This document shows positions 1-64,000 of a DNA stretch of 64,000 nucleotides, one piece after another. The DNA is from an uncultured Planctomycetia bacterium. GTDB taxonomy: Bacteria > Omnitrophota > Gorgyraeia > Duberdicusellales > 4484-171. The position numbers were made by a program, and so were the translations under genes. The stretch covers positions 21,895-85,894 of the forward strand of contig CAZABB010000003.1 in the NCBI GenBank assembly GCA_964483625.1. The letters run 5' to 3'. The notes below the pieces were generated by a model, which had not been told where the DNA came from, searched no databases, and saw nothing but the letters and a program-made list of their open reading frames with translations. How positions within the stretch are numbered: the stretch's first letter is position 1; each line of letters starts with the position of its first letter.

Positions 1-26
1 TCTCTACGCTTATCGTCAAGCATGCT

Positions 27-176
27 TTGGCGATAATAGGATTTATACTGGTGTTTTTTATTTCGGGGGGGATGATCTTTTTCTCAGGCCAAACCGGTAG
101 TCCTTACTTTTCTCTCCAGGGGATGGCGGGAGTATCTCTGGTGTGCTTTCTCGGTATGGTGGCTATATCTTCTCCG
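27..176 (+). other. N-terminal hydrophobic region of two predicted TM helices. Possible membrane anchor or signal anchor
   Basis: Translation reads AIIGFILVFFISGGMIFF ... GVSLVCFLGMVAISS. Confidence 0.5.
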
Positions 177-3100
177 GCGGAAAGAACGATAAAATTCCAT
201 TCGGTACGTTTGAATACACGGGAGATGGTTCAATTTACCGATGCTTTGGATCAACTTATTGCTGAGCGAGGCATGCGGATAAGTGTGGTTATCGGGGGAT
301 TAAGGGGCATCTTCGGGGATGAGGAAAAATTTTCCTGGCTGGCTGATATCAGCGAGAAAGAATTTTCCCGCGCCGTGAATCGATGCCGTAAGAACCATCC
401 GGGAATCTTTATGTTTTGGAGCAGTTCGGAACTGGTTGTGGGAAGCGAAATCCACGGGGATATCTTCGAAGCGTTACAGCAGGCGCAATCTTTACGAAAA
501 GACGCCTATGAGATTTTGGCGAAGAGAGAACAGCGCTGGTGTTCGGTTTCCTGCCGGGAATTCGAGGAAATCGTCGCGGTGTGTATCGCCGGAGAAATCC
601 ATTCTTCTGTTTCCCCATTTACGGAGCTGGATAGGGAAAATTCCTATGGCCGGTATCAGAATGTGGAGGTGAATCAGGAGAGGGTCATTGCGCTTTCTGA
701 CGCGATCTCCGATACGATCGATGAAGTGGGCCCGTATACGCCGGAAGTATTCGGGCGAGTGCGGGAATTTGAGTCGTGCGCGTGGATCGCGGAAATAGGT
801 TCAGACGAATTTTTCCGGTTTGCCGGTTATCTGAGAAAGGAATACCGGTATGCTTTCGACGTATATTGTTCCCGTACCTATATTATCGGTGAACGGCAGA
901 AGTCTTATGTATGGGAAGCATTGCAGGCGGCGCGTTCGATTCGTTCCGACGCTTTCCGGATCATAGCCGAAGCGTATCCGGTATGGCACCAGATGGGTGA
1001 AGACGGATTTGCCGACATACTTGCCTGGTTAAAACGGGGCGATGTATCCTGGAGTTTCCAGCGGCAACTTGCCGATTTAGATGAACAGAATCATTACCGG
1101 GTATGGAAACGGCACGCTATCGAATTAAGCAAGGCGCGGGTTAACGCTCTCTATGAATTTCTTCAGGGAGAAGGAGATGAAGATGAGGTGGACGCGTCTG
1201 CGGCGGGGATTATAGAGCAGGTAGGAATCGGCATGACAGAGATTCTATCGAGTTTGCGGAGAGAAGAAAGCTTTACCTGGGCTGCTTTTCTCTCTCGGGA
1301 AGAATTACCGCATTTTGTCCGGTACGTGTCTAGGCACTATTCCTTTCCTTTTTCCTGTACGGCGGTTTCGCTGATCGGTCCCGTGCAGGAGGAGTATATT
1401 CTGGGAGCTCTTCGTCAGGCGTGTTCTGTCCGCAAAGACGCTCTGGCGCTTATTGCCGGAGAGCGGCCGCTCTGGAGAGATGTGAATGCGCGGGAATTTG
1501 AGGAGATAATCAGAAAAAGAGGGCTGGCTGTTTCATATTTTGCTGAAGACGTAGAGCATCTGGATATCAAAAATATGTTCACCTGGCTGGTAAGATATAT
1601 TGATCTCAACGACCGTATCCCTGAGATAAAAGAAACAGCGGCGGCTTTTTCTTTCGATCACGCCTCCGTAAGAAGAATAATCCCGCTGGGTGAATTGAAA
1701 CAGATCGGAGCCGACTCGATACTCGCTCTGCAGGATTACCTGTGTGACTCTATCCTGCACGGAAGGCCGCTGCAAAGCCTTGCCGAATATATGTATGAAC
1801 AGGGGGTACACGATTCATATGCCTGGATAAGCCTGAGTCGGCAAAAAGAACTGTTTGAGGGAGCTTTGCTTTTATTCCGCGCGCGCGGCAATCAGTCCGG
1901 AATGGAACGTTGTTTTCGGCACCTGGGTTTTACCTATGAGAGTATCGCGCTGACCGGCGCGACGCCGGGATCATCTCATCGGCAGCTTTATTATCGGGCC
2001 AAGGCTGTCGTCGCGCACCTGGAGGCGGCACAGGTTTCCCGGGATTTATGGCGAAAGGGGATTCCTTGTGAGCCGGGACAAAGATCGTCCAGTTACTGGG
2101 AGGAAGCGGTCGACCGTCTCTGTAACGCGATCGAAGTGATGTATCGTGAGGACGAGCAGAGAGTGCTTGATGAACAGGATGTGCCTTTGTTGGCGCGCCA
2201 GTTTAGAGGCGGGTTACACTCTGTAGGGCTGGAGGACTGGCTGTCGGCTGGAGAGCGGAGAGACATGCAGGAAAAAATTATATGGAGACAATGGTTTCGT
2301 ATGGTGCAGAGATTGTCCCGGTCGATGATTATGACTTCCTATATCGATGCCCTCGATCCTTCTGACGAAAGAATGCGTATGGATGTCTTGCGCCGTGAGA
2401 GTGAGACCTTTTCTCTGGCTCATCGCGCTTATGACGCGATAGAACAGGTATGTGCCGCAAAAAGCACGGGAGAACGTTTCCGCGATGATTTCCGCGCGCT
2501 TCATGCTCCGTATCGTGCCGTTTTTGCTGAACGGCAGGCGCAGGTAGTGGCGCACGTGGCCGAAGCGGAAGAAGTGATAGATCGGATACGAACCCGGCAG
2601 GGGGAAGTCTACGCTGAATTCATGCGTTCTCTCCTTGACAGTATTCAGCGCATTCTGCCCGAGGATCATTACCAGGAATTCGTATTGGATAAAGAAGGAG
2701 GCTTACTTTACGGTATTACCCTGTGTCAAAAGGCGCTGGCATCGGTCGATAAGAGATGTTATCAGGGGCATCGCGTGGATATCTGTTATCTCGTCGCTAT
2801 GGCTATTTTAGAGAGCCTGTTACCCCGGAGCGGATTGGAACGTGCCGCGTATGCCCGGGCGCAGCTGGCGGCTCCGATCTTGGAACGGGCCATTTTCCCT
2901 GCGCCGGATTCCACTGCGCCGCAGCAAAAAGAGAAGAAAAGGGAGTTCAATGCCCGGGTGATAAGGGGGGTCAGGGATCAGTTTGGCCGTAAGAAACTTC
3001 ACCGGGGAGAACAGCCGTGCATTGAGGAAATATTATTGATGGATGCGTGGGAGATGATGACGACACCTTCTTTGCGTATGGGAAGGCTTTTGCGTCAGGT

Positions 3101-6100
3101 AAGAAATATGCTTGAGGCGGGGAAACTGCCGATTATCGTTACCGATAAAGATTATTCGTTGATCGAGGTGGTCATTGATCGCCATATGTGCCAGTTGCTT
3201 TTGGCGTTTTTTGAATTAGTGTGGGATCGTTTCGGCATTTCTCTGCCATTCATCATTCTTACCAATAATACGAAATCAAATACCATGAAAACGGTGTGGA
3301 AGATTCTGATGGAAGAATTCGAGCAGAGATATCATCATCTGTCTGAAAGCGGGAAACGGAGAAAAAAACGTGAATTATTCGGCAACTTCATCATTAATTC
3401 CTGCGGCGGGCAAGTCTGGGTATGGGATGAAGCGGCAGACAGTGAGGAATTCCGGTTCATTGAAGAGCTGACGATGGAAGACGAAGTCGTTGCCGTCGTC
3501 CGGGAGGGATTTGATTGTCTCATCACCGAATATACCGATACTACCCGGTATGCTCCCGGGGAATGCATGCCGGTTCATCCTTACGGTGAAAGGATAGATC
3601 TTCGTCCCGGCGTTTCCGGCGACATGATCGGGATGACTCTTAAAATTCCCGGCCGGGATATTCCCAAAGATGAAAAGCGGCAATTCGATCCCGATAAGAC
3701 AAAACGGCAGATATGGAAAAAAGCGCTTTGGAGCATTTTAAAAGAACTCTGTCATGGGCTTGAACCGGATCTTGCGGAAAAGGTGAAAAGTCTCACCATA
3801 GAGATCGGCGGGACAACTTCAATCGACGTGACGGTGGGAGATAAGCGCCGGCGGATACAGCAGGTCATACGGCAGCTCGCTGTCCGTATGGAACTTCCGG
3901 AGGACGAAATAAAGAAAAGAATATTGTATTTCGGTGATGAATTCGATGTTGACGGCGGGGATTTTACCTTAATAGGACTGGTAGCGTTACTGGTGAATTT
4001 AGGGAGGACAAAGGTCGTTGCCGCCGAAGCGGTACGTGCCGGCCACATCTTCGTCAATCCCGAAAGCGACGAGCTTATCGGTCCGGAGCGGATGCGTGAA
4101 TATCTGAAGGCATTGATGGTACTTATTAACGTATTGCTTTCTCCCGATATATCTCCCGACGCTCTTCGGGAAAACATCGGGGAAGCAGTCCAGCCCGAAA
4201 ACTGGCATCTAAGCTCGTCCGTGGAAGTGGGGGCGCTCATCGAGCGGTATTTTATGCTCGATGCCGATATGTGGGAGTTAATACAGGATGTCGCTCGGCA
4301 GGGAGAGGATATTACAAGATTTATTGAAGCATTATATCAGTGTGAAGATTATGACGATATTGTCGCAGAAATATTACGGTCATTTTTCGCCCGGGAGCCT
4401 GAAGATGCCGCTCCCGACCATGATATCTTCATCGGTTTTGTCCGCGCCGATATCGCGTATCAGCCGACAGAACAGCGAGTTCTCCATGCAATTGAGTGGC
4501 AAGCGACGCTGAATGAATGGATAGGACGTTCGGATGATATAAGGGAATATATTAATATGTATCAGGTATTGAGAGATATGTTTGATGATTTTCTTCATGT
4601 ATCTTATTCGGAAAACGAATCTGGTATGAGAAATATCCCCGGACAAGGTGTTATCTCCGAGGACGGCCTCTCTTCCGTGGCTGCAGGTGCCCTCACCTTT
4701 GTCTGGGGTGTCTTTATGCCGCATGCGGCCGGGCCGAATTACCCACCAATCACGGGAGAAAACGAAAGCGCAGTGATTATCCTTGTCGTATCGGGATTGA
4801 TCCTTGCCGGTTGGATAGCTCTGGTATTGTTCCGGCAGGAGATATTGTTTTACAGTATCCGGAAACAGGCGCCGCCGTTGACGATACGGATAGTGATCCG
4901 GGTACTTTTCCCGCTTGGTTCTTTCCCTCAATGCGTGCTTGTCGTCGGTCCCAGCGGTGTAGGGAAAGACAAATTAACCGGATCATTATTTTCCCGCTAT
5001 CCGTCTCAGTTCACCCTGCTTCGGTTGACAACGACGCGCCGGCCCCGCCCTCAGGAAACGGATAATCCTTCAATGAAGAAGAACTATATGAGCCCGGAGA
5101 AATTTTCGGCTATGGTTAAACAGAACGCGTTTCTCATGAGCTGGGGTAACTATACCCATGCCTATGGATTGGAAGAACGGGAACTAAAACGATGTATCGA
5201 AGCGAGAAAGACCGTCATCATCCATACCGCGTCTCCCAAGGGAGTAAGACGCTGGAAAAAAGCTCTGCCTCAGGCAAAAGTCGTCCTTGTCTCGCCGGTT
5301 CCTATGGTATCCAGCCCGCTCCGTCCCGAGGAAAGAGATCAGGTAAAAGCGGTTCTCAGGCACAGGATGAGACAGAGAGAGGCTTTGATGCAGGCTGTGT
5401 TTGAGGTTAGGTTAGAGAAAGGAATAAAGCTCCTGGACGCGTTTCGTCGGGGAGAACTTGATTATGACGTGTGTGTCACGAATGGAAAAAATTCCGGTCT
5501 AGAAAGAGTCCAGCATGAATTTTGCCGGACGATTATCTCTGAAATTCAACCTCAGCGTTATGCGGGGCCGTTGATGGTAGGGGTTGCGTTAGGGATCGTT
5601 GTGATGGGATTGGCGAGCCCGGCCGGTTTTTCCGCGACCTTGGAGTTCTTTCTCCTAATGATCTTCCTGGGGATGATGTCCCCGGTCCGCGGCGAAGAGG
5701 ATCAGCCGTCTCCCGCTCAGAAAAAAGTCGTTCTTTTATTGGAGGAACATTCAGTGACTGGCGGTGCTATTTCGGAAATACCTTTAGATGATTCGATGAT
5801 ATTACGGGATAAGGTGGGAGTAATTGCCTTAAGAGAGCGGGTGGCTCGGGAAAATATCCGGCAAACGACCGGGCGGGGAGTGCGGGCGCTTGAGGGTGTT
5901 CTGAGAAGACCTGACGGGGGAAGCAAGGTCGAATCGATTGCCGCAGAGATAGCTCAGGCATTGACCGAATCCTTTATCTGGCTGGCGCAGGCTCCGGTTG
6001 AAGAAGTGATTCAACGGTTGGACTGGGTTCCCGTCTCTCTCGAACGGATAAGGAATATTGTTCAGGGTGATTCTGTTATCCAGATCGTGGGAGGAGTGGT

Positions 6101-9100
6101 AGAACCGTTGAATTTTTCCCGTCTCTTATGCGAAACAATGAATAGACAGGCCGGGAGATCTTTATCATATACGCTTTCTCCTTACCCCCGGACCGAAAAT
6201 CTCATTGGTCTGGCTCGGGGATTAGGTAAGACAGGTTTGCTTCGGGAGATAGCTGCAGCTTACCCTGAAGCGGAGACTATTCGCGTCCCGGTAATTGACG
6301 TGGGACGGGCTTTTATTAAGGTGGGATATGCCGAGTTTCGCCCCAGCGGCGTGTTGCTGCGGTTGGATTTAATCAGCAGTGTGGAGAACCGGTATATCGA
6401 TACTCGGATGCCGGAGAGAGGATATGAATTTAGCCTCAATACTCTCCTGAATACTCTTTTCCGGTGGGCGCAAGATCAGAAGGAATCAAAAAATCTCCAG
6501 CTGAGGCAAAAAGAGATTATTGTCAGTCCTTATCAGGGAATAGCGGTTTCTACTTCTATCCCGGAATATGTCCCGATTATTGAAAAGGAATATTTCATGT
6601 CGGAACGGTGTTCAGAAGGAGCATTTTTATTTCTAACCGATAATGTGCTTACCCAGACATGGGCAGCCACCCGGGAAAATACGTTGATCCTTACTCTAGG
6701 CGTTGAACAGTCTCTGGTATTGTCCCGTGAAGATCCTGAACTTTTCCCTTTAGCCAAAGCATTTGAAGTCGTTGATTGGATACGGGTGAATGAATGTATT
6801 ACTCTGATTCAAAACATGGGGTTGCTGGAGGAACCTCCCCTGGTGATGGTATCCCGCTACTGGGATCTTTACCGGAGATATCCATTGACGTTTCAGGAAG
6901 CAAAACGAATGCTGTCCACGCCGGCCGGCGTAAACCGTAATTATGAAATATGGAGCTGGCGTTCCGATCTTCATCCTCAGAAGACGTTACCTTCTCCCAG
7001 TGTGAGCATGATTTTCTGGCAGACATTGCTTACGTCCTGGCTGGAGCGTATTTATCCCCAGATACAGGAATTTGAAGACAGGTACGGTACGATATTCAGT
7101 AACCAGTTCGAACCGGGAGAGAATATGACCGGATATCTTACGCAGTTGCTCATCGGCGTTATGGTAGACTTGAAAGTCCGCTGTCCCGATCTGCTGAGAG
7201 ACTGGGGGGAGACATACGGGGATCATGAATTAAAGCACGCCTTTATGGTCATCCGTCAGGCTTTGGATTTTACCCTCAAACAGATAGCATATCAGCAGAG
7301 TACCGTCCCGGAAGATATTGCGGTGATTGCCAGAGAGCAGGCCGATGTGCGGGCGATTATCGCCGGTTCCCTCATCCATGACCTGGGACAATTGTACGGG
7401 GAGCCTCATGAGTGGGTCGGGGCCCGGCTGGCCAGAAGAGTTTTTATCTATTTAGGTATGCACCGCCGGGCGACAATCTATGAAAATATGACCCTGTTAC
7501 AGCTTGTCATGATGATTATTCTCAAACATTCTTCTTCCAGTAAGGTGCCTCCCGCATGGGATGATCCGCTGGAAGTGCGTATCGTCCATGCCGCCGATGA
7601 TTTTCAGCAGACGGTTGAACGTATTCATATTGTCAATAAGCGGAGAAACCGCTCTTTCTTCAAACGGGCCCGTACCACCCTGGCGCGGGTCGCGTTCATC
7701 GCGCTCCGTTCCGGTTCCTACAATGATATGAAAGACGGGCAGGGAGATGTGGATACGTTTACCACTCTCCTGAAAGCCCTGCTCATTATCACCGATCCCC
7801 AGGCGTATTATCTGGAAGTAGCGCGGCAGGAAGCGACGACTACGCTCCAGAGGAGATTCCTCAATGACTTCTGGGATCTTATTCAGCGGGAAGTCTCTCC
7901 GTGGGAATTGCCTTCGGTGATTGCGGCGGCAGAGGACTTTTTCCGCATCTGGGCTCAGTGGCGGGCCATGCCGGAGGTTATATACGCCCGAAAAGAAAAA
8001 TGGACAGCCGAGAGTCTTAAGAGCGTATTGAACGAATTAGGATGGTGGGATAAGATTGAGCCCCGTCTGAAAAGATCCGTTCCATCGCGATCCTATCCGG
8101 TCGAGAAAATCATCCCCGCGGTGATAGAAGAATACGGTCCGGCCCGGCTTTCCGAAACGGACGTTTCTGCCGACTCCTATGTGGCCGGCATATTATCGGA
8201 TTGGCGGGATATCGTCAGTGACACCGTGCCGCCGCAAAATCTTCCGATGGGATGCATGCTGTTCCTCTTGTCTCCGATAATACTTCCCCCGGACGGAGAG
8301 ATCCTTGTCAGAACAGATTGGATGTCTCTTGTCGTGCTATGCGTCGTATGTTTTTTGATTGTCTGGTGTGTCCGTCGCTCGCTGCGGCAAGATTGGATAC
8401 ATATGATGCTAGTGTTGGGAGGAGTATCGGTCGTTTGTTTAACTTACGCCGAAGCCTACGGGCCTTTTATGTGTTTGTTCCTGGGAGCAGTCCATATGGG
8501 ATCCGAGAAACGCGATGTATCCTCGACCGACGGCCGTATTGTTCTTGAACCGATCAATCTGGGAACGGTACGTCAGCACAGAGATCATATTCATTCCGAT
8601 CTCCTTTGGTTTGTCCTGCCCGATTTTCTCGAGCACGGGATATTGGATGGGTGTCGTCGTCTTATCGTTGAAGAAAGTGATAACTGTATTGAGGTCAAGA
8701 TAAAAAACCGTGATTTGATTTTGAGATTACCTTCCCGGAGGTTGCCGGAAGATGCTCTGCGGCGGGCTCTGAAGCTTTTCTTTGTTCAGCGTGAATACGT
8801 GGGGGCCGACGGAGATTCTTTGATGGTCGATATGAGAACACGCAGTGAGCTGGATGAACGTTACCGGCAGGCGTATGAGCAGAGAAACGAACGGGTAATC
8901 GACGCTTTCTTATGTGATCCCCGGCCGGTGAAAGCGGTCAATATGCTCACGCGTGATGGAATGTTTATTCGTAATCATCAGGAACTCTTTCCTTATATGG
9001 CCCTTCTGGCGGTACAGTATCAATATCAGTGTATTAACCACGACTATACTATCGAAGCGGATGAGTACGGGACGGAGCTTCCCGAAGCGATCGTAGATGA

Positions 9101-12100
9101 AGTGTATATAAATTATCCCGGCCGGGAAGACGCTGCGTTTGAAATGGTACGTGAAGCCGCAAGAATATTAAAAGATAGAGGCGTGCTTACCATAGTCTCC
9201 GGACAGATAAATTTACGTCTTGTCGAAGAAGAACTGAACGATATGGGGTTTTTCGGCTGTGAGATAACCCACGTCCAGGAAGAATATCCCCGTACCGGCT
9301 ACCAGGATGACGGATATCGGTATATGCTTCGGGCGGTGAGGAGACGAATGGATGAAACCAGAGGAGAAGATGGGAGGATTTCTCTGGCTGGAGCATATAG
9401 AGAAGCCGTGGCGATGATGGAAAGAGCGGCGCAATTCATCGGCGGCAAAGGCATTATCGTCACCTTGCAGTTTATCGAGAATTACATGCGGATATGGGCA
9501 CGTGATGGCATTTTCATCCTCCTGGCGGCGTTGATTTCCGGAAATTCAACGCTTATCGCCGCCGCCCGGCATATACTGACGACGTTACGCGACCATCAGA
9601 TAAAGACCGAAGCGCAGTTCGAAACAGTGTTCGACCGGGGCCGTATCGATGAGTTCGGCATTAAGCGGCAAATGGAAAGGATCAATCCCATAGGGATGAT
9701 CCCCAGCAACGTCGCTCGCAACGGACATACCAGTTACGGTATGCCGGAGATCGGCATTTTACGCGCCGATCCCACCCTTCTCTATATCGTCGGTTCTGCC
9801 ACGTATTATCGTTTTTCTCAGGCGAGGGAATTTTTAGATGAACATTGGGAATCAATACGGCTTGCCATGCAGTTTCTCGAAAACCAGTTCGGCCGTGAGG
9901 GGAAAGAATTGCTCTATACCAACCGGGCGGCGGATTGGGCCGATGCGTTTATCCAGAAAGGGAATGTGTTGTATATCAACACGTTATGGTATAAAGCGCT
10001 GATTGATTTTGCTTACCTCCATGGCCGATTGGGTAATAGCCGGGAGGCAGAGCGATATGGAGGGAAAGCACAGCGAGTCAAAGCGGAAATACAAAAAGAG
10101 CTGTGGATATATCGGGATGGAGACGACTATCAGGGGGGTCCCTTTTCGATATACGCGACGATGGGGGTGCCGTTGCCCAAGAAATTCGGATATTTCGCCC
10201 ATTTCCGCGATCCCGATCTTGATGACCAGTTAAGCCAGAAATATTACGGCGGATGTGATGTCATGGGGAACCTGCTGGCGGTCCTCTTCGGGATTGCCGA
10301 TACCGGACAGGCAGGACAGATTGTGGATTTCATCATATCGATTTCTGATAACCGCTATCCCCTGGCTCCGGCTCATTATCCCTTTGTCCGAGCCGAGGAC
10401 CTGAAAAAATTACTCCTGGCGAGGTTTAATTTCCGCGAGGAGGAAGGAGAGTATCATAATGGCGGTTTGTGGACGGTGATTACCGCTCTCCTTGTCGCAG
10501 TCCTGGCCCGTGTGGGATATGCCGCACGGGTTAAGGGAGATCCTGAGCAATCCGAGAAATATTTTCGTCTTGCCGGACAGTTTTTATCGGGCATCAAGGA
10601 CGCCAATCAGAGAGAGGGAGATACGGGATACCGTTATTATGAATGTCATCGCAACGATCCGGAAAAAGAAAACAGGCCGCAGGGGACCTATGACTTCATT
10701 CCCAGCGCCGCCGCGTTTGTCATCGCCTCTCATCAGTACGTATGCTGTTTGCGTCAGGTCGGCCGGATGCCGTCCAATAAAGAACTGGAGGATTTGACGG
10801 AGAGAGTAAGTGTTCCCGACAATTCTGTGTCGAAAACATACGGGGAAGAATTATTACCGAAGGAGCACGTATTTTCGTGCGTTCTCTTCATCCTCTTGAG
10901 CGTATTCCTGATGGGGCAGGGGGCAGTCGACGGGACGCATCTTTCTTATCTGGCCGCGTTTTCGGATGTTTTCGCGGCCGGTTCCTTTTTCTTCGTCTTT
11001 CTACTCGGAGCATGTACGGAAAGAGATGATGATACGGGAAGAATTCTGAGGCAGATGAACCGTTTGAAGCGCAATCTCGAAACCATTGCGCCGGATGAGC
11101 GGGAGGAAATCTTACGGAGCTTCCGGACGTATCTTTATTCATTACGTGAGAATCTTACCGCTTATGATATCAAACTTGAACGGCATGTAACCATTGATGC
11201 CGTCATTGGCGGGATCAGGGCCGATGTCGGGAACGCGGTGAGGGACAGCAGGTTCGTACGTAAATTCAAAGACGAATTGACCGATATCGTGGACGATACC
11301 GACCGGGTTGTCGCCGTCACCCCGGCAGGTTTCGTGCATATGTTCGGATTGCGCCATCGAAGTGTCAATGCGTTTGTCATGAGTCCGGCCGGTGACGTAG
11401 TATTGCAGCGCCGGGTACATAATAAAGCCGAAGCGAAACGCCTCTCGATTTTCGGAGGGCATGTCGCGGCCGGGCAGAGCTATAGGGAGGCGATAGAACG
11501 CGAATTGCTGGAAGAGCTCGGTCTGGACACGATCGGAAAGGTTCTGGGCGGCACATTGATTCTTCTCGGTGAAGAAGGACAGTTCCGCAACGACGCCCCG
11601 GCGAACAACGAGTTCCGGTCGCTCTATGTGTATATTTTGACCGGGCGAGAATATGAGCAGGTACGGTGGATGCGGGGCGATATCAACGAAAAGAAGAGTC
11701 AATATACCGAAGAAGAATTCCCCGACTGGATCGAAGTACAACAGAAGAAAAGAGAAGGGTATGGCGAAGTCTGGGGATACCATTTCGCGTCTTTAGAATC
11801 AGTCTTTGCCGGCTCAGGCCTCTCGGTCGAAGAAACGTATTCCGACGGCACGCTTACCGAAACGGTCGATTATACCCACGATCTTCTTCTTCCGCTCGTG
11901 CGGGGGAACGCTCCTTTGCGGGATGACGGGCGGGGATTTGATCTGCGAAAGGAAATTGAAAACGTTTTGCCCGATATTCCGGGAGTGTCATTCTTCGCCG
12001 GGCTTATCCCCGTGCTTTTTCTCGGAACGGGTTACTTTGCCGGTATGTCCGATATCCTTTCATCCCTTCCTTTTTTCTCATTTATGGACCTGCCGGTGTC

Positions 12101-15100
12101 CGGCATGTTTCTGTCTCTGATCTTCTCATGCCTGTCGATTCCTTTTCTCCTGGCCGTCATGGCCCCCTACGATGATACCGTGGTGTGTCGTTTGGCTGGG
12201 AAAGTGTTCGACCGTACATTTACTTCCGCAAAGGAAGCAATGAATGAACTACAAAAAGCACTGCGCAGCAATGATGTCGACCTTTTTATGTCGGCCGCCT
12301 CGGCTCTGAAACGAATAATTGAACAAAGTAGTAATCCCTGGAAATTATTCGTTTCCTGCCGTGTTCACGGAAGTGCTTTCGAGAAAAATATTGCCCGGTA
12401 TGCCGTGGAGAGATTGATTTCTGCCGCTCAAGAAAACCTCAATTCTTTCTCTACCCGGCTGAACCGGATGCGGGCATTTTTGAATAACGTAGGGATCGTC
12501 ATATTTATGAGTTTTACACAGGAAGGTGATTTTGTTTTGGGGTGGGAACAATTCAGGGATTATTTTCTCGAAAAAATTCCACATTTCACGTGTGATGATG
12601 AGTTGCCTGAAGAGCTGGAATTTCCCGCCGGACCGGAAAAGCTTGATGTGAGCGCCGTACCGGTCTACGAATCGCCTGAGGAAATTTTCCGGGCACGGGG
12701 AATAACGCACAACGAGTATGTGACGACGTTGGGAAGAAAATGGATAGGACGGGATTCCGCCGCTCCCGATGCCTGGGAATATCTGGTACTGAAGATGCTC
12801 CAGAAAGGTGAGCAACCGGAGATTTTGGTCCGGGAGGGGAACAACTTTATTTTTCTGAATAAGGCGCGAACGTTTTTAAAATTAAAACAACAATGGGCCC
12901 GTCCGCTTTCAGCTCAGAAAAGAGGAGAAGCGTCGGATTACAATGAAGACTTTGTCTGTAAAGTGAAGATAGATGAAGACCGGCTCTCCAGCCAAAGCCC
13001 TCTGGTATCCCTCAAAGATCCTTCGGTACAACAATACGATGGATACTGCCTGGTCCTGGTATGCCGGGAACGGTTAGAAACGTTGAGCTGGCTGGACCGG
13101 GCCGAAGACATCGAAGGGAAAGAAATAACCGAGCGGCGCTTCATGAAAGGAATTTTCCTCGCCGTTCATGATTTATTTGTCCTGTTGCGGTACAGAATCG
13201 TTCATCCTGACCTGGCTGAATTGTTTCACGACGAACGCATTCCTTCTCCCGGAAGCACGGTTTCTGTAGGACAAAATCGTGATGACGGCGGAATCTATCG
13301 CTGGCCCGATTGGGGAAGGTTGGGAGCCTGGAAAAGGAGCGTGACATATTCCAACCTCCGCCTTTCCGGTTTCTCCGATGCGGCAAATATGTATTTCATC
13401 CGCTCGCTAAAGAAAGATCAACCTCTGACGGATCATTTCGCGAAATGTGGATTAGACGGTGATGCTTCTTTAGGGGAGTGGTTTTACCGTATTGCCGGGA
13501 GGTATCTTCTGGTCGTGGCCCTGGTTATTGCCTGCTGGCGCATTGAACGGGAGAAGTTCCACCGCCAGGATGAGCCGGCATTATCCGGACAGCTCCGGAG
13601 GGTATTCGCTTATGCCGTTGCCGTACATACCGGTGTCAGGGGAAAAGAGGGAGGTGTTGTTGATAGTGTATGTTCACTTCTTGACTGGGACCGTCTGGCG
13701 CGGCAGATGCTCTATTTTATGGACGGGGCGTATACGGCCGATTTTCTCAGTGAAGAAGCATCTCATCAAATAAGGAGGAAAAAGATCTATGCGCATACTC
13801 AGGGGGTTTTTATCCCGTCTCCGGAAAAGCTCATCGAAGAATCCCTTGGCTGGGATCTCCAACGGAAAGATCGTAGTATTTTTGATGAAAAGATCGGATG
13901 GAGCATGGTTTCCGGATATGCTGATTTAGGTGCGCCGAATGGGAAGAATCCTCTTCTGCAATTGCATAAAGCTCTTACCTTGATTGCTCTGTTCATGGTG
14001 GCTTCGCGGGGTATCATTGTCGCTCAGGAGGACCGCATTTCCGTTGAATCCGCTCGTGAAGAATATGTATTGGGTTCCTGGATGTTTCCTTTGGTGCTTC
14101 TGGCGGTATGTTTCGGAGTACATATCGATTTTTCCGGAGATATCCTGGTCGGTACCTGTACGTTTTGTACCGGTGTGATATTGATACCTGCGATACTGGG
14201 AGTGATGACCGTAAGAAGCGATGAAGTAACGTATGTTGAAACGGTTTTGGCCGAATTGGATGAACTTGACCGTTTCCGTCCGGGACATGCGGCGCGGATC
14301 ATAAGCCTCTTAGAGGAGATCAGAAGTTTTGAACAGCGTGCGTGGCGTTCCTTTCAGACAGAACATATCGTACTGATTTTTGAATCGTTACATTCATTGC
14401 AGCGGACCCTTCCTTTGCAGGAGGGGGTAAGAGAAATCAGTCCTTTGCGTGAAGCGATTCACGAACATATTGAGGACAGTATTGAGCACTGTGCGTTTTC
14501 CATGCTCAAGGAGTTAACGCGGCATCCCGTGATCCTTAAGCATTTTATCTCATCGTTCGGAGAGAATCTGATCCCCTTGATTGTATTTGCCGAGGACAGG
14601 GAAGCGCTCAAATTTCTCAGTGAGCTTCCTCAGATATCATATGAGTTGCAACGATCTCAAGTCGAGCGGAATCCTCATTTGGTGGTGAAAGATTCCGAAC
14701 TGTTCTCTGCCTGGGAATATTTAGCGTTACACGGGCTTACGTTCGATGCCCTGCTTGTAGGAGTCACCAAGCTGAGTGTGAGTGTGAACCAGGCCCCTCG
14801 GGAAAAAAGCATATATAGTAAGCTTGTACATTCCAGCCGGACATTAAACTGCCCCCATATCCATCCCGACAACTTGTCCGGCGCAATCCATGCTCTTTTA
14901 CCTTTATATTTCGGTGAATATCTCGAACCAGCGTTGTCTTTTGTTGCCGAGGCCCGTAATGCGGCGGGATCAGAGACAGTGCGGCCGGAGGTGTTAAGAT
15001 CTCTGTTCTATGATAGATTTCTCACTACGAGAAAAATTGTCGTTCGTCTGAGTGAAAATTACGGCGAAACCCTGCATGATTTTTATCGTCTTACCCGCTG

Positions 15101-18100
15101 TTCCGAACCGTTCATCGCTACCGCGGCTTTTGAACGCGTCCTGGAGATTTCCGCGGACAGTATCGGGGGAAGCCGCAGGTGGGAGTCCGAGGTGAATGTC
15201 CGCGAATTAATACAGGTGGCACGGACATTTCTGATACCATCGTTGGTTTCGCTGATAGACCATGAAGATGAACTCGTACGGTTAGCTTCCTATGACCAGT
15301 TGGTCCATCTCGCTGAAGACAAATATCTGTGGGAATGCGCCGATGAATCCTTATCCTTGTCTTCCGCCGGCTTAATGCGGGAAGCCGGCCGGGCTTTAGA
15401 GGATGTCCGTTCTCCTCTCCCGGCGTCTGGCGACGGGGCTTCGACCGTATTCATGCCCGATTGCCGGATAGGCATTACGGTTGAGGCCGTGGCCCGTACG
15501 GGGAAAGATTTTCGGATTGTAGGAATGGATTTTGGTGTCGAAGTTGCCTGTGAAGCATGGCAGAGGAACGTGATATTCGAGCGGGTGACAATTATGGTAT
15601 GGAATAAATGGCGTCCCGGTTTTACGCCGGAATCAGTTGCCGCCGTTATTTGTTTGAATCCCTTCCTGGGGCTTAAGTCGCTTCCTCTTTTGCATCCAAA
15701 GGGATTAGTAAAATTTTCTTATTCTCCCGACTATCTTGAAGAAGAAAAAAGACAGATGGAAGAACGTTGGATTGATACTATTCTTATTCCGGGCGGGAAA
15801 ATCATAATGGCTGTCGCCGATATTACCGAACAGAATGAATACGCTCAGATATTCTTTGAGCGGTATCTATGGGCCCGGGGGATCTGGGAACGGGTTACCG
15901 GATGGGAAGGGGTTCTTGCCCTGCTTCCCGGGATCTCTTCGGAGGATAAGAAAATGTTCATGTTTACCAAGCACGCTGAAGAAGATCCGTTCATACTTCT
16001 GCCCTGGCCTCTGCGGACGATGAAAGAAGGAGATCGGTTGCCTCACCTTAATTATTTTGCCCATGCGCTCAAAGAGGCATTTCGGGAAAAAATGGCCGAT
16101 GTCATCGAACGTTACCAGGGACGAAGAGCCCGATCCGGATTGAAGCCGGTTCGGAACATCATGGTGCTTATTGGCCGTCTCTCCGGTACCGATGGGGTTT
16201 CTCTGGAAACCATGAAAATAATTCGCCGGTTAAAGGCTATGGGACACAATGTAGCGGTGTATACCGGTAAGATCGATGACGTGAAACGGAGAGAGTTGGC
16301 TGAGTTAGAGGTTCCCGTACGCCTCAACAAAACGGCGCGGTTTCGACGCCAGACACTGGAGGGTTGGGGGATCCTTGAAGGGGGCGTTGCCGCCGACTGG
16401 CTTTCCTGGACGCACCCGACCAGCCTTGAAGATGAAGATAAATACCAATGGATGGCCGATACGCTTATTGACGATGTAAAAGAACTGATTGAAGATATCG
16501 TTGAGTTTGTAGATGAGCATGATATCGATGTCGTACTCGGACAGAACCTTTCACTTCCCTGGTCATATCACCTTTCTCTGGCGGTTATCGTTCTCTATGA
16601 AATTTTCGGGATACATTTTATCGGTCATGACCACGACTTTGCCGGTCAGCGCGACTATTGGGGGAAGATAGCCGAAATACTGAGAGAGGTCTTTCGTGAA
16701 CTGTGTCCGCCTCACATCCCCACGGCGATTCACCAGGTCATCAATACCGCGTCTATCCGGGCCGTTCAGTCTTCGGCCCTTTTCGGCCGGGTCGTCCTTT
16801 TGCCCAATGTGTGGTATTTTGATACCCCGCAGGAAGAACTTCCTCCCGAGTTGCGTTCCCGTACCCCCGAAGAACTGCGGGAACTGCGTAAGGTGCTGCG
16901 TTTAGAAGAACACCATGTTCCGTTTCTGGTACCCGTTCGTCTGGTGGAACGTAAAGACGTGATCAGTAAACTGTTAATCGCCTATCGTTTGAAACGAATC
17001 TGGCATGAGGAGGGAAGAGAGTTAACGCCGGTTCTGATTGTCACCCATGATGTAGCCGATGAAGGGGAGGCGTATTTTCGGAGGATCCGGCGTATAGCCG
17101 ACGCGTTACATCTGGAGATGCGTTTTGTCCATGATGAATTAGACAGGTATGAGGGATCGGTGCGTTTTACCGAATGGGATGCCTATAAACTTCCCGATGT
17201 CATCGGTTTTTATCTTTCCACCTGCGAAGGGTTCGGGAATGCTCTGCTGGAGATGATTTTCTTCTTCTGTCCGTTTATCATTCATCCCTACCCGGTATTT
17301 GAAGACGATATCAAACCGAAAGGAATCCGAGCTCTTGAAGAATATGTGCCCGCGGACCGAGGGGAGCTCAACCGGCTTATTGAAGAAATGGAGGTAACGG
17401 CGGCAACCCGGGATTCCGCCGTCGTCGGTGCGGCTCGGGCTGTTTCCCGTGAGGTCCTGCATTTCCGCAGTACCTGCATACCGGGTAGGTGGGACGGCCG
17501 CTGGACGGAGGAGACAGAAACCATGCTTAAGAGGAATTATGAAATTTGCCGGCAGTATTATGCCATGGGTACGTTAAAAGATATCCTGGAGGGCACATTG
17601 CATATGGTCGATAAAGTCGCTGTTATTGAGTGGGTTTACCATCGTCTGCGGGAAAAATTAAGAATGATTTCGCTGGAACATTCTATCCCGCCCTTTTTTA
17701 CCGCTGAGACCTGGGAGAAGGTGATTATGAGGTATATTGGTGAGAAGTTCGAAGAGGTCCTCATTGAGCTTGACCGGGAAGTAAGATCGTTCATGGTAAA
17801 CGGAGGCAATATCGGCAGTGAGATTGTGCGGCGGCAGTTACGGAATGATTTTATGCGTTACCTTGGCATTATTATTCCCGCTCTCTCTCAGTCGCAGAAC
17901 TCCATCTTTTCCTTAGGGCGTCTTTTCCTGCCGCGTGAGGAAGACGGATATGGATTGGATGTATTACTGCGGCAGTATTTTCATTCCCAATGGGGCGTTA
18001 CCGTGGAGTTTTATCCCGAAAATGAACCGGCTGTTTCTCCACAAATACAGCCTTCCTATCTGCTTCGAGCTATCGAGTCCCGTTACGCTCATGGCCGGCC

Positions 18101-21100
18101 GCTCTGGTGGGTTCGCGCCCTGTTGAGCCCGGTGGTCGTACCGCATGAGGCGGGTAATCTTATCCAGGCGCGGGTGACGGGCAGGTGGGATGATATCGAT
18201 TGGGACAGTTCCAGTATATTCGCCGGTATTACATATCAAGGGCGAGCGCCGCCGTGCGCGGGGGGGATTATTGGGAATATCATTTGTGCCGTTGTTTTTT
18301 TAATATCATCCTTTTATTTCCCTGGCTTGCTTGTTCTGGCGGTTGCTCATCTGATTCATATTGGATTTGAACTCCGGAGATACCGGCAATATAGTCGGGA
18401 AGAGGTTGTAGCCGAACCGGAGGCATTGATGTCTCCGGCTTGCCGTTTTGACGGATATAGGCGTCTGACCGCCGCCAGTCAGTACGATGCGGCCCGACGT
18501 TTTCAGGATGAAAAGATAGCCGCTGAGGGATTCAACCATCTCGGCGACATATTATCGCGTATCGGCCATTATATTTTTTATACGGGACATTATCAGGGGC
18601 CGGATCTCGCGGAGGAGTGTATTGATGAACTGGTCATTGCGGCGAATGACCCTCAGACGATGTTTCGTTCTATTCAGACGCATAGCCGCGAAACCGCCCG
18701 GAAATGGTTCCTCTGGCATCTTGAAAACCTGCCGGGATTGCGGCTGTCCGCCGCAGATATCCATATGGTCATGCAACATATTGAGACCTATGTGGAAGCT
18801 TCTACGCAGGAAGCCGCGTTCGCCGCTCAGAGAGATTTGTTCCGAAAGGGAATAAAACCGTCAATCGACTATTCGTTCCTGCCGTACGCGGTCGTTTCTT
18901 TCGATTGGAGTGCTCTCCAGATTTTATTTATAAGAGTAGAAGGATTTCGTGAATTTGTGCGTTATCTTATCACACGTGACGATGTTATTGTTCTGATAAA
19001 TACGCGCGGCGGCAATCACGAAAAGATCGCCGAAGAGATGACGGCACGGTTATGTGGTTTTCGCGAAAGCCTGTATTATCAGGGGACGCTTCCCTGGCTC
19101 GATCTTGAAGTGGATATGGAATTTTCCCGGGAACAGGTGGTATCCGCCCCTCAGGGGATCATGAATAAGTTCGATGCGCTTGAAAATTGGCTGAGCCGGC
19201 GCTATATAGCTCCCCGATATATTATCCATGTCGACGATAAGACCGTTGAGTTTCTGGCGTTTCGTAATAACATCAGTCATCTCAGAAGCATGATGACTTC
19301 GTTTATCCCGATAGATATGGATCCGGATCCTTCGCTCCAGACCGATGATGCCACGGTCGAGATAAAAGCCCGTGAGGCGTTTGCCCGTTTAAAATCTCTT
19401 CTTGCTTTTTCTCCCGGCGATCCCGCGCGCAGTTCCCGGGAATTGAACGAAGAGGAGGTTGAAGAACTCAGCCGGATCCGCGATACCCACTGTGTTACGA
19501 TTGATGTGTCAGAGACAGTCCCTCTCTACACAGAAGAAAAAGAAAAAACCGCATTTCTTCTGCACCGGCATGGGTACCATGCTGTCGCCGAGGTCTTAGA
19601 AGGTTCGATTGTCATTCAGGCTCCGCCGCGGCTGCGCCGGGCAGTAGAAAAATTTCAGTCACGTCATCGCGATCCTGCCGTAACCGTCCACGCGCTGAAC
19701 GCTGCTGTTCGGAAACAAAACCTTATCATCATTCTGGATGAGGAGCATATCGAACGTTCCCTTATTCATGAAGCCGGCGCTCTTGCCGGCTATGCCGATA
19801 CCTATAACTACCGGCTGGAGAATATTACTGAATCGACGGAAGAAGAGGTTCTTTTCCATTCAAAAATATCCCCGTTTGTCGAACCGCGTGTTCCTTGCGT
19901 AGAGGTAACCTTCGATTTTTCCGATATCCCCGCCGCCCTCGATACTGTCGCGGCCGGCGTCCGCGCCCGGACCGGGTATACCGTGGGGGCCCGCTTTGAG
20001 GTGAGAATCGACGGATTTGAGCCTGACGAATACATCCAGTTTAACCGGGGAGGGGAGCCGAAGATACTTTTCCTCGCTCCGGCGGGAGAACGAGTGATCC
20101 ATCACCGGATTAAAAATCCTCACACGTTCACTTCCGAAAAAGAATATCTGGCTGATTTACAACAGCGTCTGATTTCTTCCGGAATGAGTCCGGACGGATT
20201 GAACGTAAGGATGAGCTGTGACGGAACGCCGTATCAGATTACGGTCGCGATGAGCAGCCCGATCCGGGAGAAAGAGATCGAGAGGATACGCCGGATATGT
20301 GCCTTCCCGTCATATCGTATGCGGGCAATGATGAAAGCTGTCTGGGAAGAAATGGAGCGGGGCCTGCGCGGATTAGCGAGTTCTTTGCGAATGCTGCCTT
20401 CCTACACGGATATCCCCCGCGGAGAAAAAGGTCTTTATCTTGCGCTTGATCTGGGCGGCACCAATTTCCGGGTATTAATGGTTCACCTTCGCGGCCAGGG
20501 TGAGAAGCCGGTTGTAATCAGTAAAAAATATAAGCTTGATGAGAAGTATATCCGGGGAACCGGCCGGGATCTTTTCGATGCGCTTGCCGGATATATCAAG
20601 GAATTTTTGCGGGAACACGGTTATGAAGATGAATATGTCGTAGGATTTACCTTTTCTTTCCCCGTCGACCAGAAAGCGATAGACAAAGGGGTTCTTATTG
20701 AGTGGACTAAAGGATGGGATGCGGCAGGGGTGGAAGGAGAAGACGTCGTCCGGTTGCTGAATGAGGCGCTGGAACGGGTAGGTGTGAACAATGTAAAAGT
20801 AGTCTCGCTGGATAACGATACCGTAGGAACTCTTGTCGCCCGGGCTTACCTTGATTCCGAATGTGATATTTCCGCGATTCTGGGTACGGGAACGAATGTG
20901 AGCTATCGGGAGATGGCCGCCAATATTATAAAGTCCATCGGTCCGTACGCCGGCACGCATATGATTATCAACATGGAATCGGGTAATTTCAATAAAGCTT
21001 TGCCCGGTACCGAATATGATTTGCTCCTTGACGCGCTGTCGGCGAATCCGGGCGCTCAACGCCAGGAAAAAATGGTCTCAGGGAAATATCTGGGAGAGCT

Positions 21101-24100
21101 CACCCGTCTTATTCTGATCGATTTGATCGAGAAGGGAGTACTTTTAAAGGGAGACGTTCCTCATCTTTTGCGGAAAGGAGATAGTTTCGATAGTATCCAT
21201 ATGGCTACGATCGAGGGGGATACGTCGCGTGCGTTCTGGCGTACGCGCTGGCTCCTGCGGCGCTGGTATATCGTTCCCTGTTCGTGGGAGGACGCCCGGG
21301 CCGTTCAGGAAATCTGCCGTTGCGTTTCCACCCGGGCGGCTCAGGTTGCCGCGACATTACTTGCGGCGACGGTAGTAAAAACAGATCCCGATCTTGCCCG
21401 GCATCATACGATTGCCGTTGACGGAAGTATATTCGAAAAGTACCCCCGTTTTGCCGAGAAAATGGAAGAGACATTTGCGATACTGTTCGGCGAAAAGTCT
21501 TCCCTGATTACCATGAAACTTACCCATGACGGGTCCGGTATCGGCGCGGCGGTTATCGCGGCGATCGCGGTACGGATGGCTCAAAAATCGTCTTCGAGGG
21601 TATCGGCAGATTCAACGCCGTATCAAGCGGTACCGGGATTCTTCCTGGGAATATTCAGTGCCAATAGCTTTTTTATTGAAAGAGGGGACATCTCTTTCTC
21701 GTCTTCCGTATTTTTATATATTCCGGTTTTTCTGACGCTGACCGGTATGCTGATTGTGCTTTATCTGCTCTTGCGGTCCCTGTTGCCTCCCTTTTCTCCC
21801 GTTCCGGTCTCTTCTCCCCGCAGACCATCCCGTTCGAGCCGTGACGAAGGAGAAAAAGAAGGTTTCGTATCAAATATCACACAGCGGTGGTATGTGGTGG
21901 GCATCGGGATGCTCATTGTCATATTACTCCTGGCGATAGCACTGAAAAGCGGAGCGGTAAGTGTGTTCTGTTTTGCTATTCTTGGTTCAGTATTGACTGA
22001 CGGCGATAAGGTGGGACAACGGAAAAACGGGTATACCCTGATTGAAGAGGATATAGAAAAGATCGTCGAAGCCGCACTACATGTTCTGGAGAACACCGGA
22101 GTTAAAGCTGATGAAGGGTCTTTGCGAGAATGCTGGCGTCAGCTTGGCGCTCGGATAGATGAAGAAGAGAGCCGCGTGTTGATATCCCGTGATCTGGTTG
22201 AGTACGCTCTCGGGGAAGCAGCCTCTCAGGTGCGGTTATACGGAAGGATTCCTGATCCTGATGACGGTCGTAATCATGATGTGGTCGTGGGAGATGGAGA
22301 GGTGTATCACGGAACAGGAGGCAAATGCGGAAAGGTGATGGATACCACGGGAGAAGTGCGTGAAAGTAGATTAGCCGATTTATTCCATATCGGACGGGTC
22401 GTAGAGACCTGTGAACATCTTAAGTTCTACATCTCCCCGGTCAGCGCCCGGGATATCCCTTCCAAAATCGAAGCGGTGAACAGGTTCTATGTCTGTCTGG
22501 CGGCGACTCATAAACACGTGATGACCAATTGCGAATCGCTCGTTTTAGAGGATGAACCCGCCGGGATAGAGGGAAAAGACGGCACCGCTTTGGCTGTCGA
22601 AAACGTACGTGAAGTGATCGAGCTTGCCGCGATGATCGCGGGAGATAAAAAATCATTGCGGGAACGTCCGATCATTTCCTTTATTGTTACCGGGATTATC
22701 AGCCCCCTGTCGTTCGATTCGTCGGGGATGAAAATATTGGACGAGATACTCGACCAGGGAATTCCCGTGATGCTTTCTTCGGCCCCGCAGACAGGGACGA
22801 CCGGTCCGGCGGCGCTTGCCGGTACGCTGGTTCAGGTCTATGCCGAACAGCTTGCCCTTCTTACCTATATAAACCTCAAAAAATCGGGGTATCCGGTGCT
22901 TCTGGGAGGAATGCCTTCGGTAGCCGATCTGCGTACGGGAAGCTTTTCCGGCGGGGCGCCGGAATTTGCGATGATGAACGCCGCGGCGGTACAGATCGCC
23001 GGTTATCTGAAGCTTCCGATCTGTGTCTCGGGAGGGATGCCGGACACAAAAGTCCTCGATTGTCAGGACGGATATGAGGAGACCTTGCGGATGTGGACCG
23101 CATTTTCCAACGGTTGCGCCCTCCGGCATGCCGGACTGATAGAGGGTGGGCTTACGGCTTCATATTCCCAGTATCTGCTTGATGATGAAATGATTGGCCT
23201 CCTTGTCCGGATAAGACGGGGAATTCAGGTAAACGATGATACGCTTGCCGTCGGAGTTATCGATGACGTGGCAAGAAGTTCCGGTCATTATCTAGGACAG
23301 GAACATACCTTACAACACATGCGTGATGGTGAATTCGTGTACCCGCGATTGATGGACCGCAACGCGCGTGAGATTTGGGAACAGTCGGGAGGGCTCACGA
23401 TGGCCGAGAGAGCCGCGCGGGAGGCGGATAAGATTCTTGCTGAAGAAGGAGGAATCGTTATCGATAGTGAAACGGACGAACGTATACGCGAGCGATTTGA
23501 TATACGCCTGCCGCGAAATATCGGAAAGCCTCTTGGAGACCGGCCGGTGTATATTTATATCGAACCATCGCGGGAAATGGAAGAGTGTCCGGAAAGGGTA
23601 GAAGATACCGTGAAGGTTGTAGAGCAGATATCCGGAGGGAGAATAGAAGTGTTTTCTTACGGCGATATTACCATAGAAGAGGTTAAGGAACTTAATCCTA
23701 CCGCTCTTATTCTGGGAGGTTTCTATCACAGCTGGGAGGATATTTCAGTGTCTTCGCTGTATAACATTCTTAAAGTCATCCATTGGGTAAGTATTCCTAT
23801 CCTGGGGATCTGCGGCGGACATCAGCTTTTGGGTTTCGCCTTCGGTCGGTTCTTGGGTGGAGAAGTCTTTGTCGATCAGTCGATCGTAGACGAAGGGACT
23901 GTCGTGGAAGGTTTTTATCCCATTACTCACGCAGAAAATAACCCTCTTTTTACCGGTGTTCCCCAGCAGGCCTGTGTGTGGTGTCATCATTCCTGTGAGA
24001 TAAAAGTAAAACAACTATCTCCGATGTTTACCGTGACTGCCGGGAGTGGGCATTGTGCCATCGAGGCGATCCAGCATCTGTATCTTCCGGTGTTTGGGGT

Positions 24101-27100
24101 GCAATTTCATCCCGAAAGGTTTAATCGGGAACATTCCTATGGGAAGAAGGTATTAGAGAACTTCTTTTTTCTGGCGGAGAGGTATCGCAATATCAATGCT
24201 GGTCTTCAGGTCGGCTACCGTCAGGGGGGGCGTATTTTTGTGAAGCTGTTCACAATGCGCACCTATGCCTTTTTATTGCGGCGATGGCGTAGAATAAAAA
24301 CCTGCATACATATCGTCCGTCCTCGTATCGTCGATACAATACATAAAATAACGCAGGGATATTCACAGTGTTCTCAGAAACTTAAAGATGTTTTAGGGAA
24401 GCGCTTCCGGGTGTTCAAGAGATATGTAGCCCTTTCCGGCAAACGTACGGATTTGTCCCAGAGGGATGATTGGAATCGTTTGTATCAGGGATTGGCATTA
24501 TTGGGATTGTTAAATATAGATTCTGATACCGGACGTCCGGTATTGGTGCAGGAGTTGAGAAAACAAGGCACATCGATCCAGGATGTTCATATTCTCCTTT
24601 ATGTCACGATTATGTACGGATTGATCAGAGGAAACGTGACTGCCAGTGATGGAGAAGGGAACTTTGTCATGCAGAGTGCTCTAAGCCGGCATCCGGCGAT
24701 CGCCGAAAGATTACTCGTCTACATTCATGCCCGGTTTCATTATATTGCCGAGGGAGACAACGAATATGTTTCTCAGAAGAGGAGAGATATCGAAACAGTG
24801 ATTGAGGAAACCGCGGGAGGCGATATCGTGTTGTTTCAGAACTATCTTGTCATGTGTGATGCTCTGGTGACATCAAATGCGCTTTCCTGGCGGTACAATT
24901 CACGGGATCCTCCGGTGCTGGTTTTTGACGGCCGGATATTGCCTCTGCCCGACCACAGCCCGGATATCTATCGGGTGATAATGATTCCCGACCGTACCGG
25001 AAGCATTTCTCTGGTGATTAAGACCGATGAGGTTTCTGCCGGAGGTATCCGTGTGAAGTTCCTGGATGGCGGTACTACGTGTTTGAACGATATCTTTGAA
25101 GAAGACAGCGGTCTGGCTATGGGAATGGCGTTTAAGGATGTCTGGGCTTCTTTGGTGAGCAATCCCATCCCTTATTTGGGATCAAAGACTCTCACCGTGT
25201 TGGCTCCTGATGCCGATATCGATAATGTACTTATCCGTATGGGACGGTCTCTCGTCAATGTAATCGGCGATGACGGCGTTTGGCCCAAGAACATTGCCGG
25301 TCCGGACATGAATTCCGCCGGGCATATTCAGGGGTTGGTCGATGCCGTACGGGATGAATACCGGCGGCACGCCGAATATGAATGCGCTCTGCTTCTTGGC
25401 GAATCGGGAGGAGCAGAACACCTAGTTGAACGTGCGTCTTTGGGAGAAGAATCTCCGCGGAAGAAGCTGATGTTGTACGATTTCGATGATCCCGCCCTGA
25501 AGAAATATCATGACGTGTTAGCCGGAGTCGAACAAAAACGGGGAAAGTATTTTCTGCGTGATCCGTTTATCTGGGCGATGCGCGAAGAGATTCTGGCAGG
25601 AATACGCCGGAATCAGATACGGCTCTCCAGCGGCTGGCAGGGATTGATGTGGTACATCGGGAATGTTCTCCGGCGGCTGGCTTCCGGCGACCCTACGCGT
25701 TTCGGTATACGTCTGCGGTTAGATCGAGACACCGAACGGACGCTCAACAAAATTATTGGTGTGGCGGTAGGAGGAGGGGCACGTCTCGAAGGTTCATTAG
25801 TTGCCGATGCCGATCTTGCCAATATTACCGCGTTAGGATGTGCCTATGAGCTTGTTCATGTGGTGCGGTATATGGTTGCCTCCGGAAAGGTAGAGCCCGG
25901 TGAAACTCTGAAACTTGCCGTTACCGGTACCGGTCAGGTCGGCGGCGCGATGGTTTCTCTCATTGAGGAAATAAACGGACAGTTGACCGGTACGGCCGAA
26001 ATCGCCGTTGTTGCGATCGCCGAGAAAGGATCCGAACAGTCCGGTGTTATCTATAATCCCGGCGGGTTTACTTTCGAGCAGCGTGAAATTTTACGACGTG
26101 CGCGGGAGGGAAGAAACGATGCGGTGCGAAACGGATATACCGTCGAAGCGATGCGGGGGATACTCCCGGCAGAACAGATTATCGAGGTTCCGTCCGAAGC
26201 GGATCCCCGTGATGCGCTTCTTAATGCTGAAGTGGAAGCCGATATCCTTTTTGCTGCGGCTGCCGGTCCTACGGTAACGGCGGAGAATATCGAGGCTTAT
26301 GCCGCGAAATTTCCTCTGGCAATCATCGCCGGAGAAAACAACTGTTTTGGTACCAACGCGTTCTCCCGGGCGGAGATTGAGGATGCGTTGCATCGGGAAG
26401 GTGTCCTTGCGCTGGAAGGAGATATCGGGAATTTCGGTACGGTATATATTGTGTGTGCTATGGAAGGATTTCTTAAACATAGATATTCCGTGCCGGAGCT
26501 GCGAAAAATATGGAGAGAGATCAAAGAACAGGCTCGATGTGATGTGGTTGAAAAAGAAGCGGGATTGATTCCTTTTATGCTCCACGTCAGTGCCGCCCGC
26601 GATATACCTGCCGGAGAGTTCCAGCGTACGATCGTCAGCGAAATGAAAGACGAAATCGTCCGCCTGATTGCGTCGTATGAGCAGGGTGAAAAGGAAGTAA
26701 CCGCGAAAGTTGATACGTTGATTCGTGACCGATTACGTGTGCCGCAGCATTCGGTCCCGCCTTCTTATATGCCTTTTGCGGTCGCCCGGATCTGGGCGGT
26801 GATGCAGGTTGCGCGAAAAGAAGTTTTTACCCGGTACCAGAGAGAGATATCCGACGAGAATATACAACTGCCCCGGCAGCTAAGCTGTGAAGAAGTCTCT
26901 CCTCCGGCGCGGGACGGCAAAGAAAAGCTTCTCGTCCAAAGAATTGTCCGGGCGAAGCAGAAACTTCTTTGTGTGTGGCGAAGAATAAAGAGCCTGTTGG
27001 TGTATGGGAAGAATAAAGGGGTGGGTATCATTACCCGGTTGAAATACGGCAGTGTGCTTATGGTTTTGCGGATAGTACGATATGGTACTGCGCGTCGTCT

Positions 27101-30100
27101 TGCTCAGCGGACCAGAAACGTCGTTCATATGGGGGCAGGCGTGCTGCCGCCGGAAAACCGGTACGCGCCGCTTTCCCGAAAAGAAATCCGAAAAATTGTT
27201 GCGGCTTCTTTAGAAATACTCGAAACCGTGGGGATGGAGGTCCCCGGAGATTCTCTGGGGATCTGGGAAAAAGCGGGTGCGAGAATCGATATCGATCGTA
27301 ATCGTGTCTACCTGCCGGTATCTCTTGTATTATCGGCGCTTACTTCTGCGCCCTCGCGGGTGGTTCTGTATTCACGGACAGCTGAAAATGAGGGGGTAAT
27401 TGTTGATGAGAATCATACGTCTTTCGGGAGCGGCGGCCAAGCGGTAAAAGTGGTGAAAGAAGAAGGGGGGGTACGGGAAAGTACCCTGGAGGATATTTTC
27501 CATATCGGCCGGATTGTCGACGAGCTTGAACAGATTCATTTCTATCTGCGGCCGGTAGAGGCGCAGGATGTTCCCGAAGCCGAACGTGATTTGAATGCCT
27601 ATTACGCCTGCTTAGCCGCGACGCAGAAACATGTGATGGGAGCTTGTTCTTCGGCGGAGAGCGTAAGACAGGTGGTGGAATTGGCTTCTTATATTGCCGG
27701 GGACAAGGAAGTGTTACGTGAGCGTCCCTTTATTTCGTTCACTACTTGTTGTGTCGAACACCCGCTTAAATTCAATCCCTATGTACTGGACATACTAAGG
27801 GAAATTATTGCCGCAGAACTCCCGGTCGTACTTTCTGCCGCACCCCAGCCGGGGGTGACCGCTCCCATCACATTGGCGGCGACTCTGGCTCAGGTGTATG
27901 CGGAGTTGTTCGGATCTCTTACGTATGTACATCTGCTTCGTCCCGGCCATCCGGCGTTGATTGGCGCGACCTTATTTACCAGCGATATCAGGAGCATGGG
28001 AACATGTGCCGGGTCAATTGAAGCCGCGGTATTGAACGCCGGTGCCGTGCAAATCGCCAATTATTTGAAATTACCGCTTTACACTACGGCGGGGGTTACT
28101 GAAAGTAAGCTTCCCGATGATGCTCAGGCGGCAATGGAATCGGAATCGACGCGGACGCTGGTAAGTCTCGCGGGAGGAAGTTTGGTCCATCATGCGGCCG
28201 GTATGCTTGAGACATTGCTTACCGTAGCCCCCATAAAGTATGTGCTTGATAACGAAGGAATTGCACGCATAGTACGTCTGACGCGGGGGGTTAGTGTTAA
28301 CGATGAAACACTGGCGTTGCCGGTGATCGCCGAAGCCGCCGAAGCCGGCGATACATTTGTCTTTATGGCCGGAGACCACACTCAGTCTTATATGCGCACC
28401 GAGCTTGATCTGCCCGGCCCGGCTATTGATCGAAATGCTCGTGAACAATGGAGTGCCGCGGGAGGATCAAGTGCGGGACAACGGGCGGACGAATGCCTTC
28501 AGGGAATGGAGCTTCAACCAGAGGGAACGTATATACCTGATGAGGTCGATCGCTTATTACGCGAGCGATTCGATATCCGGCTGCCGCGAAATCCTGTGTC
28601 CCCTGTTTCTGAAGCTGCAGAGGCAGCAGATCATTATATTACCTCTGCCGCGATGTATGCGGCGGCGGGAGAATATCCGCGGTATGCCCGGCAGTTCAAC
28701 CAGACGGGGGATATGCTCAATGTGCTTGAGGAATATCTGATTGAATCCGGCAAAGTGACCGGACCGCCGTGCGTCGCCGAACGTAAAGATGGCAGGGTTA
28801 TCTGGCATCTGAATGTATTTCAAATTATCAATATATTACGCCGTCAGTATCGTCTTATTTCTATCCTTTCTCTGCTTATTCAGATTTTTATCCATGAATC
28901 CCGGCCGAATGAAGAAAAAGCCATCCGTGCCCAGATACAATATTACACGTTCCTTGCCCGCCTCTCTACCCTTCCGCCACTCCGGGAGTGGAGGTCGGGT
29001 GTGGTGAGAAGCCGGCCGGATCGGTTCGACTTGGCGCCTTCTCCGGTCGGTAACGTTGAAGTACATCCGACCAACCGCTGTAACCTGCTGTGCCAAGGGT
29101 GCACGTATATCGCGTGCGATCGCCGGGAGACGTTGTCTTTCGGCGCTTTAGATTCTCTGGCGCAATTGTATCCGTCAGCAATACTTATCGTCGGGGGAGG
29201 AGAACCGACCTTATACCGGGACGGGGATAAGAGATTCAATGAGTTCGTACTGCGTGTCAGAGAACTTCTTCCCGATGCGCATATCAGCCTTACAACGAAC
29301 GGGATTTTTATTCCGCCCGGTACATGGCAGGATCATGTCGGTTTTATAGGTATATCTTTGCACGGAAGTTCTCAGAGAGAGTATGAGGATTTTACCCGTA
29401 CAAAGAAAAAGGATTGTTTCGAAACGGTATGGCGGAATATTTTTGAACGGTATCTGCGGGACAGTCCGATTCCCACCGTGGTCGTGTCGTACGTCTACTC
29501 GCGGGATAATTATGAGAATATCCTGCCGTTGACGAGAAAGTTGTGGCAGGCCTGGGAGGAAGTGGAAGCTCAGCTGCGGGTCCGGGGAAGAGAAAAAGAA
29601 TTTCGTTTTGTCTTGCAGCCTTACGCCGATGATACGCTTCCCGCCGATCCCTATGCATATGCCAATCTTACCGGCCCCCAGAAAGAAGCGTACCGCAGGA
29701 GGCTGGAATCCATAGAGAAGGACGAACCTCTCTTCTGGGAATTCATCAAAAAGCACGCTTCACATGTGCGCACATATCCGTTGAAGGAACATAAAGCTCC
29801 CGGAGTGAATTCCTGCTGGATGGTCGCCGATTATGTATTGTTGGGCGCCGACGGCATTTTTTATCCCTGTTGTGTTATGGCCGCGGCGGCGCGCGCGTGT
29901 AATCTCGGCCCCGTGGAAGATGGCATTGATATGCTCCGGGAAGAACGCCAGCGTCTCATGGAATCCGTTCCTCCGCGCTGCCGGCAGGGATGCCGTCTTG
30001 TCGGTACGTATATGGGGAAAAAGGTGCGTGCCCATTTACGGAAATATTCAGAAGAACAAAGTCCGGGTAGCATGTATAATCTGGGGGTAACGGGATTGTT

Positions 30101-33100
30101 ATTAGGTTTGAGCGTAACGAATCTTGGTATGCCGCCGGCCGGCGTTATTGTTCCCGGCAGCGGCGCCCCTTCATCCGCCGGCTATGTAATCCCTCTGGTT
30201 GCGTTTCTCCTTGTGGCCGGTCTCATTGCGCTGGACTTTCTGATCTTTGAATATGAAAAGATACGGTCATTTATCCGCACGGTTACGGTGAGGGTGAAAA
30301 GGAATATCGTCGTCGGGACGGGGATTGTATTACTTATCTTCATGTTCGGGATTACCGGATGTACAGGGGACTCCGGACGTACCGATCCCGTTCCTTCACC
30401 GTCTTCGCCGGCCGTTGTCGGGGTGTCAAAGACGAAGGAGTTGAATGCGATGTTTCTCGTCGTCGACCAGGAAAGTGCTTACGCGATGCATCGGGTCGTG
30501 GGAGGGAATTGTGAAGACGACTGGGTTTCTACCTGGCTTACGTTTCAATGGGAGGTATTTCAGCGTTCGATACGGGAACAGTACGGTGTGGCACTTATTC
30601 TGCGCGATGTTGCCTGGCCTCCCTGTAAAAAAGTCAACGTTACCCTGGCTCAATTCCCCGGCGGCGTTCATATCGGCGGTGATATCCCGGAAGTGCGGGA
30701 AGTTATTGCCCGGGAACATCTGCCGGTTGATACGGTTATTCTTACCGTCGAGGATCTTGAGTGTCCCTACGGTTTAAATGCCACAGAGATTCAGCGCTGC
30801 TCCATGAGAGAGAACGGCAGGGAGATTGAGGTGAATCAATGGTGGCAAGAGGAACTGATCGAGCAGGGCGTTCTGGAAGAGATATCCGGTGAATCTTCAC
30901 TCATACCTTTACAGGATGATACTCCGCCGGTACTGCGCTCCTCTGTTCTTTCCGGATATCCGTTATTTGTTGAGAACACGCAGTGGCTTTTCGGGTGTTC
31001 TCTTCTCAATGTGTTTATTGGTTTGTCCCTCCGTATCCGTTCTTTTTTTAGAAATAAAATCCCCGGGCAAGTACTCTCCACCTTGGGGGAGGCCTCTTCC
31101 GTGACTGTAGGCGCCCTCCTTGCCCGGGATGTATTTAAAAAGTATCATTGCTCCGCCGCCGCGTTTTTGCTGTTTTTCCATTCTTTCCAAAGTATGGCAG
31201 GAGACGGCAGACAGGCGATCGGTCTGGCGCTCATTGGCTTTATGTGTCTGATCGGATTGTGGATTACCGTGGAGACGGTTTTGTTCGCCCGGAAATGGAT
31301 CTATACGATTAATCCGCAACAGATGCTGGAGAAACAGTTCATCGGAAAAGTTTCTCTGCGTGATTTTATCCGGTATGCCGCGCCGGTAGTGCTGATAGAC
31401 GTGATGAGTAAACTATCCGTCGTTTTTCTCACCGATATCCCCCGGACGGCCGGCGATACGGTGACCGCATCAACACCCCATATTGCCCTGGGAGAGTCTC
31501 TCTGGTGTGCCAATTTCCGTTTAGACGCGGAAAACTGGATGGGGATATCTGTAGGAAACATTCCCTGGGTTATCTTCGCGGGATTTTTTGCGCTGGCGTT
31601 GGGGTATCTTCTTATGATGTTCCGTTTCCATCGTTCCCGGAAGTTGAGGAACGTCTCCGAAGTCGGTTTGATAGTTATTTCTTTTCTGCGTATGCTTCTG
31701 TTTGTCATGGCCGGAACAGGTATTGCCACAGCCATCTCCCTTCAATGGACGATCCTTCCGACCGACTGGATCGTCTTTAATACGCTCGATGGCCCCATTC
31801 CTACTAATTTCGCTGATATAATCGGATTGTTCACCGTGGCGGTATGGCTTCTGATGTGGATAACTCTTATGACCATGGAGTCGATGGATCGAACGCGGTC
31901 AGGTGAGGGAGGAATATGCCGTCTCGTAAGCGGATGTCCCGTTTGTTCACCGCAAGAGGATTTCCCGCCGGGATTTTTTTACGATGAAATATCCTGGGAC
32001 GAAGAAGGTCAGGTTGAGGTTGATAACGTACTGTGTGATTTATCCCGGCGTCAGGCGGAAGAAGGGTTTGGTTTTCCTCATTACTGGGATCAATTGCTGA
32101 CCGTAGGTGAGATGTGCGAGGGAACAACGGACGTGAGTTTGAGAGAGCGGTATCGTCAGGCATTACGGGAAGAGGCCGAAGATGCCAGGATGGTCGAAGT
32201 AAAAGATCTGGATATGTTTAAAGTCATCAAAATACTCTGGCGTCCTCTGCGTCGTTTCGGGTTTCCCGGGACCAGACGGAACGGGCAGGCGGTCAACGAG
32301 GGATGTTTTATCTGTATCCCCAATATGTCCTCGTTACAGAGGGGAGTAAGAGTGGAAGGGGGATTGCCCGTGCCGCTTCGTCAGCCGGATGCGCCGTCAG
32401 GGCCGATTGCATCGGCACATCAAACCGTTTTGTTTCGCAAAGATGGTTTGATGTTAAGTCAGCTCGATAGGCCGTGGCCCAACGTTGTCTATGTTGCTCA
32501 AGGGGATATTCGGGATATCGCACGGTTTATCATGTTCATGAGAGAAGGTTTACGAAATAAGTTTCCCGCTGAGAGTCAAAGGAGAGGGTTTAACATTCTC
32601 TTTACCCGTGATCAGAACAGGGAGGTAAAAGTATTCTTCATCCCCCGGCGGAAATTAAAGCCGTCGGGATTCGGAAATGAGTTCGCCGCGTTTGAGATGT
32701 GCGGAATCATTGTACTGCATCGTACCGGGGATTTTATCCAAATGCAGGAAGAACATATTTATAACGCATTGGCGGAATGCGGGTATCCTCAGGATGAAGA
32801 CGGCCGCATGCGCGAGGTGTTTGATGATGCGGTAGCCGCTTTATCCGAAAGAGAGAGCGATGAAGAGGATTCCTGCGACACTGATTTTGCCGCTCTCTGC
32901 AATCCTTTTGCCATCGTGCCCCATCATATCACACTGGCTTCTTTATCCCACATTCCGCAGGAGCTCACGTTTTCTTGTCTTCTGTTTATTCTTCATCTTA
33001 CCGGGCATTGCCGCGATTTCCGTTTCTGTTTTAATTCTATCGACGGCGGAGCTTCGATCGAGAAACATCTGCATTTTCAGGGGACAGACCTGCCGTTTCC

Positions 33101-36100
33101 CGTCGAAAACGGGAGAAATGAAGCGATCGATGCTGCGCTGGCGTCAGCATCTTCGGATACCCCGGTCATGTACGGATTCGTCTTCTTCGGTCTTTATGGG
33201 TTTTTCAGCGGTACGCTTACTTTTCTTTTAAACGTTCAGACACTCACTAATATCCTTAATTTAACGGCGATTGTGTTGTTGATCTTTTTTATGGTTCATA
33301 CGTTGAGACGGGGAGGTATTGATTCCGATTATCGTTCTGCTTTCCTGGGGGCGCGTGGGATTTCGGCTTCGTTGTCTTCAAAGATACGTCCCGGAGAAAC
33401 GGCTCAATTGCAGGGGGCCGGTATCCTTACGGTCCATGTCACCATACGAGCTCTTATTTACCCGGTGGCTCTTTTTTACATCAATAAATGTGATATTTCT
33501 CCTCCGGGAGAATTCTCTCCCTTCTCTGTGTACATACTTATCCTGCGTAATGCCGTTGTTGTCCTGGCGTTGTTTATCTACGTTTATGTTGCCAATCGTA
33601 CCCGGCCGGAGGAGAGGATATTTGTCGACCGGGGCTACGACTTCGATACGTATAGCCACCCTTTCATTAAAGGCTTTGTGAAGATCGCTTCTCTTTATCC
33701 CCGTGCTACTGTCGGTCTGTTGGGAATCCTTGATCAGACGTTACAGACCGGATTGGCGTTTGTGGCAGTATTGACCCTTACGCCGGGAGAACTCACCCTG
33801 ATTCTTTTTTCTGCCTTTGTGCCGACAAAGATCCTGGCGCACTATGTCCTCGGTGAACAATTGACGTTAAGAAAAGTCGGCGGCGGTATTCTGGCGTTTG
33901 CCGGCCTGTTTATCTTTACCGTAGGGTTTGGTTTTGATTTGAACGTTCTGGAAATTGGGACATTGCTGGGTCTTATTTCGATGTCTTTGATCGCCGTGCG
34001 TAATATCCTGTATAAACCCATAGCCAATATGTATTCCAGTCCCTGGCTGACCTATATGCAGTTTCTTGCCGGTACCGTACTCCTGGGGGCGACACTGGCA
34101 TTTTTCCCTCCATTTACTCACGCTCAGAGCAGTCACATCTTTTCTCACTTTACTGATCTTCTGGCCGGCGTGATGTTAAGTGCCGGCATCATTGTTATTG
34201 CTTATATCACCAATCTGCTCGCTTTGCGTACCCTTAAGAGTTCTACCGTATCCATGGCACAAGTTGCCATACCGGTCTGTGCCGCGTTCTGGCAGCTGGT
34301 ATTACTTTCGATTCCTCTTACCCTGATTAAATTTCTCGGGATGCTTATTGTTATTATGGGGAATCTTATGAGTGGGATGAAAGGAAGTATCAGACGGTTG
34401 ATCAAGGATGCAGGTACACGTGTTCTTTCCCGGCGGGCGCGGAATTCGGTACATATGTGTGTTGATGTGTTCGTTTTTATACCGGTCTTTCTAGGGGGAA
34501 ACCCTTTTTCCGGCCCATTTTTTCATTTAATCGTCGGTATTTTTGTTTTTTGGTGTATAATAATCATAGGGGATTTTTCAACTCATTCTTCTTCCAAGAA
34601 CATATCTCGGTCCAGACAAGTATTCCCCGCATTGAGGGTGACCTCTTCCGTGGCTGCAGGTGCCCTCCTTGTCTGGGCCGTGTTTTCTCTTTCCTTATCC
34701 GGCCCTCCTTTCCCGGCAGATTTTCTCCTGTTACAATCTATTCCGTTGATTGGTATGCTGGGAGGAATCCATCATGTTATTCCGTCCCGTCCCGAAGATC
34801 TAAAGAAAGAGGATGTCCTTGAGCTGATAAGAGGTGATGGAGAGCGGGAACGGTTTACTCTCTGTATGGATCCTGTTGTGCCTCCGGGGCAGGAATATTT
34901 TACCAAGGCACGCATCGAACATGGCGAATATGTTTCGTTGACCTTTCCGGCTTCTTCCGCCGAAGTGGCGCTTGTTGAGAATGTCAATGCCGAAGGATTG
35001 ATTCATGGGGAAGGACTTACCGACGCCGCAGAAACATTCGTTTTAGTCTGCGATTGGATCGAAACCATACCCGGAGACGCCGAGTCAGGCTTAAAATTCG
35101 GGGAGTTGATCGGCCGCCGGGTAGAGGCACCGGAATACGCTCTGGCGAAATTTATTGTCCTTGTCCAGCGCATGGGTGCCTTGCATGAGCAGGGTGTGTT
35201 TATGAGAGAGGGATTTGGCTACGAGGACATCCTTGCCGATCGGTACGGAGATCCGGTTATATACAATGTAGAGTCGGTGGTAAAAACAGCTTTTTTCCCG
35301 GGAGACAAAGGCGGGAAGGAGTATGTTGCCTCTGACATCGCCGTGTTGGGCGACATGTTGACGTTGATCTCTCATAAACCGATATTACAGCATCCTGTCC
35401 TGACGCAATCGCGCCGGGAAATAGAACGCATCGCGTCCTATACCCGCTCCGGTACGTATGGCGATACGGTAATATTCATAAGTGACCTTCAATCGGCTTT
35501 GAAGACTCTTCAGGAAGCCCGGCTTGTATATGAATACGGCGACCAATGTGTTTCGGGCCTCATTCTGGATATCGATGGAACATGCGCGACGGATACCGGA
35601 AAGGTGTATCTTCCTGTGATGAAAGAGGTGGCGGCCTGTATGCAACAGGAAGTAGTCAGCCTCTTTGCCACGGGCAGACGGTTCCTCAACTGCCCATTCC
35701 TTAGAATTGTCCGGCAATTTCCGCAGGAAATGCGTACAAAAGCACGCTGGTCTTTAGGGAACGGCATGTTATATTTCGGACAGATTGAGGATGCCTACGT
35801 GGCCAGAGAGCAAGGTGAGATTGAAGCGGGACAGGAGTGGATATTTGCCAGCCACGATTACAGGTACCCGGATGAGGAAATGGAACGGCTGGAGGAAGTG
35901 GTGGGCCGGATGTTGGAGGATGTCCCTCAGCCGTGGTTTACGTGGTTCTGGTTGCCTGATGATGTCCATCCCTGGCGGTTTGCCGCAGATCTGCGTACGG
36001 CTCTTGCTGTTGCTGCGGTCACCGGTACGGTACATGTTTGCTCCTATCGGCGTGATCAGAGAACAGCGGGTATAAAGACGCAAGAAGATCCCCCGCTGTC

Positions 36101-39100
36101 CGCGCGAAGATTCAGTGAGTGGCATCGTCCCGGAGAATTGTCGTACGCGATTGCCATTGATCGGGTAGGGAAAATCAGGGCGCGAAATATATTGGCCGGG
36201 GAAGTCAATGCAGAAATTCCGGAAGGGAAGATCGTCATGATCGGTGACGGATATAATGATAAAGACGTTGTGACCGTATGGGTGGGAGAAATTGGAGAAC
36301 CGGTAAGCAACGGGCACGGCGAACCCGTCTACTTTGGCGGGAACGAAAAAGGGACCGCCCGGGCTTTGCACATTATCCGACGGGTAGCCCGACTGCCTAA
36401 CCCGTCATCCCTCTCAGGGGATGATCTTCGGGATCAACGCCATATGCACGTATTCGTGGGGATCCTTCTCGCTGCATTTTTCTTGCCTCATTTCGAATTG
36501 GGCCTTGACCGGAAATCTGCCGTAACTTTGTCTATAGAGGGCGAAGCGATGAGAGGGGATATTGTGCCCGCCGCCGATTTTGTCAGAAGGGCGGGAGCAG
36601 ACCGAAAACAGTATGCCGTTACTCCGGTAAAAGACAGCGGTGCGCTGAATGTCATGCGAAATATTTTCAACCTTTCCTGCGATCCGGTACGGATAAGTGT
36701 GATAAGTTGGGAACGATACCCTCTGTTTGTGCATTGTTCTCTTGCTCCGCGTGACGAATACGTGATCGACCTTACGCAGGGATTAGCTCGGGTTCCTTTA
36801 TATGAAGTATCCACTTCTTTCCCCGAAAAGGACACGATTTTAAGCGAGTGGCTTCTTTTTGAAGCACACATCCATCGACAGCGGATTCCCGTCGAACATT
36901 TGACTTGGGAATATATCGGCAAGTGGGGGATAGAAAGGATGATACTCTTCCCGGGGATATATCCTCCTAATTGTCCCTATACGTGGCGGATGATTGAAAC
37001 GGTTCTTGCCCGGCACCGGATGCAGGGAAAGAGATCTCTGGATCTAGGATGCGGGAGCGGAATCATCGCGTTGACCCTGACTTTGGCAGGAGCCCGGATG
37101 ACCGCTTTGGATATTGATCCTTTAGCTATAGCCAATACCCGGGCGAATATGGCTTTATACGGAGTACGCGGTGTCAGAACTTTCGTGTCGGACGCATTTG
37201 AGAATATACCGTCCGAAGACATATTCGATATAATCGTGTGGAGCAATCCTCCTCCGGTTTTTACAGAGGATGTACAGGTATACAAAATATTAGTCGAGGT
37301 AAAGAGGCAGGCGTATTCCCGAAATTGGCAGATTATCCAGCTCCGTCCCGAGCGGATTATTGCTCGTCTACCTCAGCCATGTCTGTATCCGGCTCTGGCA
37401 GCGATCGTATGCCTGTTGGTAATGCTGATGGTGTGGGGAGGATATATCCATTCTCTCGAAGGTACTGAGTATGCCTGGACCTCAGCCTATTTACCTCTTA
37501 TCCTGGGCAGTGTCGTTTCCACAAAAAAACATTATGGCCCCGCGGAAGTGAAAGAAATCGTCGAACAAGCGATAGAACAGATTGTCCGGTTCTACAGAAA
37601 GCTGTCGATCCGTCAGCGCAGTGCTTTAACCGGTATGCCTACCTGTGAACAGCTTTTCCGTTATTTAATTACCGGAGACAAGAAAGGGGTGCCGAAGGAT
37701 ATCGTCACCAACAAGCAGAAGAGTCTTATCGACGTCTGCCGTGACTACTGGAAAGACGGAGAAGAGGGAATTATTTCTTTGATGTTGTTTGCCGGTGCGG
37801 GAGGAAGTGGAAAGACCAGTATCGCCAAAGCATTCATTGCCGAAGCGAAAGAAGCGCTCAGGACGCTTGCCGGAAGATACGATATTGACCTTGAAAATTT
37901 ATTCCTTCTGTTTTCTTTCGACCGATATATTCTCCAGTACTCCGATAGAGAGATCGATCCTATCACAGGGAAAACTACGGAAAATCCCGTTAAGAAGTTT
38001 CAAATAGCCCGTTTCGTGGAAGCCATGAAAGCTCTTCTGAAAGGGGAGGTGATTTACGCGCCGATTTTCGATTTTAAACAGCGAGGCAGATTAAGGATCG
38101 GCCGGACTCAGAGAGGGGTGGCGATATATAACCGGAGCAGTCCTTCTCCCCGGGCCGCGACGAAATATCTGAATCGTGCCGTTATTACCTTCGGCCCGGA
38201 AGCGGTGCAGGTGGAGGAAGAGATATGGAATGAAGGCGCGGAAGAATGGATTCCGGCAGAATCGGAGGGTATCCTCGAAGAAATAACGCCGGAGCATTAT
38301 TCCTATGGACGGTTGTATCGTTTCGGAAGCATTTCCTGTGCCTTTCGCAGGGAGGAGAATGAATCGGCGCCGGCGCAATTGGTGATTCGTATCGCCGATA
38401 CCGATCATTACCTCATTCCGGATCAGGAAGGAGAATTTCAGGGAATACGCGTTGACGAACGCGAGTGGTTTTTTGACAATGAGAAAGACGGTCTTTGTGA
38501 GTTTCGGGAACGTGTTGACGCCCGAGGGAAAATTTTTATCGCCGAGGGTATTCTGACCCTGATTGATGAAGACCTGAATCAGGATGCGGTTTCGGTATTC
38601 CTCGATGCTTTAGAATGGGCACGTATTTTACGCATGATCGTACGTGCCGAAAGTGAAACGGGACGAAAAGGCGGAGTTGAAGAAGTGCTGGAAAAAAGAA
38701 TCACCCTGCTTTATACCGAGGAAGCTCCGCACATCTATCCCACCCGGGACATTGCCCGTTTTGTGGTGAGCACCCAGACCCGTTCCGAAAGTGTGTTTGT
38801 TTATTTTACCACCGGGGCCCTGCAGGAGCCCCATCGATTAAGTAACGAACAACTGGAGGTTCTGGAAGAATTGGGGATTCAGCCCGAGCATCTTGTCGCA
38901 AGCTTACGGCGTATGCATCGTGAACAGCTGGAATATCGACTGCTTAACTGGTGTCTGGCCTATCCTCCGATCGCCGGAAGTTCTTTCTGGGTGTTCCACC
39001 TGGTCGACCCCAAGTTAGAGAAAGAAGTCGGGATTAAAAACGGTGTGGCATGTATTGATAAAAGAGATTTATTAATGGTAAAAGTCGCACGGAACAGCGC

Positions 39101-42100
39101 GATTGCCGGGAGGTCGATCGAGGCGTTTTGCCGGTTTGTCGGCAATATATTAAAGAAACGGCTGGGAGGATTAATGGTTCCTACCACGGTGTATGATGCT
39201 TCGGCACTAAGACGGGTCGTGCAGATCCCGGGGAGGGAAATAGAGCTGGGTCTGGTTATTGTTCAGAGTAAGGTTGAAACGCTGAAAGAAAGAATAGATC
39301 TCCTTCTGGGAAATAGAGAGAAGATCATAACGTTGATGAAGGAAAGAAAATGGACCAGGGACGATGTGGCTGTTCAGAGGCAACACATCCGGCAATTGGA
39401 GGGAATCGATAGGGCCATGCGAGGATTGATCGATCAGTATTTTGGTTTACAGCGGGAGTTATGGCGGCGGGGCGTCATCGATGCCGATCCCCGCTTTATG
39501 GAAAAGTACGGGCTGATGCTGCTCAACGGCCGGGAAAAACTGGTTGTCATCGGTATCGACGGATTGACGATTGAGCCGGCCCGGTTTAATTCCGGCATAT
39601 ATCTTTCTTCGGATATACGCCCTGAGGGATTGCCCCGGCATATCGAGGAATACTATACGCGCCGGGCCAGGGAGGTTACCGCTGAATTTAACGAAGTGTT
39701 CAGGAAAGGGATGAATGAAAAACTCCCTGTTCCCGATGCCGCGGACGTTTCGATGCACGCTCTTTATATGCATCAGATCGTAAGTGAGCTTCGCCGTCCG
39801 AAAAAGAGGTTTTTGCGGGAAGGGTTTGCGCATATAGATTTCCGGGGTATTTCTCCTATATTCTTCTGGATCAAACTGTATCTTGATACCATGTATGTGC
39901 CGGGAACGTATCAGTATGAAATGATCGAAGGGATTTATGAAAAGATGATGGGAGAATACTTTGAAGAATTCATGCAGACGGAAGAAGACGCGGAAGTGTT
40001 CGCTTTGCTCTATAGGATTGCTTTGGAAGTCATGCGGGAAGAACGTGTCCCTCTGACGCCGATTACGGTGAACATGCTCATTCAGGAGTTGATCCAGTAC
40101 CAGCAGACAAAAAATCATTATGCGTTAGGGAACGGAGCGTTGATGGTCTCTTCGGATTCGGTCTTGCCGGGAGAAGCTGCCGACGATAATGAAAATGATG
40201 CTCCGCGGCAGCTTCGCTTGTTTAATTATGTACCGATCATGTTGATGATTATGTCGGGGGCTGGCGATGTTTTTCTTAAAGACGCTGCCAGCGAAGCATT
40301 ATGGATTATGTTCCTCGGCATTCTCACCGGTATTCTCATCGTCTTTCTTGCCGTTGATGTGGGGCGTATGCTTTACATCCGGAGTATGGGCAGACCATTG
40401 TCGACTATAGATCTGGTGCGTTTCTTCCTGGAACTGGTGGTTATCGTTGCCGGTGTATATATGCTGACGTCTCTTGCCTGTCAGTACCTGGACGGACTGT
40501 TTTCTCTGGGATTACTGGGGAGCGTCGTATTCATGGGGAGTATGAGTTCTGTAGGTTCGGTCACTCTCGAAAGAGAAGAGATGATCCTTCACGCCTTTGA
40601 AACAATGAATTTCCGCCGCAAGGCAATGCAGTGGATCCATGACAAGCGATCAGAAGATAATACGATAACCCCGGTGATTGTGGCCAATCGATCGTCGGGA
40701 TATCTATTTACCGCTGGTCTTATGGAGAAAAGATCCAGAATCGAGATAAGTAAATATTCCCGGGCGCTTTTGCGTAGAATAGTATTTTTGGAAGGGAAAG
40801 GAAGCTGGATTACAATCGCTGTGGTTATAGTAATTTTCCTGACGCGGGTGATGTTTGACCACGGCTGGATAGAAAAAGACACGGCGAGTTACACGTTTTC
40901 GGTGATTATTCTTCTGCCGCTAGGGGGGATTCTCGTGTGGCATGCGATGCTCTTTTTTCTGAACCGCGAAGATGGTGAGTATTTCCTTTGTGAGCGTTTC
41001 ATACCCAAGGAGCTGAAAGCGTTGGGAGTCGCTGATATCAGGGTCGTGACCGGGATGACCATACGTTCGGCGTCATACGAGAATGAAATCAATCGTGATA
41101 CGCTTCGCATCGAGAAGATTTCCCAAAAGGATTGGTATCTTCTGATGCGTAGAGATGTACTGCCCCTGGTGGTTGATGCTACCGCTCGTAAGGAGTCGAC
41201 CCGCCTGCCGCTTGCCTTTATGGGGTATCAATTATTTTTCTTTTTGAAGGAGGCGTTATACACCGCCCGAAAACGTGGCTGGGAGAACGATATGTCTCCC
41301 GAAGACGTATCATCTGTCCGTTTCGAATTTGACGGAAAAGGGATCTCAATCCATTGGGTTCTCTGGCCGGAGCCGGTTAAAATCGCTTCTGGATGGGCCA
41401 GGGAACTTATCGATGCGTACAATCTAAACTCCTTTCCCGAACAGGAGAAGGTCATCGATCAGGAGGGATATCGGATTGGGTTTGCCGGGGACGGTCCGTC
41501 GCGATCCGTAGCTTCCCTTTGGCAGGTTGCCCTGGAAGCCGAATTTCTTCCTGTTTTTATACAGGATTTCCGTCAGGGCAAACGGCATCCTTTCGATGAC
41601 GTTTCCGTACGGTTGTCTCCCTTGGGACGGGAATTGTTTGAAAAAACCTATTCTCATCACGTCAGTCATTACTGTAAGATGATATGGACTTTATGTTCAT
41701 TTATGGCTGCGGCCGGTTCAGGTGAGATGCGTAACGGGAGTTTCTTTGTTCTGGATATGGATGGTGTGCTTCTGGAGAGGAGGCAGGAAATCATTCCCTT
41801 CGTGTTGGAAGAAAAAATCGCCTTTCTCCTTTCCCATGGCCATACCGTTGTCATAGTTTCCCGGGCGGGTAAAGATACAATAGGGGAGAAAGTAAAGTAT
41901 CCTCTGAAACGATTTACCCTGCAATATCAGGAGTATTATCCCGGTGCGGTGGAGGCGTTGGAAGATCGCCTTTTTATTCTTTCCACAGAAGGAGGAGAGA
42001 ATAAGAGAGCCGTACTCGGTGAGTTTTTACAGAAACATGATGTGCCTGGTACGGTATTGATTATCGGCGATAATGAACATGGGCTGAGCTCGATTGACAG

Positions 42101-45100
42101 GGAAATGAAGGAGGCGTTTCCTGACGGAGGGGTATACTTTATCGAGGTAAGCGATACCGTAGACACTTTTTATCTCTTCCGGTTCCTTGTCGACTCGGGA
42201 ATGTTCATTGCGCGAAAAAATGGTGAAGAGGACGAATTGCCCGATACGTCTTTTCTTTGTCTGACCGGTATCATCGCTGCTATCCTCCTTCCTTTTTCTC
42301 TGAGACATGCTGTATCGGCGGAGCAGGTTTTTTGCTTTCTGTTCTGCATTTCCAGTATTATTTCGCTCGGGCATGTTTTATCGGGAGTTCGGGGCGGACA
42401 AAAGGGAAATGGTTCGCTATCCGGTGCCATAGAAGATATAGAGTCCATGAGTATAGAAGCCGTAAAGAAGGCTGTGAATGGCGACAAAGTCATTGAAGCC
42501 AGCGGCAGTCCCCGGGGAGGAAAATTCTTTATCTGGACCAGGGATAGTTGTCTGGGTATGTTGGGTGTCCTGCGATGGGTAGAGAGATTATTGAGGCAGG
42601 GTAATTGCGTCCCGGGCGAGTCGTGGCTCGAGGTTATCGAGAAAAACGTAGTCTTGCTTTTGGCTCATGTCCGAGAGGATGGGGCTGCCCCGGTGAATCT
42701 GGGACAGAAACGGTGGTATACGTTGCTGGGAAAACGTCATTTTCTTTCCCGTTTCCTTGACCGCTTCGTGTATGATCATTATGATCCCCGTTATGAAACG
42801 GCTTTTATGAAACGTAATGGTATGGCTTACGATAATAACGCTTTGCTGATAACCGCCGCCGCGGAGTATTATCAGATATGCGCCGAATATGATCCGGAGC
42901 GGGCGGATTCGTTTCTCAAGAAATGGTATCCCGTACTTTGTCGCTTGCTCCGGTGGTATTGGGACCACGCCGATGAGAGACGGGAGGTAATTCATGCGCA
43001 GGGACGGTTTGCCACTTGGATGGATTCGGTCAATAAACGAGGGCACATCGGTCTTATTCAGATTCTCTACCTGAACGCTTTGTATGCCTGCGCCGAATTA
43101 TCGCAGAGATACATAGCGGCGGGTGGGAAGGCGGAAACGATCCGGGCCGCACGCCGGGAGAGAGAGGTCTGCCGGATGTTGGCACAGCGGGTGAAAGAGA
43201 ATCTCCTGTCGGAATTCTGGGTTGAGAATGGTGATGGCACCGGGTATCTTCTCGACTGGATAGATGAGGTAGGCGAACCCGTTGTCCATTTCGATACCGC
43301 AACCAATTTACTGGCGATCTATCTGGGAGTTCTCGGCGAAGAACGGATACGGAGCGTGTTTACTTACATTGAACATGCCGGAATCGATCGGCAAGGGTTA
43401 ATTATGACCCGCTATCCTTCGATGTTTCCTGAACGTTATGTGGACCGGGGATACAAATTCATCGGAATGAAAGATTATCACGGAGGCAATACCTGTTGGC
43501 TGTGGCTGGAGGGGCTTTATCTCGGTGCTCTTTGCCGGGCGGCGGAACGGCGGGTATTCTCTTATGGAGAGCCGTATTATAGGAAAGCCGCCGAGAGGGT
43601 GGAAATACTTCATGCCGCTTTAACCGGGAAAGGGGAGATATATGAGGTGGCCGATGTCCGGGGTAATCCGCGGATATGGTGGCTCGGCCCGTGGCCGTGC
43701 CATCGCAGTCAAGGCCAGTTCTTCTGGGCCGCGGGGATGATCCTGGGAGGGATTACGCATTTTAAGATGAGGGAAGAACCAGGTCTTTCCGGCAGGTCGC
43801 TTAAAGATGTTTTTGCTGCGGGGAAGAAACTGGCGGTGCTGCGGCGCAGTTACGAAGAAAAATTGATTGTCGCGGTGATTCCTGCCGTGTTGATCGGGAT
43901 TGTCTTGTTTCTTTTATACGTTTTTTCCGTGGGAGGAGAGGAAATATCTATTCTCCCCGCAGGTTTTTCTCCCCTGCTGGGAGGGATGATCTTGGGAGTA
44001 CCGGATATGTCCCGGCCGTTGACTCGCTTGAAGAAAGCATATAAAGACGGGAGGGATTTTCTGGAACGCGTCGGATTACGTTGGTATGAAACGATTTCTC
44101 TTAGTAAAGCCTTCCGGTTATTGAAGGCAAGGAACAATCATCTTGAGTTTGAAGAAAAGACGATCATGGATTGTATTATGAAAAATATTGTAATTCGGAT
44201 TATCGATTTCAGGAACGTAGGCGCGGACGTCCAGGAAGAGAGGATAAGCCTTTTGAATATATTACGGATTGTTTCGTCTCTCTATCAGAAGCAGCATGAT
44301 TCTTTGCGTTCGGTCATCGTGAAAGAACTGTTTTATCCCGAACTGGAGCAATTACTCATCCCTTCGCCCTATGTGGATCCGGAGGCAAGTCAGGTGCGTA
44401 TTCATAGGGTAGAGGAGAACATTGTTCGTTTCTGCGAAGAAGGATTGGGAGTCGATACGGATTTGCGTGTGATCAATTCCCAACGCGCGTGTCTTCGGCC
44501 GAGTAAATACCATTGGATTACGCTTACCCTGAACGGCCGCAGATACGTCCGGCTGGTACCGGCGAATCTGCTTCTGGTCGACCTTTTACGGGAAGAATTC
44601 GGCATCACCTCGGTGCAGAAATCCTGCGCGAGCGGAGAGTGCGGTGTCTGTGCGGTGATCCTGAACGGCAGAGCACTGACCAGCTGTATCGTGTTGGCGG
44701 TAGAGGCTGACGGCGCGGAAATCGAGATTTCTGAGTCGTCGTCAAACCGCTTCTTCCAATGCCGCGGCTGTCAACGGGCGGCGGAAGCGGTGTGCCGCAG
44801 CTATCTCCGGCAAGGCAGTCTATCGTCGGGTGCGGTGTCTGAAGAAGATATACGGCAAGCCTTAGCCGGCCAGTTCTGCGCCTGTACCGGATTATCGTCA
44901 CCCGCGTTGCTCAGGGAAATGAGAAGGATGTTTCAAACAGAAGAAAGGGGGAAGGTGCGGAAAGATATGGTGAAAATTCCCACACCGCATCCGTCCAATC
45001 TAATTCCTACCAGTGGAATCCCTCCGTTTGATTATTATACGCCTCGGACGCGCGAAGAACTGTTCGCCATCGTCGAACACGCCGCGAGCCGCTCACGAAA

Positions 45101-48100
45101 TTGGATTGTCCGTGCCGGCGGCACGGATTTAGTGAGTCGTTTCAAACAGACCGCAGGTACGTCGCACTATCCGGAGGTCGTCATCTCTCTGCGTCTGATA
45201 GAGGAATGTAGTGTAGTTGAGGTACGTGATGGCAGGGTACGCATTGGCGCGGGAATTACCCAGAGCGATTTAATTGACCGCCGCCGAAATCCGAAGTTGG
45301 TCGAGTTTTTCCATACCGTTTTACCGGCATTGCCGCAGGTGATCGGCGTGATGAGTTCCGGCCGGATCCGGGAGAGCGCCACGATTGTGGGAAATGTAAC
45401 TCGCGCGTCGACTCGCGGCGATTTGATCCCGGTCTTGATGGTGATGGGTACCGAAGTGGTCGTTGTGCATCGGAATGCCGACGGTCGTATCGTCGAAAGA
45501 ACGGTTCCTTTACCGGAATTTTTATGGGCGGTTCCTCGCTTGAAAGAAGAAAAGCAAATCGTCGTTGCGATTAAAATCCCTCTTGCCGCGCGGCGTCAAG
45601 TCGTATTCGCAAAAGTAGGCGGTCGGCAGACTGAAGGTCAGTTCAAATGTAAAGTGAATGTGGCCGCCGGCTGGGAGCATCCGAAACAAGGCTTTCCGGT
45701 ATTGCGGGTGGCCTATGGCGGTATCCGGCGGCGGGCGGAGCTGATCGATCCGGGACTTACTGCGGGGTTAGTACAAAATTGGTATAAACAGGATGGGCAT
45801 CTTTCCGATGAGGACCTTAGGGAATTTGCCTGTGCCAGTACCGTCCACTATACCGATGAACAATATCATCCCGCGTTTCATGATCGGATTCACCGCGGAT
45901 ACGCCCAGCGGGTTGCTTTTACGCAACAGATAGGAGCGGAGTTGTTACGAGAACTTTTTCCTGAAAGTACTGCAGACTATCCTGTTCCCATCGAAATTCC
46001 GGCATCGTTTCATTATCATCGGCCCATGCGTCAAATAACGACAGGAGGAATTGATACCGCTGATCGTTATCCGGTAATGACGGCCGATACCGTCGTTTTT
46101 GATATCCTTTATGGTCACCGTTCGCTGCGGGTAATCGAGGATATTCCCGCTTACGTCCTCGCGCGCGCTCAATGGAAACAGCTGTTTCGTGACCTTTCCC
46201 GCCGTTTTCCCGACGATGCGGCGCAGAAATTAATCAATACCGTGAAAAGGCGGATCGCTCAGGAACGAGAGTACGCAAAAAGACAGGCGGTAAAAGCACA
46301 GATAGCGACGTTGGAGCCGACGGTAAAGACAGAACATACGTATGTTCCTGATGTGGCCCAACGTTTACGGGCGGTATTCGGTGATGATTATTATCACGTA
46401 CTGCCGTTGCGCATCCGGGATATCCCACGGGTATGGGAGAAATACGGTACTCATTTTGTGCGCCGCGATGAAGACGGGGCGTTATGTTTCCGCGCCCGGC
46501 TGAAGCGTATCGGAGTGAGTGAAGAAATGGCTGCATTTCTTTCTGACCCGGTACAGCGGGGTGTGGTATTTGGTAAAGACGTTCCCCGGGAGATAACCGA
46601 CGAAGCATTTCAACAAATCAGATTGTTTTATCTCTGTGATAATTCTGGTTTTATTGCGAGTCCTAATACCGTAGTGGGCTTTGTCTATGCCCGTAATAAA
46701 AATGATCTATCCCGCATTGTACAGGATATCGAAGTTAAACTGATGCCGCTTGATCCGGTAACGACGATTGCCGAGGCACCCGCATATCAGGACAGACAGA
46801 CTTATCAGCGGGGCGCGGAAGCACACGTCCCGGAAGGGGAGAATTCCGGTGAACTGCGCAGGAATATCGGCATGAGAAGTATTCCGACCATCGGCCAACG
46901 CAGTGAATTGGCCGTCTTTAATCTTTTTGACCAATCCGCTGTCTCGGAAATCACGCTGTTCAGCGATACGCAGAAGTCGGCGCGGACTCTTGTCTGGCTG
47001 AGAAAGCTTACCGGTGTCGCTGCGCGGCTGGTTATGACTCCGGCTGCCGGGGCGTTTGGAAAAAACCTGTTTGTCGACGCGCCGCTGGCCGGATTCTTGA
47101 TTCAAGGAATGCGACAGAAAATGAGGAGCGTCGCCGCGGTTTCGCGTCGAGGCGCGTTTTTGCTCGATTCTGAGAAAATATTTGACGCGCGCAGTGTGGG
47201 AGCGAATTTCCATTTGGAGTATACGTATGACGAACAAGGGAAAATAAGAGCACTCACGGCACGTATCGACGTGGATAATGGATCTGTGCCGCTGATAGAG
47301 GAGGTCAATGAAGAGTTGTTGAACCGGTTCAAAATATTGACCGTGCCGATGATGGATATCACGGCATTTGGGTATCATACCAATATCGAATGGTGCCCGT
47401 ACGGGATACGGGGATTTAACGCCGAGCTGTCGTTGACGGTAATGAATCAGATGATTGCCGATATCGCCCGGCATATTGCGCAAAAATACAACCGGGATGA
47501 ATGGGAGGTGTTCTGGGAGGTGTGGCAGATGAATTTGCCGGATGACCCGCGCCTTACGGCAGTTATCGAAAAAACGAAACAACACCGTCTGCCGAAAGAA
47601 GATGAAGATTCGTTTCTCGGCCAGGCATTGGTGATCAAACACGCGGTCTTTCCCGGTATGTCCGCGCGCGGCAGTCTCATCCGGCATGGGCCGGGACAAT
47701 GGGGGATGAACATCCCTGCCTATGAGTTCGGCACGAAACTGGGAGAGACGTTTGAGCAGGCGTTCAATGATATCCTTGGCCAGCGGTTTTCAGCACAGAA
47801 ATTGTTACACATCAGTCATCGGGAAGTTATCTGTGCCGGACCGGACGAGTCCGGTGATGATGTGGTCGGTCTCAAAACAACCGATGCTTCCGCTTCGACG
47901 GAAAAACTGCAGGCACTCGCTCAGGATATTATCGAGAGCGGGTTACAAGTCATCCGGCAGGATGAACGGTTTTGCATTGAGGGAGATCCCAAATCAGTGC
48001 GTATCTTTGATCATCAAAGCAATCGACCTGTAGAATATTTTGATGCGTTGGAGATGGCGATGACAGAGCTAAACCGGCGGGAAATCCAGGGGAGTATAGA

Positions 48101-51100
48101 CTGGAAGATTACCGATACAAATATTATCGATCATTCCGCGATCGGCACCGCACAGATGCGCGTTGAATACGATGCCGAGGCGGGGCGACTCGCGGTTACG
48201 GATATTGTCATCGTAGCGTCTGCCGGGAAGATCATGAGCGAAGAGCGTGCCGCCGAAAATATCCGCGGCGGGATTATGCAGACATTGCCGTTTCTTATCG
48301 TCGGCCGCGACCATGATGAATACCGCCAGCATTCCTTGGATCGTGCCAATGTCGTCATCCATTTTGTGCCCGGCTTTCTCGACCATGCCATCGGGATCGG
48401 GGAATTCCCGGTACCGCTGACTATGGCTGCCGGACTTCATGTGCTTGGCCAGACTGACGCCGACATCACGGGCCTGCCTGTGCGGGAAGAAACTTTGTTT
48501 CATGAATCTCCGCTGGCGGCAGGAGGGGGGCTTTTATTGTTCCTTCCGGCAGAAGGCCTCCTGTTCGAGGCAAAGTATTCCTTTCCCGTTCTCTTTATCG
48601 GTGCCGTTATCTTTATCTCCGCGGCAATCGGTTTTCTTTTCTTTTTGCGGAAACAAGAAGGTTCAATTATCCCTATCCTCGATGCGTTCTGTCCCTGTGT
48701 GACGGTATTGTCGTTTTTGATTCTGGGGTATGCTTTCTATCGCCATACTTTCTCAACGTGGTATGTTCTTCTCAGTGTAACCGTCGGCATTGCCGCGTTG
48801 ATCGCCATGCGGTGCGCGAAAATCTCATTGGAAATCGCTGCCCAGGACGTAGCGGCACTCAAACATTTCGGGTACAAAAAACGCGAGTGCCTGTGTACCT
48901 CGGGAATCTATTCGGTATTGAGACACCCTTATTATAATATGTTCCGTCTTTTAGCGACGTACAGCATCCTTCTGTACCCTTCTCTCTACACGGTTCTTGG
49001 CGGAATGTTTATTTTTCTCTATACCGAATATGCGGCGCATGTTGAAGAACAGTATCTCGAGGCAGAATACGGCGATGAATTCCGCATGTATCGCGATGAG
49101 GTTCCTGCCTGGCTGCATCAGTTTCCCGGCCGGTTTCTCTTGGTCCTTACGGCAATGGCGGTGGTGATCTATGTTCCCTGGCCGGCCGTAATTTCTTGGT
49201 TTGTCGTCGCCGGACTGTTCTTTCTGGGAGGGATCGATGATGTGGGACGCGACAGTAGATCCGAGAATAGAGACTGTGTGTGTTGCGGTTTAAAGGATCG
49301 TTATACCGATGTATTCCTTGATGAGGCCGGGGTATGTAATTTCTGCAGGGATTTTGCACGCCGCAAAGACACCGATGAAGGTCTACAGAAAGTTTTGTCG
49401 GAAAACAGGGAGGAACAACTGGAATATCTTGGCTCTCTCTTTGCCGCTGAAAGAAAGAGAACCGGGCAAAGGGGCCGTTCTTACGATGTTCTCGCCATGG
49501 TCAGCGGAGGAAAAGATAGTATCGCGATGTTATATGAATTGATAGCGATACACCGATTAAGAGTCTTGATCTATACCGATACTTCAGGCATACAGACCTC
49601 GACCGGGGTCGAAAACATTAGGGATGCGATGCAGACATTACATATTCCTCCCTCAAATTGGGTACATAACGATACGAATGCGGGGGTAGAAATATTTACT
49701 CCTTACCTGAGAAACAGGCAGTTACGGAATGCATTGCACCCGTGTACTTTCTGTAATTTTTTTCGAAAAAATCTTGTTGTAAGAGCGTATGAAACCGCAG
49801 CGCAATACGGTATTACCCTTATCGTCGACGGACAATCATATAAGGATATGGCCATATTCGATAACTATTATGCTCAACAGAGGCAGATAGCGAGCCGTTT
49901 TATCAGAGAGCATCCGGAAGAGACAGATTTGATTTCGGAACGTTACGGATACAGTGATTTCTACGATAGAGACTGGCTGCGGGAAAGATTCCCTTATATC
50001 CGGCAGATTTCGTACTGGCAGGAAATCTTTTACGATATGGACTATTATGTGGACTTTATAAAACGTGAGCTGAAATGGAAGGCGGATAGAGAGCCCTGTA
50101 CTACTTTATGTTATATCCCGGAACTTAAAAGACTCCTGTGGGAGGTTTTTGAAATAAACGGCGGGCAGAACGGATACATTCCGCCTCATGAGTGGATAAA
50201 AGCTTTTGAACGGCGTATCGGAGCAAGACGGAAAATTATGAACGGAAAGGCCTGGCCTGGTTCGGAGGCTGAAACGATACAACGGATCAAAGGAATACTG
50301 AGCCTTTTCGATATGGATATGGAAGATTTACTGGTTCAGTTAGACCAAGACAAGCAACGGAAAGCCAGAGAAATATTGGCGAGATTCCAGGGAGAAAAAG
50401 AATCTGCTCAAAAGGGATTTGCTTTTCTGCCAATATTGGTTGTTCCAGGAGCGATAACGGAATTTCAGCAGTTATCTCCTCCCATCATCCAGTATATCCT
50501 TATTTTTGTTTTCCTCCTGATACTATCTCTGTATATTGCTTTTCTTCTGCGGGAAAAGAAAAGGTTCTCTAAAGAAAGGAAATATTCACAGCGTTTTGAA
50601 CATGAAATTGTTCTCCCCGCCCACGAATCATGGCAGGCAGTGAGAGGGGTATTGCTGGATACGGTACGGGATGGTTGGCGAGAGCTATCGGCATATGGAA
50701 TTGAGACCGGCAGGTATCAGAATCCCCAAAATTGGCGGTTTAGTGAAATCGAGGGTGTACAGCGGTATATTCTGCGGACACTTTCGGGAGAAAGACGGTT
50801 CCTGGCGCTGGTTACCTTAAGCTTTACCCGGATGCTCATATCGGCCTTTTCTGATCATTGGGAAACCGCCGGGCCCCCGCAATTACTTCAGACCTATCTG
50901 GATGAGAAAGAGCGCTTCGTAAAGTTGACCCGGGCCGCCTTAGCCGGGCTGACGCCGCGGGAGACCGAACGGTATCTGGCGGGAGACGAGGCTGTGGTTC
51001 ATAAAGTCTTTCGTGCCGTTTCTCCTCTATCTCCCGAACGGGTGGGATCGTTCTTTGCCCGGAAAAAACACCGGGATCTTTTAACGTACTTTTCGCAAGG

Positions 51101-54100
51101 CCCACCCGAACATTCGATAGAAACCGCGACCCGCCGTTTTTTTGCTTCACAACGGTTTTTCGGATCATCACGGTATGCTTCCCGGATAGCGATTGTCCGA
51201 ACCCATCTCCATACCTGCATTTTCCACGGAATAGATCATTCCAAGACCGATGCCGTCATCGATATTGTCGGCAGGGAATTGGAAGAAAATCCCCGCGCGA
51301 AAATCCTCATAGTCTGTCCTTACCTCGTAACCATGGACGCGCTGGAACATGCGTTAACTCACGCTCCCTTATTGGAAGGAAAAGCGCACGTCGTTACCTA
51401 TCGCGCTTCCACCGGTACTCCGCACCGGCGTGCCATATTGAGCCGGTTCCGTCAGGCCGAAATACTTATTGCCCAGACAGCAAAAATGGCCGAAATCGGT
51501 ACGTTACCGGATACGGTCGATGTCGTTATTTTTTATGCGCCCGATTCGAACGAGGACAGGATCATAAACAGATTCTCCTCTCTGCCGGAACGCGTCCATA
51601 TTCTGATCGCCAAAGGGACCAAAGACGTGGGACTATCCCGTATTGCCGGAGAAAAGATTACGTATCCTCCAGCGGCGTATGCATTTCTTCCCCTGCTGGC
51701 TGGCGGATATCTGACCGGGGATTTCGGATACAATATGTGGCTGCTTGGATCATGTTTTCTTGCGTGTCTTATCCTTGCCGGAATTCAACTGCCTTTGTGG
51801 CCCGACGCTTCCGGCCGGGACGACATTTCCCGGCGGGAAAATGAAGATATCGTGCTCACCCTGGCTGATGGAGATGAGTTCATCGTTGGCAACCAGGGCG
51901 TTCCTTATCGGATATTCGGAATCGACATTCTTACCTGGACGATTGCCCGGGGAATCGCCCAAAGAGAGTATATCGAGTGGGTCGAGAGGATGATAGAACA
52001 GAGAAAGACTTTGTTACATACGATGATGCGTAGACGTTCCCGGCCGCACGCCGGTAATATGAGCGAAATCGAAGAAAAAATAAAATGGTGGTGTGACCAG
52101 ACAGGAATGGCTTTACCCGGTAACTGGCAGACCTATAAATCCACGCCGCGCCGAGAAGATCGTATACGCTATCTTGATGCCTGGATTGAGGTTTTTCTCG
52201 CCGAAGGATTATGTGTCCAGACCGATCCCGGGGTCGCCCGGGCCTATCGTCTCTTCGGCATACAGAGGCTCTGGCAGGTGCCTTTTTGGGATATTCCCAT
52301 CTGGCCGGTTACCGAGGAAGGGATAATACGGGGAGATCTGATCGGGTGGATGAGAGACTCTCGGATTCAGATTCCCGGCGAATACTTTCAAGCGGAGAAG
52401 AAATCGCTTGTTGCATTATTCGGGTCGCATCATTTTTCCGCATCTAAAAAAACGCAGGGATTCTCGCCGGGAACCTCAATCGTTCCGGCAATAATTTTAT
52501 TTTTTATTTTTATGCTGTATGTATTTTTCCGGTCCGGGCATAATACTGTCCCCGCAGGAGAGGATCCCGTGGCTTTGAACCTCTCGTTTGCCTGGGCCGG
52601 AATCTTTTTCCTTCCCCTTGCCATGGGAGTTTGCACAGAGAATGAAAGTCGTGAGGTTATTGCCGCTGAGTTGAGAAAAGATATAGGTCAGTTTGAAAAG
52701 AGACGGCGTATCCTGATCGAGTCGCTTCGCGGAGGATCTTCATCCGGCCGCCCGGCAGAATTTGGCAGTACAGAAGAAGTCCAGGCGGCGTATTGGGATT
52801 TCGTGAACCGGACAAACAGTGAAATCAAGCACATCGAAGAACACATTGCTCGGCTGGAAGAAAGGTTGGCCTGGTTGGGGACAGGGTTCTTTGCGAACCT
52901 TTTCCCGTCTCATGTCGAATCTATCCTTGCCGAAATCGACCGGGGAAATCATCGGGAAATAGAACTGGATGAAAATGATCCGGTGAAAATGAAAAATATT
53001 CTGGTACGATTTTTTGTGATGTCTGAACGTATCATCTCTGTCCCGGCATTTTTTATCTATGCCCGTTATCGGGAAGGAACCCTTGAGATTTATTTATCTC
53101 GGGAAACGTACTCACTTTTTACGAAACTCTTTTCCGAAGCTGAACTTCTTATTGTCTTGCAATCGGTCTCCCGTCACGAATATGCGGAGACAGTCGAGAA
53201 AAAAAATCATCTCCAGGCGGTCGCGGGCCAGAAAAAAACCTCCAAATATGCAGCGGTGCAGGAGAAGCTCGAGTCTATTCAGGATGAATTTTCCCGTCCG
53301 TCCGATATCCGCCGGGAGATAACAGGAGTAAAAAAGACATTGGTGATAAGCGTCGCGGTTTCGGTAAGCGCCGGTATCCTGTTATTACTGCTTGAGGCGT
53401 TCCTTGGAGAGGGGACGATGTATACCCCGGGTATATTGTGTTTTGCCGCCGCGACCCTCATCGGCATTATGTATTGGTACGGCTTACCCGTGCTTGCTGC
53501 GATACAATCGCTGAACGAAAGAACAATGCAGGTCGATGACTGCGGATATTTAAGCGAGGGGTATCATAGCGGGGAGTCCGGGGCCGTCCACGATATGGAA
53601 TTTCTGGCAACGGAACAGACCATATGTTTCGTGGGAAGAAAAGCGATGCGGGAGATGACCGGGTGTGACGACCATCTTGCTCATACCGACGCGGATTCGA
53701 ATGTGCTGTATTTTCTTGGCGGAGAGGTGGAAGATCTCTATGAACGGGGAATGATAACACCGGTAACGGCGATGCAGGAATATATCAAAAAACAGGCGCT
53801 TCGATTCGGCCCTTCCTCGATAGTGAAATATGTGACGCGGCAAGAGATGCTTATCATCTCAGGAAGGATCGGCTCGGGAGTATTCATTGAGGAGATGCAT
53901 AACGTGAAGATATTCTATATCCTGGTGGGATATGTTCTGGGCGAAGAAGAAAAGATAATGACTGAGATCCATCAAAAAATCATTTTTCTTCTTATTTTTT
54001 ATTCCCGCATGAAACAAAAGTGTACGGCTCTTTTATCGTGGTGCTCCGATTCGATATTTGCCGGTACCCTTGCCTGTATTGTGACGATACTCTACTCTAT

Positions 54101-54515: not shown

Positions 54516-54683
54516 AACGCCGGACCGCGTTAGGATTCTGGGAAGAAATACACCCGGCCCTGGCTCAGATCATCATCGACAAAGTGAGGCGGAAGATCAA
54601 TCGTTCGCTTTCCTGAGGTATCCGGCTGGATCGCGTATTGCCCGCCATTGCCCGATAGCGGTGGTAATTTTACTCTTTCCAGT

Positions 54684-54703
54684 TTGTCTCGTTATGATAT
54701 AAT
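54684..54703 (+). promoter_or_regulatory. Candidate sigma70-type promoter for hisI (extended -10 TGATATAAT), followed by an SD
   Basis: tgatataat at 54695-54703 with a poorly spaced TTGTCT upstream. SD AAAGGAGG at about 54718-54725 and ATG at 54736. Confidence 0.3.
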
Positions 54704-54735
54704 TCCCTTTAAAACAGAAAGGAGGCACCAGCAAA

Positions 54736-55065
54736 ATGGATGAGATTAAGTCAGTGTCGGATCTGAAATTCGACGAAAAAGGGTTAATTCCCGCCATTAT
54801 TCAGGATATAAACAGCGGCGATGTTTTAATGGTTGGGTATATGAATAAAGAGTCGTTACAGATGACGCTTGAGGAGAGGCGTACGTGCTTCTGGTCCCGG
54901 TCGCGGCAGAAATTCTGGCGCAAAGGAGAGACCTCCGGCCACGTACAGCGTGTGAAAGAAATATATTACGATTGTGACGGCGATGCTCTTCTGATCAAGG
55001 TCGAGCAGACCGGGGTTGCCTGTCATACCGGTCAGTGGAGCTGTTTCTATAGGAAATTAATATAA
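54736..55065 (+). CDS. hisI: Phosphoribosyl-AMP cyclohydrolase (monofunctional HisI)
   Basis: 109 aa. LIPAIIQD...[12 protein letters not shown]...[20 protein letters not shown]...[26 protein letters not shown] are all HisI hallmarks. Strong SD. Confidence 0.9.
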
Positions 55066-55285
55066 GGGATTACAGTGATTAGGATTTCGTCGTGCGCACC
55101 GCGCATCGCGTACTGCGTAAGAATACAATGATAGAGAGAAAATGCTAATACGCGTTTAGTTCTTTTGCGCGATACGTAATACTCAATACGTAATACGGAC
55201 ATTATCAGTGATCATCTGTATGAAGAGATTACAATGATCATTCTGAATGTGATTACGGTGATTAAAGACAGCGGTCATCTGCGGA
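55066..55285 (+). promoter_or_regulatory. Repeat-dense hisI-trpE intergenic region. Candidate operator/leader for trpE
   Basis: At least 4 copies of GATTAC[AG][AG]TGAT[TC], at 55068-80, about 55200-12 (degenerate), 55227-39 and 55251-63. Two copies of ATACGTAATAC, each with a palindromic TACGTA core, at 55172-82 and 55186-96. An 8-bp palindrome GTGCGCAC at about 55092-99. Confidence 0.3.
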
Positions 55286-56764
55286 ATGTATAACATGAAT
55301 ATTAAACCTAGTTTAAAAGAATTTTTAAAAATCCCTAAGGGAAAGAATCTGGTGGTATTTTCCTGCACGTTCAGCTGCGATTACCTTACTCCCGTATCGC
55401 TCTATGATAATTTGCGGCGTACGGTTAAAGGTGACGGTTTCCTGCTTGAGTCGGTAGAAGGCCAGGAGAAGATATCCCGCTATTCTTTTATCGGAGCGCA
55501 TCCTTTGCTTACGTTTAAAAGTTTCGGCAAAAAAATAATCATCGAAGGTATCACTCCTAAACAATTCACCACTAAAACCGATCCGCTTTCGGAATTAAAA
55601 AAGCTGATGGACCAGTTTCGTGTCTGGCCTAAAGAGCACCTGCGGTTTTTCGGCGGCTTTATCGGGTATGTGGGGTACGATTATGTTAAATTCTGCGAAC
55701 CGGTGGGAACCGATCTTCCCGACACGATCAAGAGCCCCGATCTCCATTTTATCTTACCTAAATATCTTATTATATTCGATCACGTCAAAAAAGAGATCGA
55801 AGTACTTTCCTTTCTGATCTTGAAGGGAAAGGCGACGAAATCGCTTTATCAGAAAGAATTGAGATCTTTAGACAGGCTTATTTCCCGTATTACCTCAGCC
55901 GGCAGGCTCAAACCGCTGGAATTGAAGAAAAAGCGCCGGTATGCGTTCAAATCGAATTTTACCAAAAAGAAATTTACCGATGCCGTTAAAAAGGCGAAAA
56001 AGCTCATTCGCGAAGGAGAGATCATCCAGGTGGTCCTCTCCCAGAGATTACGCGTTGATTTTAAGAAAGATCCGTTTATGGTGTACCGGTACTTGCGGAT
56101 ACTCAATCCTTCGCCGTACATGTACTATCTGGATTTTAAAGATACCAGGATCGCCGGGGCATCGCCGGAGATGCTTCTGCGGTGTGAAGACAAAAAACTT
56201 ATTACCCGGCCGATTGCCGGTACCCGCAAACGGGGGAAAGATGAAGCTGAGGATCAGCGTCTGGCAAAGGATTTGCTCAATGATCCCAAGGAGCGTGCCG
56301 AACATATCATGCTGGTCGACCTTTCCCGCAATGACCTGGGGCGGGTCGCCCGTAAAGCAAGCGTAGAAGTGCCTGTGTTTATGAAGATTGAACGATTTTC
56401 CCACGTTATGCATATCGTCAGCGAAACTACAGCAATACTCGATAAAAAGCATGATATGTTTACAGCTCTGCGGGCCTGTTTCCCCGCCGGAACGTTAAGC
56501 GGCGCGCCCAAAGTCCGGGCGATGCAGATCATTAATGATCTTGAGCCCCAAAAACGGGGGATTTATGGGGGAGCCATCGGATATTTTTCCTTCACAAACG
56601 CGCTCGATACCTGTATAATAATCCGCACTGTCGTATTCAAAGGCAAAAAAGCCTATGTCCAGGCCGGAGCGGGAATTGTCGCCGATTCGGTCCCGGAAAA
56701 AGAATATCAGGAAACATTGAACAAAGCGAAAGCGCAACTCATTGCGCTGGAGATGGTTGAATGA
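55286..56764 (+). CDS. trpE: Anthranilate synthase component I
   Basis: 492 aa. N-terminal Trp-feedback motif GFLLESVEGQEKISRYSFIG (LLES...RYS). Also NPSPYMYYLDF, GAIGYFSF and AGAGIVADSVPEKEY, which are chorismate-binding enzyme signatures. An alternative start at ATG 55295 is possible. Confidence 0.8.
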   Translation: MYNMNIKPSLKEFLKIPKGKNLVVFSCTFSCDYLTPVSLYDNLRRTVKGDGFLLESVEGQEKISRYSFIGAHPLLTFKSFGKKIIIEGITPKQFTTKTDPLSELKKLMDQFRVWPKEHLRFFGGFIGYVGYDYVKFCEPVGTDLPDTIKSPDLHFILPKYLIIFDHVKKEIEVLSFLILKGKATKSLYQKELRSLDRLISRITSAGRLKPLELKKKRRYAFKSNFTKKKFTDAVKKAKKLIREGEIIQVVLSQRLRVDFKKDPFMVYRYLRILNPSPYMYYLDFKDTRIAGASPEMLLRCEDKKLITRPIAGTRKRGKDEAEDQRLAKDLLNDPKERAEHIMLVDLSRNDLGRVARKASVEVPVFMKIERFSHVMHIVSETTAILDKKHDMFTALRACFPAGTLSGAPKVRAMQIINDLEPQKRGIYGGAIGYFSFTNALDTCIIIRTVVFKGKKAYVQAGAGIVADSVPEKEYQETLNKAKAQLIALEMVE

Positions 56765-56777
56765 ATGCAGTCTCTAG

Positions 56778-56799
56778 TCGACAGTCTATAGTATATAAT
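56778..56799 (+). promoter_or_regulatory. Weak candidate promoter upstream of rpsP
   Basis: TATAAT at 56794-99 with TCGACA at 56778-83. The spacing is poor. The leader contains AGACTAACGACTAA twice (56827-40 and 56848-61), then SD AAAGGAGG at 56871-78. Confidence 0.2.
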
Positions 56800-56883
56800 A
56801 AAAATACGGCATGTTTTAATATTTACAGACTAACGACTAAAGACCATAGACTAACGACTAACGACGAGTAAAAGGAGGAACAC

Positions 56884-57168
56884 ATGTTAACAATTCGTCT
56901 GCAAAAACCGGGGAAATCAGTCAAACGGAGGTATCATTTCAGCATTGTTGTGATAGAAGGGAAGGCAGCCCGTGACGCGAGGTTCACCGACCGATTGGGT
57001 TACTACGATCCTTCTCATCAGCTTCTGCATATCGATCTGGAAAAGTATCAGCAATGGGTTAAAAAGGGCGCCCGTCCCTCAGCCACCGTAGCGAGTCTGT
57101 TTAAGAAGTTGACGAAAAAAACTGCGAAAACAAAAACAGAGAAAACGAAGGAAAAGGAAAAAGAATAA
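56884..57168 (+). CDS. rpsP: 30S ribosomal protein bS16
   Basis: MLTIRLQKPGKSVKRRYHFSIVV...RDARFTDRLGYYDP...GARPSATV, with a Lys-rich C-terminal tail. SD 6 nt upstream. Confidence 0.9.
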   Translation: MLTIRLQKPGKSVKRRYHFSIVVIEGKAARDARFTDRLGYYDPSHQLLHIDLEKYQQWVKKGARPSATVASLFKKLTKKTAKTKTEKTKEKEKE

Positions 57169-57190
57169 ACCATAAGTAAGGAGGAATATA

Positions 57191-57478
57191 ATGCAACCTG
57201 ACGCCAATGTCGCTATCGCCCAGTTTTTACCGCTGATTTTTCTTTTCGTCGTCTTTTACTTTCTGCTTATCCGTCCGCAGAAAAAGAAACAGGCTGAACA
57301 TAAAGCTCTCATCGAAGGACTCAATAAAAACGATGAGATCGTAACGGTCGGAGGGGTACACGGCACGGTAATCAATACCAAAGAGAAGACGTTCGTGATC
57401 CGGGTCGATGACAATGTGAAATTCGAAATCGATAAACAGAGTGTAGCCTATTTAAAAAAGAAACAGAATAATGGTTAA
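57191..57478 (+). CDS. yajC: Preprotein translocase subunit YajC
   Basis: A single N-terminal TM helix, FYFLLIRPQKKKQAEHKALIEGLNKNDEIVTVGGVHGTV. SD AAGGAGG. The 3' end overlaps the secDF start. Confidence 0.9.
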   Translation: MQPDANVAIAQFLPLIFLFVVFYFLLIRPQKKKQAEHKALIEGLNKNDEIVTVGGVHGTVINTKEKTFVIRVDDNVKFEIDKQSVAYLKKKQNNG

Positions 57479-59636
57479 TCCCAAAGATCTCAGATTCCGT
57501 CTCATCGGAATCCTCGGCATCATCTTCTTAAGTATCTTCTATATCTTCCCTTTAGGTGAGAAGATCAACCTCGGTTTGGACTTAAAAGGGGGGATGTATC
57601 TGGTGTTAAAGGTAGATACCTCCAAAGTTGCTCCCGATAAGGTGAACGATGCTACCGAAGTTGCTCTGGAGATCATTCGCAACCGTATCGATGAGTTCGG
57701 CGTTAAAGAGCCGACGATTCAGGTGCAGGGGAATAATTCTATCCTGGTACAACTGCCCGGTGAAGTCGATCGCGACCGGGCGATCAAGTTGATCGGTCAG
57801 ACGGCGTTTTTGGAATTCAAAATGGTCGAAGATGACCAGCAGAAACTCGATCAGGCGAAAGAAGGCGCCGTTCCCGCAGGGTATGAACTGAGCTCCTATG
57901 ATGGGAAACCGCTTTTACTTACCGAAGAAGCCCCGATTTCCGGCGCGGATGTCGCCAGCGCCCAGTCGAGTTTTGATTCCAATATGTTTCCTCTGGTGAC
58001 CCTGCAGTTTAATAGTGAGGGAGCCAAGAAGTTCGCTGCGGTAACCCGGGATAATGTAGGCAACCGTCTGGCCATTGTGCTTGATGGAGTAGTTAAAAGC
58101 GCTCCCGTGATTCGGGAGGCGATCGGAGCCGGTGAAGCTCAGATTACCGGCGATTTTACCGTACAGGAAGCGCAGGATCTGGCGTTGGTGTTACGGGCCG
58201 GGGCTCTCCCGGCGCCGCTGGTGATTGAGGAAGAACGTACCGTAGGGCCTCTTCTGGGGAGCGATTCTATTCGCCGCGGCGTTCAGTCGATCGCGGTGGG
58301 AGCGATTCTGGTAGCTATATTTATGCTCATCTATTATCTTCTCGGCGGGGTTGTAGCCTTGGCGTGTCTGGTGCTTGATCTCCTTTTTGTCATGGCGGGC
58401 TTGAGTTTCTTAAAAGCGACGCTGACGTTGCCGGGCATTGCCGGTATGATCTTAACGCTGGGGATGGCCGTAGATGCCAATGTCCTTATTTTCGAACGCA
58501 TTCGGGAAGAGCTTAATCAGGGTCGGCCTCTAAGTGTTGCGGTGAAGAACGGGTTTGACCGCTCCAAGCGGACGATTTTCGATGCCAACATTACTACATT
58601 GATTGCCGCGCTGTTTCTCTTCCGGTTCGGGACCGGGCCCATCCGGGGATTCGCCACGACTCTTTCTCTGGGTATTGTCGCCAGTATTTTTACCGCGGTT
58701 TTTATCGGCCGGACAATTTTTGCGATCCTCTTGAATACCAGGATAAAGAGGATGACCATGCTGCGGATTCTCAAGGACCCCAACATCAATTTCGTAAAAA
58801 TCAAAAACATATGTCTTATTGTTTCTTTGATTCTCATCGTTATCGGGGCCGTAAATTTCCAGTCCCGCGGCGACGATATGTACGGTATCGATTTTAAAGG
58901 CGGCCAGATCCTGCAATATCAGATTACGCCTGCGCCGGAGATCGAAGATGTGCGTGACGTTCTTGAGACCAATATTGAGCAAAAAGTAACGTTGCAGTCG
59001 TTTCGAGATATCGCCGGCGGCGTTATTATTAAAAGCAAAGAGGATATTACCGCTCAAGTCGAACAAACCCTCAATGAAAACTTCGCAGACGCACAGCGTC
59101 TGAGTATCGATACGATTGGTCCGGCGGTAGGGGAGATCCTGCGTACGAAAGCTCTCCTGGCGGTCACGCTGTCGCTTCTGGGCATATTGATCTACATCGC
59201 CTTCCGGTTCAAACATTTTGATTTCGCCTTTGCCGCGGTATGCGCGGTGTTTCACGATGTGTTGATCAGTATGGGGTTTCTTGCTTTGTTCGGATACGAA
59301 ATTAATCTTCTTACCATTACGGCACTGCTTACCCTTGCCGGATATTCGGTAAACGATACCATTGTCGTCTATGACCGGATACGGGAACTCTCTCCCAAAC
59401 TGTACAAGCTGCCGTTACCGGAGATCATCAATCGGGCCATTAATCAGACGCTTTCCCGTACGATCATAACCTCATTTACGACCATTGCGGTTGTCCTCTG
59501 TATCTTTATCTATGGGGGTGAAGCTCTGCGCGGATTTTCATTCACTCTGCTCGTCGGGTTTATGGTCGGGACTTACTCCTCGATATACATTGCGTCTCCT
59601 TTAGTTCTCTTTTTCCGTCGGGCCCGTCTCCACTAA
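57471..59636 (+). CDS. secDF: Fused protein translocase subunit SecDF
   Basis: 721 aa. A SecD periplasmic domain and 6 TM helices, then a SecF-type periplasmic domain and 6 TM helices. The start overlaps the yajC stop (ATGGTTAA). Confidence 0.9.
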   Translation: MVNPKDLRFRLIGILGIIFLSIFYIFPLGEKINLGLDLKGGMYLVLKVDTSKVAPDKVNDATEVALEIIRNRIDEFGVKEPTIQVQGNNSILVQLPGEVDRDRAIKLIGQTAFLEFKMVEDDQQKLDQAKEGAVPAGYELSSYDGKPLLLTEEAPISGADVASAQSSFDSNMFPLVTLQFNSEGAKKFAAVTRDNVGNRLAIVLDGVVKSAPVIREAIGAGEAQITGDFTVQEAQDLALVLRAGALPAPLVIEEERTVGPLLGSDSIRRGVQSIAVGAILVAIFMLIYYLLGGVVALACLVLDLLFVMAGLSFLKATLTLPGIAGMILTLGMAVDANVLIFERIREELNQGRPLSVAVKNGFDRSKRTIFDANITTLIAALFLFRFGTGPIRGFATTLSLGIVASIFTAVFIGRTIFAILLNTRIKRMTMLRILKDPNINFVKIKNICLIVSLILIVIGAVNFQSRGDDMYGIDFKGGQILQYQITPAPEIEDVRDVLETNIEQKVTLQSFRDIAGGVIIKSKEDITAQVEQTLNENFADAQRLSIDTIGPAVGEILRTKALLAVTLSLLGILIYIAFRFKHFDFAFAAVCAVFHDVLISMGFLALFGYEINLLTITALLTLAGYSVNDTIVVYDRIRELSPKLYKLPLPEIINRAINQTLSRTIITSFTTIAVVLCIFIYGGEALRGFSFTLLVGFMVGTYSSIYIASPLVLFFRRARLH

Positions 59637-59694
59637 CAAATCAAGAAGCAACTTAATGCCTATACGTATCTCATCCGCTCTTTACTACACAAAC

Positions 59695-59719
59695 AGGTGA
59701 CACCTAAAATGTATAGTTA
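59695..59719 (+). repeat. 25-bp direct repeat, left copy
   Basis: AGGTGACACCTAAAATGTATAGTTA. It ends 2 nt before the transposase ATG. Confidence 0.9.
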
Positions 59720-59721
59720 CC

Positions 59722-60591
59722 ATGGAATTATATGATTTAATTGAAAAAGGGAAAGTAAAGCGATACTTGAGTGCGAAAAACAAAGTAGTCTATCCAGGAG
59801 GCGTCTATCATATTACCCATCGGGCTCCTGGCCGGGAAGTCCTTTTTTTAGAGGATACGGATTATCTGCGTATGTTAGCATTATTAAAAAAAACGGCGCA
59901 AAAATTTCAATGGGATATTTTTGCTTTTGTCCTTATGAAAAATCATTTTCATGTTTTATTAAGAATAAAGGAAGCAAATCTTTCCCAAGGGATGAAGAAA
60001 CTATGTGAATCCTACGCGATGTCTTTCAATGCAAAATATGAAAGGAAGGGGAGCGTTTTTTCTCGTCCCTATCGTGCGGCGTTATGTGTTGATGATGTCT
60101 ATTTGCTCGCCATATCGTTATATATCCATCTTAATCCATTGAAGGCGAGGATTTGTGAATCGCTTGATGAGTATCGCTGGAGTTCTTTGGATCTTTATAA
60201 ACGAGATAAGAAAAAATCTTTTGTAAATGCTGATTCCGTATTAAATGTTTTATCCAATGATCGGACACTATCAACGAAGAAATATAAAAATTTACTTCAA
60301 CAGATGACCCAGTTAGAATTTAAAAACATTATCGAAAGGCCACGTTTTATTGAATTTTTCTGTGAAAAAACAAGGGGTTATTTACGTAAAAATAGTAATT
60401 TGAACGATAGAGTAGAGGAAGAGTTATTAAAATTTAAGGATAAAAAGAGATTACGAGAACCGAAGGAAATTCAAGCGCGGAAATATTTAATTGAACAGTT
60501 ACTGGCGAGAGGATATTCAGTTTTAGATATTGCTCGGCGATTAAATCTTACTCGTAAGGCAGTGTATGATATTATTAACTATACAAAATAG
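59722..60591 (+). CDS. REP-associated tyrosine transposase (IS200/IS605 TnpA-like HUH Y1 nuclease) with a C-terminal helix-turn-helix extension
   Basis: VYHITHRAPGREVLFLEDTDYLRMLALL...WDIFAFVLMKNHFHVLLRI is the HuH motif. ...GSVFSRPYRAALCVDDVYLLAISLYIHLNPLKA carries the catalytic Tyr region. The C-terminus is YLIEQLLARGYSVLDIARRLNLTRKAVYDII, an HTH. Confidence 0.75.
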   Translation: MELYDLIEKGKVKRYLSAKNKVVYPGGVYHITHRAPGREVLFLEDTDYLRMLALLKKTAQKFQWDIFAFVLMKNHFHVLLRIKEANLSQGMKKLCESYAMSFNAKYERKGSVFSRPYRAALCVDDVYLLAISLYIHLNPLKARICESLDEYRWSSLDLYKRDKKKSFVNADSVLNVLSNDRTLSTKKYKNLLQQMTQLEFKNIIERPRFIEFFCEKTRGYLRKNSNLNDRVEEELLKFKDKKRLREPKEIQARKYLIEQLLARGYSVLDIARRLNLTRKAVYDIINYTK

Positions 60592-60614
60592 GTGACACCT
60601 AAAATGTATAGTTA
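60590..60614 (+). repeat. 25-bp direct repeat, right copy. It overlaps the transposase stop codon
   Basis: AGGTGACACCTAAAATGTATAGTTA. Confidence 0.9.
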
Positions 60615-60623
60615 AGCGTTGAT

Positions 60624-62516
60624 ATGTTTGAAACGTTTAAAATCTATACGCACAAAGAGATTTCGCTCAATGAGGTCAGTTCTCAGCTGGCTCATCTGGG
60701 ATATCGCCGCGTCGATGACGTAACCGAGGAAGGTGATTATTCGGTGCGGGGGGATGTTCTGGAGGTTTTCTGCGCCAATTTCAATTTCCCCGTCCGCATG
60801 GAATGGACGTTTGAGATTATCGATAAGATATACAGTTTTGACAAAACCATCCAGAAAAAACTCATCGATTACGATTTCCTCATCGTCATTCCTTATCGCA
60901 AGAAGATCAAAAAATATACCGAAGATATCCCCCTGGATATTGTGTTGAAGATAAAAAAAGGAGATTTTGTCGTCCATACCCAGTACGGTATAGGCAGATT
61001 TCTCGGTGTAAAAAAGATGGAAGTGAAAGGTGCCCAGGAGTATTTTTTTGCGATCGAATATGCCGATAACGCCAAACTCTATATTGCCAAAGAACAGGCG
61101 CATCTGGTTCAGAAGTACGTAAGTTTTACCAGTCGTGCTCCCAAATTATCAAAGCTGGGGACGAAAGAGTGGAGCCGCCTGAAAGAGAGGGCGCAGAATG
61201 GAATACGGAAGTTTGCTCTGGAACTTCTGCGGATGGAAGCCCAGCGTAAGCTGATCGGAGGATTTCGCTATGGTTCCGATACCGACTGGCAGAAGCAGTT
61301 CGAGGACCTTTTCTCGTATCAGGAGACCGAAGACCAACTTAAAGCTACGGCTCAGCTTAAAAAACATATGGAATCGAATGCGTGCATGGATATGCTTGTC
61401 TGCGGCGATAACGGCTACGGGAAGACCGAAGTCGCGATGCGAGCGGCATTTAAAGCCGTCATGGGCGGCAAACAGGTTGCTTTTCTTGTGCCAACGACAA
61501 TTCTTGCCTACCAGCATTACATTAATTTGAAAGAACGCACCAGAGATTTTCCCGTCGAAGTTCAGATGCTTTCCCGTTTCCGCACCGGGGGCGAACAAAA
61601 AGATATTGCCCGCCGGCTGGCTGAAGGAAAAATTGAGATCATCGTGGGGACGCACCGGTTGTTATCGAAAGATATCGCCTTCTGTGACCTGGGACTTCTG
61701 ATCATCGATGAAGAGCATCGTTTCGGCGTCTTATCGAAAGAGAGGATAAAAAAGATAAAAATAGGCATCGATGTCCTCACCCTTACCGCAACTCCTATCC
61801 CGCGTACGTTATACATGGGATTGATCGGCATTAAGGATATTGCCCTGATCCGCACTCCGCCGAAAGAACGCCTGGCGGTAAAGACTGAAGTCATGGAATT
61901 CTCTTCTGGCCGGATTCACGCTATCATCACCAAAGAAGTCCGACGCCGTGGCCAGGTGTTTTTTATCCATAATCGTATTGAGAGTATCTATAAAATAGAA
62001 AAGAAACTAAAGAGTATTCTTCCCGGCGATATCCGTATCGCGGTCATCCATGGCAGAATGCGACCTAAGGAAATCGAAAAGATTATGCTTCAATTCATTG
62101 AAAAAGAGGTCGACGTACTCCTTTCTACCGCGATTGTTGAGTCGGGGATCGATATCCCGGGCGCGAATACGATTATCGTCAACGATGCGCATCGGTTCGG
62201 ATTAAGTGATCTGCACCAGTTACGCGGCCGGGTCGGCCGGAGCACCCGGCAGGGATATGCTTATTTTGTGGTCGGCCGGTTTTCCTCGCTATCTACCGAT
62301 GCCGAAAAGAGGCTTCGTTTGCTTGAGGAGTTTTCTCACCTGGGGGCGGGATTTGAGGTGGCGATGAGTGACCTGGAATTGCGCGGCGCCGGCAATCTTT
62401 TGGGGACCCAGCAGCATGGTTTTGTATGGATGATCGGATTTGATTTGTATTGTCGTTTATTGAAAAAAGAGATAGAATATCTCAAAAACACATTTAAGAT
62501 CGAGATAGGAGGATAG
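60624..62516 (+). CDS. mfd: Transcription-repair coupling factor, compact form of 630 aa
   Basis: LGYRRVDDVTEEGDYSVRGDVLEVF, then the RNAP-interacting block DFVVHTQYGIGRF, SF2 motifs LVCGDNGYGKTEVAMRAAFKAV and LLIIDEEHRFGV, motif VI HQLRGRVGRS, and the TRG motif DLELRGAGNLLGTQQHG. Roughly 500 aa shorter than canonical Mfd. Confidence 0.8.
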   Translation: MFETFKIYTHKEISLNEVSSQLAHLGYRRVDDVTEEGDYSVRGDVLEVFCANFNFPVRMEWTFEIIDKIYSFDKTIQKKLIDYDFLIVIPYRKKIKKYTEDIPLDIVLKIKKGDFVVHTQYGIGRFLGVKKMEVKGAQEYFFAIEYADNAKLYIAKEQAHLVQKYVSFTSRAPKLSKLGTKEWSRLKERAQNGIRKFALELLRMEAQRKLIGGFRYGSDTDWQKQFEDLFSYQETEDQLKATAQLKKHMESNACMDMLVCGDNGYGKTEVAMRAAFKAVMGGKQVAFLVPTTILAYQHYINLKERTRDFPVEVQMLSRFRTGGEQKDIARRLAEGKIEIIVGTHRLLSKDIAFCDLGLLIIDEEHRFGVLSKERIKKIKIGIDVLTLTATPIPRTLYMGLIGIKDIALIRTPPKERLAVKTEVMEFSSGRIHAIITKEVRRRGQVFFIHNRIESIYKIEKKLKSILPGDIRIAVIHGRMRPKEIEKIMLQFIEKEVDVLLSTAIVESGIDIPGANTIIVNDAHRFGLSDLHQLRGRVGRSTRQGYAYFVVGRFSSLSTDAEKRLRLLEEFSHLGAGFEVAMSDLELRGAGNLLGTQQHGFVWMIGFDLYCRLLKKEIEYLKNTFKIEIGG

Positions 62517-62523
62517 GTAAGGT

Positions 62524-63408
62524 ATGAAAAACATCATAACAGGCATCATCGTGGTATGTTGGCTGACGGCAGTGGGGTGTAATTTGAGCTATGGCGAGCA
62601 GATCGGCCGGATCGTCGCTCAAGTTAATTCCGAGATTATCACCGAGAAAGACTGGAACGATTACATGAAAATCTTACGGTATAAAAACCCCAACATGCAG
62701 GTTACCGATGATATGCGGGAGGAAATACTGGAACGTCTCATTGAGGATAAGCTGATTCTTTATCACGCGGTCAAAGAGGGGATTGAGGTGCCCGCAGGGT
62801 GGATTAAGGAGAAATTGAACGAATTTATCGCCTCGTATGGTTCTTACCGGGAATTTGAAAAATCGCTTATTTCCGAAGGGCTCAATGTTACCCTGTTAAA
62901 GGAACGCCTTAAAAGCCAATATCTGACCCAGCGTATTATCGATAGATATGTTCGTTCCAAAGTGTATATATCTCCGGCGCAGGTGACGGAGTTCTACCAG
63001 GCCAATCCCGAACAGTTTTCGGCCGAACGAATGTTTACGTTATGGATAGCCCAGTCGAAATTCGATGAACAAATCTATATGCTGATGGATGCGATTAAGG
63101 AGAAAGGTATAGAGAATGTTGACCGGGAAAAATATAATCTTACCCGTGTCGAGATCGATGAACCAAGCCTCAAAGAAGACATCAAAGATATCGTTTTGGA
63201 TTTAGACATCGATGAATCGACGTTCGGGGAAAAAGACGGAACCTATTATTACATATATCTGGAGAATATTTCCGTTTCCGATCCCGTAACCCTTCAGGAA
63301 GCCAAGGAGCAGATTTATAGCTACCTCTGGCAGGAAGAATTCCGCCGGGAATTTACCGAATGGATCGAAGAGTTGAAGAAGGAAGCGATTATTAAACGGT
63401 ATGAGTAA
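62524..63408 (+). CDS. SurA-N-domain-like periplasmic chaperone with no parvulin domain. Possible lipoprotein
   Basis: Signal peptide MKNIITGIIVVCWLTAVGC. The body is a SurA/PpiD-type N-terminal helical domain. It overlaps pdxA by 8 nt, matching the conserved surA-pdxA synteny. Confidence 0.45.
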   Translation: MKNIITGIIVVCWLTAVGCNLSYGEQIGRIVAQVNSEIITEKDWNDYMKILRYKNPNMQVTDDMREEILERLIEDKLILYHAVKEGIEVPAGWIKEKLNEFIASYGSYREFEKSLISEGLNVTLLKERLKSQYLTQRIIDRYVRSKVYISPAQVTEFYQANPEQFSAERMFTLWIAQSKFDEQIYMLMDAIKEKGIENVDREKYNLTRVEIDEPSLKEDIKDIVLDLDIDESTFGEKDGTYYYIYLENISVSDPVTLQEAKEQIYSYLWQEEFRREFTEWIEELKKEAIIKRYE

Positions 63409-64000
63409 ACCGGTCGTTATAACGACAGGAGATCCCGCCGGTTGCGGGCCCCGTATCACCCTGCGTGCCGTTGAATCGATTAAAACCGGAAACATACGAT
63501 GTATTGTCGTCGGAGATAAAGAGGTGTACTGTCGGATCAAAGGCGGTAGCCGTATGTTGAACCGGGTTGAATTCGTTGACGTCGGGACAAAGAACATCTC
63601 TCGTCTTACCCCGGGCCGGGCAAGTAAGCTTTCCGGCCGGGCGAGTCTCAACTATCTTGAGCGCGCTCTGGATATCATCGCCCGGCAGAAGCTCAAGGTT
63701 CTGGTGACTGCACCGGTATCCAAAGAAGCCGTGGCGACCGGTCTTCCTTCTTTCAGAGGTCATACCGAATATTTAGCGCAGGCGTTTAACGTTTCTTCGG
63801 TTGCGATGATGATGTATTCAAGAAGGATAAACGTTGCGCTTCTCACCCGGCATATTGCCCTGCGAAAGGTTCCGGCTTCGCTGACGGCAAAATCGTTGCG
63901 AGAAACGATACGCCTTGTGGCAGCTTTTTTAAAAAAAGAATGCCGGATTCGAAATCCCCGTATTGCCGTTGCCAGTGTCAACCCTCATGCCGGCACCGGT
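63401..64000 (+). CDS. pdxA: 4-hydroxythreonine-4-phosphate dehydrogenase, 5' portion. Truncated by the window end
   Basis: MSKPVVITTGDPAGCGP ... RGHTEYLAQAF, which are PdxA signature motifs. Confidence 0.8.
   Translation, partial: MSKPVVITTGDPAGCGPRITLRAVESIKTGNIRCIVVGDKEVYCRIKGGSRMLNRVEFVDVGTKNISRLTPGRASKLSGRASLNYLERALDIIARQKLKVLVTAPVSKEAVATGLPSFRGHTEYLAQAFNVSSVAMMMYSRRINVALLTRHIALRKVPASLTAKSLRETIRLVAAFLKKECRIRNPRIAVASVNPHAGTG

Follow-up and report, generated by a model that had tools for sequence, protein, structure and literature searches.

Among 116 Velamenicoccia genomes surveyed by Seymour et al. [quoted passage not shown] West-Roberts et al. 2023 (10.1101/2023.11.21.568195) gave the name 'Archaeovorins' to giant Omnitrophota proteins with numerous transmembrane (TM) helices, whose domains include methyltransferase, glycosyl hydrolase, radical SAM, NUDIX and HAD domains as well as glycolytic enzymes. 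Their type member, from Velamenicoccus archaeovorus LiM, is 39,678 aa long (Kizina et al. 2022, cited through 10.1101/2023.11.21.568195 and PMC10066038). A divergent SecA_DEAD/SecA preprotein-binding domain is present in 'most', not all, Archaeovorin-type giants (10.1101/2023.11.21.568195).

A 2026 preprint (10.64898/2026.06.07.730766) catalogues proteins of at least 10 kaa, while at least 30 kaa defines a 'giant' in West-Roberts et al. In Omnitrophota proteins above the former threshold, TM-only is the commonest topology class. Class 1 of the catalogue, termed 'multi-enzyme metabolic clusters', holds proteins with 21-50 distinct Pfam families and 56-331 TM helices; its examples belong to the class Gorgyraeia and come from groundwater, and one of them, KR0015B_u4168876_114, has 147,155 aa and 43 distinct Pfam families. 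The same preprint reports type II/IV secretion or pilus genes near 13 of 14 giants, and hexokinase domains in one giant filed under the tandem-repeat class.

Here we describe a giant ORF within a stretch of 64,000 nucleotides of DNA, hereafter the window. Its visible length of at least 18,171 codons exceeds the 10-kaa threshold, and the ORF is still open at base 3. We consider it very probable that this is a genuine giant Omnitrophota gene, of the Archaeovorin or 'multi-enzyme metabolic cluster' kind, whose product would be one membrane-threaded array of enzymes.

A single uninterrupted reading frame

The ORF occupies at least 54.5 kb of the plus strand:

3..54515, + strand: giant ORF, open at the left window edge, stop codon TAG at 54513-54515

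Frame 3 reads open from the third base of the window, with this TAG as its sole stop. Chance alone would give approximately 850 stops, and the frame shows none before its terminal TAG; over the same span the +1 and +2 frames carry 895 and 837 stops and the minus frames 392-753. The initial annotation had taken position 27 as the ORF start, which does not hold because the frame is already open at base 3 and no Shine-Dalgarno sequence precedes the TTG at 27. This TTG sits within a hydrophobic helix and is not a credible gene start. The giant gene is cut by the left window edge, and its visible part is the 3′ portion. Domain and motif searches were run on the 18,162 residues of the ORF as listed (27..54515, +).

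Coding character is maintained throughout, as evident by a GC content of ~0.58/0.40/0.53 at codon positions 1/2/3 across every 3-kb block. A codon log-odds model trained on seven flanking genes and applied in windows of 150 codons ranks the ORF frame (frame 0) first in all 721 windows. The scores of unannotated and annotated parts are similar (0.206 and 0.230), and the coding signal shows no dips at domain junctions. Approximately 29% of residues could be assigned to families, and ~70% carry no family assignment. Scans for Rfam families, tRNAs and tandem repeats turned up nothing relevant in the window; the one DNA tandem repeat found is trivial. An antisense ORF of 330 aa (46707-47699) has no family match and is considered spurious.

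An assembly chimera or a stop-readthrough genetic code could in principle produce such a frame, and the identical hisI-trpE-rpsP stretch that follows it was found only on one 2.4-kb Logan contig (SRR7048225), the sole match to trpE. Exact searches with hisI and secDF, and with 51 nt in JGI metagenomes, gave no match. Such an artefact is nevertheless scarcely credible, given that a single frame is stop-free, that composition and codon usage are uniform, and that homologous very long ORFs occur in independent assemblies from other studies. The flanking genes terminate with TAA, TGA and TAG, and therefore no stop codon has been reassigned; stop-codon reassignment was rejected on this ground and because stops are missing from one frame only.

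Host phylum and genomic neighbourhood

Downstream of the giant ORF lie hisI, trpE, rpsP, yajC, secDF, a Y1 transposase gene, mfd and a surA-like gene. The SecDF protein is 58-70% identical to relatives in Candidatus Omnitrophota MAGs, and the order hisI-trpE-rpsP-yajC-secDF-mfd-surA is kept in more than 20 Omnitrophota loci. Judged by these flanking genes, the window is from the phylum Omnitrophota. The 9.5 kb downstream of the giant hold no secretion or pilus genes. Two consensus matches lie between the giant's stop codon and hisI:

54644-54665, + strand: terminator-like hairpin
54676-54703, + strand: promoter-like site

These matches suggest a transcription-unit boundary between the giant gene and hisI.

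In the relatives that share this synteny, every ORF upstream of hisI is shorter than 1,100 aa and ordinary genes occupy the giant's place; tblastn against them with every tile of the giant gave no match. A close orthologue of the ORF was found neither in these relatives nor by homology and metagenome searches.

Enzyme domains along the chain

Searches of Pfam, NCBIfam and the PDB uphold nearly all of the domain calls that the initial annotation had made from motifs. The chain carries approximately 25 different enzyme domains, mostly single-copy. No family dominates by copy number, and only MttB and glycoside-hydrolase (GH)-like domains are present twice; a self-BLAST search finds these two pairs as the sole internal repeats. 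The first third of the visible chain contains the following domains:

4932..5411, + strand: guanylate-kinase-like domain, aa 1636-1795 (PF00625, 55.9 bits; PDB guanylate kinases)
9657..10739, + strand: six-hairpin glycoside-hydrolase-like domain, aa 3211-3571 (weak PF17389, PF04685 and PF17167 matches)
11352..11633, + strand: NUDIX domain, aa 3776-3869 (PF00293, 41.5 bits; motif)
12702..13445, + strand: SidJ-like pseudokinase/glutamylase-like region, aa 4226-4473 (PDB SidJ, E=1.5e-5; NF033874)
16446..17594, + strand: mannosylglucosylglycerate-synthase-like (MGGS-like) domain, aa 5474-5856 (NF041101, 97 bits, below cut-off)

The P-loop of the guanylate-kinase-like domain reads GPSGVGKD, with D where S/T is usual. 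In the NUDIX domain the core REUxEExGU is intact, and Q stands in place of the first E in the Nudix box. The six-hairpin domain shows 48% identity over a MAFFT alignment (A2); a metagenome search with this alignment matched 311 stretches, none encoding a relative.

The central part of the chain holds further soluble enzyme domains:

20277..21566, + strand: hexokinase, aa 6751-7180 (PF00349, 196 bits; PF03727, 215 bits)
22038..23492, + strand: MttB-superfamily methyltransferase domain 1 (MttB1), aa 7338-7822 (TIGR02369; PDB 2qne and 9yce, ~210 bits)
23670..24170, + strand: class-I glutamine amidotransferase, aa 7882-8048 (PF00117, 76.7 bits)
25842..26447, + strand: Glu/Leu/Phe/Val (ELFV) dehydrogenase-like domain, aa 8606-8807 (PF00208, 29.1 bits)
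27084..28565, + strand: MttB-superfamily domain 2 (MttB2), aa 9020-9513 (PF06253; PDB 7xcl and 4yyc)
29064..29525, + strand: radical SAM domain with CNLLCQGC, aa 9680-9833 (PF04055; motif)

Every catalytic and binding motif of the hexokinase is intact in the motif scan, and catalytic motifs are likewise intact in the amidotransferase (GICGGHQ and HPE), radical SAM, Nudix and FeS domains. The hexokinase is 36-41% identical to vertebrate hexokinases and 44-46% identical to the Omnitrophota sequence P0003; its top match, also from Omnitrophota, is an ORF fragment spanning the whole of a 4.3-kb contig. MttB1 has no in-frame UAG and is therefore not of the pyrrolysine type. The PF06253 score of 558 bits is the sum over both MttB stretches.

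The remaining soluble domains, from the HAD motif onward, are these:

35559..35690, + strand: HAD motif I region LILDIDGT, aa 11845-11888 (weak PF08282; motif)
36981..37307, + strand: PrmC/HemK-type SAM methyltransferase, aa 12319-12427 (PF05175, 41 bits; TIGR03534, 54 bits)
37794..38786, + strand: uridine-kinase-like region (NF004018, 41 bits, below cut-off; udk match aa 12834-12920)
nt 41745, + strand: second HAD DxDG motif, aa 13907 (motif scan only)
42846..43571, + strand: GDE_C/six-hairpin glycosidase-like domain 2, aa 14274-14515 (PF06202, E=2.8e-4)
44514..48290, + strand: xanthine-dehydrogenase-like module in a single chain (PF00941, 87 bits; TIGR02963)
49275..50096, + strand: PP-loop domain, WbuX-like N-acetyl-sugar amidotransferase, aa 16417-16690 (TIGR03573, 55.7 bits, below cut-off)
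51153..51647, + strand: Helicase_C (RecA-like) domain, Hef-like, aa 17043-17207 (PF00271; PDB 1wp9)

Of two HAD domains proposed earlier, one agrees with a weak Pfam match and the second is seen by motif alone. The two SAM methyltransferases that had been proposed are both borne out, as a PrmC-type and an ICMT-type enzyme. In the supposed FeS-FAD-Mo module, the 2Fe-2S (aa 14830-14958; PDB FeS subunits, E=1e-17) and FAD (aa 15000-15236) parts stand, whereas the candidate Mo-cofactor parts (aa 15641-15817 and 16018-16087) give weak sub-threshold matches (MoCoBD_1, E=2e-4). The motif GAGGSGKT at aa 12590, in the uridine-kinase-like region, is the only Walker A that the motif scan found in the ORF, and the two GH-like domains have weak mutual similarity by self-BLAST. 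No Walker A or DEAD motor domain was found by motif scan upstream of Helicase_C, nor any SecA_DEAD match. For aa 16842-17232 and aa 48-650, AlphaFold2 modelling from single sequences reached mean pLDDT values of 41.6 and 35.9, and the models were unusable.

Orphan modules shared with other long proteins

Four segments recur in other long proteins:

18036..18377, + strand: RAPP-motif orphan module with one strong TM helix (6085-6103), aa 6004-6117 (P0129 and P0134 homology; hydropathy)
28584..28940, + strand: orphan module, aa 9520-9638 (44% to P0128, 40% to P0134; no Pfam match)
51822..52442, + strand: orphan module M1, aa 17266-17472, between two TM helices (homologues; no Pfam match)
52833..53312, + strand: orphan module M2, aa 17603-17762, GFFxN...H-x3-E-x6-H-x2-A (homologues)

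The RAPP module is 50% identical to P0129 over 82 aa and 35% identical to P0134. Free-standing homologues of M1 start with signal-peptide-like N-termini. M2 is present in many Omnitrophota proteins of 4-7 kaa with its H-x3-E-x6-H invariant, and has no credible Pfam or PDB relative and no match to a known peptidase. The C-terminal 1,200 aa yield 50 matches at E<=1e-3; about half of the matches listed are longer than 1,200 aa, ten of them above 4,000 aa. All seven looked-up matches of more than 4,000 aa that carry a source name are from Omnitrophota, and the 4-7 kaa matches to the C-terminal modules are mostly partial Candidatus Omnitrophota proteins. For the N-terminal unannotated region (aa 48-1582), a word-indexed homology search gave no match.

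One of these relatives, P0129 (MBD3265014.1, 'HD domain-containing protein, partial', 6,485 aa, Candidatus Omnitrophota), has at least five modules in common with the giant ORF. These include the six-hairpin GH domain (44% over 369 aa), the MGGS-like domain (29-36%), Helicase_C (29%) and M2 (33%); a guanylate-kinase-like stretch was judged present by eye. The order of the modules differs between the two proteins, and a junction motif, [ST]KSGGH, that recurs in P0129 (at least 12 copies) is absent from the giant ORF. By sequence comparison, the giant shares homologous orphan modules with other Omnitrophota proteins, 4-7 kaa long, which arrange them differently.

These relatives also bear on the proposal that the ORF is a fused operon, in which once-independent genes have lost their stops and kept internal initiation. 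The domains do look like free-standing enzymes, and a few in-frame Shine-Dalgarno-plus-ATG sites (e.g. at aa 6135 and 10142) fall right after TM clusters. However, a check on whether relatives hold such domains as separate genes found them inside ORFs of 4-7 kaa. The Shine-Dalgarno-plus-ATG sites number 10 in frame versus 17 and 4 out of frame, with several located within domains, and promoter-like sites inside the ORF are not above shuffled sequence. With ~25 domains in one frame and no intergenic-like fall in coding score, we judge a fused operon to be very improbable. Terminator-like sites inside the ORF reach up to ~2 sd above shuffles and are mostly weak 5-bp stems.

Membrane helices and topology

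TM helices were called by hydropathy only. Depending on the threshold, 59-79 candidate helices fall into ~25-30 clusters, with which all 19 of the previously named TM clusters coincide. Single copies of unrelated enzymes are indeed interspersed with TM clusters in one frame, but the earlier statement that 2-10 TM helices separate every pair of domains does not hold, as there are counterexamples at several junctions. Between aa 7307 and 9936, MttB1, the amidotransferase, the ELFV dehydrogenase-like domain, MttB2 and the radical SAM domain follow one another without a confident TM helix, and none lies between the FeS-FAD and Mo parts. The principal membrane features are as follows:

21717..21944, + strand: strong TM hairpin between hexokinase and MttB1, aa 7231-7306 (hydropathy)
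30177..31874, + strand: six strong TM helices, aa 10051-10616 (hydropathy)
33174..34697, + strand: polytopic domain, aa 11050-11557, with ~10 TM helices and a match to EamA/DMT transporters (PF00892, PF16269; hydropathy)
48591..49235, + strand: integral-membrane ICMT/PEMT/LmtA-type methyltransferase, aa 16189-16403 (PF04191; TIGR04571, NF040696; hydropathy)
50493..50549, + strand: strongest single TM helix, aa 16823-16841 (hydropathy)
53337..54215, + strand: pair of C-terminal TM hairpins (aa 17771-17820; aa 18010-18063) with an unannotated segment between them (hydropathy)

Some clusters are membrane enzymes or transporters themselves (EamA, ICMT-like); the rest sit between soluble domains, as hairpins or lone anchors. 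A DUF4922 domain (aa 10945-11019) precedes the EamA-matching polytopic domain. Crossings are even in number at the hexokinase/MttB1 hairpin and in the six helices between radical SAM and DUF4922. Lone strong helices occur at three junctions, namely aa 6085 (MGGS-like/hexokinase), aa 12452 (methyltransferase/udk-like) and aa 16823 (PP-loop/helicase C). Because single helices separate these pairs of cofactor-dependent domains in the hydropathy count, a strictly all-cytoplasmic arrangement does not appear self-consistent. The helix at aa 16823-16841 has no K/R in the 15 preceding residues and eight in the 15 following. The K/R bias places the helicase-C domain and M2 inside, and at helix 1584 it would put the 1,535-aa N-terminal unannotated region outside.

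The last of these placements is among the observations that favor an extracellular coat or adhesin, with most soluble domains outside, binding and digesting the cell wall of prey. A model of this type has been proposed for Velamenicoccus archaeovorus and the Archaeovorins (10.1101/2023.11.21.568195, PMC10066038), and the two glycosidase-like domains and the signal-peptide-like N-termini of M1 homologues would suit it. We nevertheless consider a predation coat unlikely. Most of the identified domains need ATP, SAM, NAD(P), glutamine, FeS clusters or FAD, none of which is available outside the cell. Pfam and self-BLAST searches found no adhesin, dockerin, HEAT or TPR repeats, secretion and pilus genes are absent from the 9.5 kb downstream, and West-Roberts et al. 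themselves call outside placements doubtful (10.1101/2023.11.21.568195).

Another reading holds that the chain is made as one polyprotein and then cut by a protease (e.g. C39 or S8, from the N-terminal part or from elsewhere), releasing separately anchored enzymes. C39 and S8 peptidase domains lie near the N-termini of Omnitrophota giants, for which cleavage has been suggested (10.1101/2023.11.21.568195). The [ST]KSGGH motif of P0129 is a double-glycine motif, the type cut by C39 peptidases, and several of its copies directly precede domain starts. In the giant itself, several single helices, such as that at aa 16823, resemble N-out/C-in signal anchors, and the invariant H-x3-E-x6-H of M2 could bind metal. 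Against this, M2 matches no known peptidase, Pfam and NCBIfam detect no protease family in the 18,162 aa, and the ORF has no over-represented 4- or 5-mer and no SGGH-type junction motif. Cleavage after insertion would also leave the topology conflicts in place. We regard such processing as rather unlikely; it departs from the preferred explanation only after translation. Of the three explanations offered by the initial annotation, a mega-protein and a processed polyprotein therefore stay live, and cistrons that have lost their stops are disfavored by the single frame, the lack of in-frame start enrichment and the lack of coding dips.

A probable membrane-threaded enzyme array

Under the preferred reading of one intact membrane-threaded polypeptide, the gene would be transcribed and translated as a single unit, and its product would be inserted co-translationally into the cytoplasmic membrane. 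TM hairpins would tether the ATP-, SAM-, NAD-, FeS- and glutamine-dependent enzymes at the cytoplasmic face. A minority of segments would lie outside, namely M1 and possibly also the N-terminal 1,535-aa unannotated region and the glycosidase-like domains. Substrates of such an array would include sugars, nucleotides and quaternary amines, among other small molecules, and the organism that carries it is believed to rely on a host or on prey.

A wider and quite improbable reading is that the giants arose by reshuffling of modules from a pool specific to the phylum, and that some orphan modules serve in built-in processing or insertion, so that the ORF is a self-organising polyprotein. Candidates for such roles would be M2, the module that pairs RAPP with a TM helix, and junctions of the double-glycine type, as exemplified by [ST]KSGGH of P0129. 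This reading would explain the odd TM helix counts between cofactor-dependent domains and, if true, would mean that dozens of separately anchored enzymes are delivered to both membrane faces.

Whichever applies, the ORF bears on how a small-genome bacterium makes, inserts and uses a chain of tens of thousands of residues. It is suited to experiments because an unusually large share (~29%) is recognisable, motifs are intact, and both long TM-free multi-enzyme stretches and single-helix junctions are present. The latter are places where topology models could be tested directly. M1 and M2, which recur in shuffled order in long Omnitrophota proteins, offer handles on gene assembly.

Comparison with known giant proteins

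The contrast that had been drawn with repetitive adhesins and with NRPS/PKS assembly lines is sound, since the chain combines unrelated enzymes with dozens of membrane crossings. Only size is shared with NRPS/PKS and with repetitive adhesins (RTX, Big, cadherin-like). An NRPS/PKS megasynthase was rejected because Pfam and NCBIfam searches found no condensation, adenylation, carrier, KS or AT domains, and a repetitive adhesin because there are no tandem Ig-like, cadherin or RTX arrays and self-BLAST showed no internal repeats of that kind. Two weak NRPS matches from a word-indexed search with the C-terminal 1,763 aa (9-19% query coverage, E ~1e-6) are taken as spurious.

Archaeovorins differ in several respects. 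The visible 18,162 aa lack SecA_DEAD (PF07517, no match at E<=0.01), GT1/GT5, HEAT/TPR and peptidase domains, the helicase-like part is Helicase_C alone, and there are no downstream secretion or pilus genes. Neither a signal peptide nor a C39/S8 peptidase appears in these residues; the N-terminal part and true N-terminus, where such features might lie, are beyond the window. The resemblances are broader. Like the giant ORF, Archaeovorins are Omnitrophota proteins encoded by single ORFs of tens of kb with many TM helices; they mix methyltransferase, glycosyl-hydrolase, radical SAM, NUDIX, HAD and sugar-metabolism domains, and they are highly divergent in sequence with large unannotated stretches.

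Class 1 proteins likewise carry many distinct Pfam families along the chain with none dominating, and they share membrane anchoring with dense TM helices, kinase, NUDIX, methyltransferase and oxidoreductase content and a transposase nearby. Going by the description of that class, the two MttB domains and the xanthine-dehydrogenase-like, SidJ-like, EamA and ICMT domains of the giant ORF may differ. TM density in the giant ORF is ~1 candidate helix per 250-310 aa, compared with ~1 per 370 aa in the densest class 1 example given. The claim that the architecture is unlike known giant proteins must therefore be withdrawn, as the host is an Omnitrophota bacterium and both Archaeovorins and multi-enzyme metabolic clusters have already been described. 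The giant ORF belongs to a kind of protein known in Omnitrophota since 2022-2023.

An uninterrupted frame that extends beyond the window

The giant ORF, listed at window positions 27 to 54515 on the plus strand (18,162 amino acids), carries no stop codon when frame 3 is translated from the first base until the sole stop at 54513-54515. Over the same span, there are 895 and 837 stops in frames +1 and +2 and 392-753 in the minus-strand frames; approximately 850 would be expected by chance, versus none observed in the frame of the giant. This frame is also ranked best in 721 of 721 windows of 150 codons by a codon log-odds model trained on seven flanking housekeeping genes, with similar scores per codon in unannotated (0.206) and annotated (0.230) parts, and GC content at the three codon positions is steady along the whole ORF. 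No stop codon has been reassigned, because neighboring genes terminate with TAA, TGA and TAG. Given an open frame favored throughout by the codon model, the uninterrupted ORF described in the initial annotation is real.

The left end assigned at position 27 is not the gene start. The frame is open from window base 3 onward, TTG 27 lacks a Shine-Dalgarno sequence (AGGAGG-type sites are present at the downstream genes hisI, rpsP, yajC and a surA-like gene), and a hydropathy scan places this codon in the middle of a hydrophobic transmembrane (TM) helix. Therefore, the gene is cut by the window and extends upstream of it, and 18,162 amino acids is a minimum length. An antisense ORF of 330 amino acids (46707-47699, minus strand) lies inside the gene where the sense coding signal is strong; it matches no family and is taken as spurious.

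Enzyme domains

Pfam, NCBIfam and PDB-sequence searches, run on four overlapping tiles of the giant, back nearly all of the domains previously called from motifs. Together with hydropathy scans, they bear out the description of enzyme domains and TM clusters residing in one frame. Assigned families cover ~29% of the residues.

Domains of the giant, all on the plus strand (amino acids numbered from TTG 27; window positions in brackets)
1636-1795, guanylate kinase-like
2434-2527, HD, weak
3211-3571 (9657-10739), six-hairpin glycosyl hydrolase (GH)-like
3776-3869, NUDIX
4226-4473, SidJ-like pseudokinase
5474-5856 (16446-17594), mannosylglucosylglycerate-synthase-like
6751-7180 (20277-21566), hexokinase, 196 + 215 bits
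7338-7822, MttB domain 1
7882-8048, class-I glutamine amidotransferase (GATase)
8606-8807, ELFV dehydrogenase
9020-9513, MttB domain 2
9680-9833, radical SAM
10945-11019, DUF4922
11050-11557, EamA-type polytopic transporter
11845 and 13907, HAD motifs
12319-12427, PrmC-type methyltransferase
12590-12920, uridine-kinase-like
14274-14515, GDE_C-like
14830-16088, xanthine-dehydrogenase-like FeS-FAD-Mo module, Mo part weak
16189-16403, ICMT/PEMT-type membrane methyltransferase
16417-16690, WbuX-type PP-loop
17043-17207 (51153-51647), Helicase_C

Motif scans find intact hexokinase (LDLGGTNFR, GFTFSF, NDTVGT, MESG, GSGIGAA), GATase (GICGGHQ, HPE) and radical SAM (CNLLCQGC) signatures as well as intact 2Fe-2S cysteines. 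The REUxEExGU core of the Nudix domain is intact and the first E of its box is Q, and the guanylate-kinase P-loop (GPSGVGKD) departs slightly from the usual motif. Self-BLAST of the giant reveals no internal repeats beyond the two GH-like and two MttB domains. The hexokinase falls in a Pfam family of the eukaryote type, and vertebrate hexokinases show 36-41% identity to it; it is matched best by P0003, a fragment of an Omnitrophota ORF in which hexokinase is present as two tandem copies (44-46% identity). The N-terminal piece of this fragment resembles, by eye, the sugar-phosphate deaminase/isomerase type.

Membrane segments and topology

Kyte-Doolittle and Hessa scans, which are crude hydropathy-based predictors, yield 59-79 candidate TM helices in ~25-30 clusters and recover all 19 clusters listed in the initial annotation (19/19). 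Not all clusters are linkers: the EamA region with its ~10 helices and the methyltransferase of the ICMT-like type are functional membrane domains. The assertion that each enzyme is separated from the next by 2-10 TM helices holds for many junctions with clean hairpins, such as that formed by helices 7231 and 7288 between hexokinase and MttB domain 1. It does not hold for residues 7307-9936, where MttB domain 1, GATase, ELFV, MttB domain 2 and radical SAM follow one another with no confident TM helix between them, nor for the likewise uninterrupted FeS-FAD-Mo module. At three further junctions, cofactor-dependent domains are parted by a lone strong helix:

18264-18335, plus strand, helix at aa 6085
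37380-37448, plus strand, helix at aa 12452
50493-50549, plus strand, helix at aa 16823

Because of these lone helices, an arrangement with every enzyme in the cytoplasm would fail on helix parity if the counts of this crude predictor are right. The helix at 16823 has no K/R in the preceding 15 residues and eight in the following 15. The same difficulty with the topology of such giants is met in published studies (West-Roberts et al., 2023, 10.1101/2023.11.21.568195).

Relatives and shared orphan modules

Word-indexed searches with the C-terminal 1,763 residues and with residues 48-1582 returned nothing real. Exhaustive searching by HMMER, using the final 1,200 residues as query, returned 50 proteins at E ≤ 1e-3, which match two soluble orphan modules:

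51822-52442, plus strand, M1 (aa 17266-17472)
52833-53312, plus strand, M2 (aa 17603-17762)

Approximately half of these matches exceed 1,200 amino acids and ten are 4-7 kaa long. All of the named proteins among those looked up come from Candidatus Omnitrophota; several are partial ORFs spanning their entire contig. No Pfam or PDB family matches M2. The module is conserved across many Omnitrophota proteins of 4-7 kaa, some of which carry two copies. Its motif, GFFxN ... H-x3-E-x6-H-x2-A, includes an invariant G, P and H-x3-E-x6-H-x2-A, and this H/E/H pattern could bind metal. M1 is probably an external loop, since it is flanked by TM helices on both sides in the giant and its free-standing homologues of 267-758 amino acids (P0123, P0125, P0133) start with signal-peptide-like sequences.

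One Omnitrophota protein, P0129 (MBD3265014.1, 6,485 amino acids, 'HD domain-containing protein, partial'), has at least five modules in common with the giant:

9657-10739, plus strand, GH-like, 44% identity
16446-17594, plus strand, mannosylglucosylglycerate-synthase-like, 29-36%
18036-18377, plus strand, RAPP-plus-TM (aa 6004-6117), 50%
51153-51647, plus strand, Helicase_C, 29%
52833-53312, plus strand, M2, 33%

The modules are ordered differently in P0129, which suggests that Omnitrophota giant genes draw on a common pool of modules that is shuffled between them.

One product, several cistrons or a processed polyprotein

The initial annotation had also offered a run of cistrons that lost their stops. 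This explanation is unlikely, as evident by the fact that Shine-Dalgarno sequences followed by ATG are not enriched in frame (10 sites, compared with 17 and 4 out of frame) and promoter-like sites within the ORF show no excess over shuffled sequence. Several of the in-frame sites sit inside domains, and internal terminator-like sites, mostly weak 5-bp stems, lie 0.6-2 standard deviations above the shuffle mean. Between the stop codon of the giant and hisI (54644-54703) lie a terminator-like hairpin and then, just upstream of hisI, a promoter-like site (TTTCCA, 16 nucleotides, TATAAT, preceded by TG), which suggests that the giant is transcribed separately from the his/trp genes.

Processing of a polyprotein by an N-terminal protease beyond the window, or by one acting in trans, is possible, and C39 domains have been described at the N-termini of such giants (West-Roberts et al., 2023, 10.1101/2023.11.21.568195). 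In P0129, [ST]KSGGH is present at least 12 times, with several copies directly before domain starts, and SGGH occurs seven times versus 0.05 expected. This is a double-glycine motif, the sort of site cut by C39 peptidases, and in P0129 it may be a cleavage site. However, the motif is absent from the giant ORF, where no other short motif is over-represented and no protease family is detected with Pfam or NCBIfam, and thus the visible sequence lends no support to processing.

Gene neighborhood

The downstream genes are ordinary (hisI, trpE, rpsP, yajC, secDF, mfd and a surA-like gene). The closest SecDF relatives (58-70% identity) are from Candidatus Omnitrophota MAGs, some labeled 'uncultured Planctomycetia' and one Methanosarcinales, and all seven genes keep their order at more than 20 loci of Omnitrophota relatives. 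Therefore, the window derives from the phylum Omnitrophota. The contig binned as 'Methanosarcinales archaeon' (L014, JAIWAR010000022.1) carries the bacterial block hisI-trpE-rpsP-yajC-secDF-mfd-surA, with 57-72% identity to the genes of the window (33% for the surA-like gene). This contig probably comes from Omnitrophota and was mis-binned, which could reflect co-occurrence with a methanogen host.

The giant is lineage-specific at the hisI locus. Syntenic relatives carry ordinary-sized ORFs in its place, none reaching 1,100 amino acids within the 7-10 kb that precede hisI. A tblastn search of these syntenic loci with the giant gives no match. The initial annotation had considered that relatives might encode the same domains as independent genes; the long Omnitrophota homologues carry such domains within ORFs of 4-7 kaa instead. 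The location of yajC-secDF (57191-59636) 2.7 kb downstream looks coincidental, because this gene order is also seen in relatives that lack the giant. In more than 20 Omnitrophota relatives secDF lies next to mfd; in the window the two are separated by an IS200-like Y1 transposase gene with an HTH tail (59722-60591), which the relatives do not have. The transposase gene is flanked by 29-nucleotide direct repeats (59691-59719, 60586-60614), with a near-palindrome at 60575-60615.

Proposed role and comparison with known giants

We propose that the giant would be translated as a single chain and inserted co-translationally, with hairpins and polytopic domains holding cofactor-dependent enzymes at the cytoplasmic face. 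A few segments would lie outside: M1, possibly residues 48-1583 and perhaps the glycosidase-like domains. The domain content, with kinases for sugars and nucleotides, phosphatases, Nudix, glycosidases, MttB methyltransferases, an amidotransferase, a Mo-oxidoreductase and a DMT transporter, suggests a role in handling scavenged small molecules at the membrane, in a cell that depends on a host or on prey. This specific topology and function is a tentative proposal that we judge somewhat more doubtful than probable. The giant is of value as a well-annotated test case, and secondarily for the shuffled orphan modules, the H/E/H pattern of M2, the GG junction motif of its relative and the single-helix junctions.

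Readings of the giant as an NRPS/PKS or as a repetitive adhesin were rejected. Its architecture had been considered unlike that of known giant proteins, a claim that fails because comparable proteins are already described in Omnitrophota. ORFs longer than 20 kb occur in 77 of 116 Velamenicoccia genomes (Seymour et al., 2023, PMC10066038), and that paper cites a V. archaeovorus LiM protein of 39,678 amino acids with 42 TM helices for which peptides were detected. Archaeovorins are defined by numerous TM helices combined with glycosyltransferase, methyltransferase, glycosyl hydrolase, peptidase, radical SAM and NUDIX domains; glycolytic-enzyme domains and often a divergent SecA_DEAD are noted in addition (West-Roberts et al., 2023, 10.1101/2023.11.21.568195). 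A 2026 preprint (10.64898/2026.06.07.730766) describes 'multi-enzyme metabolic clusters' in which 21-50 distinct Pfam families are combined with 56-331 TM helices; hexokinase PF03727 is found among its giants, and across its catalogued proteins of at least 10 kaa the TM-only topology class is the most frequent.

The visible part of the giant, whose N-terminus lies beyond the window, is without SecA_DEAD, glycosyltransferase, peptidase or HEAT/TPR domains, and no secretion or pilus genes lie downstream of it within the window. It resembles the Omnitrophota giants in phylum, size (at least 10 kaa), family diversity, TM density and part of its repertoire, and by direct homology to other long Omnitrophota proteins. 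We are confident that it is a real gene belonging to this known kind, of which it is a new, sequence-unique member with an architecture that is not itself new.

Follow-up and report, generated by a model that had tools for sequence, protein, structure and literature searches.

The locus considered here, a stretch of 64,000 nucleotides (the window), raises the question of what kind of element recurs within its single giant gene, whether the copied unit is the nucleic acid or the peptide that it encodes, and how the copies came to be there. The sequence-only reading had described three copies of an 85-nt unit encoding a signal-peptide-like segment. All three are where it placed them, in the frame of the giant ORF, but the tally was incomplete: a fourth copy (E) was added by a covariance model (CM) and a fifth (D) at the protein level.

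Five copies within one giant gene

The element is present as four intact hairpin copies (A, B, C and E) and one decayed copy (D), all in a single gene, on one strand and in the same reading frame. The boundaries were taken from the CM matches, whose spans give a unit of ~85-95 nt. The features are the following, in order along the window.

Giant ORF: 3..54515, plus strand, at least 18,170 codons, hosting every copy of the element
Copy D (decayed): ~4164..4247, plus strand, matched by regular expression and profile at the protein level only; peptide RENIGEAVQPENWHLSSSVEVGAL at amino acids 1378-1407, LRENIGEAVQPENWHLSSSVEVGALIER at 1380-1407
Copy A: 4626..4721, plus strand, CM scores 91.6 and 68.7 bits; 5' arm 4637-4648 (CCCCGGACAAGG), core 4670-4694, 3' arm 4696-4708 (CCTTTGTCTGGGG); in-frame GTG at 4677; RNA fold -33 kcal/mol, z = -2.2 to -3.1
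Copy B: 31050..31142, plus strand, CM scores 107.5 and 89.2 bits; 5' arm 31062-31071 (CCCGGGCAAG), core 31095-31118, 3' arm 31119-31128 (CTTGCCCGGG); in-frame GTG at 31101; fold -33.6 kcal/mol, z = -2.0
Copy C: 34596..34691, plus strand, CM scores 97.1 and 100.6 bits; 5' arm 34608-34620 (CGGTCCAGACAAG), core 34643-34667, 3' arm 34668-34680 (CTTGTCTGGGCCG); in-frame GTG at 34650; fold -35.1 kcal/mol, z = -3.5
Copy E: 52524..52610, plus strand, found by CM R1, which had not been given this copy (14.8 bits, E = 0.07); 5' arm 52527-52540 (TTCCGGTCCGGGCA), 3' arm 52589-52602 (TGCCTGGGCCGGAA); in-frame GTG at 52569; fold -38.1 kcal/mol, z = -3.9, with 0/200 shuffles equally stable

The cores of A and C are indeed identical, over 25 nt rather than the 23 first reported (4670-4694 and 34643-34667, 25/25 by self-BLAST with word size 11). 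In the 64-kb window no direct repeat is longer than this match, which ties for first place, and we estimate its chance expectation at ~2e-6. Copies B and C match at 27/30 nt across 31093-31122. With up to six mismatches, the core pattern occurs in the window at the A, B and C sites only, and nowhere on the minus strand. The likenesses between copies are mosaic: A resembles B in the 5' block and C in the core, and C resembles E in the arms and in CCCCGCA. Outside the arms, flank identity is random (~0.25) beyond ~15 nt, and no target-site duplication is visible in the flanks.

In the encoded peptide of 28-30 amino acids the first half is polar and the second hydrophobic, the latter opening a transmembrane (TM) helix, and all four intact copies sit at inter-domain TM-linker positions. 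The motif reported from the sequence, (R/K)N..., then 13-15 residues, then SSVxxGAL, was recovered. The hydrophobic run said to follow it is found in A, C and E; B (LLARDVFKKYH) and D (IERYFMLDAD) continue otherwise. An in-frame ATG does open copy A at 4626; it has no Shine-Dalgarno (SD) sequence, its anti-SD energy of -3.5 kcal/mol being at the 46th percentile of in-frame start-like codons.

Conservation exceeds what the amino acids need, as the sequence-only reading had proposed. The same codon is used for the same residue at 17/23 positions between A and C, 11/13 between A and B, and 10/12 between B and C (74-85%), against a baseline of 38% from 43%-identical MttB paralogues (binomial p ~5e-4 to 2e-3), which places the conservation at the nucleotide level. 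Codons that are not identical between copies differ by 2.1 nt on average, i.e., they are saturated, and the eight same codons for SSVAAGAL have a chance of ~1e-5 under the codon usage of this gene. This excess of synonymous identity is consistent with the recent copying, gene conversion or mobile mini-cassette that had been suggested. Copy D is different, its codons having diverged from A, B and C at synonymous sites. Compared with B it retains SSVxVGAL through four synonymous changes and one replacement, and this argues for purifying selection on the peptide, which is thus no pure passenger.

A common hairpin under the coding sequence

Each intact copy has complementary ends, a feature absent from the sequence-only reading, and A, B, C and E all fold into one common sense-strand hairpin. 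A G+C-rich outer stem of 10-14 bp encloses a loop of 47-50 nt with the conserved core UCUUCCGUGGCUGCAGGUGCCCUC and a small inner stem, GAGG(G)/(C)CCUC. Copy B has a perfect 10-bp inverted repeat with 47 nt between the arms; copy C has a 13-nt inverted repeat that is 92% complementary, again with 47 nt between the arms, and the inner stem GAGGGU/GCCCUC. In copy E the stem is perfect, with the inner stem GAGAGG/CCUCUC; its 48-nt loop has diverged apart from a retained CCGTGGCT, and the SSVxxGAL peptide is lost.

A number of observations bear on the structure. First, the 13 pairs of the outer helix are paired in 46/46 cells of the four-sequence alignment, with A-U to G-C double changes at two pairs and wobble-only variation at two more, and the inner helix has double changes at three pairs; 1/500 column shuffles matched the observed pairing or covariation, statistics that are weak because there are four sequences and the structure was derived from these same sequences. 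Second, shifting the partner by 1-3 columns leaves only 24-61% pairing. Third, non-Watson-Crick pairs are all G·U on the plus strand, with no A·C, and the sense fold is more stable than the antisense one by 2.4-8.9 kcal/mol in 4/4 copies. Fourth, the intact copies have fold z-scores of -2.0 to -3.9 and minimum free energies within about the top 0.1-1% of the ORF's 81-nt windows, copy E being the sixth most stable among 6046. Finally, the residues encoded by the arms vary between copies (PGQ/SRQ/SGH vs FVWG/LARD/LVWA/FAWA), yet the bases pair, so that protein constraint fails to explain the arms. Copy D has neither hairpin nor SD-like run (fold z = -0.28) and was missed by both CMs.

Candidate explanations

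Tentatively, we favour the view that the element is an in-frame "coding palindrome" akin to the Rickettsia palindromic elements (RPEs), spread by copy-paste or gene conversion. RPEs, the 'protein-coding palindromes' of Ogata et al. 2000/2002 in the summary of PMC10969869, are in-frame insertions that code for conserved peptides. By description, not by sequence, the likeness is that of short, dispersed, hairpin-capable repeats that lie in frame, leave the ORF unbroken, encode a conserved peptide and are found at differing degrees of decay. The differences are that RPEs are longer (~100-150 bp vs ~85-95 nt), occur in many unrelated genes, intergenic DNA and RNA genes, whereas the five copies seen here are in one giant gene, and are hosted by Alphaproteobacteria, whereas this host is Omnitrophota-like and has its four intact copies at TM-linker positions. 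If the element is of this kind, the copied and conserved unit would be the nucleic-acid hairpin, and the peptide a passenger that was tolerated and may by now be partly used. We infer that it spread by mobility or gene conversion, most likely by transposition of a small non-autonomous element or by ectopic conversion between copies; the 25-nt identity of A and C and the mosaic likenesses would then reflect recent copying or homogenisation, and D would be an old copy whose hairpin decayed.

Against a spreading repeat stands the small number of copies, only five, all in one gene, strand and reading phase. Most other phases of the element are stop-free, so a single phase would arise by random insertion with a probability of ~1e-3, unless the peptides of the other phases are not tolerated by the protein. 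Furthermore, the perfect stem of E around a diverged loop could equally fit selection for an RNA function.

MITEs, REPINs and PATEs are hairpin elements that are not autonomous and rely on IS or HUH/Y1 transposases for their movement. The element resembles them in its complementary terminal arms (10-14 bp), its small size, its strand-specific single-strand hairpin and the mosaic relationships of the family, and a parallel is offered by the sole transposase gene of the window, Y1_Tnp (IS200-like), 5 kb downstream of the giant gene. Unlike them, it has no target-site duplication, and all its copies are coding and in one phase. No partner transposase was identified in the window, the hairpins around the Y1 gene (TAACTATACA...AGGTGACACCT...TGTATAGTTA) being unrelated to the element in sequence and base composition. 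Searches further afield returned no other copy: CM R2 had no further match in the window and none in 1.38 Mb of other bacterial loci (control DNA); the core pattern had 0 matches in GTDB representative genomes, 0 in viral contigs and 1, attributable to chance, in JGI metagenomes; and protein searches with the element-bearing regions gave one match, to the DUF4922 module, and none to the elements.

The main rival, which we consider rather unlikely, is a functional cis-acting mRNA structure, namely a structured internal ribosome-loading site. A candidate SD-like purine run would be sequestered in the inner stem and an in-frame GUG-GCU exposed in the apical loop, until a translating ribosome melted the stem and let a new 30S subunit load. 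The distal part of the 54-kb mRNA would thereby stay ribosome-covered or, alternatively, nested C-terminal products beginning with a hydrophobic helix would be made. SD-sequestering initiation regions and translational coupling are known from phage MS2-type systems, and in-frame internal starts from IF2 alpha/beta and CheA L/S. The element shares with such systems an SD-like run in a stem, a GUG in a loop and opening by an upstream ribosome; it differs in that the candidate 'start' is embedded in an ORF of at least 54 kb whose frame it shares, and in that there are four homologous copies of the site. CC-GUG-GCU (ACU in B) lies in the loop of 4/4 hairpin copies with the GUG in frame, and the purine runs upstream (GAGGA, GGGGGAGG, GAGGGUGA, AGGAGAGGA) form anti-SD duplexes of -8.0, -11.3, -6.9 and -8.0 kcal/mol, which ranks them in the top 0.7-11% among 1173 in-frame start-like codons, compared with -1.5 for decayed copy D; the true genes of the window use AAGGAGG at -10 to -12. 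Only the sense strand has the structure's specificity, and in E compensatory changes preserve the two stems while the peptide has diverged. However, the conserved CCCUC requires these purines as pairing partners, and their likeness to an SD may therefore just follow from the inner stem; the spacing in A is 13-14 nt, and 3/4 runs fall short of the strength of the window's real SDs. No regular spacing separates the sites (4.7, 31.1, 34.6 and 52.6 kb), and D conserves the peptide without the RNA features. Stable hairpins are not general in other inter-TM loops, by a scan that is a weak test, its windows having missed the known C and E hairpins, and so no general linker mechanism is indicated.

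It is similarly doubtful that the element is only a protein-level linker motif (RN..., SSVxxGAL, then the start of a helix) that was duplicated within the gene, its nucleotide identity arising from recent short-tract gene conversion and its hairpin incidental. Copy D, which keeps the peptide despite synonymous divergence and has no hairpin, fits this, as do the common frame and strand of every copy; the A-C identity is a sharp 25-nt island amid saturated sequence, which is what a conversion tract would look like, and the MttB paralogues share a second nucleotide island. Such a motif leaves unexplained the complementary 5' and 3' ends of 4/4 copies with differing amino acids, the paired changes that preserve complementarity, the G·U-only mismatches, and the stems that E kept while losing SSVxxGAL.

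Less probable still is a role in pausing transcription or translation, or as an intragenic terminator that works conditionally. Here the G+C-rich stem and the U-rich tract behind it would come into play once transcription and translation are uncoupled, or would hold back the ribosome while the preceding helix enters the membrane. There are U-rich tails past the 3' arm (UGUUUUCUCUUU in C, AAUCUUUUUCCUU in E, UGUCUUUAUG in A and AUGUAUUUAAA in B) and an A-rich run upstream of B, and B, C and E lie 0-10 codons behind a hydrophobic helix. But A has no upstream TM helix, loops of 47-50 nt are far beyond those of canonical intrinsic terminators, a scan for terminators across 30-36 kb picked out neither B nor C, and other inter-TM loops show no excess structure in the same scan that missed the C and E hairpins.

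The original proposal, that the copies are relics of signal peptides or of the 5' ends of once independent secreted-protein genes fused into the giant ORF, is largely refuted and retains hardly any probability: a hydrophobic helix after A, C and E, a lipoprotein-signal-like segment elsewhere in the ORF and a standalone homologue of one module (P0001) with an apparent N-terminal signal peptide (by eye) speak for it, but the element is internal, B and D continue into charged sequence, A has acidic residues between the basic residue and the hydrophobic run, neither a cleavage motif nor an AxA-type site is common to the copies, ATG 4626 has no SD, the flanks are unrelated, so that the copies are not 5' ends of homologous genes, and independent signal peptides would share neither a nucleotide hairpin nor identical synonymous codons.

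The host gene

The reading frame is open to the window's first base, with no in-frame stop back to base 3, and the gene is therefore longer than 18,162 codons. It encodes an Omnitrophota-type multi-enzyme, TM-tiled protein, with ~75-100 hydrophobic segments, ~20 TM clusters and Pfam domains for guanylate kinase, NUDIX, GH-like, hexokinase, GATase, GDH, two MttB, radical SAM, DUF4922, EamA, methyltransferase, Fer2/FAD_binding_5 and Helicase_C; HAD is a weak match below Pfam's cut-off. As to the taxon, TrpE matches an Omnitrophota MAG at 60% identity, and DUF4922 matches Ca. Gorgyraea atricola at 44%. The gene fits the class of Omnitrophota giant 'multi-enzyme metabolic cluster' or TM-only long proteins (West-Roberts et al. 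2023, bioRxiv 10.1101/2023.11.21.568195; bioRxiv 10.64898/2026.06.07.730766) in its length (>18,000 aa), many metabolic Pfam domains, dozens of TM helices and Omnitrophota neighbours. Pfam detected no SecA-DEAD, C39 or S8 peptidase domains in it, and hairpins, palindromes, inverted repeats, MITEs and gene conversion in such genes go unmentioned in bioRxiv 10.64898/2026.06.07.730766. The lipoprotein-signal-like segment lies at amino acids ~10090-10112, away from the copies of the element.

A family of hairpin units in one giant gene

The element is real and represents a hitherto undescribed form of the in-frame coding palindrome, carried by a giant gene of Omnitrophota type. It is a discrete hairpin unit of ~85-95 nt, with four intact copies and one decayed copy in a single frame and on a single strand, with conservation at the nucleotide level and with mosaic relationships between copies. 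The giant open reading frame (ORF) that hosts it lies on the plus strand, runs from base 27 (open back to base 3) to 54515, and comprises 18,162 codons plus an upstream part. The copies and their hairpin arms are as follows.

Copy A, 4626-4721, plus strand: intact; arms CCCCGGACAAGG / CCUUUGUCUGGGG
Copy B, 31050-31142, plus strand: intact; arms CCCGGGCAAG / CUUGCCCGGG, perfect, 47 nt apart
Copy C, 34596-34691, plus strand: intact; arms CGGUCCAGACAAG / CUUGUCUGGGCCG, 47 nt apart
Copy D, ~4164-4247, plus strand: decayed, protein-level copy
Copy E, 52524-52610, plus strand: intact; arms UUCCGGUCCGGGCA / UGCCUGGGCCGGAA, 48 nt apart

Copies A, B and C had been described by a sequence-only reading, and self-comparison confirms that they are real, in the ORF frame and on the plus strand. 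The core reported as identical in A and C was recovered by a word-11 self-comparison as a match of 25/25 nt (4670-4694 = 34643-34667), the joint-longest direct repeat in the window, and B matches C at 27/30 nt. With up to six mismatches allowed, the core pattern has only these three sites in the window, all on the plus strand. The peptide of the three copies is also as described: (R/K)N..., 13-15 residues, then SSV(A/T)(A/V)GAL. The claim that conservation acts at the DNA level is borne out by codon usage, since the same residues have the same codons at 17/23 (A-C), 11/13 (A-B) and 10/12 (B-C) positions, for a baseline of 38% in the 43%-identical MttB methyltransferase paralogues of the same gene. 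Under the codon frequencies of the giant gene, the chance that all eight codons of SSVAAGAL agree is ~1e-5, and the A/C identity is therefore not an effect of codon usage. Codons that differ between copies are 2.1 nt apart on average, which amounts to saturation. Together with the excess of codon identity, this indicates that some stretches of the element are maintained at the nucleotide level inside sequence that is otherwise fully diverged.

Two further copies extend the family. Copy D was found with the regular expression SSV..GAL at aa 1397, with R-x-N-I upstream at the right distance; we estimate that ~0.004 such sites are expected by chance in 18,162 residues. It differs from A, B and C by synonymous changes (TCG, GGG, GCG), and its eight-residue core differs from that of B by four synonymous changes and only one replacement; it is therefore an older copy whose peptide was retained. 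D shows purifying selection on the peptide. Copy E was retrieved at 52519-52610 by a covariance model (CM) built from A, B and C alone; it has in common with the other copies the arms, CCCCGCA and CCGTGGCT, and its peptide is largely different (FFRSGHNTVPAGEDPVALNLSFAWAGIF). This model (R1) and one including E (R2), both run with filters off, gave only A, B, C and E in the window, the next match having an E-value of at least 0.14, and R2 had no matches in 1.38 Mb of unrelated bacterial loci. The family comprises four CM-significant copies and one protein-level copy. Its mosaic character is seen in the segments that pairs of copies have in common: AGAAAU..AUCCCCGGRCAAG in A and B, the core in A and C, the arms and CCCCGCA in C and E, and one G-C pair in B and E. 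As regards DISCRETENESS and specificity, similarity between copies is at the random level within ~15 nt beyond the arms. The sequences on either side of the element are unrelated between copies, and self-BLASTP gave only a weak GH-like pair, the MttB pair and the N-terminal repeats; we therefore rejected a larger duplicated module.

Beyond the window, the core pattern occurred neither in GTDB genomes, taken as one per species, nor in viral contigs, and its one match in JGI metagenomes is a chance occurrence in unrelated high-GC intergenic sequence. Rfam at the gathering threshold gave 0 matches across the whole window. Among 5.8 billion proteins no homologues were detected for the A region (aa 1380-1635) or for the E region (aa 16850-17900), and the B-C region (aa 10320-11620) matched only a standalone DUF4922 protein.

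The 5' and 3' ends of each intact copy are complementary and form a hairpin. The MFE folds of all four use this end-pairing stem, with 10-14 bp, energies of -33 to -38 kcal/mol for ~80 nt and z-scores of -2.0 to -3.9 relative to dinucleotide shuffles, and they rank at about the top 0.1-1% among all 81-nt windows of the ORF; D has no fold (z = -0.28). In the four-sequence alignment every cell of the 13-pair outer helix is paired (100%), and the nature of the pair varies at columns 19-79 (G-C in B and E, A-U in A and C), 17-81 (G·U in A and E, G-C in B, A-U in C) and 24-75 (G·U in A, G-C in B and C, A-U in E). The inner helix, which is GAGGGU/GCCCUC in C, GAGAGG/CCUCUC in E, GGGG/CCCU in B and a shifted GAGG/CCUC in A, contributes three more pairs with double changes. 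Column shuffles reached the observed pairing or covariation in 1/500, and sliding of the partner strand abolished pairing, it being understood that these are four sequences from which the structure itself was read and that common ancestry inflates covariation scores. The arms encode different residues (PGQ/SRQ/SGH; FVWG/LARD/LVWA/FAWA) and remain complementary, their mismatches on the plus strand are all G·U and never A·C, and the sense strand is 2.4-8.9 kcal/mol stabler than the antisense in every hairpin copy. The differing residues, the restriction of mismatches to G·U and the sense bias argue for a single-stranded sense structure rather than for protein or duplex-DNA symmetry.

A rule placing a hairpin at every transmembrane (TM) linker was discarded as unsupported: a scan of 37 inter-TM loops showed no extra structure relative to controls, with windows that were poorly centred on the known copies. 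Four other segments of the giant ORF fold very stably (43641-43721, 46485-46565, 28971-29051 and 45657-45737; -38.6 to -44.7 kcal/mol per 81 nt), and no repeat partners of them were detected within the window.

The encoded peptide

The interpretation of the encoded segment as a signal peptide is not supported. All copies are internal, where a signal peptide would require an N-terminal position or demonstrable initiation close upstream. Instead of a basic n-region leading into a hydrophobic h-region, as had been proposed, 13-15 mixed or acidic residues separate R/K-N from the hydrophobic run. The AxA-like cleavage site suggested for A has no counterpart as a shared feature, there being no c-region or cleavage motif (AxA or lipobox) common to the copies. 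The in-frame ATG with which A begins, at 4626, has no Shine-Dalgarno (SD) complementarity (-3.5 kcal/mol), and the other four copies lack an ATG at the matching position; hisI, rpsP, yajC and surA in the window have AAGGAGG at -10 to -12 kcal/mol. The hydrophobic continuation claimed for the element holds in A, C and E, where hydropathy indicates a polar stretch leading into the start of a TM helix, and fails in B and D, which continue into charged sequence. By hydropathy, B, C and E lie 0-10 residues past the preceding helix, and A sits before the two-helix linker that leads into the guanylate-kinase module. Elsewhere in the giant ORF, at aa ~10090-10112 (window ~30290-30365), there is an internal lipoprotein-signal-like segment, KRNIVVGTGIVLLIFMFGITGC followed by TGDSG.

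When a profile built from the five peptides was run against 1.84 billion representative proteins, the only proteins retrieved had RCC1 repeats (P0002-P0023). Their repeat (N..GQLG, 13-14 residues, SSPVQVGAL..W) spaces its sub-motifs like the peptides of A-D, and the pattern common to both is N..GQ, 13-15 residues, SS.V.VGAL..W. Pfam RCC1 (PF00415/PF13540) had no match to the element peptides at E <= 10, in a search where HMMER filters drop most matches above ~0.1, and hhalign aligned element peptide and RCC1 over 14 columns with 33% probability, in a match picked after the fact. Since the profile score is summed over near-identical repeats and the 14-column match is post hoc, we rejected an RCC1-repeat origin as unproven and retain a suggestive resemblance, not a membership.

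Origin and possible roles of the element

The most economical reading of our analysis, which we favour tentatively and at somewhat less than even confidence, is that the element may be a small repeat family akin to the Rickettsia palindromic elements (RPE), tolerated in frame at linker positions. The unit would propagate as a hairpin and spread via transposition or ectopic conversion among copies, and insertions would be tolerated when in frame at such positions. The mini-cassette or gene conversion raised by the sequence-only reading is compatible with the data, and it is the mechanism itself that we infer. RPE are the analogue for in-frame hairpin repeats (PMC10969869), and the element resembles them in being a repeat family with a stable hairpin and an in-frame conserved peptide. 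It has the terminal inverted repeats of a MITE, in the form of complementary 10-14-nt arms at its ends, but differs in that no target-site duplication was seen on inspection of the arm-flanking sequence, where identity between copies is random. It also differs from REP/REPIN-RAYT or IS200/IS605 PATE systems, because the hairpins around the nearby Y1 transposase gene are AT-rich and have no similarity to the element. A number of arguments go against a spreading repeat. First, every copy sits in one and the same phase (phase 0 of the giant ORF), while most of the remaining phases are open. Second, the target-site duplication that is lacking for a MITE counts here as well. Third, the sole nearby transposase has unrelated end hairpins. 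Fourth, the peptide of D shows purifying selection. Two other types of element were rejected by eye: the differences between copies are not adenine-specific, as they would be in DGR-type variable/template repeats, and the RYYYAAC/GTTRRRY boxes of integron attC sites are absent.

The main rival, which we regard as unlikely in its most specific form, takes the element for a functional mRNA structure, namely a masked site of internal initiation that the translating ribosome would open. In its favour, the apical loop of each intact copy contains an in-frame GUG-GCU (GUG-ACU in B; GTG at 4677, 31101, 34650 and 52569), and an SD-like purine run upstream of the GUG is paired in the inner stem. The anti-SD duplexes, of -8.0, -11.3, -6.9 and -8.0 kcal/mol, rank within the top 0.7-11% when 1173 start-like codons of the frame are compared, and D (GTG at 4221) has no purine run and an anti-SD duplex of only -1.5 kcal/mol. 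However, the same purines are required just to pair CCCUC, and the SD-GUG spacing in A is poor. It is rather improbable that the hairpins are structured internal ribosome-loading sites at the membrane linkers of an ORF of at least 54 kb, making it a covert polycistron without stop codons. A passing ribosome would then open the masked SD and let another load. If so, reloading would act against Rho-type polarity and the loss of ribosomes along the 18,000 codons; alternatively, the sites would yield nested membrane-anchored C-terminal products. An internal promoter was also considered and rejected, with a weak -35/-10 match at B only.

About as unlikely as the mRNA structure is a motif that matters only as protein and whose copies were made alike by gene conversion; it accounts for D and for the sharp 25-nt island but leaves the complementary arms and E unexplained. 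The U-rich tails past the 3' arm hint at a role in pausing or termination, which is very unlikely, given that the loops of 47-50 nt are atypical (those of intrinsic terminators have 3-8 nt), that a terminator scan flagged neither B nor C, and that other inter-TM loops lack excess structure in windows poorly centred on the known copies.

A general question is how bacterial genes of 50-400 kb are built, transcribed and translated. Two papers on Omnitrophota giant genes ask whether each protein is produced, or cleaved, as a single unit, and name no signals in the sequence for this (bioRxiv 10.1101/2023.11.21.568195; 10.64898/2026.06.07.730766). A nucleotide-conserved hairpin element recurring at membrane linkers is a concrete handle on this question. 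If it is a spreading coding palindrome, as we tentatively favour, it would represent one way for giant genes to gain linker or transmembrane segments, and would bring a further phylum into the rare RPE phenomenon. As a functional mRNA structure, it would mark internal initiation, pausing or processing sites at four exact coordinates. Its interest is moderate, and would rise if internal initiation proved to be right.

The giant gene and its neighbourhood

The giant gene probably continues upstream of the window, beyond 18,162 codons. Its frame stays open as far back as the start of the window (3-26), and so further copies of the element may sit outside it. The Pfam matches form a mosaic of unrelated enzymes, which includes guanylate kinase, NUDIX, (alpha/alpha)6 glycosidase-like, hexokinase, class-I GATase, Glu/Leu dehydrogenase, two MttB methyltransferases, radical SAM, DUF4922, EamA, SAM methyltransferase, 2Fe-2S with FAD_binding_5, and Helicase_C, with weaker matches under cut-offs to HAD, MoCoBD and PEMT. 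These modules are set apart by ~20 clusters of hydrophobic helices, many of which are two-helix 'hairpin' linkers. This mosaic, the TM clusters and the Omnitrophota relatives assign the host gene to the class of giant TM-tiled multi-enzyme proteins of Omnitrophota, to which it belongs by its length (>10,000 aa), its many enzyme Pfams, its many TM helices and its Omnitrophota genome. The class has already been described (bioRxiv 10.1101/2023.11.21.568195; 10.64898/2026.06.07.730766) and is known; the finding here is the small repeat within the gene.

The N-terminal region (window 195-1870, aa 56-614) contains ~4 tandem repeats of ~150 aa each with 26-29% identity. The DUF4922 protein of Ca. Gorgyraea atricola (P0001) is the sole homologue of the B-C region, and the DUF4922 module (~31950-33100) is permuted relative to it, the P0001 segments running 350-486, 566-717, 494-568 in the giant ORF. 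A recurrent grammar of linkers is suggested by the many two-helix linkers that finish with (F/L)LG, followed by 3-8 residues and then by acidic ones.

The genes 3' of the giant ORF are hisI, trpE, rpsP, yajC, secDF, a Y1 transposase, mfd and a surA-like gene. The closest relative of TrpE (60% identity) is from a Candidatus Omnitrophota MAG in which the order hisI-trpE-rpsP-yajC is kept. This nearest locus has hisF where the window has the end of the giant gene, and thus offers no orthologous giant gene for comparison. The genome is absent from the GTDB representatives and from JGI metagenomes, and the same strain is represented elsewhere only by a ~1.3-kb Logan contig (SRR7048225_558500), whose 1318 nt are 100% identical to window 57061-58378, which places the strain in SRA run SRR7048225, a possible source of the complete genome. 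This contig was the only match to the exact yajC protein, and the exact proteins of secDF, hisI and rpsP had none. The downstream housekeeping genes (54001-64000; GC 0.43-0.48) are more AT-rich than the giant ORF (1-54000; 0.48-0.53). The Y1_Tnp (IS200-like) and HTH ORF (59722-60588) lies between identical 25-nt direct repeats (59695-59719 / 60590-60614), each within a ~40-nt hairpin (TAACTATACA..AGGTGACACCT..TGTATAGTTA). This unit looks like an IS200/IS605-type or RAYT-type element, and its sequence has no relationship to that of the element in the giant gene.

Short stretches of near-identical coding sequence occur elsewhere. A 23/24-nt match links the giant ORF (9641-9664, RIDEFGIK) to secDF (57683-57706, RIDEFGVK), two unrelated genes that use nearly the same codons for eight residues. 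The two MttB modules (aa 7321-7838 and 9031-9529; 43% identical) have in common a 35-nt island with 91% identity (23485-23519 / 28558-28592), which encodes the C-terminal RERFDIRLPRN with 8/11 codons identical, the rare CGA among them, and is a second instance of local synonymous conservation in the giant gene.

Follow-up and report, generated by a model that had tools for sequence, protein, structure and literature searches.

The sugar-handling domains in this DNA belong to one membrane protein of 18,162 amino acids, and the region is probably part of an inner-membrane-anchored, cytoplasm-facing Omnitrophota giant of the kind named "Archaeovorins" (West-Roberts et al. [quoted passage not shown] The sugar domains are one theme of many in this protein and constitute neither a discrete pathway nor a cell-wall-degrading device. 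The features detected in the window, the whole 64,000-nucleotide stretch that was analysed, are the following.

27..54515, + strand: giant ORF, a single open frame of 18,162 aa with ~55 hydrophobic helices
4932..5411, + strand: guanylate-kinase-like domain (Pfam 55.9 bits; TIGR03263 56 bits)
9399..10706, + strand: GH100-like (clan GH-G) (alpha/alpha)6 glycosidase domain (profiles, AF2 model, motifs)
11352..11633, + strand: Nudix domain (41-46 bits; Nudix box)
12702..13442, + strand: weak SidJ-related pseudokinase-like stretch (NCBIfam NF033874, 32 bits, E 5.6e-8; no match in Pfam)
16149..17636, + strand: GT4-type retaining GT-B glycosyltransferase domain (NCBIfam, homologues, fold, motif)
19407..19829, + strand: orphan domain of ~140 aa, also present in other long multi-enzyme proteins
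20277..21566, + strand: complete hexokinase domain (PF00349 + PF03727), aa 6751-7180 (Pfam, motifs)
32859..33083, + strand: DUF4922 domain (Pfam 43-51 bits)
33954..34370, + strand: EamA (DMT superfamily) transporter repeat inside a multi-TM block
35559..36281, + strand: HAD-IIB (Cof-type) phosphatase-like domain (motifs DIDGT, TGR, GDGYNDKD)
37794..38786, + strand: uridine-kinase/PRK-like domain (41-48 bits; P-loop GAGGSGKT)
41745..42206, + strand: possible second HAD-like domain (DMDGV motif and a 14-bit match only; no match in Pfam)
42846..43655, + strand: second (alpha/alpha)6 domain, GDE_C-like, with an overall extent of about nt 42390-43865 (Pfam, hhalign, motifs)
49275..50096, + strand: WbuX-type N-acetyl-sugar amidotransferase-like PP-loop domain (TIGR03573 55.6 bits; SGGKDS)

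The original prediction described a set of sugar enzymes within a single Omnitrophota membrane protein, and every domain it named lies at or very near its predicted position inside this one ORF. The frame is not yet closed at the left edge of the window. The genes downstream have housekeeping functions (hisI, trpE, rpsP, yajC, secDF) and include no sugar importers, glycosidases, or PilZ genes. The SecDF encoded there shares 60-70% identity with its counterparts in Omnitrophota metagenome-assembled genomes, which places the giant ORF in the Omnitrophota as predicted. The notion of a coherent sugar set did not survive, since the set was picked from ~25 heterogeneous enzyme domains spread across 54 kb, with sugar domains accounting for ~8-10 of these. 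The others include two MttB domains, a GATase, a Glu/Leu-dehydrogenase-like domain, radical SAM, an XDH-like module, methyltransferases, the guanylate-kinase-like domain, and Helicase_C. Recognisable domains cover less than half of the protein.

The hexokinase domain scores 196 bits with Hexokinase_1 and 215 bits with Hexokinase_2 in Pfam, and each half of human HK2 matches it at ~40% identity with E values of 2e-79 to 2.5e-76. LDLGGTNFRV is located at nt 20445-20474 and DGSGIGAAVIAA at nt 21528-21563. The ATP, glucose, and catalytic motifs are all intact, and every motif aligns with human HK2, confirming the predicted PF00349/PF03727 kinase down to its glucose and ATP site residues. The label "eukaryote-type" holds for the Pfam family and fails for the relatives. 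The nearest of these are free-standing bacterial hexokinases of ~440-450 aa, labelled Acidobacteriota, Aminicenantes, or Omnitrophota, which have the same motifs and length and are 46-55% identical over the whole domain compared to 35-40% for vertebrate hexokinases. A phylogenetic tree, proposed earlier as a check for a eukaryote-like origin, gave the opposite outcome: the domain falls within the bacterial clade in all 20 of 20 resamplings, on a long branch that is sister to an Acidobacteriota-labelled clade. No result favours a eukaryotic origin. The PF00349/PF03727 family is common in Omnitrophota. Judged by these comparisons, the ancestry of the domain is bacterial, and "eukaryote-type" is valid at the family level only. 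Unlike its free-standing relatives, the giant's copy is embedded in a membrane protein, with a TM helix ~50 aa after the domain. In one of the other long proteins that carry it, the orphan domain at 19407..19829 immediately precedes a ROK sugar kinase.

Pfam returns weak matches of the GH100-like domain to several six-hairpin glycosidase families (GH100, 24.5 bits; cutoff 23.6). By sequence profile and by fold alike, the domain matches GH100 alkaline/neutral invertases best: the family profile searched against the PDB finds InvB at 2.8e-20 and InvA at 4e-18, and the closest fold to the AF2 model (pLDDT 83) is InvA. The catalytic Asp is in DWAD (nt 9933-9950), the catalytic Glu is in YYECH (nt 10635-10649), and EYHNGGLW is located at nt 10449-10472. 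Profile alignment with InvB and InvA shows that the equivalents of Asp188 and Glu414, whose roles in GH100 are established (PMC6995568; bioRxiv 10.64898/2026.07.01.735942), are both kept, as are the (alpha/alpha)6 barrel and YHNGG-W motif shared with Anabaena InvA/InvB and Arabidopsis CINV1. One position of the GH100 Trp platform is not kept. The domain is only 15-20% identical to solved GH100 enzymes, with a TM score of 0.70, and belongs to a distinct ~420-aa family, which GDE_C and MGH1-like models match as well. Its homologues are stand-alone, single-domain, non-secreted PF12899/PF06202 proteins of ~420 aa with ~30% identity. Sucrose should not be assumed to be the substrate of this predicted glycosidase. 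The second barrel scores 26.6 bits with GDE_C (cutoff 21), aligns by hhalign to the family of the first with 93% probability, and carries the motifs IWTRDS, TWMD, and DYHGGNTCW. Both expected barrels are therefore present, and the YHNGGxW motif attributed to the two of them is exact in the first only.

The GT4 domain matches the NCBIfam model for MggS-type GT4 (mannosylglucosylglycerate synthase) at 97 bits and E 1e-27, compared to a cutoff of 640, and has a GT-B fold with an EX7E motif (EGFGNALLE, nt 17226-17252). The same fold and motif are found in MshA, BshA, HepE, WaaG, and sucrose-phosphate synthase, and the PDB contains no sequence-level relative. Its homologues, stand-alone GT4 proteins of the 410-450 aa class with ~30% identity, carry PF00534, whereas the giant's own domain falls below every Pfam GT model. 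All 43 columns that are invariant in an alignment including the giant's domain itself are kept, with EX7E among them. The GT4, Nudix, uridine-kinase-like, and PP-loop amidotransferase-like assignments of the original prediction all stand. The Nudix box (G-x5-Q-x7-RELLEELGL) has an intact REUxEE core with Gln in place of the first Glu, the uridine-kinase-like domain consists of a P-loop, a large insertion, and the Udk carboxy-terminal half, and the WbuX-type domain has a Cys-rich ribbon at its amino-terminal side. Two HAD phosphatases had been proposed; the HAD-IIB domain is recognised by its motifs together with weak matches, all under curated cutoffs, and the second extends no further than the motif and match given above. 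The P-loop of the guanylate-kinase-like domain is GPSGVGKD, with Asp where Ser/Thr is expected. This P-loop, the Nudix first Glu, ELFV, MoCoBD, the second HAD, and the altered Trp-platform position of the GH100-like domain look degenerate or partial, and MoCoBD is also weak. DUF4922 is presumably the carboxy-terminal domain of GDP-sugar-phosphorylase/HIT-type proteins.

The topology comes from a custom hydrophobicity scan rather than from a trained predictor. The TM segments around the sugar modules are listed below.

8319..8450, + strand: TM hairpin preceding the GH100-like module, aa 2765-2808
10866..11018, + strand: TM hairpin with a 13-residue acidic loop, aa 3614-3664
11976..12170, + strand: TM hairpin, aa 3984-4048
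14064..14213, + strand: TM hairpin, aa 4680-4729
18276..18374, + strand: hydrophobic hairpin between the GT4 and hexokinase modules, aa 6084-6116
21714..21944, + strand: TM helices beginning ~50 aa past the hexokinase domain, aa 7230-7306

The loops of 13 aa or fewer in at least 11 TM hairpins contain 5 K/R in 83 residues compared to 0.15 per residue in the flanks. ATP and NDP-sugars are unavailable outside the cell, the hexokinase, GT4, Nudix, uridine-kinase-like, and WbuX enzymes require ATP or nucleotide-sugars, and GH100 enzymes are cytosolic. A cytoplasmic location is the most likely one for the sugar domains, because they need these substrates and because the tight hairpins have short, K/R-poor loops. 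This placement argues against the direct cell-wall or attachment role that had been suggested for them. K/R residues are abundant in two longer loops and in a short one (RRSLRQD), and the helix count is ambiguous in the TM clusters at aa 1581-1602, 4649-4729, and 7222-7324. Some modules could therefore be outside, above all the 1,530-aa amino-terminal dark region.

The proposed arrangement is a single polypeptide on which soluble modules of ~200-2,750 aa, each apparently originating as an ordinary stand-alone enzyme of bacteria, would be strung and pinned to the membrane by TM helices. These anchors are mostly tight hairpins and would hold the modules on one face; that face should be the cytoplasm because the kinases, GT4, Nudix, WbuX, GATase, radical SAM, and methyltransferases need ATP, NDP-sugars, SAM, or reducing cofactors. 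Judging from their conserved motifs, the sugar domains seem capable of catalysis. The GH100-like domain, a predicted inverting alpha-glucosidase, may free glucose from some alpha-glucoside, and the hexokinase would trap the released glucose as glucose-6-phosphate. GT4 and HAD-IIB as a pair could make a glycoside from an NDP-sugar, and the Nudix, DUF4922, and nucleotide-kinase-like domains may act on nucleotide or nucleotide-sugar pools. The domain identities, folds, catalytic motifs, bacterial ancestry, numerous TM hairpins, and Omnitrophota context are direct results, and the cytoplasmic topology, the substrates, and any cooperation among the domains are inferred from them.

A unit coupled to the membrane that would cleave and phosphorylate glycosides and tailor them for extracellular cell-wall attack or attachment would fit the surface "coat" and cell-wall degradation proposed for such giants, and the glycolytic domains predicted to be extracellular, in earlier work. 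The protein does have GH and GT domains and uncertain parity in some TM clusters, but this role is unlikely given the cofactor needs, cytosolic GH100 enzymes, and K/R-poor loops described above, the housekeeping neighbours, and domain searches across the entire protein that revealed no adhesin, dockerin, lectin, peptidoglycan-hydrolase, or signal-peptidase domain. Expression as a polyprotein that is translated and then cut into separate ordinary enzymes, with fusion as an expression mode only, is about equally doubtful. [quoted passage not shown] Here, Pfam and NCBIfam searches found no peptidase domain in the giant protein, the modules are parted by TM hairpins and not by linkers recognisable as cleavage sites, and self-comparison revealed no recurring linker or cleavage motif.

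A scaffold of largely non-catalytic, enzyme-derived folds with binding or structural functions, in which a sugar set has no metabolic meaning, accounts for the degenerate or partial domains, the ~30% identity of the GH100-like and GT4 domains to their relatives, the large fraction without a recognisable domain, and the heterogeneous content that lacks pathway logic. This explanation is similarly improbable, because catalytic and substrate-binding residues are fully kept in the hexokinase, GH100-like, GT4, HAD-IIB, and PP-loop domains, as would be expected if selection maintains catalysis. An artefact in which unrelated genes were fused, by chimeric assembly or by a wrong ORF call, is highly implausible. 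The public gene index lacks both the giant protein and the downstream SecDF used as its proxy, and relatives of the stretch preceding the hexokinase are nearly absent, with no close ones in the metagenome collection scanned. Against these absences stand an unbroken 54.5-kb frame (the chance of a stop-free run of 18,162 codons is ~1e-398 from base composition), antisense ORFs with zero Pfam matches, in-frame SD-plus-ATG sites that show no enrichment as internal starts, and hundreds of comparable giants known from long-read complete genomes.

The proposed membrane-anchored, cytoplasm-facing giant agrees with those already described in the 2023 and 2026 preprints. They report giants with GT, GH, NUDIX, radical SAM, and glycolytic domains, as well as one giant with nine hexokinase domains (PF03727), and read TM-only giants as cytoplasm-facing. 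The shared features are an Omnitrophota ORF of >10 kAA with ~1 TM helix per 330 aa, a combination of GT, GH, methyltransferase, NUDIX, radical SAM, HAD, and sugar-kinase domains, and a largely unique sequence with long stretches lacking recognisable domains. With 18 kAA, this protein lies near the lower limit of the size range. It differs from the giants they describe in that SecA_DEAD, C39/S8 peptidase, dockerin, and clear HEAT domains were not detected in it and its downstream neighbours are housekeeping genes rather than PilZ genes or sugar importers; the passages of the preprints that were consulted make no mention of GH100-like, paired MttB, or XDH-like content. The protein is a further example of the multi-enzyme Omnitrophota giants already described, hexokinase-bearing ones included.

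The giant protein is encoded on the + strand by one uninterrupted reading frame of 18,162 codons (nt 27–54515), and the chance of a stop-free frame of this length, computed from base composition, is ~1e-398. The frame has no in-frame stop upstream up to position 3 and stays open as far as the first base of the window, so the gene may start at the window edge or slightly before it. The listed start is a TTG at nt 27 (region 1–29), and alternative methionines at residues 16 and 33 both precede a signal-anchor-like segment. With several candidate starts and a frame open at the edge, the true N terminus and the side of the membrane occupied by the first 1,530-aa module are uncertain. Five minus-strand ORFs (156–330 aa) had zero Pfam matches and were dismissed as spurious antisense genes, and no tRNA was found in the 64-kb window. 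The G+C fraction is 0.49–0.52 across the giant gene versus 0.45–0.47 in the downstream housekeeping genes, and GC skew is positive over the entire window (1–64000).

The genes 3′ of the giant are hisI, trpE, rpsP, yajC, secDF, an IS200-like transposase, an mfd-like ORF and a SurA-like gene. The downstream SecDF shares 60–70% identity with SecDF of many Omnitrophota MAGs, some of them labelled "uncultured Planctomycetia," versus about 35–48% for most other phyla among the matches listed. This pattern identifies the source as an Omnitrophota bacterium, in agreement with the lineage originally given. In the related Omnitrophota loci examined, the 10 kb upstream of secDF contain no giant ORF. The IS200-like Y1 transposase gene is followed after 32 nt by the mfd-like ORF (region 59722–62516), which is short (630 aa) and begins at the UvrB-interaction domain; the insertion may have truncated mfd.

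Domains of the giant protein recognized by profile, motif, homology or fold.
nt 4947–4970, + strand, P-loop (GPSGVGKD) of a guanylate-kinase-like domain
aa 3125–3560, + strand, first (alpha/alpha)6 domain, GH100-like by profile and fold
nt 12702–13442, + strand, SidJ-related pseudokinase-like stretch (NCBIfam, 32 bits, E 5.6e-8)
aa 5375–5870, + strand, GT4 domain (NCBIfam, homologues and GT-B fold)
nt 19407–19829, + strand, orphan domain of ~140 aa, upstream of the hexokinase
nt 20277–21566 (aa 6751–7180), + strand, hexokinase domain (Pfam Hexokinase_1 and Hexokinase_2)
nt 22038–23492 and 27084–28565, + strand, two MttB-like methyltransferases, 42% mutual identity
nt 33954–34370, + strand, EamA/DMT transporter repeat, an embedded integral-membrane domain
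aa 14122–14613, + strand, second barrel (GDE_C, 26.6 bits, passing the cutoff)
nt 44505–48287, + strand, xanthine-dehydrogenase-like module: 2Fe-2S, FAD_binding_5 (87 bits), weak MoCoBD_1 and MoCoBD_2
nt 48705–49220, + strand, embedded PEMT/ICMT/LmtA-like membrane methyltransferase
within the giant, + strand, weak HD domain
within the giant, + strand, class-I glutamine amidotransferase
within the giant, + strand, Glu/Leu-dehydrogenase-like piece
within the giant, + strand, radical SAM domain (CNLLCQGC)
within the giant, + strand, DUF4922
within the giant, + strand, small-domain methyltransferase
within the giant, + strand, Helicase_C (26–30 bits)

Sugar and nucleotide domains account for ~8–10 of roughly 25 recognizable domains. 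The sugar-handling set of the original prediction is thus a real theme of the protein but not a discrete cluster, its members being mixed with the other domains.

The predicted hexokinase domain is present and complete. Hexokinase_1 (PF00349) scores 196.3 bits against a cutoff of 24.3 and Hexokinase_2 (PF03727) 215.3 bits against a cutoff of 24, and the two matches are full length and in the correct order (profile positions 2–201 and 2–242). In a PDB search the domain aligned with both halves of human HK2 (E values of 2e-79 to 2.5e-76, ~40% identity). The segments LDLGGTNFRV, GFTFSFP, EWTKGW, NDTVGT (containing the catalytic Asp), GTGTN, INMESGNF, EKMVSGKYLGE, VDGSIF and DGSGIGAA are retained. 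By the HK2 alignment, the glucose-binding residues and the catalytic Asp are all conserved, as are the ATP motifs (phosphate-1 LDLGGTNFRV, phosphate-2 GTGxN, adenosine DGS and GxGxGAA); the roles given to these residues are those of the glucokinase and hexokinase literature. The glucose and ATP sites are therefore intact at the sequence level.

The "eukaryote-type" label holds for the Pfam family and not for a recent eukaryotic origin. The best 120 relatives in a search of 5.8 billion proteins are free-standing, mostly 410–480 aa and about 45–55% identical, apart from vertebrate two-domain hexokinases at 35–40%. Named relatives include Aminicenantes/Acidobacteriota (50–52%) and Omnitrophota (46–48%) sequences. 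In a neighbor-joining tree rooted on the vertebrates, the giant's hexokinase falls inside the bacterial clade in 20 of 20 resamplings; in 19 of them its sister group comprises 49 sequences, among them the Acidobacteriota-labelled ones, and it branches apart from the four Omnitrophota-labelled sequences. Most of the sister group carry no label, so horizontal transfer cannot be claimed. These results place the nearest relatives among bacterial stand-alone enzymes, which argues against the suggested eukaryote-like origin, and the PF00349/PF03727 family is common in the metagenomic neighborhood of Omnitrophota.

The first of the two predicted (alpha/alpha)6 hydrolases is GH100-like. PF12899 (GH100) reaches 24.5 bits (cutoff 23.6) in a match spanning 86 residues only, and Bac_rhamnosid6H, GH94 and GH116 score close to it, all as marginal Pfam matches. 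Relatives of this domain are ~420-aa stand-alone proteins with precomputed PF12899 and PF06202 annotations and ~30% identity. A profile built from them matched Anabaena InvB (2.8e-20) and InvA (4.1e-18) and Arabidopsis CINV1 (1.9e-17) in the PDB. Foldseek analysis of the AlphaFold (AF2) model (pLDDT 83) returned GH100 structures at all of ranks 1–23 (TM 0.66–0.71), and hydrophobic segments within the domain are barrel helices in this confident model rather than TM segments. Both catalytic carboxylates are kept: aa 3306, the second Asp in DWAD, aligns with the InvA acid Asp188, and aa 3539, the invariant Glu in YYECH, with the InvA base Glu414. The InvA residue roles are from PMC6995568, and the clan GH-G context for GH100 is from bioRxiv 10.64898/2026.07.01.735942. 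Of the Trp platform (InvA W376 and W434), the W376 equivalent is present as HNGGLW; at a near-invariant Trp column preceding an invariant Ser, the domain has Pro after a short insertion. Identity to characterized invertases is 15–20%, and sucrose hydrolysis is thus putative. The second barrel aligns with the first-barrel family at 93% probability, and a single-sequence PDB search returned no match for it. It is an (alpha/alpha)6 GDE_C-like domain as proposed, but its motif reads DYHGGNTCW and not the YHNGGxW attributed to it.

The GT4 transferase assignment rests on profile, homology and fold. The NCBIfam mannosylglucosylglycerate-synthase (MggS) model scores 97 bits (E 1e-27) against an equivalog cutoff of 640. 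Pfam Glycos_transf_1 (PF00534) did not match the domain at E ≤ 1, where the sole hit was Glyco_transf_4 at 16.4 bits; its relatives are 410–450-aa proteins that carry PF00534 and share 25–31% identity. All 43 invariant columns of an alignment that includes the giant's domain hold in the giant, among them the EX7E motif (EGFGNALLE, aa 5734–5742) in the C-terminal Rossmann domain. PDB searches by single sequence and by family profile found no relative, so a fold search was needed. The AF2 model (pLDDT 80.6) has a GT-B fold, and its best Foldseek matches are the GT4 enzymes 7mi0, MshA, HepE, BshA, WaaG and SPS. These results support the predicted GT4 call. A specific sucrose or mannosylglucosylglycerate cycle formed by GT4, HAD-IIB, GH100 and hexokinase was considered and not adopted: the GT4 domain scores far under the MggS cutoff, Foldseek shows no preference for SPS over other GT4 enzymes, and the HAD-IIB domain lies 18 kb off amid unrelated domains.

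The smaller sugar and nucleotide domains were recovered to differing degrees. The Nudix domain matches PF00293 at 41–46 bits, above the cutoff, and its box (consensus GX5EX7REUXEEXGU) reads G-x5-Q-x7-RELLEELGL, in which REUxEE is intact and the first Glu is replaced by Gln. The uridine-kinase-like domain is identified by its P-loop and C-terminal half (41–48 bits), and the N-acetyl-sugar amidotransferase-like PP-loop domain is of the WbuX type (55.6 bits, SGGKDS). Of the two HAD phosphatases proposed, one is a HAD-IIB domain by its motifs (DIDGT, TGR and GDGYNDKD), with database matches under the cutoffs; the other is a candidate, seen as a DMDGV motif and a 14-bit match.

Among the remaining domains, the guanylate-kinase-like P-loop has Asp at the usual Mg-coordinating Ser/Thr site, and catalysis may be altered. 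The SidJ-like stretch (nt 12702–13442), which has no Pfam match, also matches the SidJ polyglutamylase subfamily and is located between the Nudix and GT4 modules. The MttB-like pair (trimethylamine methyltransferase family) has combined scores of 558 bits (Pfam) and 640 bits (TIGR02369), and neither domain contains an in-frame amber codon. More than half of the giant, including aa 48–1580 and 17258–18162, is unmatched in the Pfam scan. The N-terminal dark region opens with roughly four divergent ~150-aa units (nt 192–1847) with 26–28% identity and no Pfam match. A scan of the JGI metagenome collection with the 634-aa stretch preceding the hexokinase returned no relative; exhaustive HMMER analysis of 1.84 billion representatives gave 20 matches (P0193–P0212), all to the ~140-aa orphan subdomain. 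A Pfam scan of five of the matched proteins showed three to be long and multi-enzyme. The orphan domain stands immediately before a ROK sugar kinase in P0197 and between a GT2 and a PEP-utiliser domain in P0196.

A hydrophobicity scan detected ~55 helices in the giant, roughly one per 330 aa. At least 11 helix pairs form tight hairpins whose loops are 0–13 residues long. They are sited between soluble modules, and such hairpins border the GH100-like, Nudix, SidJ-like, GT4 and hexokinase modules. The short loops are often acidic and contain 5 K/R in 83 residues, and the 15-residue flanks contain 0.15 K/R per residue. By the positive-inside rule, K/R-poor loops point to loops outside and modules inside. 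Three loops are K/R-rich and some TM clusters have ambiguous helix counts, so parts of the giant, in particular the 1,530-aa dark region at the N terminus, may lie outside. GH100 enzymes are cytosolic, and chemistry dependent on ATP, GTP, NDP-sugars, glutamine, SAM, NAD(P), FAD and Fe-S is cytoplasmic. Most of the recognizable domains need such cofactors, which argues for a cytoplasmic location independently of loop charge. From these sequence features we infer that the giant is a cytoplasm-facing enzyme array stapled to the inner membrane. Loop charge and cofactor needs thus favor the cytoplasm over the cell-wall link of the original prediction.

Other organizations of the frame were weighed against one intact enzyme array. 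A hidden operon with internal starts was rejected, as SD-preceded ATGs make up 2.6% of the in-frame ATGs versus 3.1–3.4% in the other frames; neighboring genes use GGAGG-type ribosome-binding sites. Cleavage of the giant into separate enzymes, as in a polyprotein, is improbable: domain scans of the giant found no peptidase domain, and self-comparison found no repeated linker. A dead scaffold of enzyme-derived, largely non-catalytic domains would fit the degenerate appearance of several other domains, but the hexokinase, GH100-like, GT4, HAD-IIB and PP-loop domains keep their catalytic residues in full, which makes it just as improbable.

In such a membrane-stapled array, the sugar domains may plausibly cooperate. 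The GH-G alpha-glucosidase-like domain would free glucose, the hexokinase would trap it as glucose-6-phosphate, GT4 and HAD-IIB would build a glycoside, and the Nudix, DUF4922 and nucleotide-kinase-like domains would handle nucleotide and nucleotide-sugar pools. A bolder and doubtful extension is that tight TM hairpins create a two-dimensional cytoplasmic metabolon that replaces free-standing sugar-entry enzymes in a genome-reduced, host-dependent bacterium. The embedded hexokinase would then be the cell's only hexokinase and, with the GH-G glucosidase, GT4, HAD-IIB and nucleotide-handling domains, would process host glycosides beneath the host contact site. If so, giant genes would serve to co-localize and co-dose many captured housekeeping enzymes and would not be surface weapons.

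The giant is one well-dissected example among the unexplained Omnitrophota giant genes, and it bears on the question of what these proteins do without settling it. The main contribution is the residue-level intactness of the sugar enzymes together with the hairpin-and-cofactor case for the cytoplasm. The embedded hexokinase, GH100-like glucosidase and GT4 keep their catalytic machinery at residue level and derive from ordinary bacterial stand-alone enzymes, and with soluble modules split by tight TM hairpins, a cytoplasm-facing array fits better than the widely repeated picture of cell-wall attack. ORFs >20 kb occur across Omnitrophota and are poorly conserved and sparsely annotated (Seymour et al. 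2023). Archaeovorins are defined by the presence of GT, methyltransferase, GH, peptidase, radical SAM and NUDIX domains (West-Roberts et al. 2023, bioRxiv 10.1101/2023.11.21.568195) and 916 long proteins are catalogued (Nielsen & Lui 2026, bioRxiv 10.64898/2026.06.07.730766); the giant class, with its hexokinase domains, has been reported before. Unlike Archaeovorins as described there, the present giant has no detectable SecA_DEAD, C39/S8 peptidase, dockerin or clear HEAT domains; the nearest matches to SecA_DEAD and HEAT are Helicase_C (26–30 bits) and a single 13.5-bit HEAT match, and no peptidase was detected. Unlike many giants in these accounts, it is followed by housekeeping genes and not by PilZ, solute-binding/sugar-import or GH genes; the 5′ side, where a T2SS locus would be expected for this class, lies beyond the window. 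Like the Archaeovorins and other multi-enzyme giants, it is an Omnitrophota ORF >10 kAA with many TM helices, and like the Archaeovorins it combines GT, GH, methyltransferase, radical SAM and NUDIX domains. In its size, taxonomic origin, TM density and mix of domains, the giant fits the known Omnitrophota class as these sources outline it.

Follow-up and report, generated by a model that had tools for sequence, protein, structure and literature searches.

The stretch of DNA analysed here (the window, 64 kb) carries on its forward strand a giant open reading frame (ORF) of 18,162 codons. Upstream of base 27 its frame remains open, without a stop, back to window base 3; the gene may therefore begin beyond the left edge. 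The flagged region corresponds to a membrane-free block of the giant ORF (about aa 7307-10054), the longest such block in the ORF, which contains in order a first MttB-type methyltransferase domain, a class-I glutamine amidotransferase (GATase), about 320 residues without a family, a glutamate dehydrogenase (GDH)-like region, a second MttB domain and a radical-SAM/SPASM domain. The features are listed below.

27..54515, + strand: giant ORF, 18,162 aa, containing all the parts below (from the ORF list)
20277..21566, + strand: hexokinase domain (Hexokinase_1 and Hexokinase_2, E 6e-58 and 1e-63), aa 6751-7180
21714..21944, + strand: transmembrane (TM) pair opening the block, aa 7230-7248 and 7288-7306 (Kyte-Doolittle peaks 2.25 and 2.74)
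21987..23540, + strand: MttB copy 1, aa 7321-7838 (BLASTP limits; PF06253)
23487..23519, + strand: RERFDIRLPRN, 33 nt, C-terminal end of copy 1
23673..24194, + strand: class-I GATase domain, aa 7883-8056 (PF00117, E 1.5e-23; Peptidase_C26, E 1.3e-10)
24225..25196, + strand: about 320 aa without recognisable family, aa 8067-8390 (no Pfam or NCBIfam match)
25209..26447, + strand: Glu/Leu/Phe/Val-dehydrogenase-like region, very divergent (PF00208 on the Rossmann part)
27117..28613, + strand: MttB copy 2, aa 9031-9529 (BLASTP limits; PF06253)
28560..28592, + strand: RERFDIRLPRN, 33 nt, C-terminal end of copy 2
29064..29945, + strand: radical-SAM core, aa 9680-9833 (PF04055, E 2.3e-9), and SPASM-like tail, aa 9930-9973
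30189..30362, + strand: TM pair closing the block, aa 10055-10073 and 10094-10112 (Kyte-Doolittle peaks 2.64 and 2.38)

The original prediction had placed the MttB domains at 22030-23530 and 27160-28600, close to the BLASTP limits, and had correctly listed the MttB pair, the GATase and the dehydrogenase, while missing the radical-SAM/SPASM domain of the same block and the hexokinase block before it. A TM pair divides the latter from the MttB block that follows, and the closest homologs of the hexokinase are free-standing bacterial hexokinases of 450 aa (55% identity). A reading of these parts as separate genes or as a small fusion did not hold, as the MttB, GATase and dehydrogenase domains all belong to one block of the 18,162-aa ORF.

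No stop occurs in the frame of the giant ORF, compared with 837-895 in the other two forward frames. The GC content at third codon positions is 0.53 in the giant ORF and flanking genes alike, and the synonymous codon fractions are uniform along the ORF and approximate those of the flanking housekeeping genes. The flanking genes are about 60-70% identical to those of Omnitrophota metagenome-assembled genomes (58-70% for SecDF), with the gene order hisI-trpE-rpsP-yajC-secDF-mfd-surA maintained. Within the ORF, soluble enzyme domains alternate with clusters of hydrophobic helices, often pairs, all TM calls resting on a crude Kyte-Doolittle hydropathy scan. Profile searches returned guanylate kinase, six-hairpin glycoside hydrolase (GH), NUDIX, hexokinase, radical SAM, HAD, SAM methyltransferase and Helicase_C domains, and a PP-loop motif is also present.

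Giant ORFs exceeding 20 kb have been described in Omnitrophota (Seymour et al. 2023, PMC10066038), as have the "Archaeovorin-type" proteins (West-Roberts et al. 2023, bioRxiv 10.1101/2023.11.21.568195) and a "multi-enzyme metabolic" class (bioRxiv 10.64898/2026.06.07.730766). The ORF reported here belongs to this known type of "enzymes on a membrane string", and it constitutes a single gene, predicted to encode one polypeptide. It shares with those giants the Omnitrophota genome, a single ORF of tens of kb, soluble blocks set apart by many TM helices, an N-terminal part in which no domain is recognised, poor conservation between genomes and a mixture of divergent enzymes (GH, GT, NUDIX, SAM methyltransferases, radical SAM, HAD, hexokinase, a helicase domain). 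However, its 18,162 aa in the window fall short of the 30,000 aa that West-Roberts et al. set as threshold, although the start may be off the window; moreover, no peptidase domain was found, and the helicase signature consisted of Helicase_C only, with no SecA_DEAD. None of the three studies mentions an MttB/trimethylamine-methyltransferase domain, and no orthologous giant gene with the MttB block was found in any sequence collection searched. The locus represents a rare case of the MttB family built into a larger protein, here as two domains of a giant gene.

Membership of both copies in the MttB superfamily was confirmed by profile searches, and for copy 2 also by predicted fold. PF06253 (MTTB) matched the segment containing both copies with a summed E of 2.1e-166 and copy 2 alone with 7.5e-84, while copy 1 matched NCBIfam TIGR02369 (E 5e-102, below the equivalog cut-off). 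Among PDB sequences, the copies matched MtgB and MttB with E values of 1e-54 to 1e-43. The AlphaFold2 model of copy 2, built on alignment A2, had a pLDDT of 93.7 and superposed in Foldseek on 2QNE, 7XCL and 9YCE with TM scores of 0.84-0.91 and rmsd of 2.1-2.4 Å. Of 67 superfamily-conserved columns, copy 1 keeps 58 and copy 2 keeps 52, the latter being the family minimum; both retain the residues invariant in alignment A2 (R, D, K, P, E and several G), and both lie on long branches. At the Pyl334 position copy 1 has Met and copy 2 has Val, in agreement with the expected absence of pyrrolysine. Both domains fall into the branch of the superfamily that lacks pyrrolysine.

A close characterised counterpart in this branch is MtgB, the glycine betaine:corrinoid methyltransferase of Desulfitobacterium hafniense (PDB 2QNE, 9YCE; PMC13080624), with which the copies share superfamily and fold (E 1e-50 to 1e-54; TM 0.84-0.91) and, as with other non-pyrrolysine members, the C-terminal dimerization region and a hydrophobic amino acid in place of Pyl334. 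Unlike MtgB, a stand-alone protein of about 480 aa, the domain occurs twice within a giant membrane protein with no MtgC or MtgA nearby, and the betaine-binding residues are changed. The equivalents of MtgB Y97/R312/H348/F356 are G/C/R/G in copy 1 by pairwise alignment (in a 76-sequence alignment the H348 position falls in a gap and the neighbouring His is displaced) and G/Y/H/L in copy 2. At the betaine site, the Arg common to all characterised betaine-type members (PMC13080624) is replaced by Cys in copy 1 and Tyr in copy 2. Since these residues are not conserved, the substrates originally proposed, glycine betaine, proline betaine and carnitine, are unlikely as such, and the sequence suggests that the substrate is probably something other than glycine betaine or another carboxylate betaine. 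The pocket signature of the nearest free-standing clade (G/Y/L/H/M or L) is kept in copy 2 (G/Y/V/H/L), while 3 of the 5 clade-conserved pocket residues are gone from copy 1.

As for the neighbouring domains, the GATase triad is intact, as had been noted, with the Cys in GICGGHQ (aa 7927-7933, nt 23805-23825) and the His and Glu in HPE (aa 8028-8030); its NCBIfam matches are TrpG/GuaA-like, all below equivalog cut-offs. The following segment, aa 8067-8390, has no family in Pfam or NCBIfam, the sole trace being GDH_HM3 (E 0.22). Pfam supported the predicted ELFV-type Rossmann domain through PF00208, which matched aa 8606-8807 (nt 25842-26447) with 32 bits and E 1.3e-7, above its gathering score of 23.4; GTGQVGG at aa 8634 provides an intact NAD(P) GxGxxG motif. 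Residues 8395-8600 resemble the N-terminal substrate domain by eye only, with no Pfam signal. A low-confidence model of the GDH-like domain retrieved glutamate dehydrogenases as top Foldseek hits (E 5e-5, TM 0.2-0.29), and no match was obtained against PDB sequences. The radical-SAM domain has an intact CX3CX2C motif at aa 9685, matches NCBIfam radical-SAM maturase families (E 2e-8 to 1e-3) and is followed by a weak SPASM-like Cys-rich tail (E 0.12).

The full-length colinear paralogy of the two MttB domains was borne out by BLASTP, which returned one alignment with 211 identities out of 524 (40%; range 40-42%), E 6e-119 and 6% gaps, a resemblance well above what chance would give, copy 1 having a 19-aa insertion relative to copy 2. 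The pair is the only internal paralogy that BLASTP detected in the giant protein. The previously quoted peptides LADLFHIGRVVETCEHLKFYISPV and LEDIFHIGRIVDELEQIHFYLRPV sit at nt 22371-22442 and 27486-27557, respectively. The peptide RERFDIRLPRN occurs in both copies, with exactly 3 of 33 nt differing as reported, at coordinates that had been misplaced by 10 nt and 2 nt, and the ORF reads on after it with no stop. It is a conserved C-terminal motif of the family, shared by free-standing homologs such as P0001, which ends in IRAEFDIRLPRE. Its near-identity at the nucleotide level is not the mark of a recent duplication: identity between the copies at codon positions 1, 2 and 3 is 0.56, 0.63 and 0.33, and third positions only 33% identical indicate an old duplication.

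The nearest relatives of the MttB domains are uncharacterised free-standing enzymes of about 500 aa from other phyla, with 43-48% identity; the few with a named source derive from Anaerolineales or Chloroflexota (P0002, P0010). The group P0001-P0037 shares with the giant-gene copies the C-terminal motif R.EFDIRLP and, with copy 2, the pocket signature, and GATase genes often lie near its members, as a GATase domain lies between the copies here. In contrast to the latter, these are single-domain proteins of about 510 aa on much shorter branches. The genes of P0001 and P0002 stand in operons directly after those for a B12-binding corrinoid protein and its reductive activator, RACo, which suggests a canonical ancestry for the MttB pair; other relatives adjoin genes for sarcosine oxidase or a regulator resembling GbdR. 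A search of the giant ORF and of all six frames of the 64 kb turned up neither a corrinoid-binding domain nor an activator of the RACo type nor a methyltransferase for the second step, which extends the earlier observation that no corrinoid partner is visible.

Solved family members are tight dimers in which the corrinoid protein docks via the C-terminal loop of the partner subunit (PMC9842639; PMC13080624). The MttB-MttC complex of Methanosarcina barkeri (PDB 7XCN; PMC9842639) provides a structural model for the need of two MttB protomers to hold one corrinoid protein. M. barkeri MttB likewise folds as a TIM barrel extended at both termini; however, it contains pyrrolysine, its free subunits assemble into a hexamer (trimer of dimers) and it has a corrinoid protein of its own, whereas here two diverged copies lie in one predicted chain with no Pyl and no MttC. 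We propose the following reading of origin and mechanism, giving it an even chance. An ordinary MttB-family gene would have been captured once into the giant gene, possibly together with its GATase neighbour, and duplicated there long ago, purifying selection having presumably kept both copies since, as the conserved columns retained and the lower identity at third codon positions suggest. The two copies would provide both protomers in cis as an intramolecular pseudo-dimer, tethered at the cytoplasmic face of the membrane, which would demethylate a methylated amine and hand the methyl group to a Co(I) corrinoid supplied in trans, either by a protein encoded elsewhere or as a free cobamide. The equivalents of the dimerization loop are 39% identical between the copies, about as conserved as the barrel (45%), while the roughly 1,190 residues between the copies, the missing corrinoid partner, activator and second-step methyltransferase in the window and the long branches of both copies count against this reading.

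As regards the origin of the block, the copies might represent independent captures of two different free-standing genes, with no internal duplication. The raw identities point this way, copy 1 being nearer to free-standing proteins (48% to P0001/P0002) than to copy 2 (40-42%), and copy 2 having a different top match in the representative search (P0075, 43%); in addition, the domains of the giant generally resemble captured ordinary genes, such as the hexokinase. We consider this improbable, since the copies were sisters in 162 of 200 neighbour-joining bootstraps (81%) and copy 1 grouped with the P0001-5 clade alone in 2 of 200, although the sister grouping could reflect long-branch attraction. 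Moreover, both copies carry the exact RERFDIRLPRN where relatives have RAEFDIRLPRE and similar, and its nucleotide identity exceeds the expectation from codon usage. That the giant ORF is an artefact, namely an assembly chimera or several genes with stops lost to sequencing errors, is barely credible. The exact flanking SecDF and relatives of the giant block are both absent from the collections searched, and the best homologs of the domains are ordinary single genes; nevertheless, 18,162 codons are open against 837 and 895 stops in the other forward frames, composition matches that of the neighbouring genes throughout, and the domains are joined by linkers and TM pairs rather than intergenic spacers.

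With respect to function, the MttB domains may have ceased to be enzymes, perhaps along with the GATase and the GDH-like region, and serve as folded spacers, ligand-binding modules or docking surfaces. This would agree with the missing corrinoid partner and activator, the long branches, the family-minimum conservation of copy 2, the pocket losses of copy 1, a GDH-like domain too divergent for a PDB sequence match, with an N-terminal part invisible to Pfam, and the high divergence of giant-protein domains in the literature. We regard it as somewhat unlikely, since the GATase triad and the radical-SAM and NAD(P) motifs are all intact, copy 2 retains the clade pocket signature, both copies keep the invariant residues and the predicted fold of copy 2 is confident and native-like. 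The published proposal that Omnitrophota giant proteins form surface coats or attack machinery raises the alternative of a block displayed outside the cell, acting in predation on prey-derived compounds or prey corrinoid proteins. Published work predicts the domains of such giants to be mostly extracellular and ties the proteins to predation, and no corrinoid partner is encoded nearby; furthermore, Arg residues abound in the loop inside the upstream TM pair, and the positive-inside rule would then argue for an orientation opposite to the cytoplasmic placement, with the flanking blocks outside. However, topology predictors disagree on these proteins, many such predictions are called unreliable by their own authors, and 46% of long Omnitrophota proteins are read as membrane-anchored with cytoplasmic domains (bioRxiv 10.64898/2026.06.07.730766). 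The radical-SAM domain of the same block depends on SAM and a reductant as well as on an oxygen-sensitive [4Fe-4S] cluster, the adjacent hexokinase is ATP-dependent, and the guanylate kinase, NUDIX, PP-loop and SAM methyltransferase elements elsewhere in the ORF need cytoplasmic cofactors. These requirements suggest the cytoplasmic side and render an extracellular location very unlikely.

Within the proposed membrane-tethered pseudo-dimer, copy 2, with its ancestral pocket, would be the likelier catalytic half, and copy 1 may act as a partner with a structural role or another specificity. The nitrogen of this substrate stream may be processed by the GATase and the GDH-like domain, a suggestion whose sole basis is the recurrent gene neighbourhood. 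The original idea of a fused amine/one-carbon unit gains some support in its GATase-MttB link, as class-I GATase genes occur about 0-5 kb from free-standing MttB relatives in 5 of the 11 loci examined.

The region 22030-28600, for which the original prediction had proposed two MttB-like methyltransferase domains flanking a glutamine amidotransferase (GATase) and a dehydrogenase-like domain, falls wholly within a single forward frame in the ORF listing, at window 27-54515. The four domains were present as described, but their setting had been missed, as they are part of one ORF of 18,162 codons of the Omnitrophota giant type. The frame is open back to window base 3 with no upstream stop, so the start of the giant gene may lie off the window; the ORF measures 54.5 kb and at least 18,162 codons. 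No stop occurs in this frame vs 837 and 895 in the other two forward frames, the GC content by codon position is even along the ORF, with a GC3 of 0.53 identical to that of the downstream housekeeping genes, and the synonymous codon fractions are nearly equal to those of the same genes. The giant ORF is thus a genuine, long-resident coding sequence, being neither a run of genes nor a recent import.

A hydropathy scan, which allows only crude estimates, returned some 70 hydrophobic peaks grouped into 32 clusters. The soluble blocks alternate with clusters of strongly hydrophobic segments, each 19 residues long, which often come in pairs. Some 20 kinds of enzyme-type domain were found in the ORF.

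Domains of the giant ORF (forward strand) and genes downstream of it
guanylate kinase
HD domain, weak
six-hairpin glycosidase-like domain, two copies
NUDIX domain
GT4, weak hint
window 20277-21566 (+), aa 6751-7180: hexokinase
~aa 7307-10054 (+): MttB block
DUF4922
window ~33170-34690 (+), aa ~11050-11556: EamA transporter
HAD, weak hint
class-I SAM methyltransferase
uridine-kinase-like P-loop
window ~44600-48300 (+), aa ~14864-16090: xanthine-dehydrogenase-like Fer2/FAD/MoCo set
PEMT
aa 16493 (+): PP-loop motif (SGGKDS)
Helicase_C
downstream, in order: hisI, trpE, rpsP, yajC, fused secDF, IS200-like transposase, mfd, surA-like

The NUDIX, SAM methyltransferase, radical SAM and Helicase_C matches were above the Pfam threshold. 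The six-hairpin glycosidase-like domains were sub-threshold Pfam matches, the best being Bac_rhamnosid6H with 24.3 bits vs a gathering score of 24.5, and HAD (Hydrolase_3, 17.8 bits vs 20.9) and GT4 are weak hints. Neither a peptidase nor SecA_DEAD was detected in the giant ORF by Pfam.

Several other features of the ORF were recorded. Past two N-terminal hydrophobic segments, the first 1,266 aa of the open frame (window 3-54515, +) showed no family match. A pattern of three segments of about 150 aa (EALQ.A.S.R.DA..I.A......W......F..I) was noticed by eye at window ~200-1700 (+), aa ~60-560; a self-comparison of the region by BLASTP failed to find this three-fold repeat, which is retained as an impression only. 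The hexokinase is a full two-domain Hexokinase_1 and Hexokinase_2 protein of the eukaryote/bacterial type (E about 1e-58 and 1e-63), whose closest relatives are free-standing bacterial proteins of 450 aa with 55% identity and not giant proteins, the named ones belonging to Aminicenantes or Acidobacteriota. The EamA-type transporter, with two EamA matches, is built in between enzyme blocks and surrounded by a cluster of about 11 hydrophobic segments. The xanthine-dehydrogenase/CO-dehydrogenase-like set occupies one soluble block (FAD_binding_5 E 2e-24, Fer2_3 and MoCoBD_2 weak) and is followed by the PEMT-like membrane methyltransferase and then by the PP-loop motif.

The SecDF protein encoded downstream showed 66-70% identity to MAGs labelled 'uncultured Planctomycetia bacterium' (its top matches), 69% to 'Candidatus Omnitrophica bacterium 4484_171' and 58-63% to many 'Candidatus Omnitrophota' MAGs, and the seven-gene order hisI-trpE-rpsP-yajC-secDF-mfd-surA is kept in related MAGs. 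Sequence identity and gene order together indicate that the window derives from an Omnitrophota genome. Most Omnitrophota lineages have ORFs above 20 kb, which are poorly conserved and contain few annotated domains (Seymour et al., PMC10066038). Archaeovorin-type proteins carry glycosyl transferases, methyltransferases, glycosyl hydrolases, SAM enzymes and NUDIX domains, with many transmembrane (TM) helices and N-terminal regions devoid of domains (West-Roberts et al. 2023, bioRxiv 10.1101/2023.11.21.568195), and the 'multi-enzyme metabolic' class of Omnitrophota giants includes hexokinase-rich examples (2026 preprint, bioRxiv 10.64898/2026.06.07.730766). The architecture found here, a single ORF exceeding 20 kb with numerous TM helices in an Omnitrophota genome, is the one described for these giant ORFs, although within the window it falls short of the 30,000 aa that West-Roberts et al. 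set as a threshold. As a giant ORF, it is then a further member of an already described kind. MttB or trimethylamine methyltransferase is unmentioned in the published descriptions of Omnitrophota giant proteins (PMC10066038 and the 2023 and 2026 preprints), and the supplement of the 2026 preprint makes no mention of PF06253.

The section containing the MttB domains is the longest TM-free stretch of the ORF. Its length comes to 2,630-2,750 aa, according to the hydropathy threshold chosen, and a TM pair flanks it on either side (aa 7230-7306 and aa 10055-10112).

Order of domains in the MttB block (forward strand)
aa 7321-7838, nt 21987-23540: MttB-1 (copy 1)
aa 7883-8056: GATase
about 320 aa without a family
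aa 8606-8807: Rossmann domain of the glutamate dehydrogenase (GDH)-like region
aa 9031-9529, nt 27117-28613: MttB-2 (copy 2)
aa 9680-9833: radical-SAM core

The predicted membership of the two outer domains in the MttB superfamily was borne out by Pfam, which located two MTTB domains (PF06253) near aa 7335-7835 and aa 9020-9513, both above the gathering score of 25; copy 2 alone scored 282 bits (E 7.5e-84) and a chunk holding both copies 554 bits in two stretches. Among PDB sequences, both copies matched MtgB (2QNE, 9YCE), MttB (7XCL) and 4YYC with E values from 1e-54 to 1e-33. A model of copy 2, built from a 76-sequence alignment (pLDDT 93.7, pTM 0.92), was superimposed by Foldseek on 2QNE, 7XCL, 9YCE and 4YYC with TM scores of 0.84-0.91 and rmsd of 2.1-2.4 A. 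Copy 2 is thus predicted to adopt the TIM-barrel fold with an N-terminal subdomain and a C-terminal dimerization extension, as in 2QNE and 7XCL; the model covers this copy only, with which copy 1 is colinear and 42% identical.

The position of Pyl334 is occupied by Met in copy 1, Val in copy 2 and Leu in MtgB, and the ORF has no in-frame stop, in agreement with the anticipated lack of pyrrolysine. The trimethylamine methyltransferase model TIGR02369 scored 342 and 311 bits for the two copies vs an equivalog cut-off of 525, and identity with MttB sensu stricto was rejected on both grounds. In MtgB, glycine betaine is bound by Y97, R312, H348 and F356 (PMC13080624). Pairwise alignments to MtgB returned G/C/R/G at the equivalent positions in copy 1 and G/Y/H/L in copy 2, and the family alignment agreed, except that the H348 position of copy 1 is a gap with the adjacent His shifted. 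Since the betaine-binding residues are not kept in either copy, identity with the glycine betaine methyltransferase MtgB was discarded, and glycine betaine is an unlikely substrate. All characterised members keep R312, and the substrates of these enzymes are acidic quaternary amines (PMC13080624); an Arg of this type is absent from both copies and from their whole nearest clade, which argues for a different substrate class. At five pocket positions the nearest clade carries G/Y/L/H/M or L, copy 2 G/Y/V/H/L, and copy 1 G/C/M/(gap, adjacent His shifted)/G.

The domains lying between and after the two copies were then considered. The GATase domain (PF00117 E 1.5e-23) retains the Cys-His-Glu triad in the predicted GICGGHQ and HPE motifs and qualifies as a class-I glutamine amidotransferase, and no NCBIfam equivalog cut-off was reached. 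The ELFV-dehydrogenase-like Rossmann domain also proved real, PF00208 (ELFV_dehydrog) scoring 32 bits vs a gathering score of 23.4, with GTGQVGG at aa 8634. The N-terminal catalytic/dimerisation domain PF02812 was not detected in the GDH-like region at E<=1, and motifs resembling KGG.R, FK.A, G.K and PD were seen upstream by eye only. A phmmer comparison of the region with PDB sequences gave no match even at E<=10, and a scan of a collection of genome contigs found no relative. Its single-sequence AlphaFold2 model was poor (pLDDT 44); the best Foldseek matches were glutamate dehydrogenases (E 5e-5, TM 0.2-0.29), a ranking that agrees with Pfam and is only a hint. The radical-SAM core (PF04055 E 2.3e-9) carries the CX3CX2C motif as CNLLCQGC at aa 9685, which identifies it as a radical SAM domain, and is trailed by a weak SPASM-like tail.

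The two MttB copies gave a single colinear BLASTP alignment with 211 of 524 residues identical (40%, E 6e-119), so that they are indeed paralogs, and the pair is the only internal paralogy within the 18,162 aa at E<=1e-4 in a self-BLASTP. The peptides quoted in the original prediction and the shared RERFDIRLPRN were all present, and the 33-nt stretches encoding the latter do differ at three positions, their correct coordinates being 23487-23519 and 28560-28592, 10 and 2 nt away from those first assigned. This near-identity is not isolated but part of the full-length paralogy. RERFDIRLPRN is the version found here of a motif that the clade conserves at the C-terminus, e.g., IRAEFDIRLPRE, and for this reason gives no evidence of recency. 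Dating at the nucleotide level led to the same result, as identity between the copies at codon positions 1, 2 and 3 was 0.56, 0.63 and 0.33 and synonymous sites are saturated. Saturation together with a conserved protein indicates that the copies diverged long ago and that purifying selection has since acted on each of them. A recent duplication or gene conversion, read from the 33-nt match, was therefore mostly rejected, given the family motif beneath it and the saturated overall synonymous divergence. For an identical peptide under the codon usage of the ORF 8.5 differences are expected, and the probability of three or fewer in 33 nt is 0.005, a test chosen post hoc; a short gene-conversion tract or a nucleotide-level constraint possibly accounts for this small residual excess of identity.

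We evaluated conservation over the 67 columns showing at least 85% conservation across 85 free-standing homologs, which themselves keep 52-67 of them (median 65); copy 1 keeps 58 and copy 2 keeps 52. In neighbour-joining trees the copies were sisters on long branches beside the clade of the free-standing homolog P0001 in 162 of 200 bootstraps, and copy 1 joined that clade alone in 2 of 200. Long-branch attraction could have produced the sister grouping.

Relatives were sought in 5.8 billion clustered proteins and by an exhaustive scan of 1.84 billion representatives. The nearest ones are free-standing: the full-length top matches measure about 480-540 aa, and the 150 best matches of the exhaustive scan, none of them a giant protein, range in length from 259 to 570 aa. 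Copy 1 is 48% identical to P0001 and to P0002, the latter from an Anaerolineales MAG, and copy 2 is 43% identical to P0075, a third such homolog. A metagenome scan with the two-copy alignment recovered only free-standing MttB genes with 39-46% identity. Queried as a whole, the 2,748-aa block gave no match among the 8,000 word-sharing candidates compared, a set probably made up of unrelated proteins. Nor did the C-terminus of the giant match anything in the related loci around SecDF, which end shortly before the expected place of a giant gene. The genes of P0001 and P0002 come directly after those of a RACo-type activator and a B12-binding protein, and other free-standing relatives adjoin sarcosine-oxidase subunits (loci L092 and L094), DUF1638 (L094) and a GbdR-like DJ-1/AraC regulator (L093). 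These neighbours indicate that the ancestry of the copies is a canonical corrinoid methyltransferase tied to methylated-amine catabolism.

The predicted lack of a visible corrinoid partner held in every frame of the window. Neither PF02310 nor PF02607 was found in the giant ORF by Pfam, a corrinoid-protein profile (from L001 and L092) and a RACo phmmer search gave only noise on the six-frame translations, the B12 motif DxHxxG...SxL...GG occurred in no frame, and DUF1638 and the other neighbours of free-standing homologs were not found inside the giant ORF. Within the window, the MttB copies thus lack the cognate B12-binding protein, usually joined by an activator, that is encoded alongside three-component corrinoid methyltransferases. 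As to the GATase, of the 11 loci examined, five (L001, L082, L083, L086 and L093) have a class-I GATase gene about 0-5 kb from the free-standing MttB gene, and they represent three kinds of arrangement and not five independent events. At L086 alone, a partial GATase of the subtype of the giant (GVQFHP..REH..G..LENFF) ends just upstream of MttB. The recurrent neighbourhood suggests a shared pathway of GATase and MttB, itself not defined by the neighbourhood. The GATase beside the free-standing homolog P0006 is not detectably related to that of the giant, which ruled out en-bloc capture from a P0006-type cluster.

A C-terminal loop, residues 396-452 in MttB, keeps MttB and MtgB together as tight dimers (PMC9842639; PMC13080624). 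In the MttB-MttC complex it is chiefly the loop of the partner subunit that grips the corrinoid protein, so that the functional unit is the dimer (PMC9842639). As a domain fixed in a huge membrane-anchored chain could not easily meet a second copy, the cis duplication plausibly provides the second protomer, which would generate an intramolecular pseudo-dimer. The loop equivalents, at about aa 7731-7791 and aa 9420-9482, are 39% identical between the copies vs 45% for the barrel and appear as conserved as the latter. The asymmetry of the pockets suggests that copy 2 might be the ancestral-type catalytic site and copy 1 a partner whose specificity has changed or been lost; the corrinoid would have to come in trans. 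The block would lie on the cytoplasmic side of the membrane because it contains a radical-SAM domain and only a two-helix TM pair separates it from the ATP-dependent hexokinase, a placement qualified by the crude TM scan, by the Arg-rich loop in the upstream hairpin and by the conflicting topology predictions published for giant proteins (West-Roberts et al. 2023).

The main alternative is that the domains of the block are no longer catalytic, as the absence of a corrinoid partner from the window, the long branches of both copies and the altered pocket of copy 1 would suggest; however, the GATase and radical-SAM catalytic motifs are intact and the pocket of copy 2 is conserved. Other explanations appear weaker. 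The two copies might have been captured independently, a reading opposed by their sister grouping, which itself could stem from long-branch attraction. The block might be displayed extracellularly, but the radical-SAM domain and the nearby hexokinase favour the opposite side. Finally, the giant ORF might be an assembly or sequencing artefact, an explanation that its stop-free frame and even composition argue against. Returning to the pseudo-dimer, its broadest form is a speculation to which we assign a low probability: giant Omnitrophota proteins would be working membrane-tethered metabolons carrying an obligate dimer on a single chain by cis duplication, and the MttB pseudo-dimer would demethylate a non-carboxylate methylated amine, perhaps from prey, with a corrinoid carrier not encoded by the giant and possibly derived from corrinoid-rich prey such as methanogens, and with the GATase and GDH-like domains recovering nitrogen.

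The block is an unusual case within the MttB superfamily, being embedded in a much larger polypeptide, twice per chain and with no neighbouring corrinoid partner. For the MttB field it is a rare instance of the fold built into a larger protein, the best 150 of 1.84 billion representatives being single-domain-sized. Moreover, the Arg that characterised betaine-type members have in common is missing from the clade of the two copies, and its absence suggests a class of substrates as yet uncharted. Published papers close on the question of the roles of Omnitrophota giant proteins and the activity of their divergent enzyme domains, and the MttB block offers a concrete, assayable handle on whether such domains work: MttB-family domains can be followed by a simple spectrophotometric assay of cob(I)alamin methylation, and solved structures, known specificity residues and close free-standing relatives as controls exist for this family. 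Should the duplication of an obligate dimer in cis be confirmed, it would illustrate how a single-chain giant can accommodate an oligomeric enzyme.

Some minor features were observed downstream of the giant ORF. A terminator-like hairpin occurs at 54644-54665 (+), about 130 nt past the ORF stop, and a promoter-like site with 10 of 12 matches and an extended -10 TG at 54676-54703 (+), just before hisI; their counts are no higher than in shuffled sequence, but their position would suit a separate transcription unit. Neither an Rfam nor a tRNA scan gave any match in the window. The IS200-like Y1 transposase gene at 59722-60591 (+) (PF01797 E 1e-11, C-terminal HTH) has a GC3 of 0.30 vs about 0.53 in its neighbours and lies between secDF and mfd, direct neighbours in every related Omnitrophota locus examined. 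The transposase gene thus resembles foreign DNA inserted recently. The Mfd homolog at 60624-62516 (+) is only 630 aa long, and its counterparts in related Omnitrophota loci align with it over the full length, about 623-631 aa. A short Mfd therefore appears normal for the lineage.

Follow-up and report, generated by a model that had tools for sequence, protein, structure and literature searches.

Can a lipoprotein signal peptide operate from deep within a protein, or does a segment that resembles one at such a position have another role? This question is raised by a site near 30.29 kb in the window (the whole 64,000-nucleotide stretch of DNA analysed here), which lies inside a giant open reading frame (ORF). 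An earlier note on this DNA had described the site as a textbook lipoprotein signal and had taken it to argue either for internal translation initiation with separate products, or for the fusion of once-separate lipoprotein genes whose signals now serve as transmembrane segments. The residues and coordinates that it gave were confirmed: a K/R-rich stretch precedes a hydrophobic core, the tetrapeptide ITGC and a Pro/Ser linker, and in-frame GTG codons are present at 30288 and 30294. The evidence assembled below nevertheless favors a different reading, in which the segment probably spans the membrane as an internal helix within a giant multi-enzyme membrane protein rather than marking a translation start or acting as an N-terminal signal peptide.

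A giant ORF of enzyme modules and membrane helices

The site is part of a single reading frame:

3..54515, forward strand: giant ORF of at least 18,170 codons, with no in-frame stop before 54513-54515

Already open at the first in-frame codon of the window, the frame begins further upstream, outside the window, so that this codon count is a lower bound. Enzyme modules alternate along the ORF with clusters of hydrophobic helices. Pfam searches identified at least 17 distinct domain families, with matches to guanylate kinase, GH-like, NUDIX, hexokinase, GATase, GDH, MTTB, radical SAM, DUF4922, EamA, methyltransferase, GDE_C, Fer2, FAD_binding_5, MoCoBD, PEMT and Helicase_C. Between 23 and 76 hydrophobic segments were counted, depending on the hydropathy scale and threshold, and about 19 closely spaced helix pairs along the ORF resemble the TM1/TM2 pair described below. 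The idea that these pairs are copies of one repeated module was rejected, as the mean pairwise alignment z was 0.8 and that of the TM1/TM2 pair did not exceed 2.6. Rfam and tRNA scans of the window revealed no RNA genes.

Giant proteins of Omnitrophota are known to carry many distinct enzyme Pfam domains together with dozens to hundreds of transmembrane helices (bioRxiv 10.64898/2026.06.07.730766; bioRxiv 10.1101/2023.11.21.568195), and the ORF matches these published "multi-enzyme" membrane proteins, which include "Archaeovorin"-like proteins and the class 1 "multi-enzyme metabolic clusters" (West-Roberts et al. 2023; Nielsen & Lui 2026). Like them, it is a single ORF of more than 10 kaa in which enzyme Pfam domains are tiled with none dominant, hexokinase, NUDIX, radical SAM, methyltransferase and glycoside-hydrolase-like domains being shared, and it has dozens of scattered transmembrane helices, mostly unique sequence and an ambiguous predicted topology. 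It differs from them in that the SecA_DEAD domain, which is present in most, although not all, of these proteins, was not detected in the ORF by Pfam, the only related signals being a weak Helicase_C match (26.6 bits) and a Hef-like PDB match (E 2e-7). Furthermore, the genes downstream of the ORF include hisI, trpE, rpsP, yajC and secDF, whereas pilZ and import genes are found at many of the giants (bioRxiv 10.1101/2023.11.21.568195). Seven other proteins encoded in the window have entries on an NCBI contig of 96,352 bp and on Logan contigs of SRR7048225, SecDF had no entry, and an exact 54-mer search of the GTDB species representatives gave no match.

Searches with the radical SAM, MTTB and hexokinase modules gave no evidence of a related giant gene. 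Relatives of the radical SAM module were limited to two standalone enzymes of ordinary length; those of the MTTB module, in GTDB genomes and JGI metagenomes, were genes at 27-41% identity over the best segment; and those of the hexokinase module were proteins 416-790 aa long, with no giant among them.

Anatomy of the site

The site follows the last recognisable cytoplasmic enzyme before a cluster of helices, a radical SAM/SPASM-like module with a K/R-rich stretch at its end. In order along the ORF, the features of the region are as follows:

29064..30026, forward strand: radical SAM/SPASM-like module (PF04055 at aa 9680-9833), with a CNLLCQGC motif
30081..30131, forward strand: TM0, a marginal helix, LGVTGLLLGLSVTNLGM; helical in a low-confidence model, Hessa-scale sum +5.6
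30192..30251, forward strand: TM1, a strong hydrophobic helix, PLVAFLLVAGLIALDFLIFE; KD 2.6-2.8, Hessa-scale sum -0.4, helix in the model
30252..30305, forward strand: K/R-rich loop of 18 residues, YEKIRSFIRTVTVRVKRN; 6 K/R, 1 acidic residue, pI 11.6
30306..30359, forward strand: TM2, IVVGTGIVLLIFMFGITG, comprising the h-region and lipobox residues of the earlier note; KD 2.4-2.5, Hessa-scale sum -1.3
30360..30362, forward strand: Cys10112 (TGT), the lipobox "+1" cysteine of ITGC
30363..30422, forward strand: Pro/Ser-rich linker, TGDSGRTDPVPSPSSPAVVG
30423..31214, forward strand: acidic orphan segment; with the linker included, 284 aa, pI 4.9 and 6 Cys

The site itself therefore reads RVKRN-IVVGTGIVLLIFMFGITG-C-TGDSGRTDPVPSPSSPAVVG, with the cysteine codon at 30360-30362, and it lies at least 10,096 codons into the uninterrupted ORF. 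TM2 consists of 18 uncharged residues, is helical in the model at low confidence, and is flanked by 5-6 K/R residues on its N-terminal side and by one on its C-terminal side. TM0 lies in a stretch of about 45 residues that lacks charged residues, and its insertion is uncertain by the Hessa-scale sum. The two in-frame GTG codons, 30288 and 30294, sit within the K/R-rich loop and precede Cys10112 by 25 and 23 residues, respectively. Because TM1 lies just 18 residues upstream, what had been described as the n-region of a signal peptide is the loop between two membrane helices. The next strong helix past the orphan segment is found at 31215-31274. Only one other Pro/Ser linker of this type occurs in the ORF, at aa 7249-7274, where it follows a helix (7232-7248) that has no cysteine.

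The segment downstream of Cys10112 proved to be an orphan. No match to aa 10040-10400 was found in a word-index search of 5.8 billion proteins, and none to aa 10085-10400 in an exhaustive HMMER search of 1.84 billion representatives or in a scan of metagenome DNA; nor did the orphan segment have a Pfam match at E<=10 or a PDB sequence match. A single-sequence AlphaFold2 model of aa 10005-10400 reached a pLDDT of 39.9, too low to support a fold search.

Lipobox matches and their chance level

Lipoprotein sites were scored with a PROSITE-type rule and helices were called with hydropathy scales. The rule (PS00013/PS51257-type) describes an n-region with K/R, an uncharged h-region and a cysteine 15-35 residues from the start. 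The site passes it only when a start is assumed at GTG 30288 or 30294, which places the cysteine at position 25 or 23 and R, K and R among the first residues. The tetrapeptide ITGC also fits the strict lipobox [LVI][ASTVI][GAS]C. This match carries little weight, because it is expected by chance in a protein that is very long and rich in helices. Strict lipobox tetrapeptides number 5 in the ORF versus 4.3 expected. The ORF has 7 core lipobox matches, whereas local shuffling gives 4.4 +/- 2.0 (P(>=7) ~0.16) and reversal of the protein gives 6. Three matches to the full rule compare with 1.6-1.8 by chance (P ~0.25). The combination of the full rule with a strict lipobox occurs once, versus 0.34 by chance, and at least one such match appeared in about 30% of local codon shuffles (P(>=1) ~0.3). 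Furthermore, among 13 helices with signal-anchor-like charge asymmetry, a lipobox is found at the end of just one. The lipobox at Cys10112 is most likely a chance match.

The earlier note had also pointed to weaker lipobox-like sites at about 10.95 kb and 51.73 kb, neither of which looks usable:

10968..11015, forward strand: second lipobox-like site, VFAAGSFFFVFLLGA-C3663 (Cys codon from 11013), judged from sequence and charge flanks
51735..51785, forward strand: third site, MWLLGS-C17243-FLACLILAGI (Cys codon from 51753), with the cysteine inside a hydrophobic helix and not at its end

At the second site, the helix that ends at Cys3663 is preceded by no K/R, whereas 4 are found among the 15 residues that follow, and the NUDIX module comes next. 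Cys3663 is probably on the cytoplasmic face and hence not part of a usable lipobox. A further boundary cysteine, Cys17536, has a C-terminal flank rich in K/R and is likewise probably cytoplasmic. Cysteines at hydrophobic-to-polar boundaries number 4 in the forward protein and 0 in the reversed one, and 3 of the 4 are followed by Thr and acidic residues, a pattern that was recognised post hoc. A recurrent G-x-C-T-acidic ending (Cys3663, Cys10112 and Cys17536) was considered as evidence for lipoboxes and set aside, being a post hoc pattern in which two of the three sites have K/R-rich C-terminal flanks.

Translation start signals

If translation began anew at GTG 30288 or 30294, a separate lipoprotein would be produced from the same mRNA. 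Two in-frame GTG codons do lie at a suitable distance from the cysteine. However, anti-SD pairing upstream of GTG 30288 and GTG 30294 amounts to -2.4 and -3.0 kcal/mol, respectively, which equals the median for 1,175 in-frame internal start codons of the ORF, as opposed to the strong AAGGAGG-type sites (-10 to -12 kcal/mol) at four of eight downstream genes. The sole GAGG directly abuts GTG 30294, leaving no spacing. A search for SD-like sequences upstream of internal in-frame starts, a check that the earlier note had proposed, revealed no enrichment along the giant ORF, and no promoter-like site was found near 30.2 kb. In addition, giant Omnitrophota ORFs are described as single-mRNA transcripts in work cited by one of the studies of these proteins (bioRxiv 10.1101/2023.11.21.568195). 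Internal initiation, the first of the two possibilities raised previously, is accordingly without sequence support, and we consider it highly improbable.

Gene fusion as a possible origin

Under the second possibility, a separate lipoprotein gene once began at GTG 30288 and became fused in frame, so that its signal persists as an uncleaved helix. This proposal addresses only how the segment arose and does not conflict with the internal-helix reading of present function. Standalone enzymes are embedded whole in the ORF: the hexokinase module and a standalone 451-aa hexokinase are 55% identical over residues 9-432 of the latter, and the MTTB module spans positions 4-490 of the 500-position Pfam profile. 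Judging from the hexokinase alignment, whole-gene fusion does occur elsewhere in the giant ORF. In favor of such an origin, the site also matches the N-terminal rule in full, with its two in-frame GTG codons ahead of the cysteine, and in-frame starts that carry SD-like sequences occur in a few cases immediately 5' of other modules (GATase, radical SAM and FAD-binding). Yet when vestigial starts before modules were sought as strong SD sequences with an in-frame start at most 120 residues upstream, about 6 were found versus about 4.4 expected, a difference that is not significant. At the site itself, the GTG codons retain no SD remnant, a comparable site arises by chance in the same ~30% of shuffles noted above, and TM2 belongs to the TM0/TM1/TM2 cluster and is not a lone signal. 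Because the segment after the cysteine has no homologue, standalone or other, in the databases searched, descent from a once-separate lipoprotein gene is not demonstrable, and we regard such an origin as unlikely, though less so than the other alternatives considered here.

Predicted topology and insertion of the helix cluster

A Sec/SPII lipoprotein signal peptide must be N-terminal, whereas the Cys10112 site is internal. The site does resemble such signal peptides in its K/R-rich n-region, uncharged h-region, strict I-T-G-C and flexible Pro/Ser stretch, and to this extent the residue string and the rule match behind the description of a textbook signal are real. It differs from them in lacking a ribosome-binding site, in having a helix 18 residues upstream, which the earlier note had overlooked, and in occurring at a frequency expected by chance. 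A related caution comes from Nielsen & Lui (2026), who suppressed signal-peptide calls on the later chunks of split giant proteins as a chunking artefact (bioRxiv 10.64898/2026.06.07.730766).

TM2 has the membrane-spanning hydrophobic length and the positive-inside charge asymmetry of a signal anchor. The positive-inside rule (von Heijne) underlies the behavior of internal start-transfer or signal-anchor helices of polytopic membrane proteins, and every N-in/C-out helix resembles a signal peptide in its n-region and h-region. What remains specific to lipoproteins at this site is the tetrapeptide ITGC alone. TM2 shares with start-transfer and signal-anchor helices a hydrophobic length of about 18 residues, a positive N-terminal flank, a nearly uncharged C-terminal flank and a short loop after a prior helix. 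The anatomy is the same, the difference being one of scale, as TM2 is flanked on both sides by soluble modules that are hundreds to thousands of residues long.

Charge counts in the TM1/TM2 pair point in the same direction, with 6 K/R in the loop versus 0 and 1 in the outer flanks. Between the radical SAM and DUF4922 modules, both of cytoplasmic type, an eight-helix model gives a K+R in/out ratio of 26:4, while a six-helix model gives 9:9. The eight-helix topology relies on the marginal helices TM0 and TM4, with Hessa-scale sums of +5.6 and +6.6, and a model built from the strong helices only would place the K/R loop outside.

We infer the following topology, insertion pathway and lack of cleavage. 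After the radical SAM/SPASM module, the chain would enter the helix cluster formed by TM0, TM1, the K/R-rich loop and TM2. The loop would be kept in the cytoplasm in accordance with the positive-inside rule, and TM2 would insert N-in/C-out, most likely via the Sec/YidC pathway. Acting as a start-transfer helix and remaining uncleaved, TM2 would begin export of the Pro/Ser linker and the acidic orphan segment (~210-285 residues), up to the next helix. The orphan segment is therefore predicted to lie outside the cytoplasmic membrane in this favored topology. Of the two explanations offered previously, only the clause about signals that now serve as transmembrane segments holds; the simplest reading, an ordinary helix with a chance lipobox, had been left out.

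The same N-in/C-out orientation would also suit a functional internal lipobox, in which Lgt lipidates Cys10112 and signal peptidase II cuts before it, splitting the polyprotein and leaving the downstream part anchored by lipid. The strict ITGC ends an 18-residue uncharged helix with a K/R-rich N-terminal flank, a Pro/Ser tether and then an acidic segment come next, and the favored topology places the cysteine at the outer face with a flexible linker next to it, the geometry on which Lgt and LspA act. Cleavage of giant proteins is an acknowledged open question (bioRxiv 10.1101/2023.11.21.568195), and a signal-peptidase-II Pfam domain has been reported in one 147-kaa giant protein (bioRxiv 10.64898/2026.06.07.730766). 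Nevertheless, lipobox counts are not above chance, 12 of the 13 signal-anchor-like helices have no lipobox, and the boundary cysteines 3663 and 17536, with their K/R-rich C-terminal flanks, are probably on the cytoplasmic face. Moreover, neither an Lgt nor an LspA domain turned up in the window, the sums for the marginal helices make the topology uncertain, and the term "internal lipobox" was used by no paper in a full-text search. We consider a functional lipobox at this position quite unlikely.

Internal signal peptides that are processed do exist in other systems. In Bradyrhizobium, the cytochrome b/c1 precursor FbcH contains an internal signal peptide that is cut by signal peptidase. Internal signal peptides of pestivirus and bunyavirus polyproteins are also cut by signal peptidase (PMC3113308, PMC7926653). 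As in these precursors, a signal-like helix within a long chain could mark a processing point; the difference is that type I signal peptidase acts there, as shown experimentally, whereas cleavage at Cys10112 is without support. We know of no precedent in which an internal site undergoes type II (lipoprotein) processing.

Implications

The internal-helix reading of TM2 implies that an N-in/C-out helix in a very long, helix-rich protein can resemble a signal peptide, with a four-residue lipobox expected by chance. The finding as it stands matters little, and the protein class to which the giant ORF belongs is already described. If the lipobox were used, it would mark a cleavage point, the first to be defined for any giant protein of bacteria; to our knowledge, a cut at Cys10112 would also be the first internal type II signal-peptidase site. 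Such a cut would bear on the open question of whether giant proteins remain one chain or are cut, and where. More remarkable is the ORF itself, a sequence-unique frame of more than 18 kaa that joins complete cytoplasmic enzymes and membrane helices.

Architecture of the giant ORF

The forward frame is open from the window's first base to a stop at 54513-54515, forming a single giant ORF of at least 18,170 codons that crosses the left window edge and continues upstream (residues are numbered here from nt 27). Enzymes that are ordinarily separate cytoplasmic proteins are combined in this ORF as a mosaic of domains recognized by Pfam.

Pfam modules of the giant ORF
plus strand, guanylate kinase, NUDIX and glycoside-hydrolase-like (alpha/alpha)6 domains
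20277-21548, plus strand, complete hexokinase (196 + 215 bits)
plus strand, class-I glutamine amidotransferase (GATase) and glutamate dehydrogenase
plus strand, MttB-type methyltransferase (558 bits)
plus strand, radical SAM
plus strand, DUF4922, EamA transporter, SAM methyltransferase and GDE_C
plus strand, 2Fe-2S, FAD and molybdopterin-dehydrogenase parts, PEMT and a helicase C domain

At 55% identity, the hexokinase module matches residues 9-432 of a bacterial hexokinase that stands alone at 451 aa; some of the top standalone matches are labelled Aminicenantes or Acidobacteriota MAGs. From this sequence a whole hexokinase gene was evidently captured in frame. Hydrophobic segments, numbering from 23 (Hessa sum <0) to 76 (Kyte-Doolittle >=1.7), are spread over the ORF, and between about 19 closely spaced helix pairs or triples lie soluble stretches 200-2,700 residues long. 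AT skew falls to -0.14 to -0.18 at 30001-36000, against about -0.03 elsewhere; this dip overlaps the helix-densest region (aa 10397-11560, which contains the EamA module) and probably reflects the codon composition of hydrophobic residues.

This architecture is that published for Omnitrophota giant genes, and the product is of a known kind, a giant multi-enzyme membrane protein. Nielsen & Lui described a class termed 'multi-enzyme metabolic cluster', found more TM helices in longer proteins, and reported giant proteins to be overwhelmingly sequence-unique (bioRxiv 10.64898/2026.06.07.730766). Pieces of the present ORF did not match even themselves in two large protein databases, and the product thus seems to be absent from both. 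The window's ordinary proteins are on record, seven on one 96,352-bp NCBI contig and six of these also in Logan assemblies (retrieved contigs from run SRR7048225).

Downstream genes

54736-59636, hisI, trpE, rpsP, then yajC-secDF (57191-59636), following the giant ORF
59722-60591, Y1 (IS200-like) transposase ORF, within 59691-60615
60624-62516, mfd-like gene of only 630 aa, directly after the transposase

Many Omnitrophota giant genes are reported to have pilZ and import genes downstream, whereas hisI, trpE, rpsP and yajC-secDF, the last encoding accessory parts of the Sec translocon, are found here. A 29-nt direct repeat (59691-59719 and 60586-60614; 97% identical) brackets the transposase ORF and also forms a palindrome half (60575-60594/60596-60615), and by its sequence 59691-60615 looks like a REP/RAYT-type element between secDF and the mfd-like gene. 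The mfd-like product has a UvrB-interaction domain at its start and ends shortly past its helicase C domain; canonical Mfd, at about 1,150 aa, is far longer.

The lipoprotein-like segment

At about 30.29 kb the frame reads AGYVIPLVAFLLVAGLIALDFLIFEYEKIRSFIRTVTVRVKRNIVVGTGIVLLIFMFGITG-C-TGDSGRTDPVPSPSSPAVVG, with the codon of Cys10112 at 30360-30362 and in-frame GTGs at 30288 and 30294; re-reading the frame confirmed the sequence and coordinates in the earlier note. The lipoprotein rule applied here is of the PROSITE PS00013/PS51257 type, and the segment matches it, along with the strict lipobox [LVI][ASTVI][GAS]C, when a start at either GTG is assumed. The earlier note missed a strong hydrophobic helix, PLVAFLLVAGLIALDFLIFE (TM1, 30192-30251), which precedes the 'signal' by 18 residues; what was taken for an n-region is the inter-helix loop YEKIRSFIRTVTVRVKRN, with six K/R and a pI of 11.6. 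Farther upstream, after the K/R-rich end of the radical SAM/SPASM module, a stretch of about 45 residues without any charge holds a marginal helix, LGVTGLLLGLSVTNLGM (TM0, 30081-30131). A low-confidence AlphaFold2 single-sequence model (pLDDT 39.9) has three helices at the positions of TM0, TM1 and the 'h-region' helix (TM2, 30306-30359), the last ending at the Cys. The giant ORF has two Pro/Ser-rich linkers, each after a helix, and the other (aa 7249-7274) lacks a Cys.

No homologue of the segment was found among 5.8 billion proteins (word-indexed search), among 1.84 billion representatives (exhaustive search), or in JGI metagenome contigs, Pfam or PDB. Searches with the flanking MTTB and radical SAM modules returned only distant genes or standalone enzymes, with no sign of an orthologous giant gene.

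Lipobox frequency

The lipobox core pattern occurs seven times in the giant ORF versus 4.4 +/- 2.0 in local residue shuffles that preserve hydrophobic blocks (P(>=7) ~0.16), and six times in the reversed protein. The complete N-terminal rule, which adds an in-frame ATG, GTG or TTG 15-35 residues upstream and K/R among the first seven residues, is passed by three sites versus 1.6-1.8 in local codon shuffles (P ~0.25). With the strict lipobox included, only Cys10112 remains versus 0.34 expected, and at least one such site arises in ~30% of shuffled ORFs. The lipobox at Cys10112 is not above chance; the earlier observation, accurate as sequence, was incomplete in context and statistically unremarkable. 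The other two full-rule sites were rejected as lipoprotein signals, Cys13485 being mid-membrane and Cys14355 within the soluble GDE_C domain. Neither of the weaker sites proposed previously held up: Cys17243 (~51.73 kb) lies within a helix, and Cys3663 (~10.95 kb) has no positive N-flank and a K/R-rich C-flank ahead of the NUDIX module. Because only one of 13 helices with signal-anchor-like charge asymmetry (N-flank >=3 K/R, C-flank <=1), that of Cys10112, ends in a lipobox, the giant protein makes no systematic use of lipoboxes.

Side observations concern the Cys residues themselves. The second helix of three close pairs ends in G-x-C-T plus acidic residues (LLGAC-TERDDD, 11013-11015; ITGC-TGDSGR, 30360-30362; AMGVC-TENESRE, 52632-52634); K/R-rich C-flanks are present at two of these sites, and the helix pairs are not detectably homologous. 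Hydrophobic-to-polar boundaries carry four Cys residues in the protein as encoded, against none in the reversed sequence. Both patterns were noticed post hoc.

An origin of the segment in a fused lipoprotein gene, of which it would be a relic, is unlikely, and this reading would account for origin only. Whole-gene fusion clearly occurs in the giant ORF, but nothing connects it with the Cys10112 site.

Translation start signals

AAGGAGG-type sites precede four of the eight downstream genes, with anti-SD pairing of -10 to -12 kcal/mol. GTG 30288 and GTG 30294 reach -2.4 and -3.0 kcal/mol, the median of 1,175 in-frame internal start codons, and the sole GAGG adjoins GTG 30294 with zero spacing. 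There is no sign of a translation start at either codon, no sigma-70-like promoter was found near 30.2 kb, and internal initiation of a separate product here is most improbable. Across the giant ORF, strong SD-like sequences show no excess before in-frame starts versus any codon; they precede 39 in-frame starts, about six of them no more than 120 residues before a Pfam module versus ~4.4 expected. In-frame GTGs at 23649, 29001-29004 and 44955 have strong SD-like sequences (-10 kcal/mol) and lie 7, 20 and 24 residues before the GATase, radical SAM and FAD-binding modules, respectively. On this sequence pattern, such GTGs may be remnants of former starts or internal starts still in use, but overall they are not significantly enriched.

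Membrane topology and interpretation

Radical SAM and DUF4922 are enzyme types that should reside in the cytoplasm. An eight-helix model of the region between them (TM0, TM1, TM2, 10397, marginal 10452, 10513, 10546 and 10596) places all K/R-rich loops inside (K+R 26 in, 4 out); with only the six strong helices there is no charge bias (9:9), and the +5 loop would lie outside. In the eight-helix model TM2 is predicted to be N-in/C-out, which would bring Cys10112 to the outer face and leave the 210-285 acidic residues behind it outside. Parity is uncertain, because two of the helices this model requires have marginal Hessa-scale values (+5.6 and +6.6), and similar topology uncertainty exists in published giant proteins (bioRxiv 10.1101/2023.11.21.568195).

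The geometry of this favored topology would suit an internal lipobox at which the polyprotein is split, and where giant proteins might be cut is acknowledged in the literature as an unanswered question (bioRxiv 10.1101/2023.11.21.568195). However, lipoboxes are not enriched and a literature search found no precedent, making such a lipobox highly unlikely. Where giant proteins had been split, Nielsen & Lui deliberately suppressed signal-peptide calls on the later chunks, regarding them as a chunking artefact (bioRxiv 10.64898/2026.06.07.730766).

Most likely the segment is an ordinary internal start-transfer helix with a coincidental ITGC, involving neither cleavage nor reinitiation. The positive loop would be held in the cytoplasm, TM2 would cross the membrane, and the linker would then run into an exported orphan segment. 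Of the earlier interpretation, only the membrane helix survives. A functional internal lipobox would, if true, be the one exciting reading. The likeness to a lipoprotein signal is the appearance of an N-in/C-out helix combined with a chance tetrapeptide.
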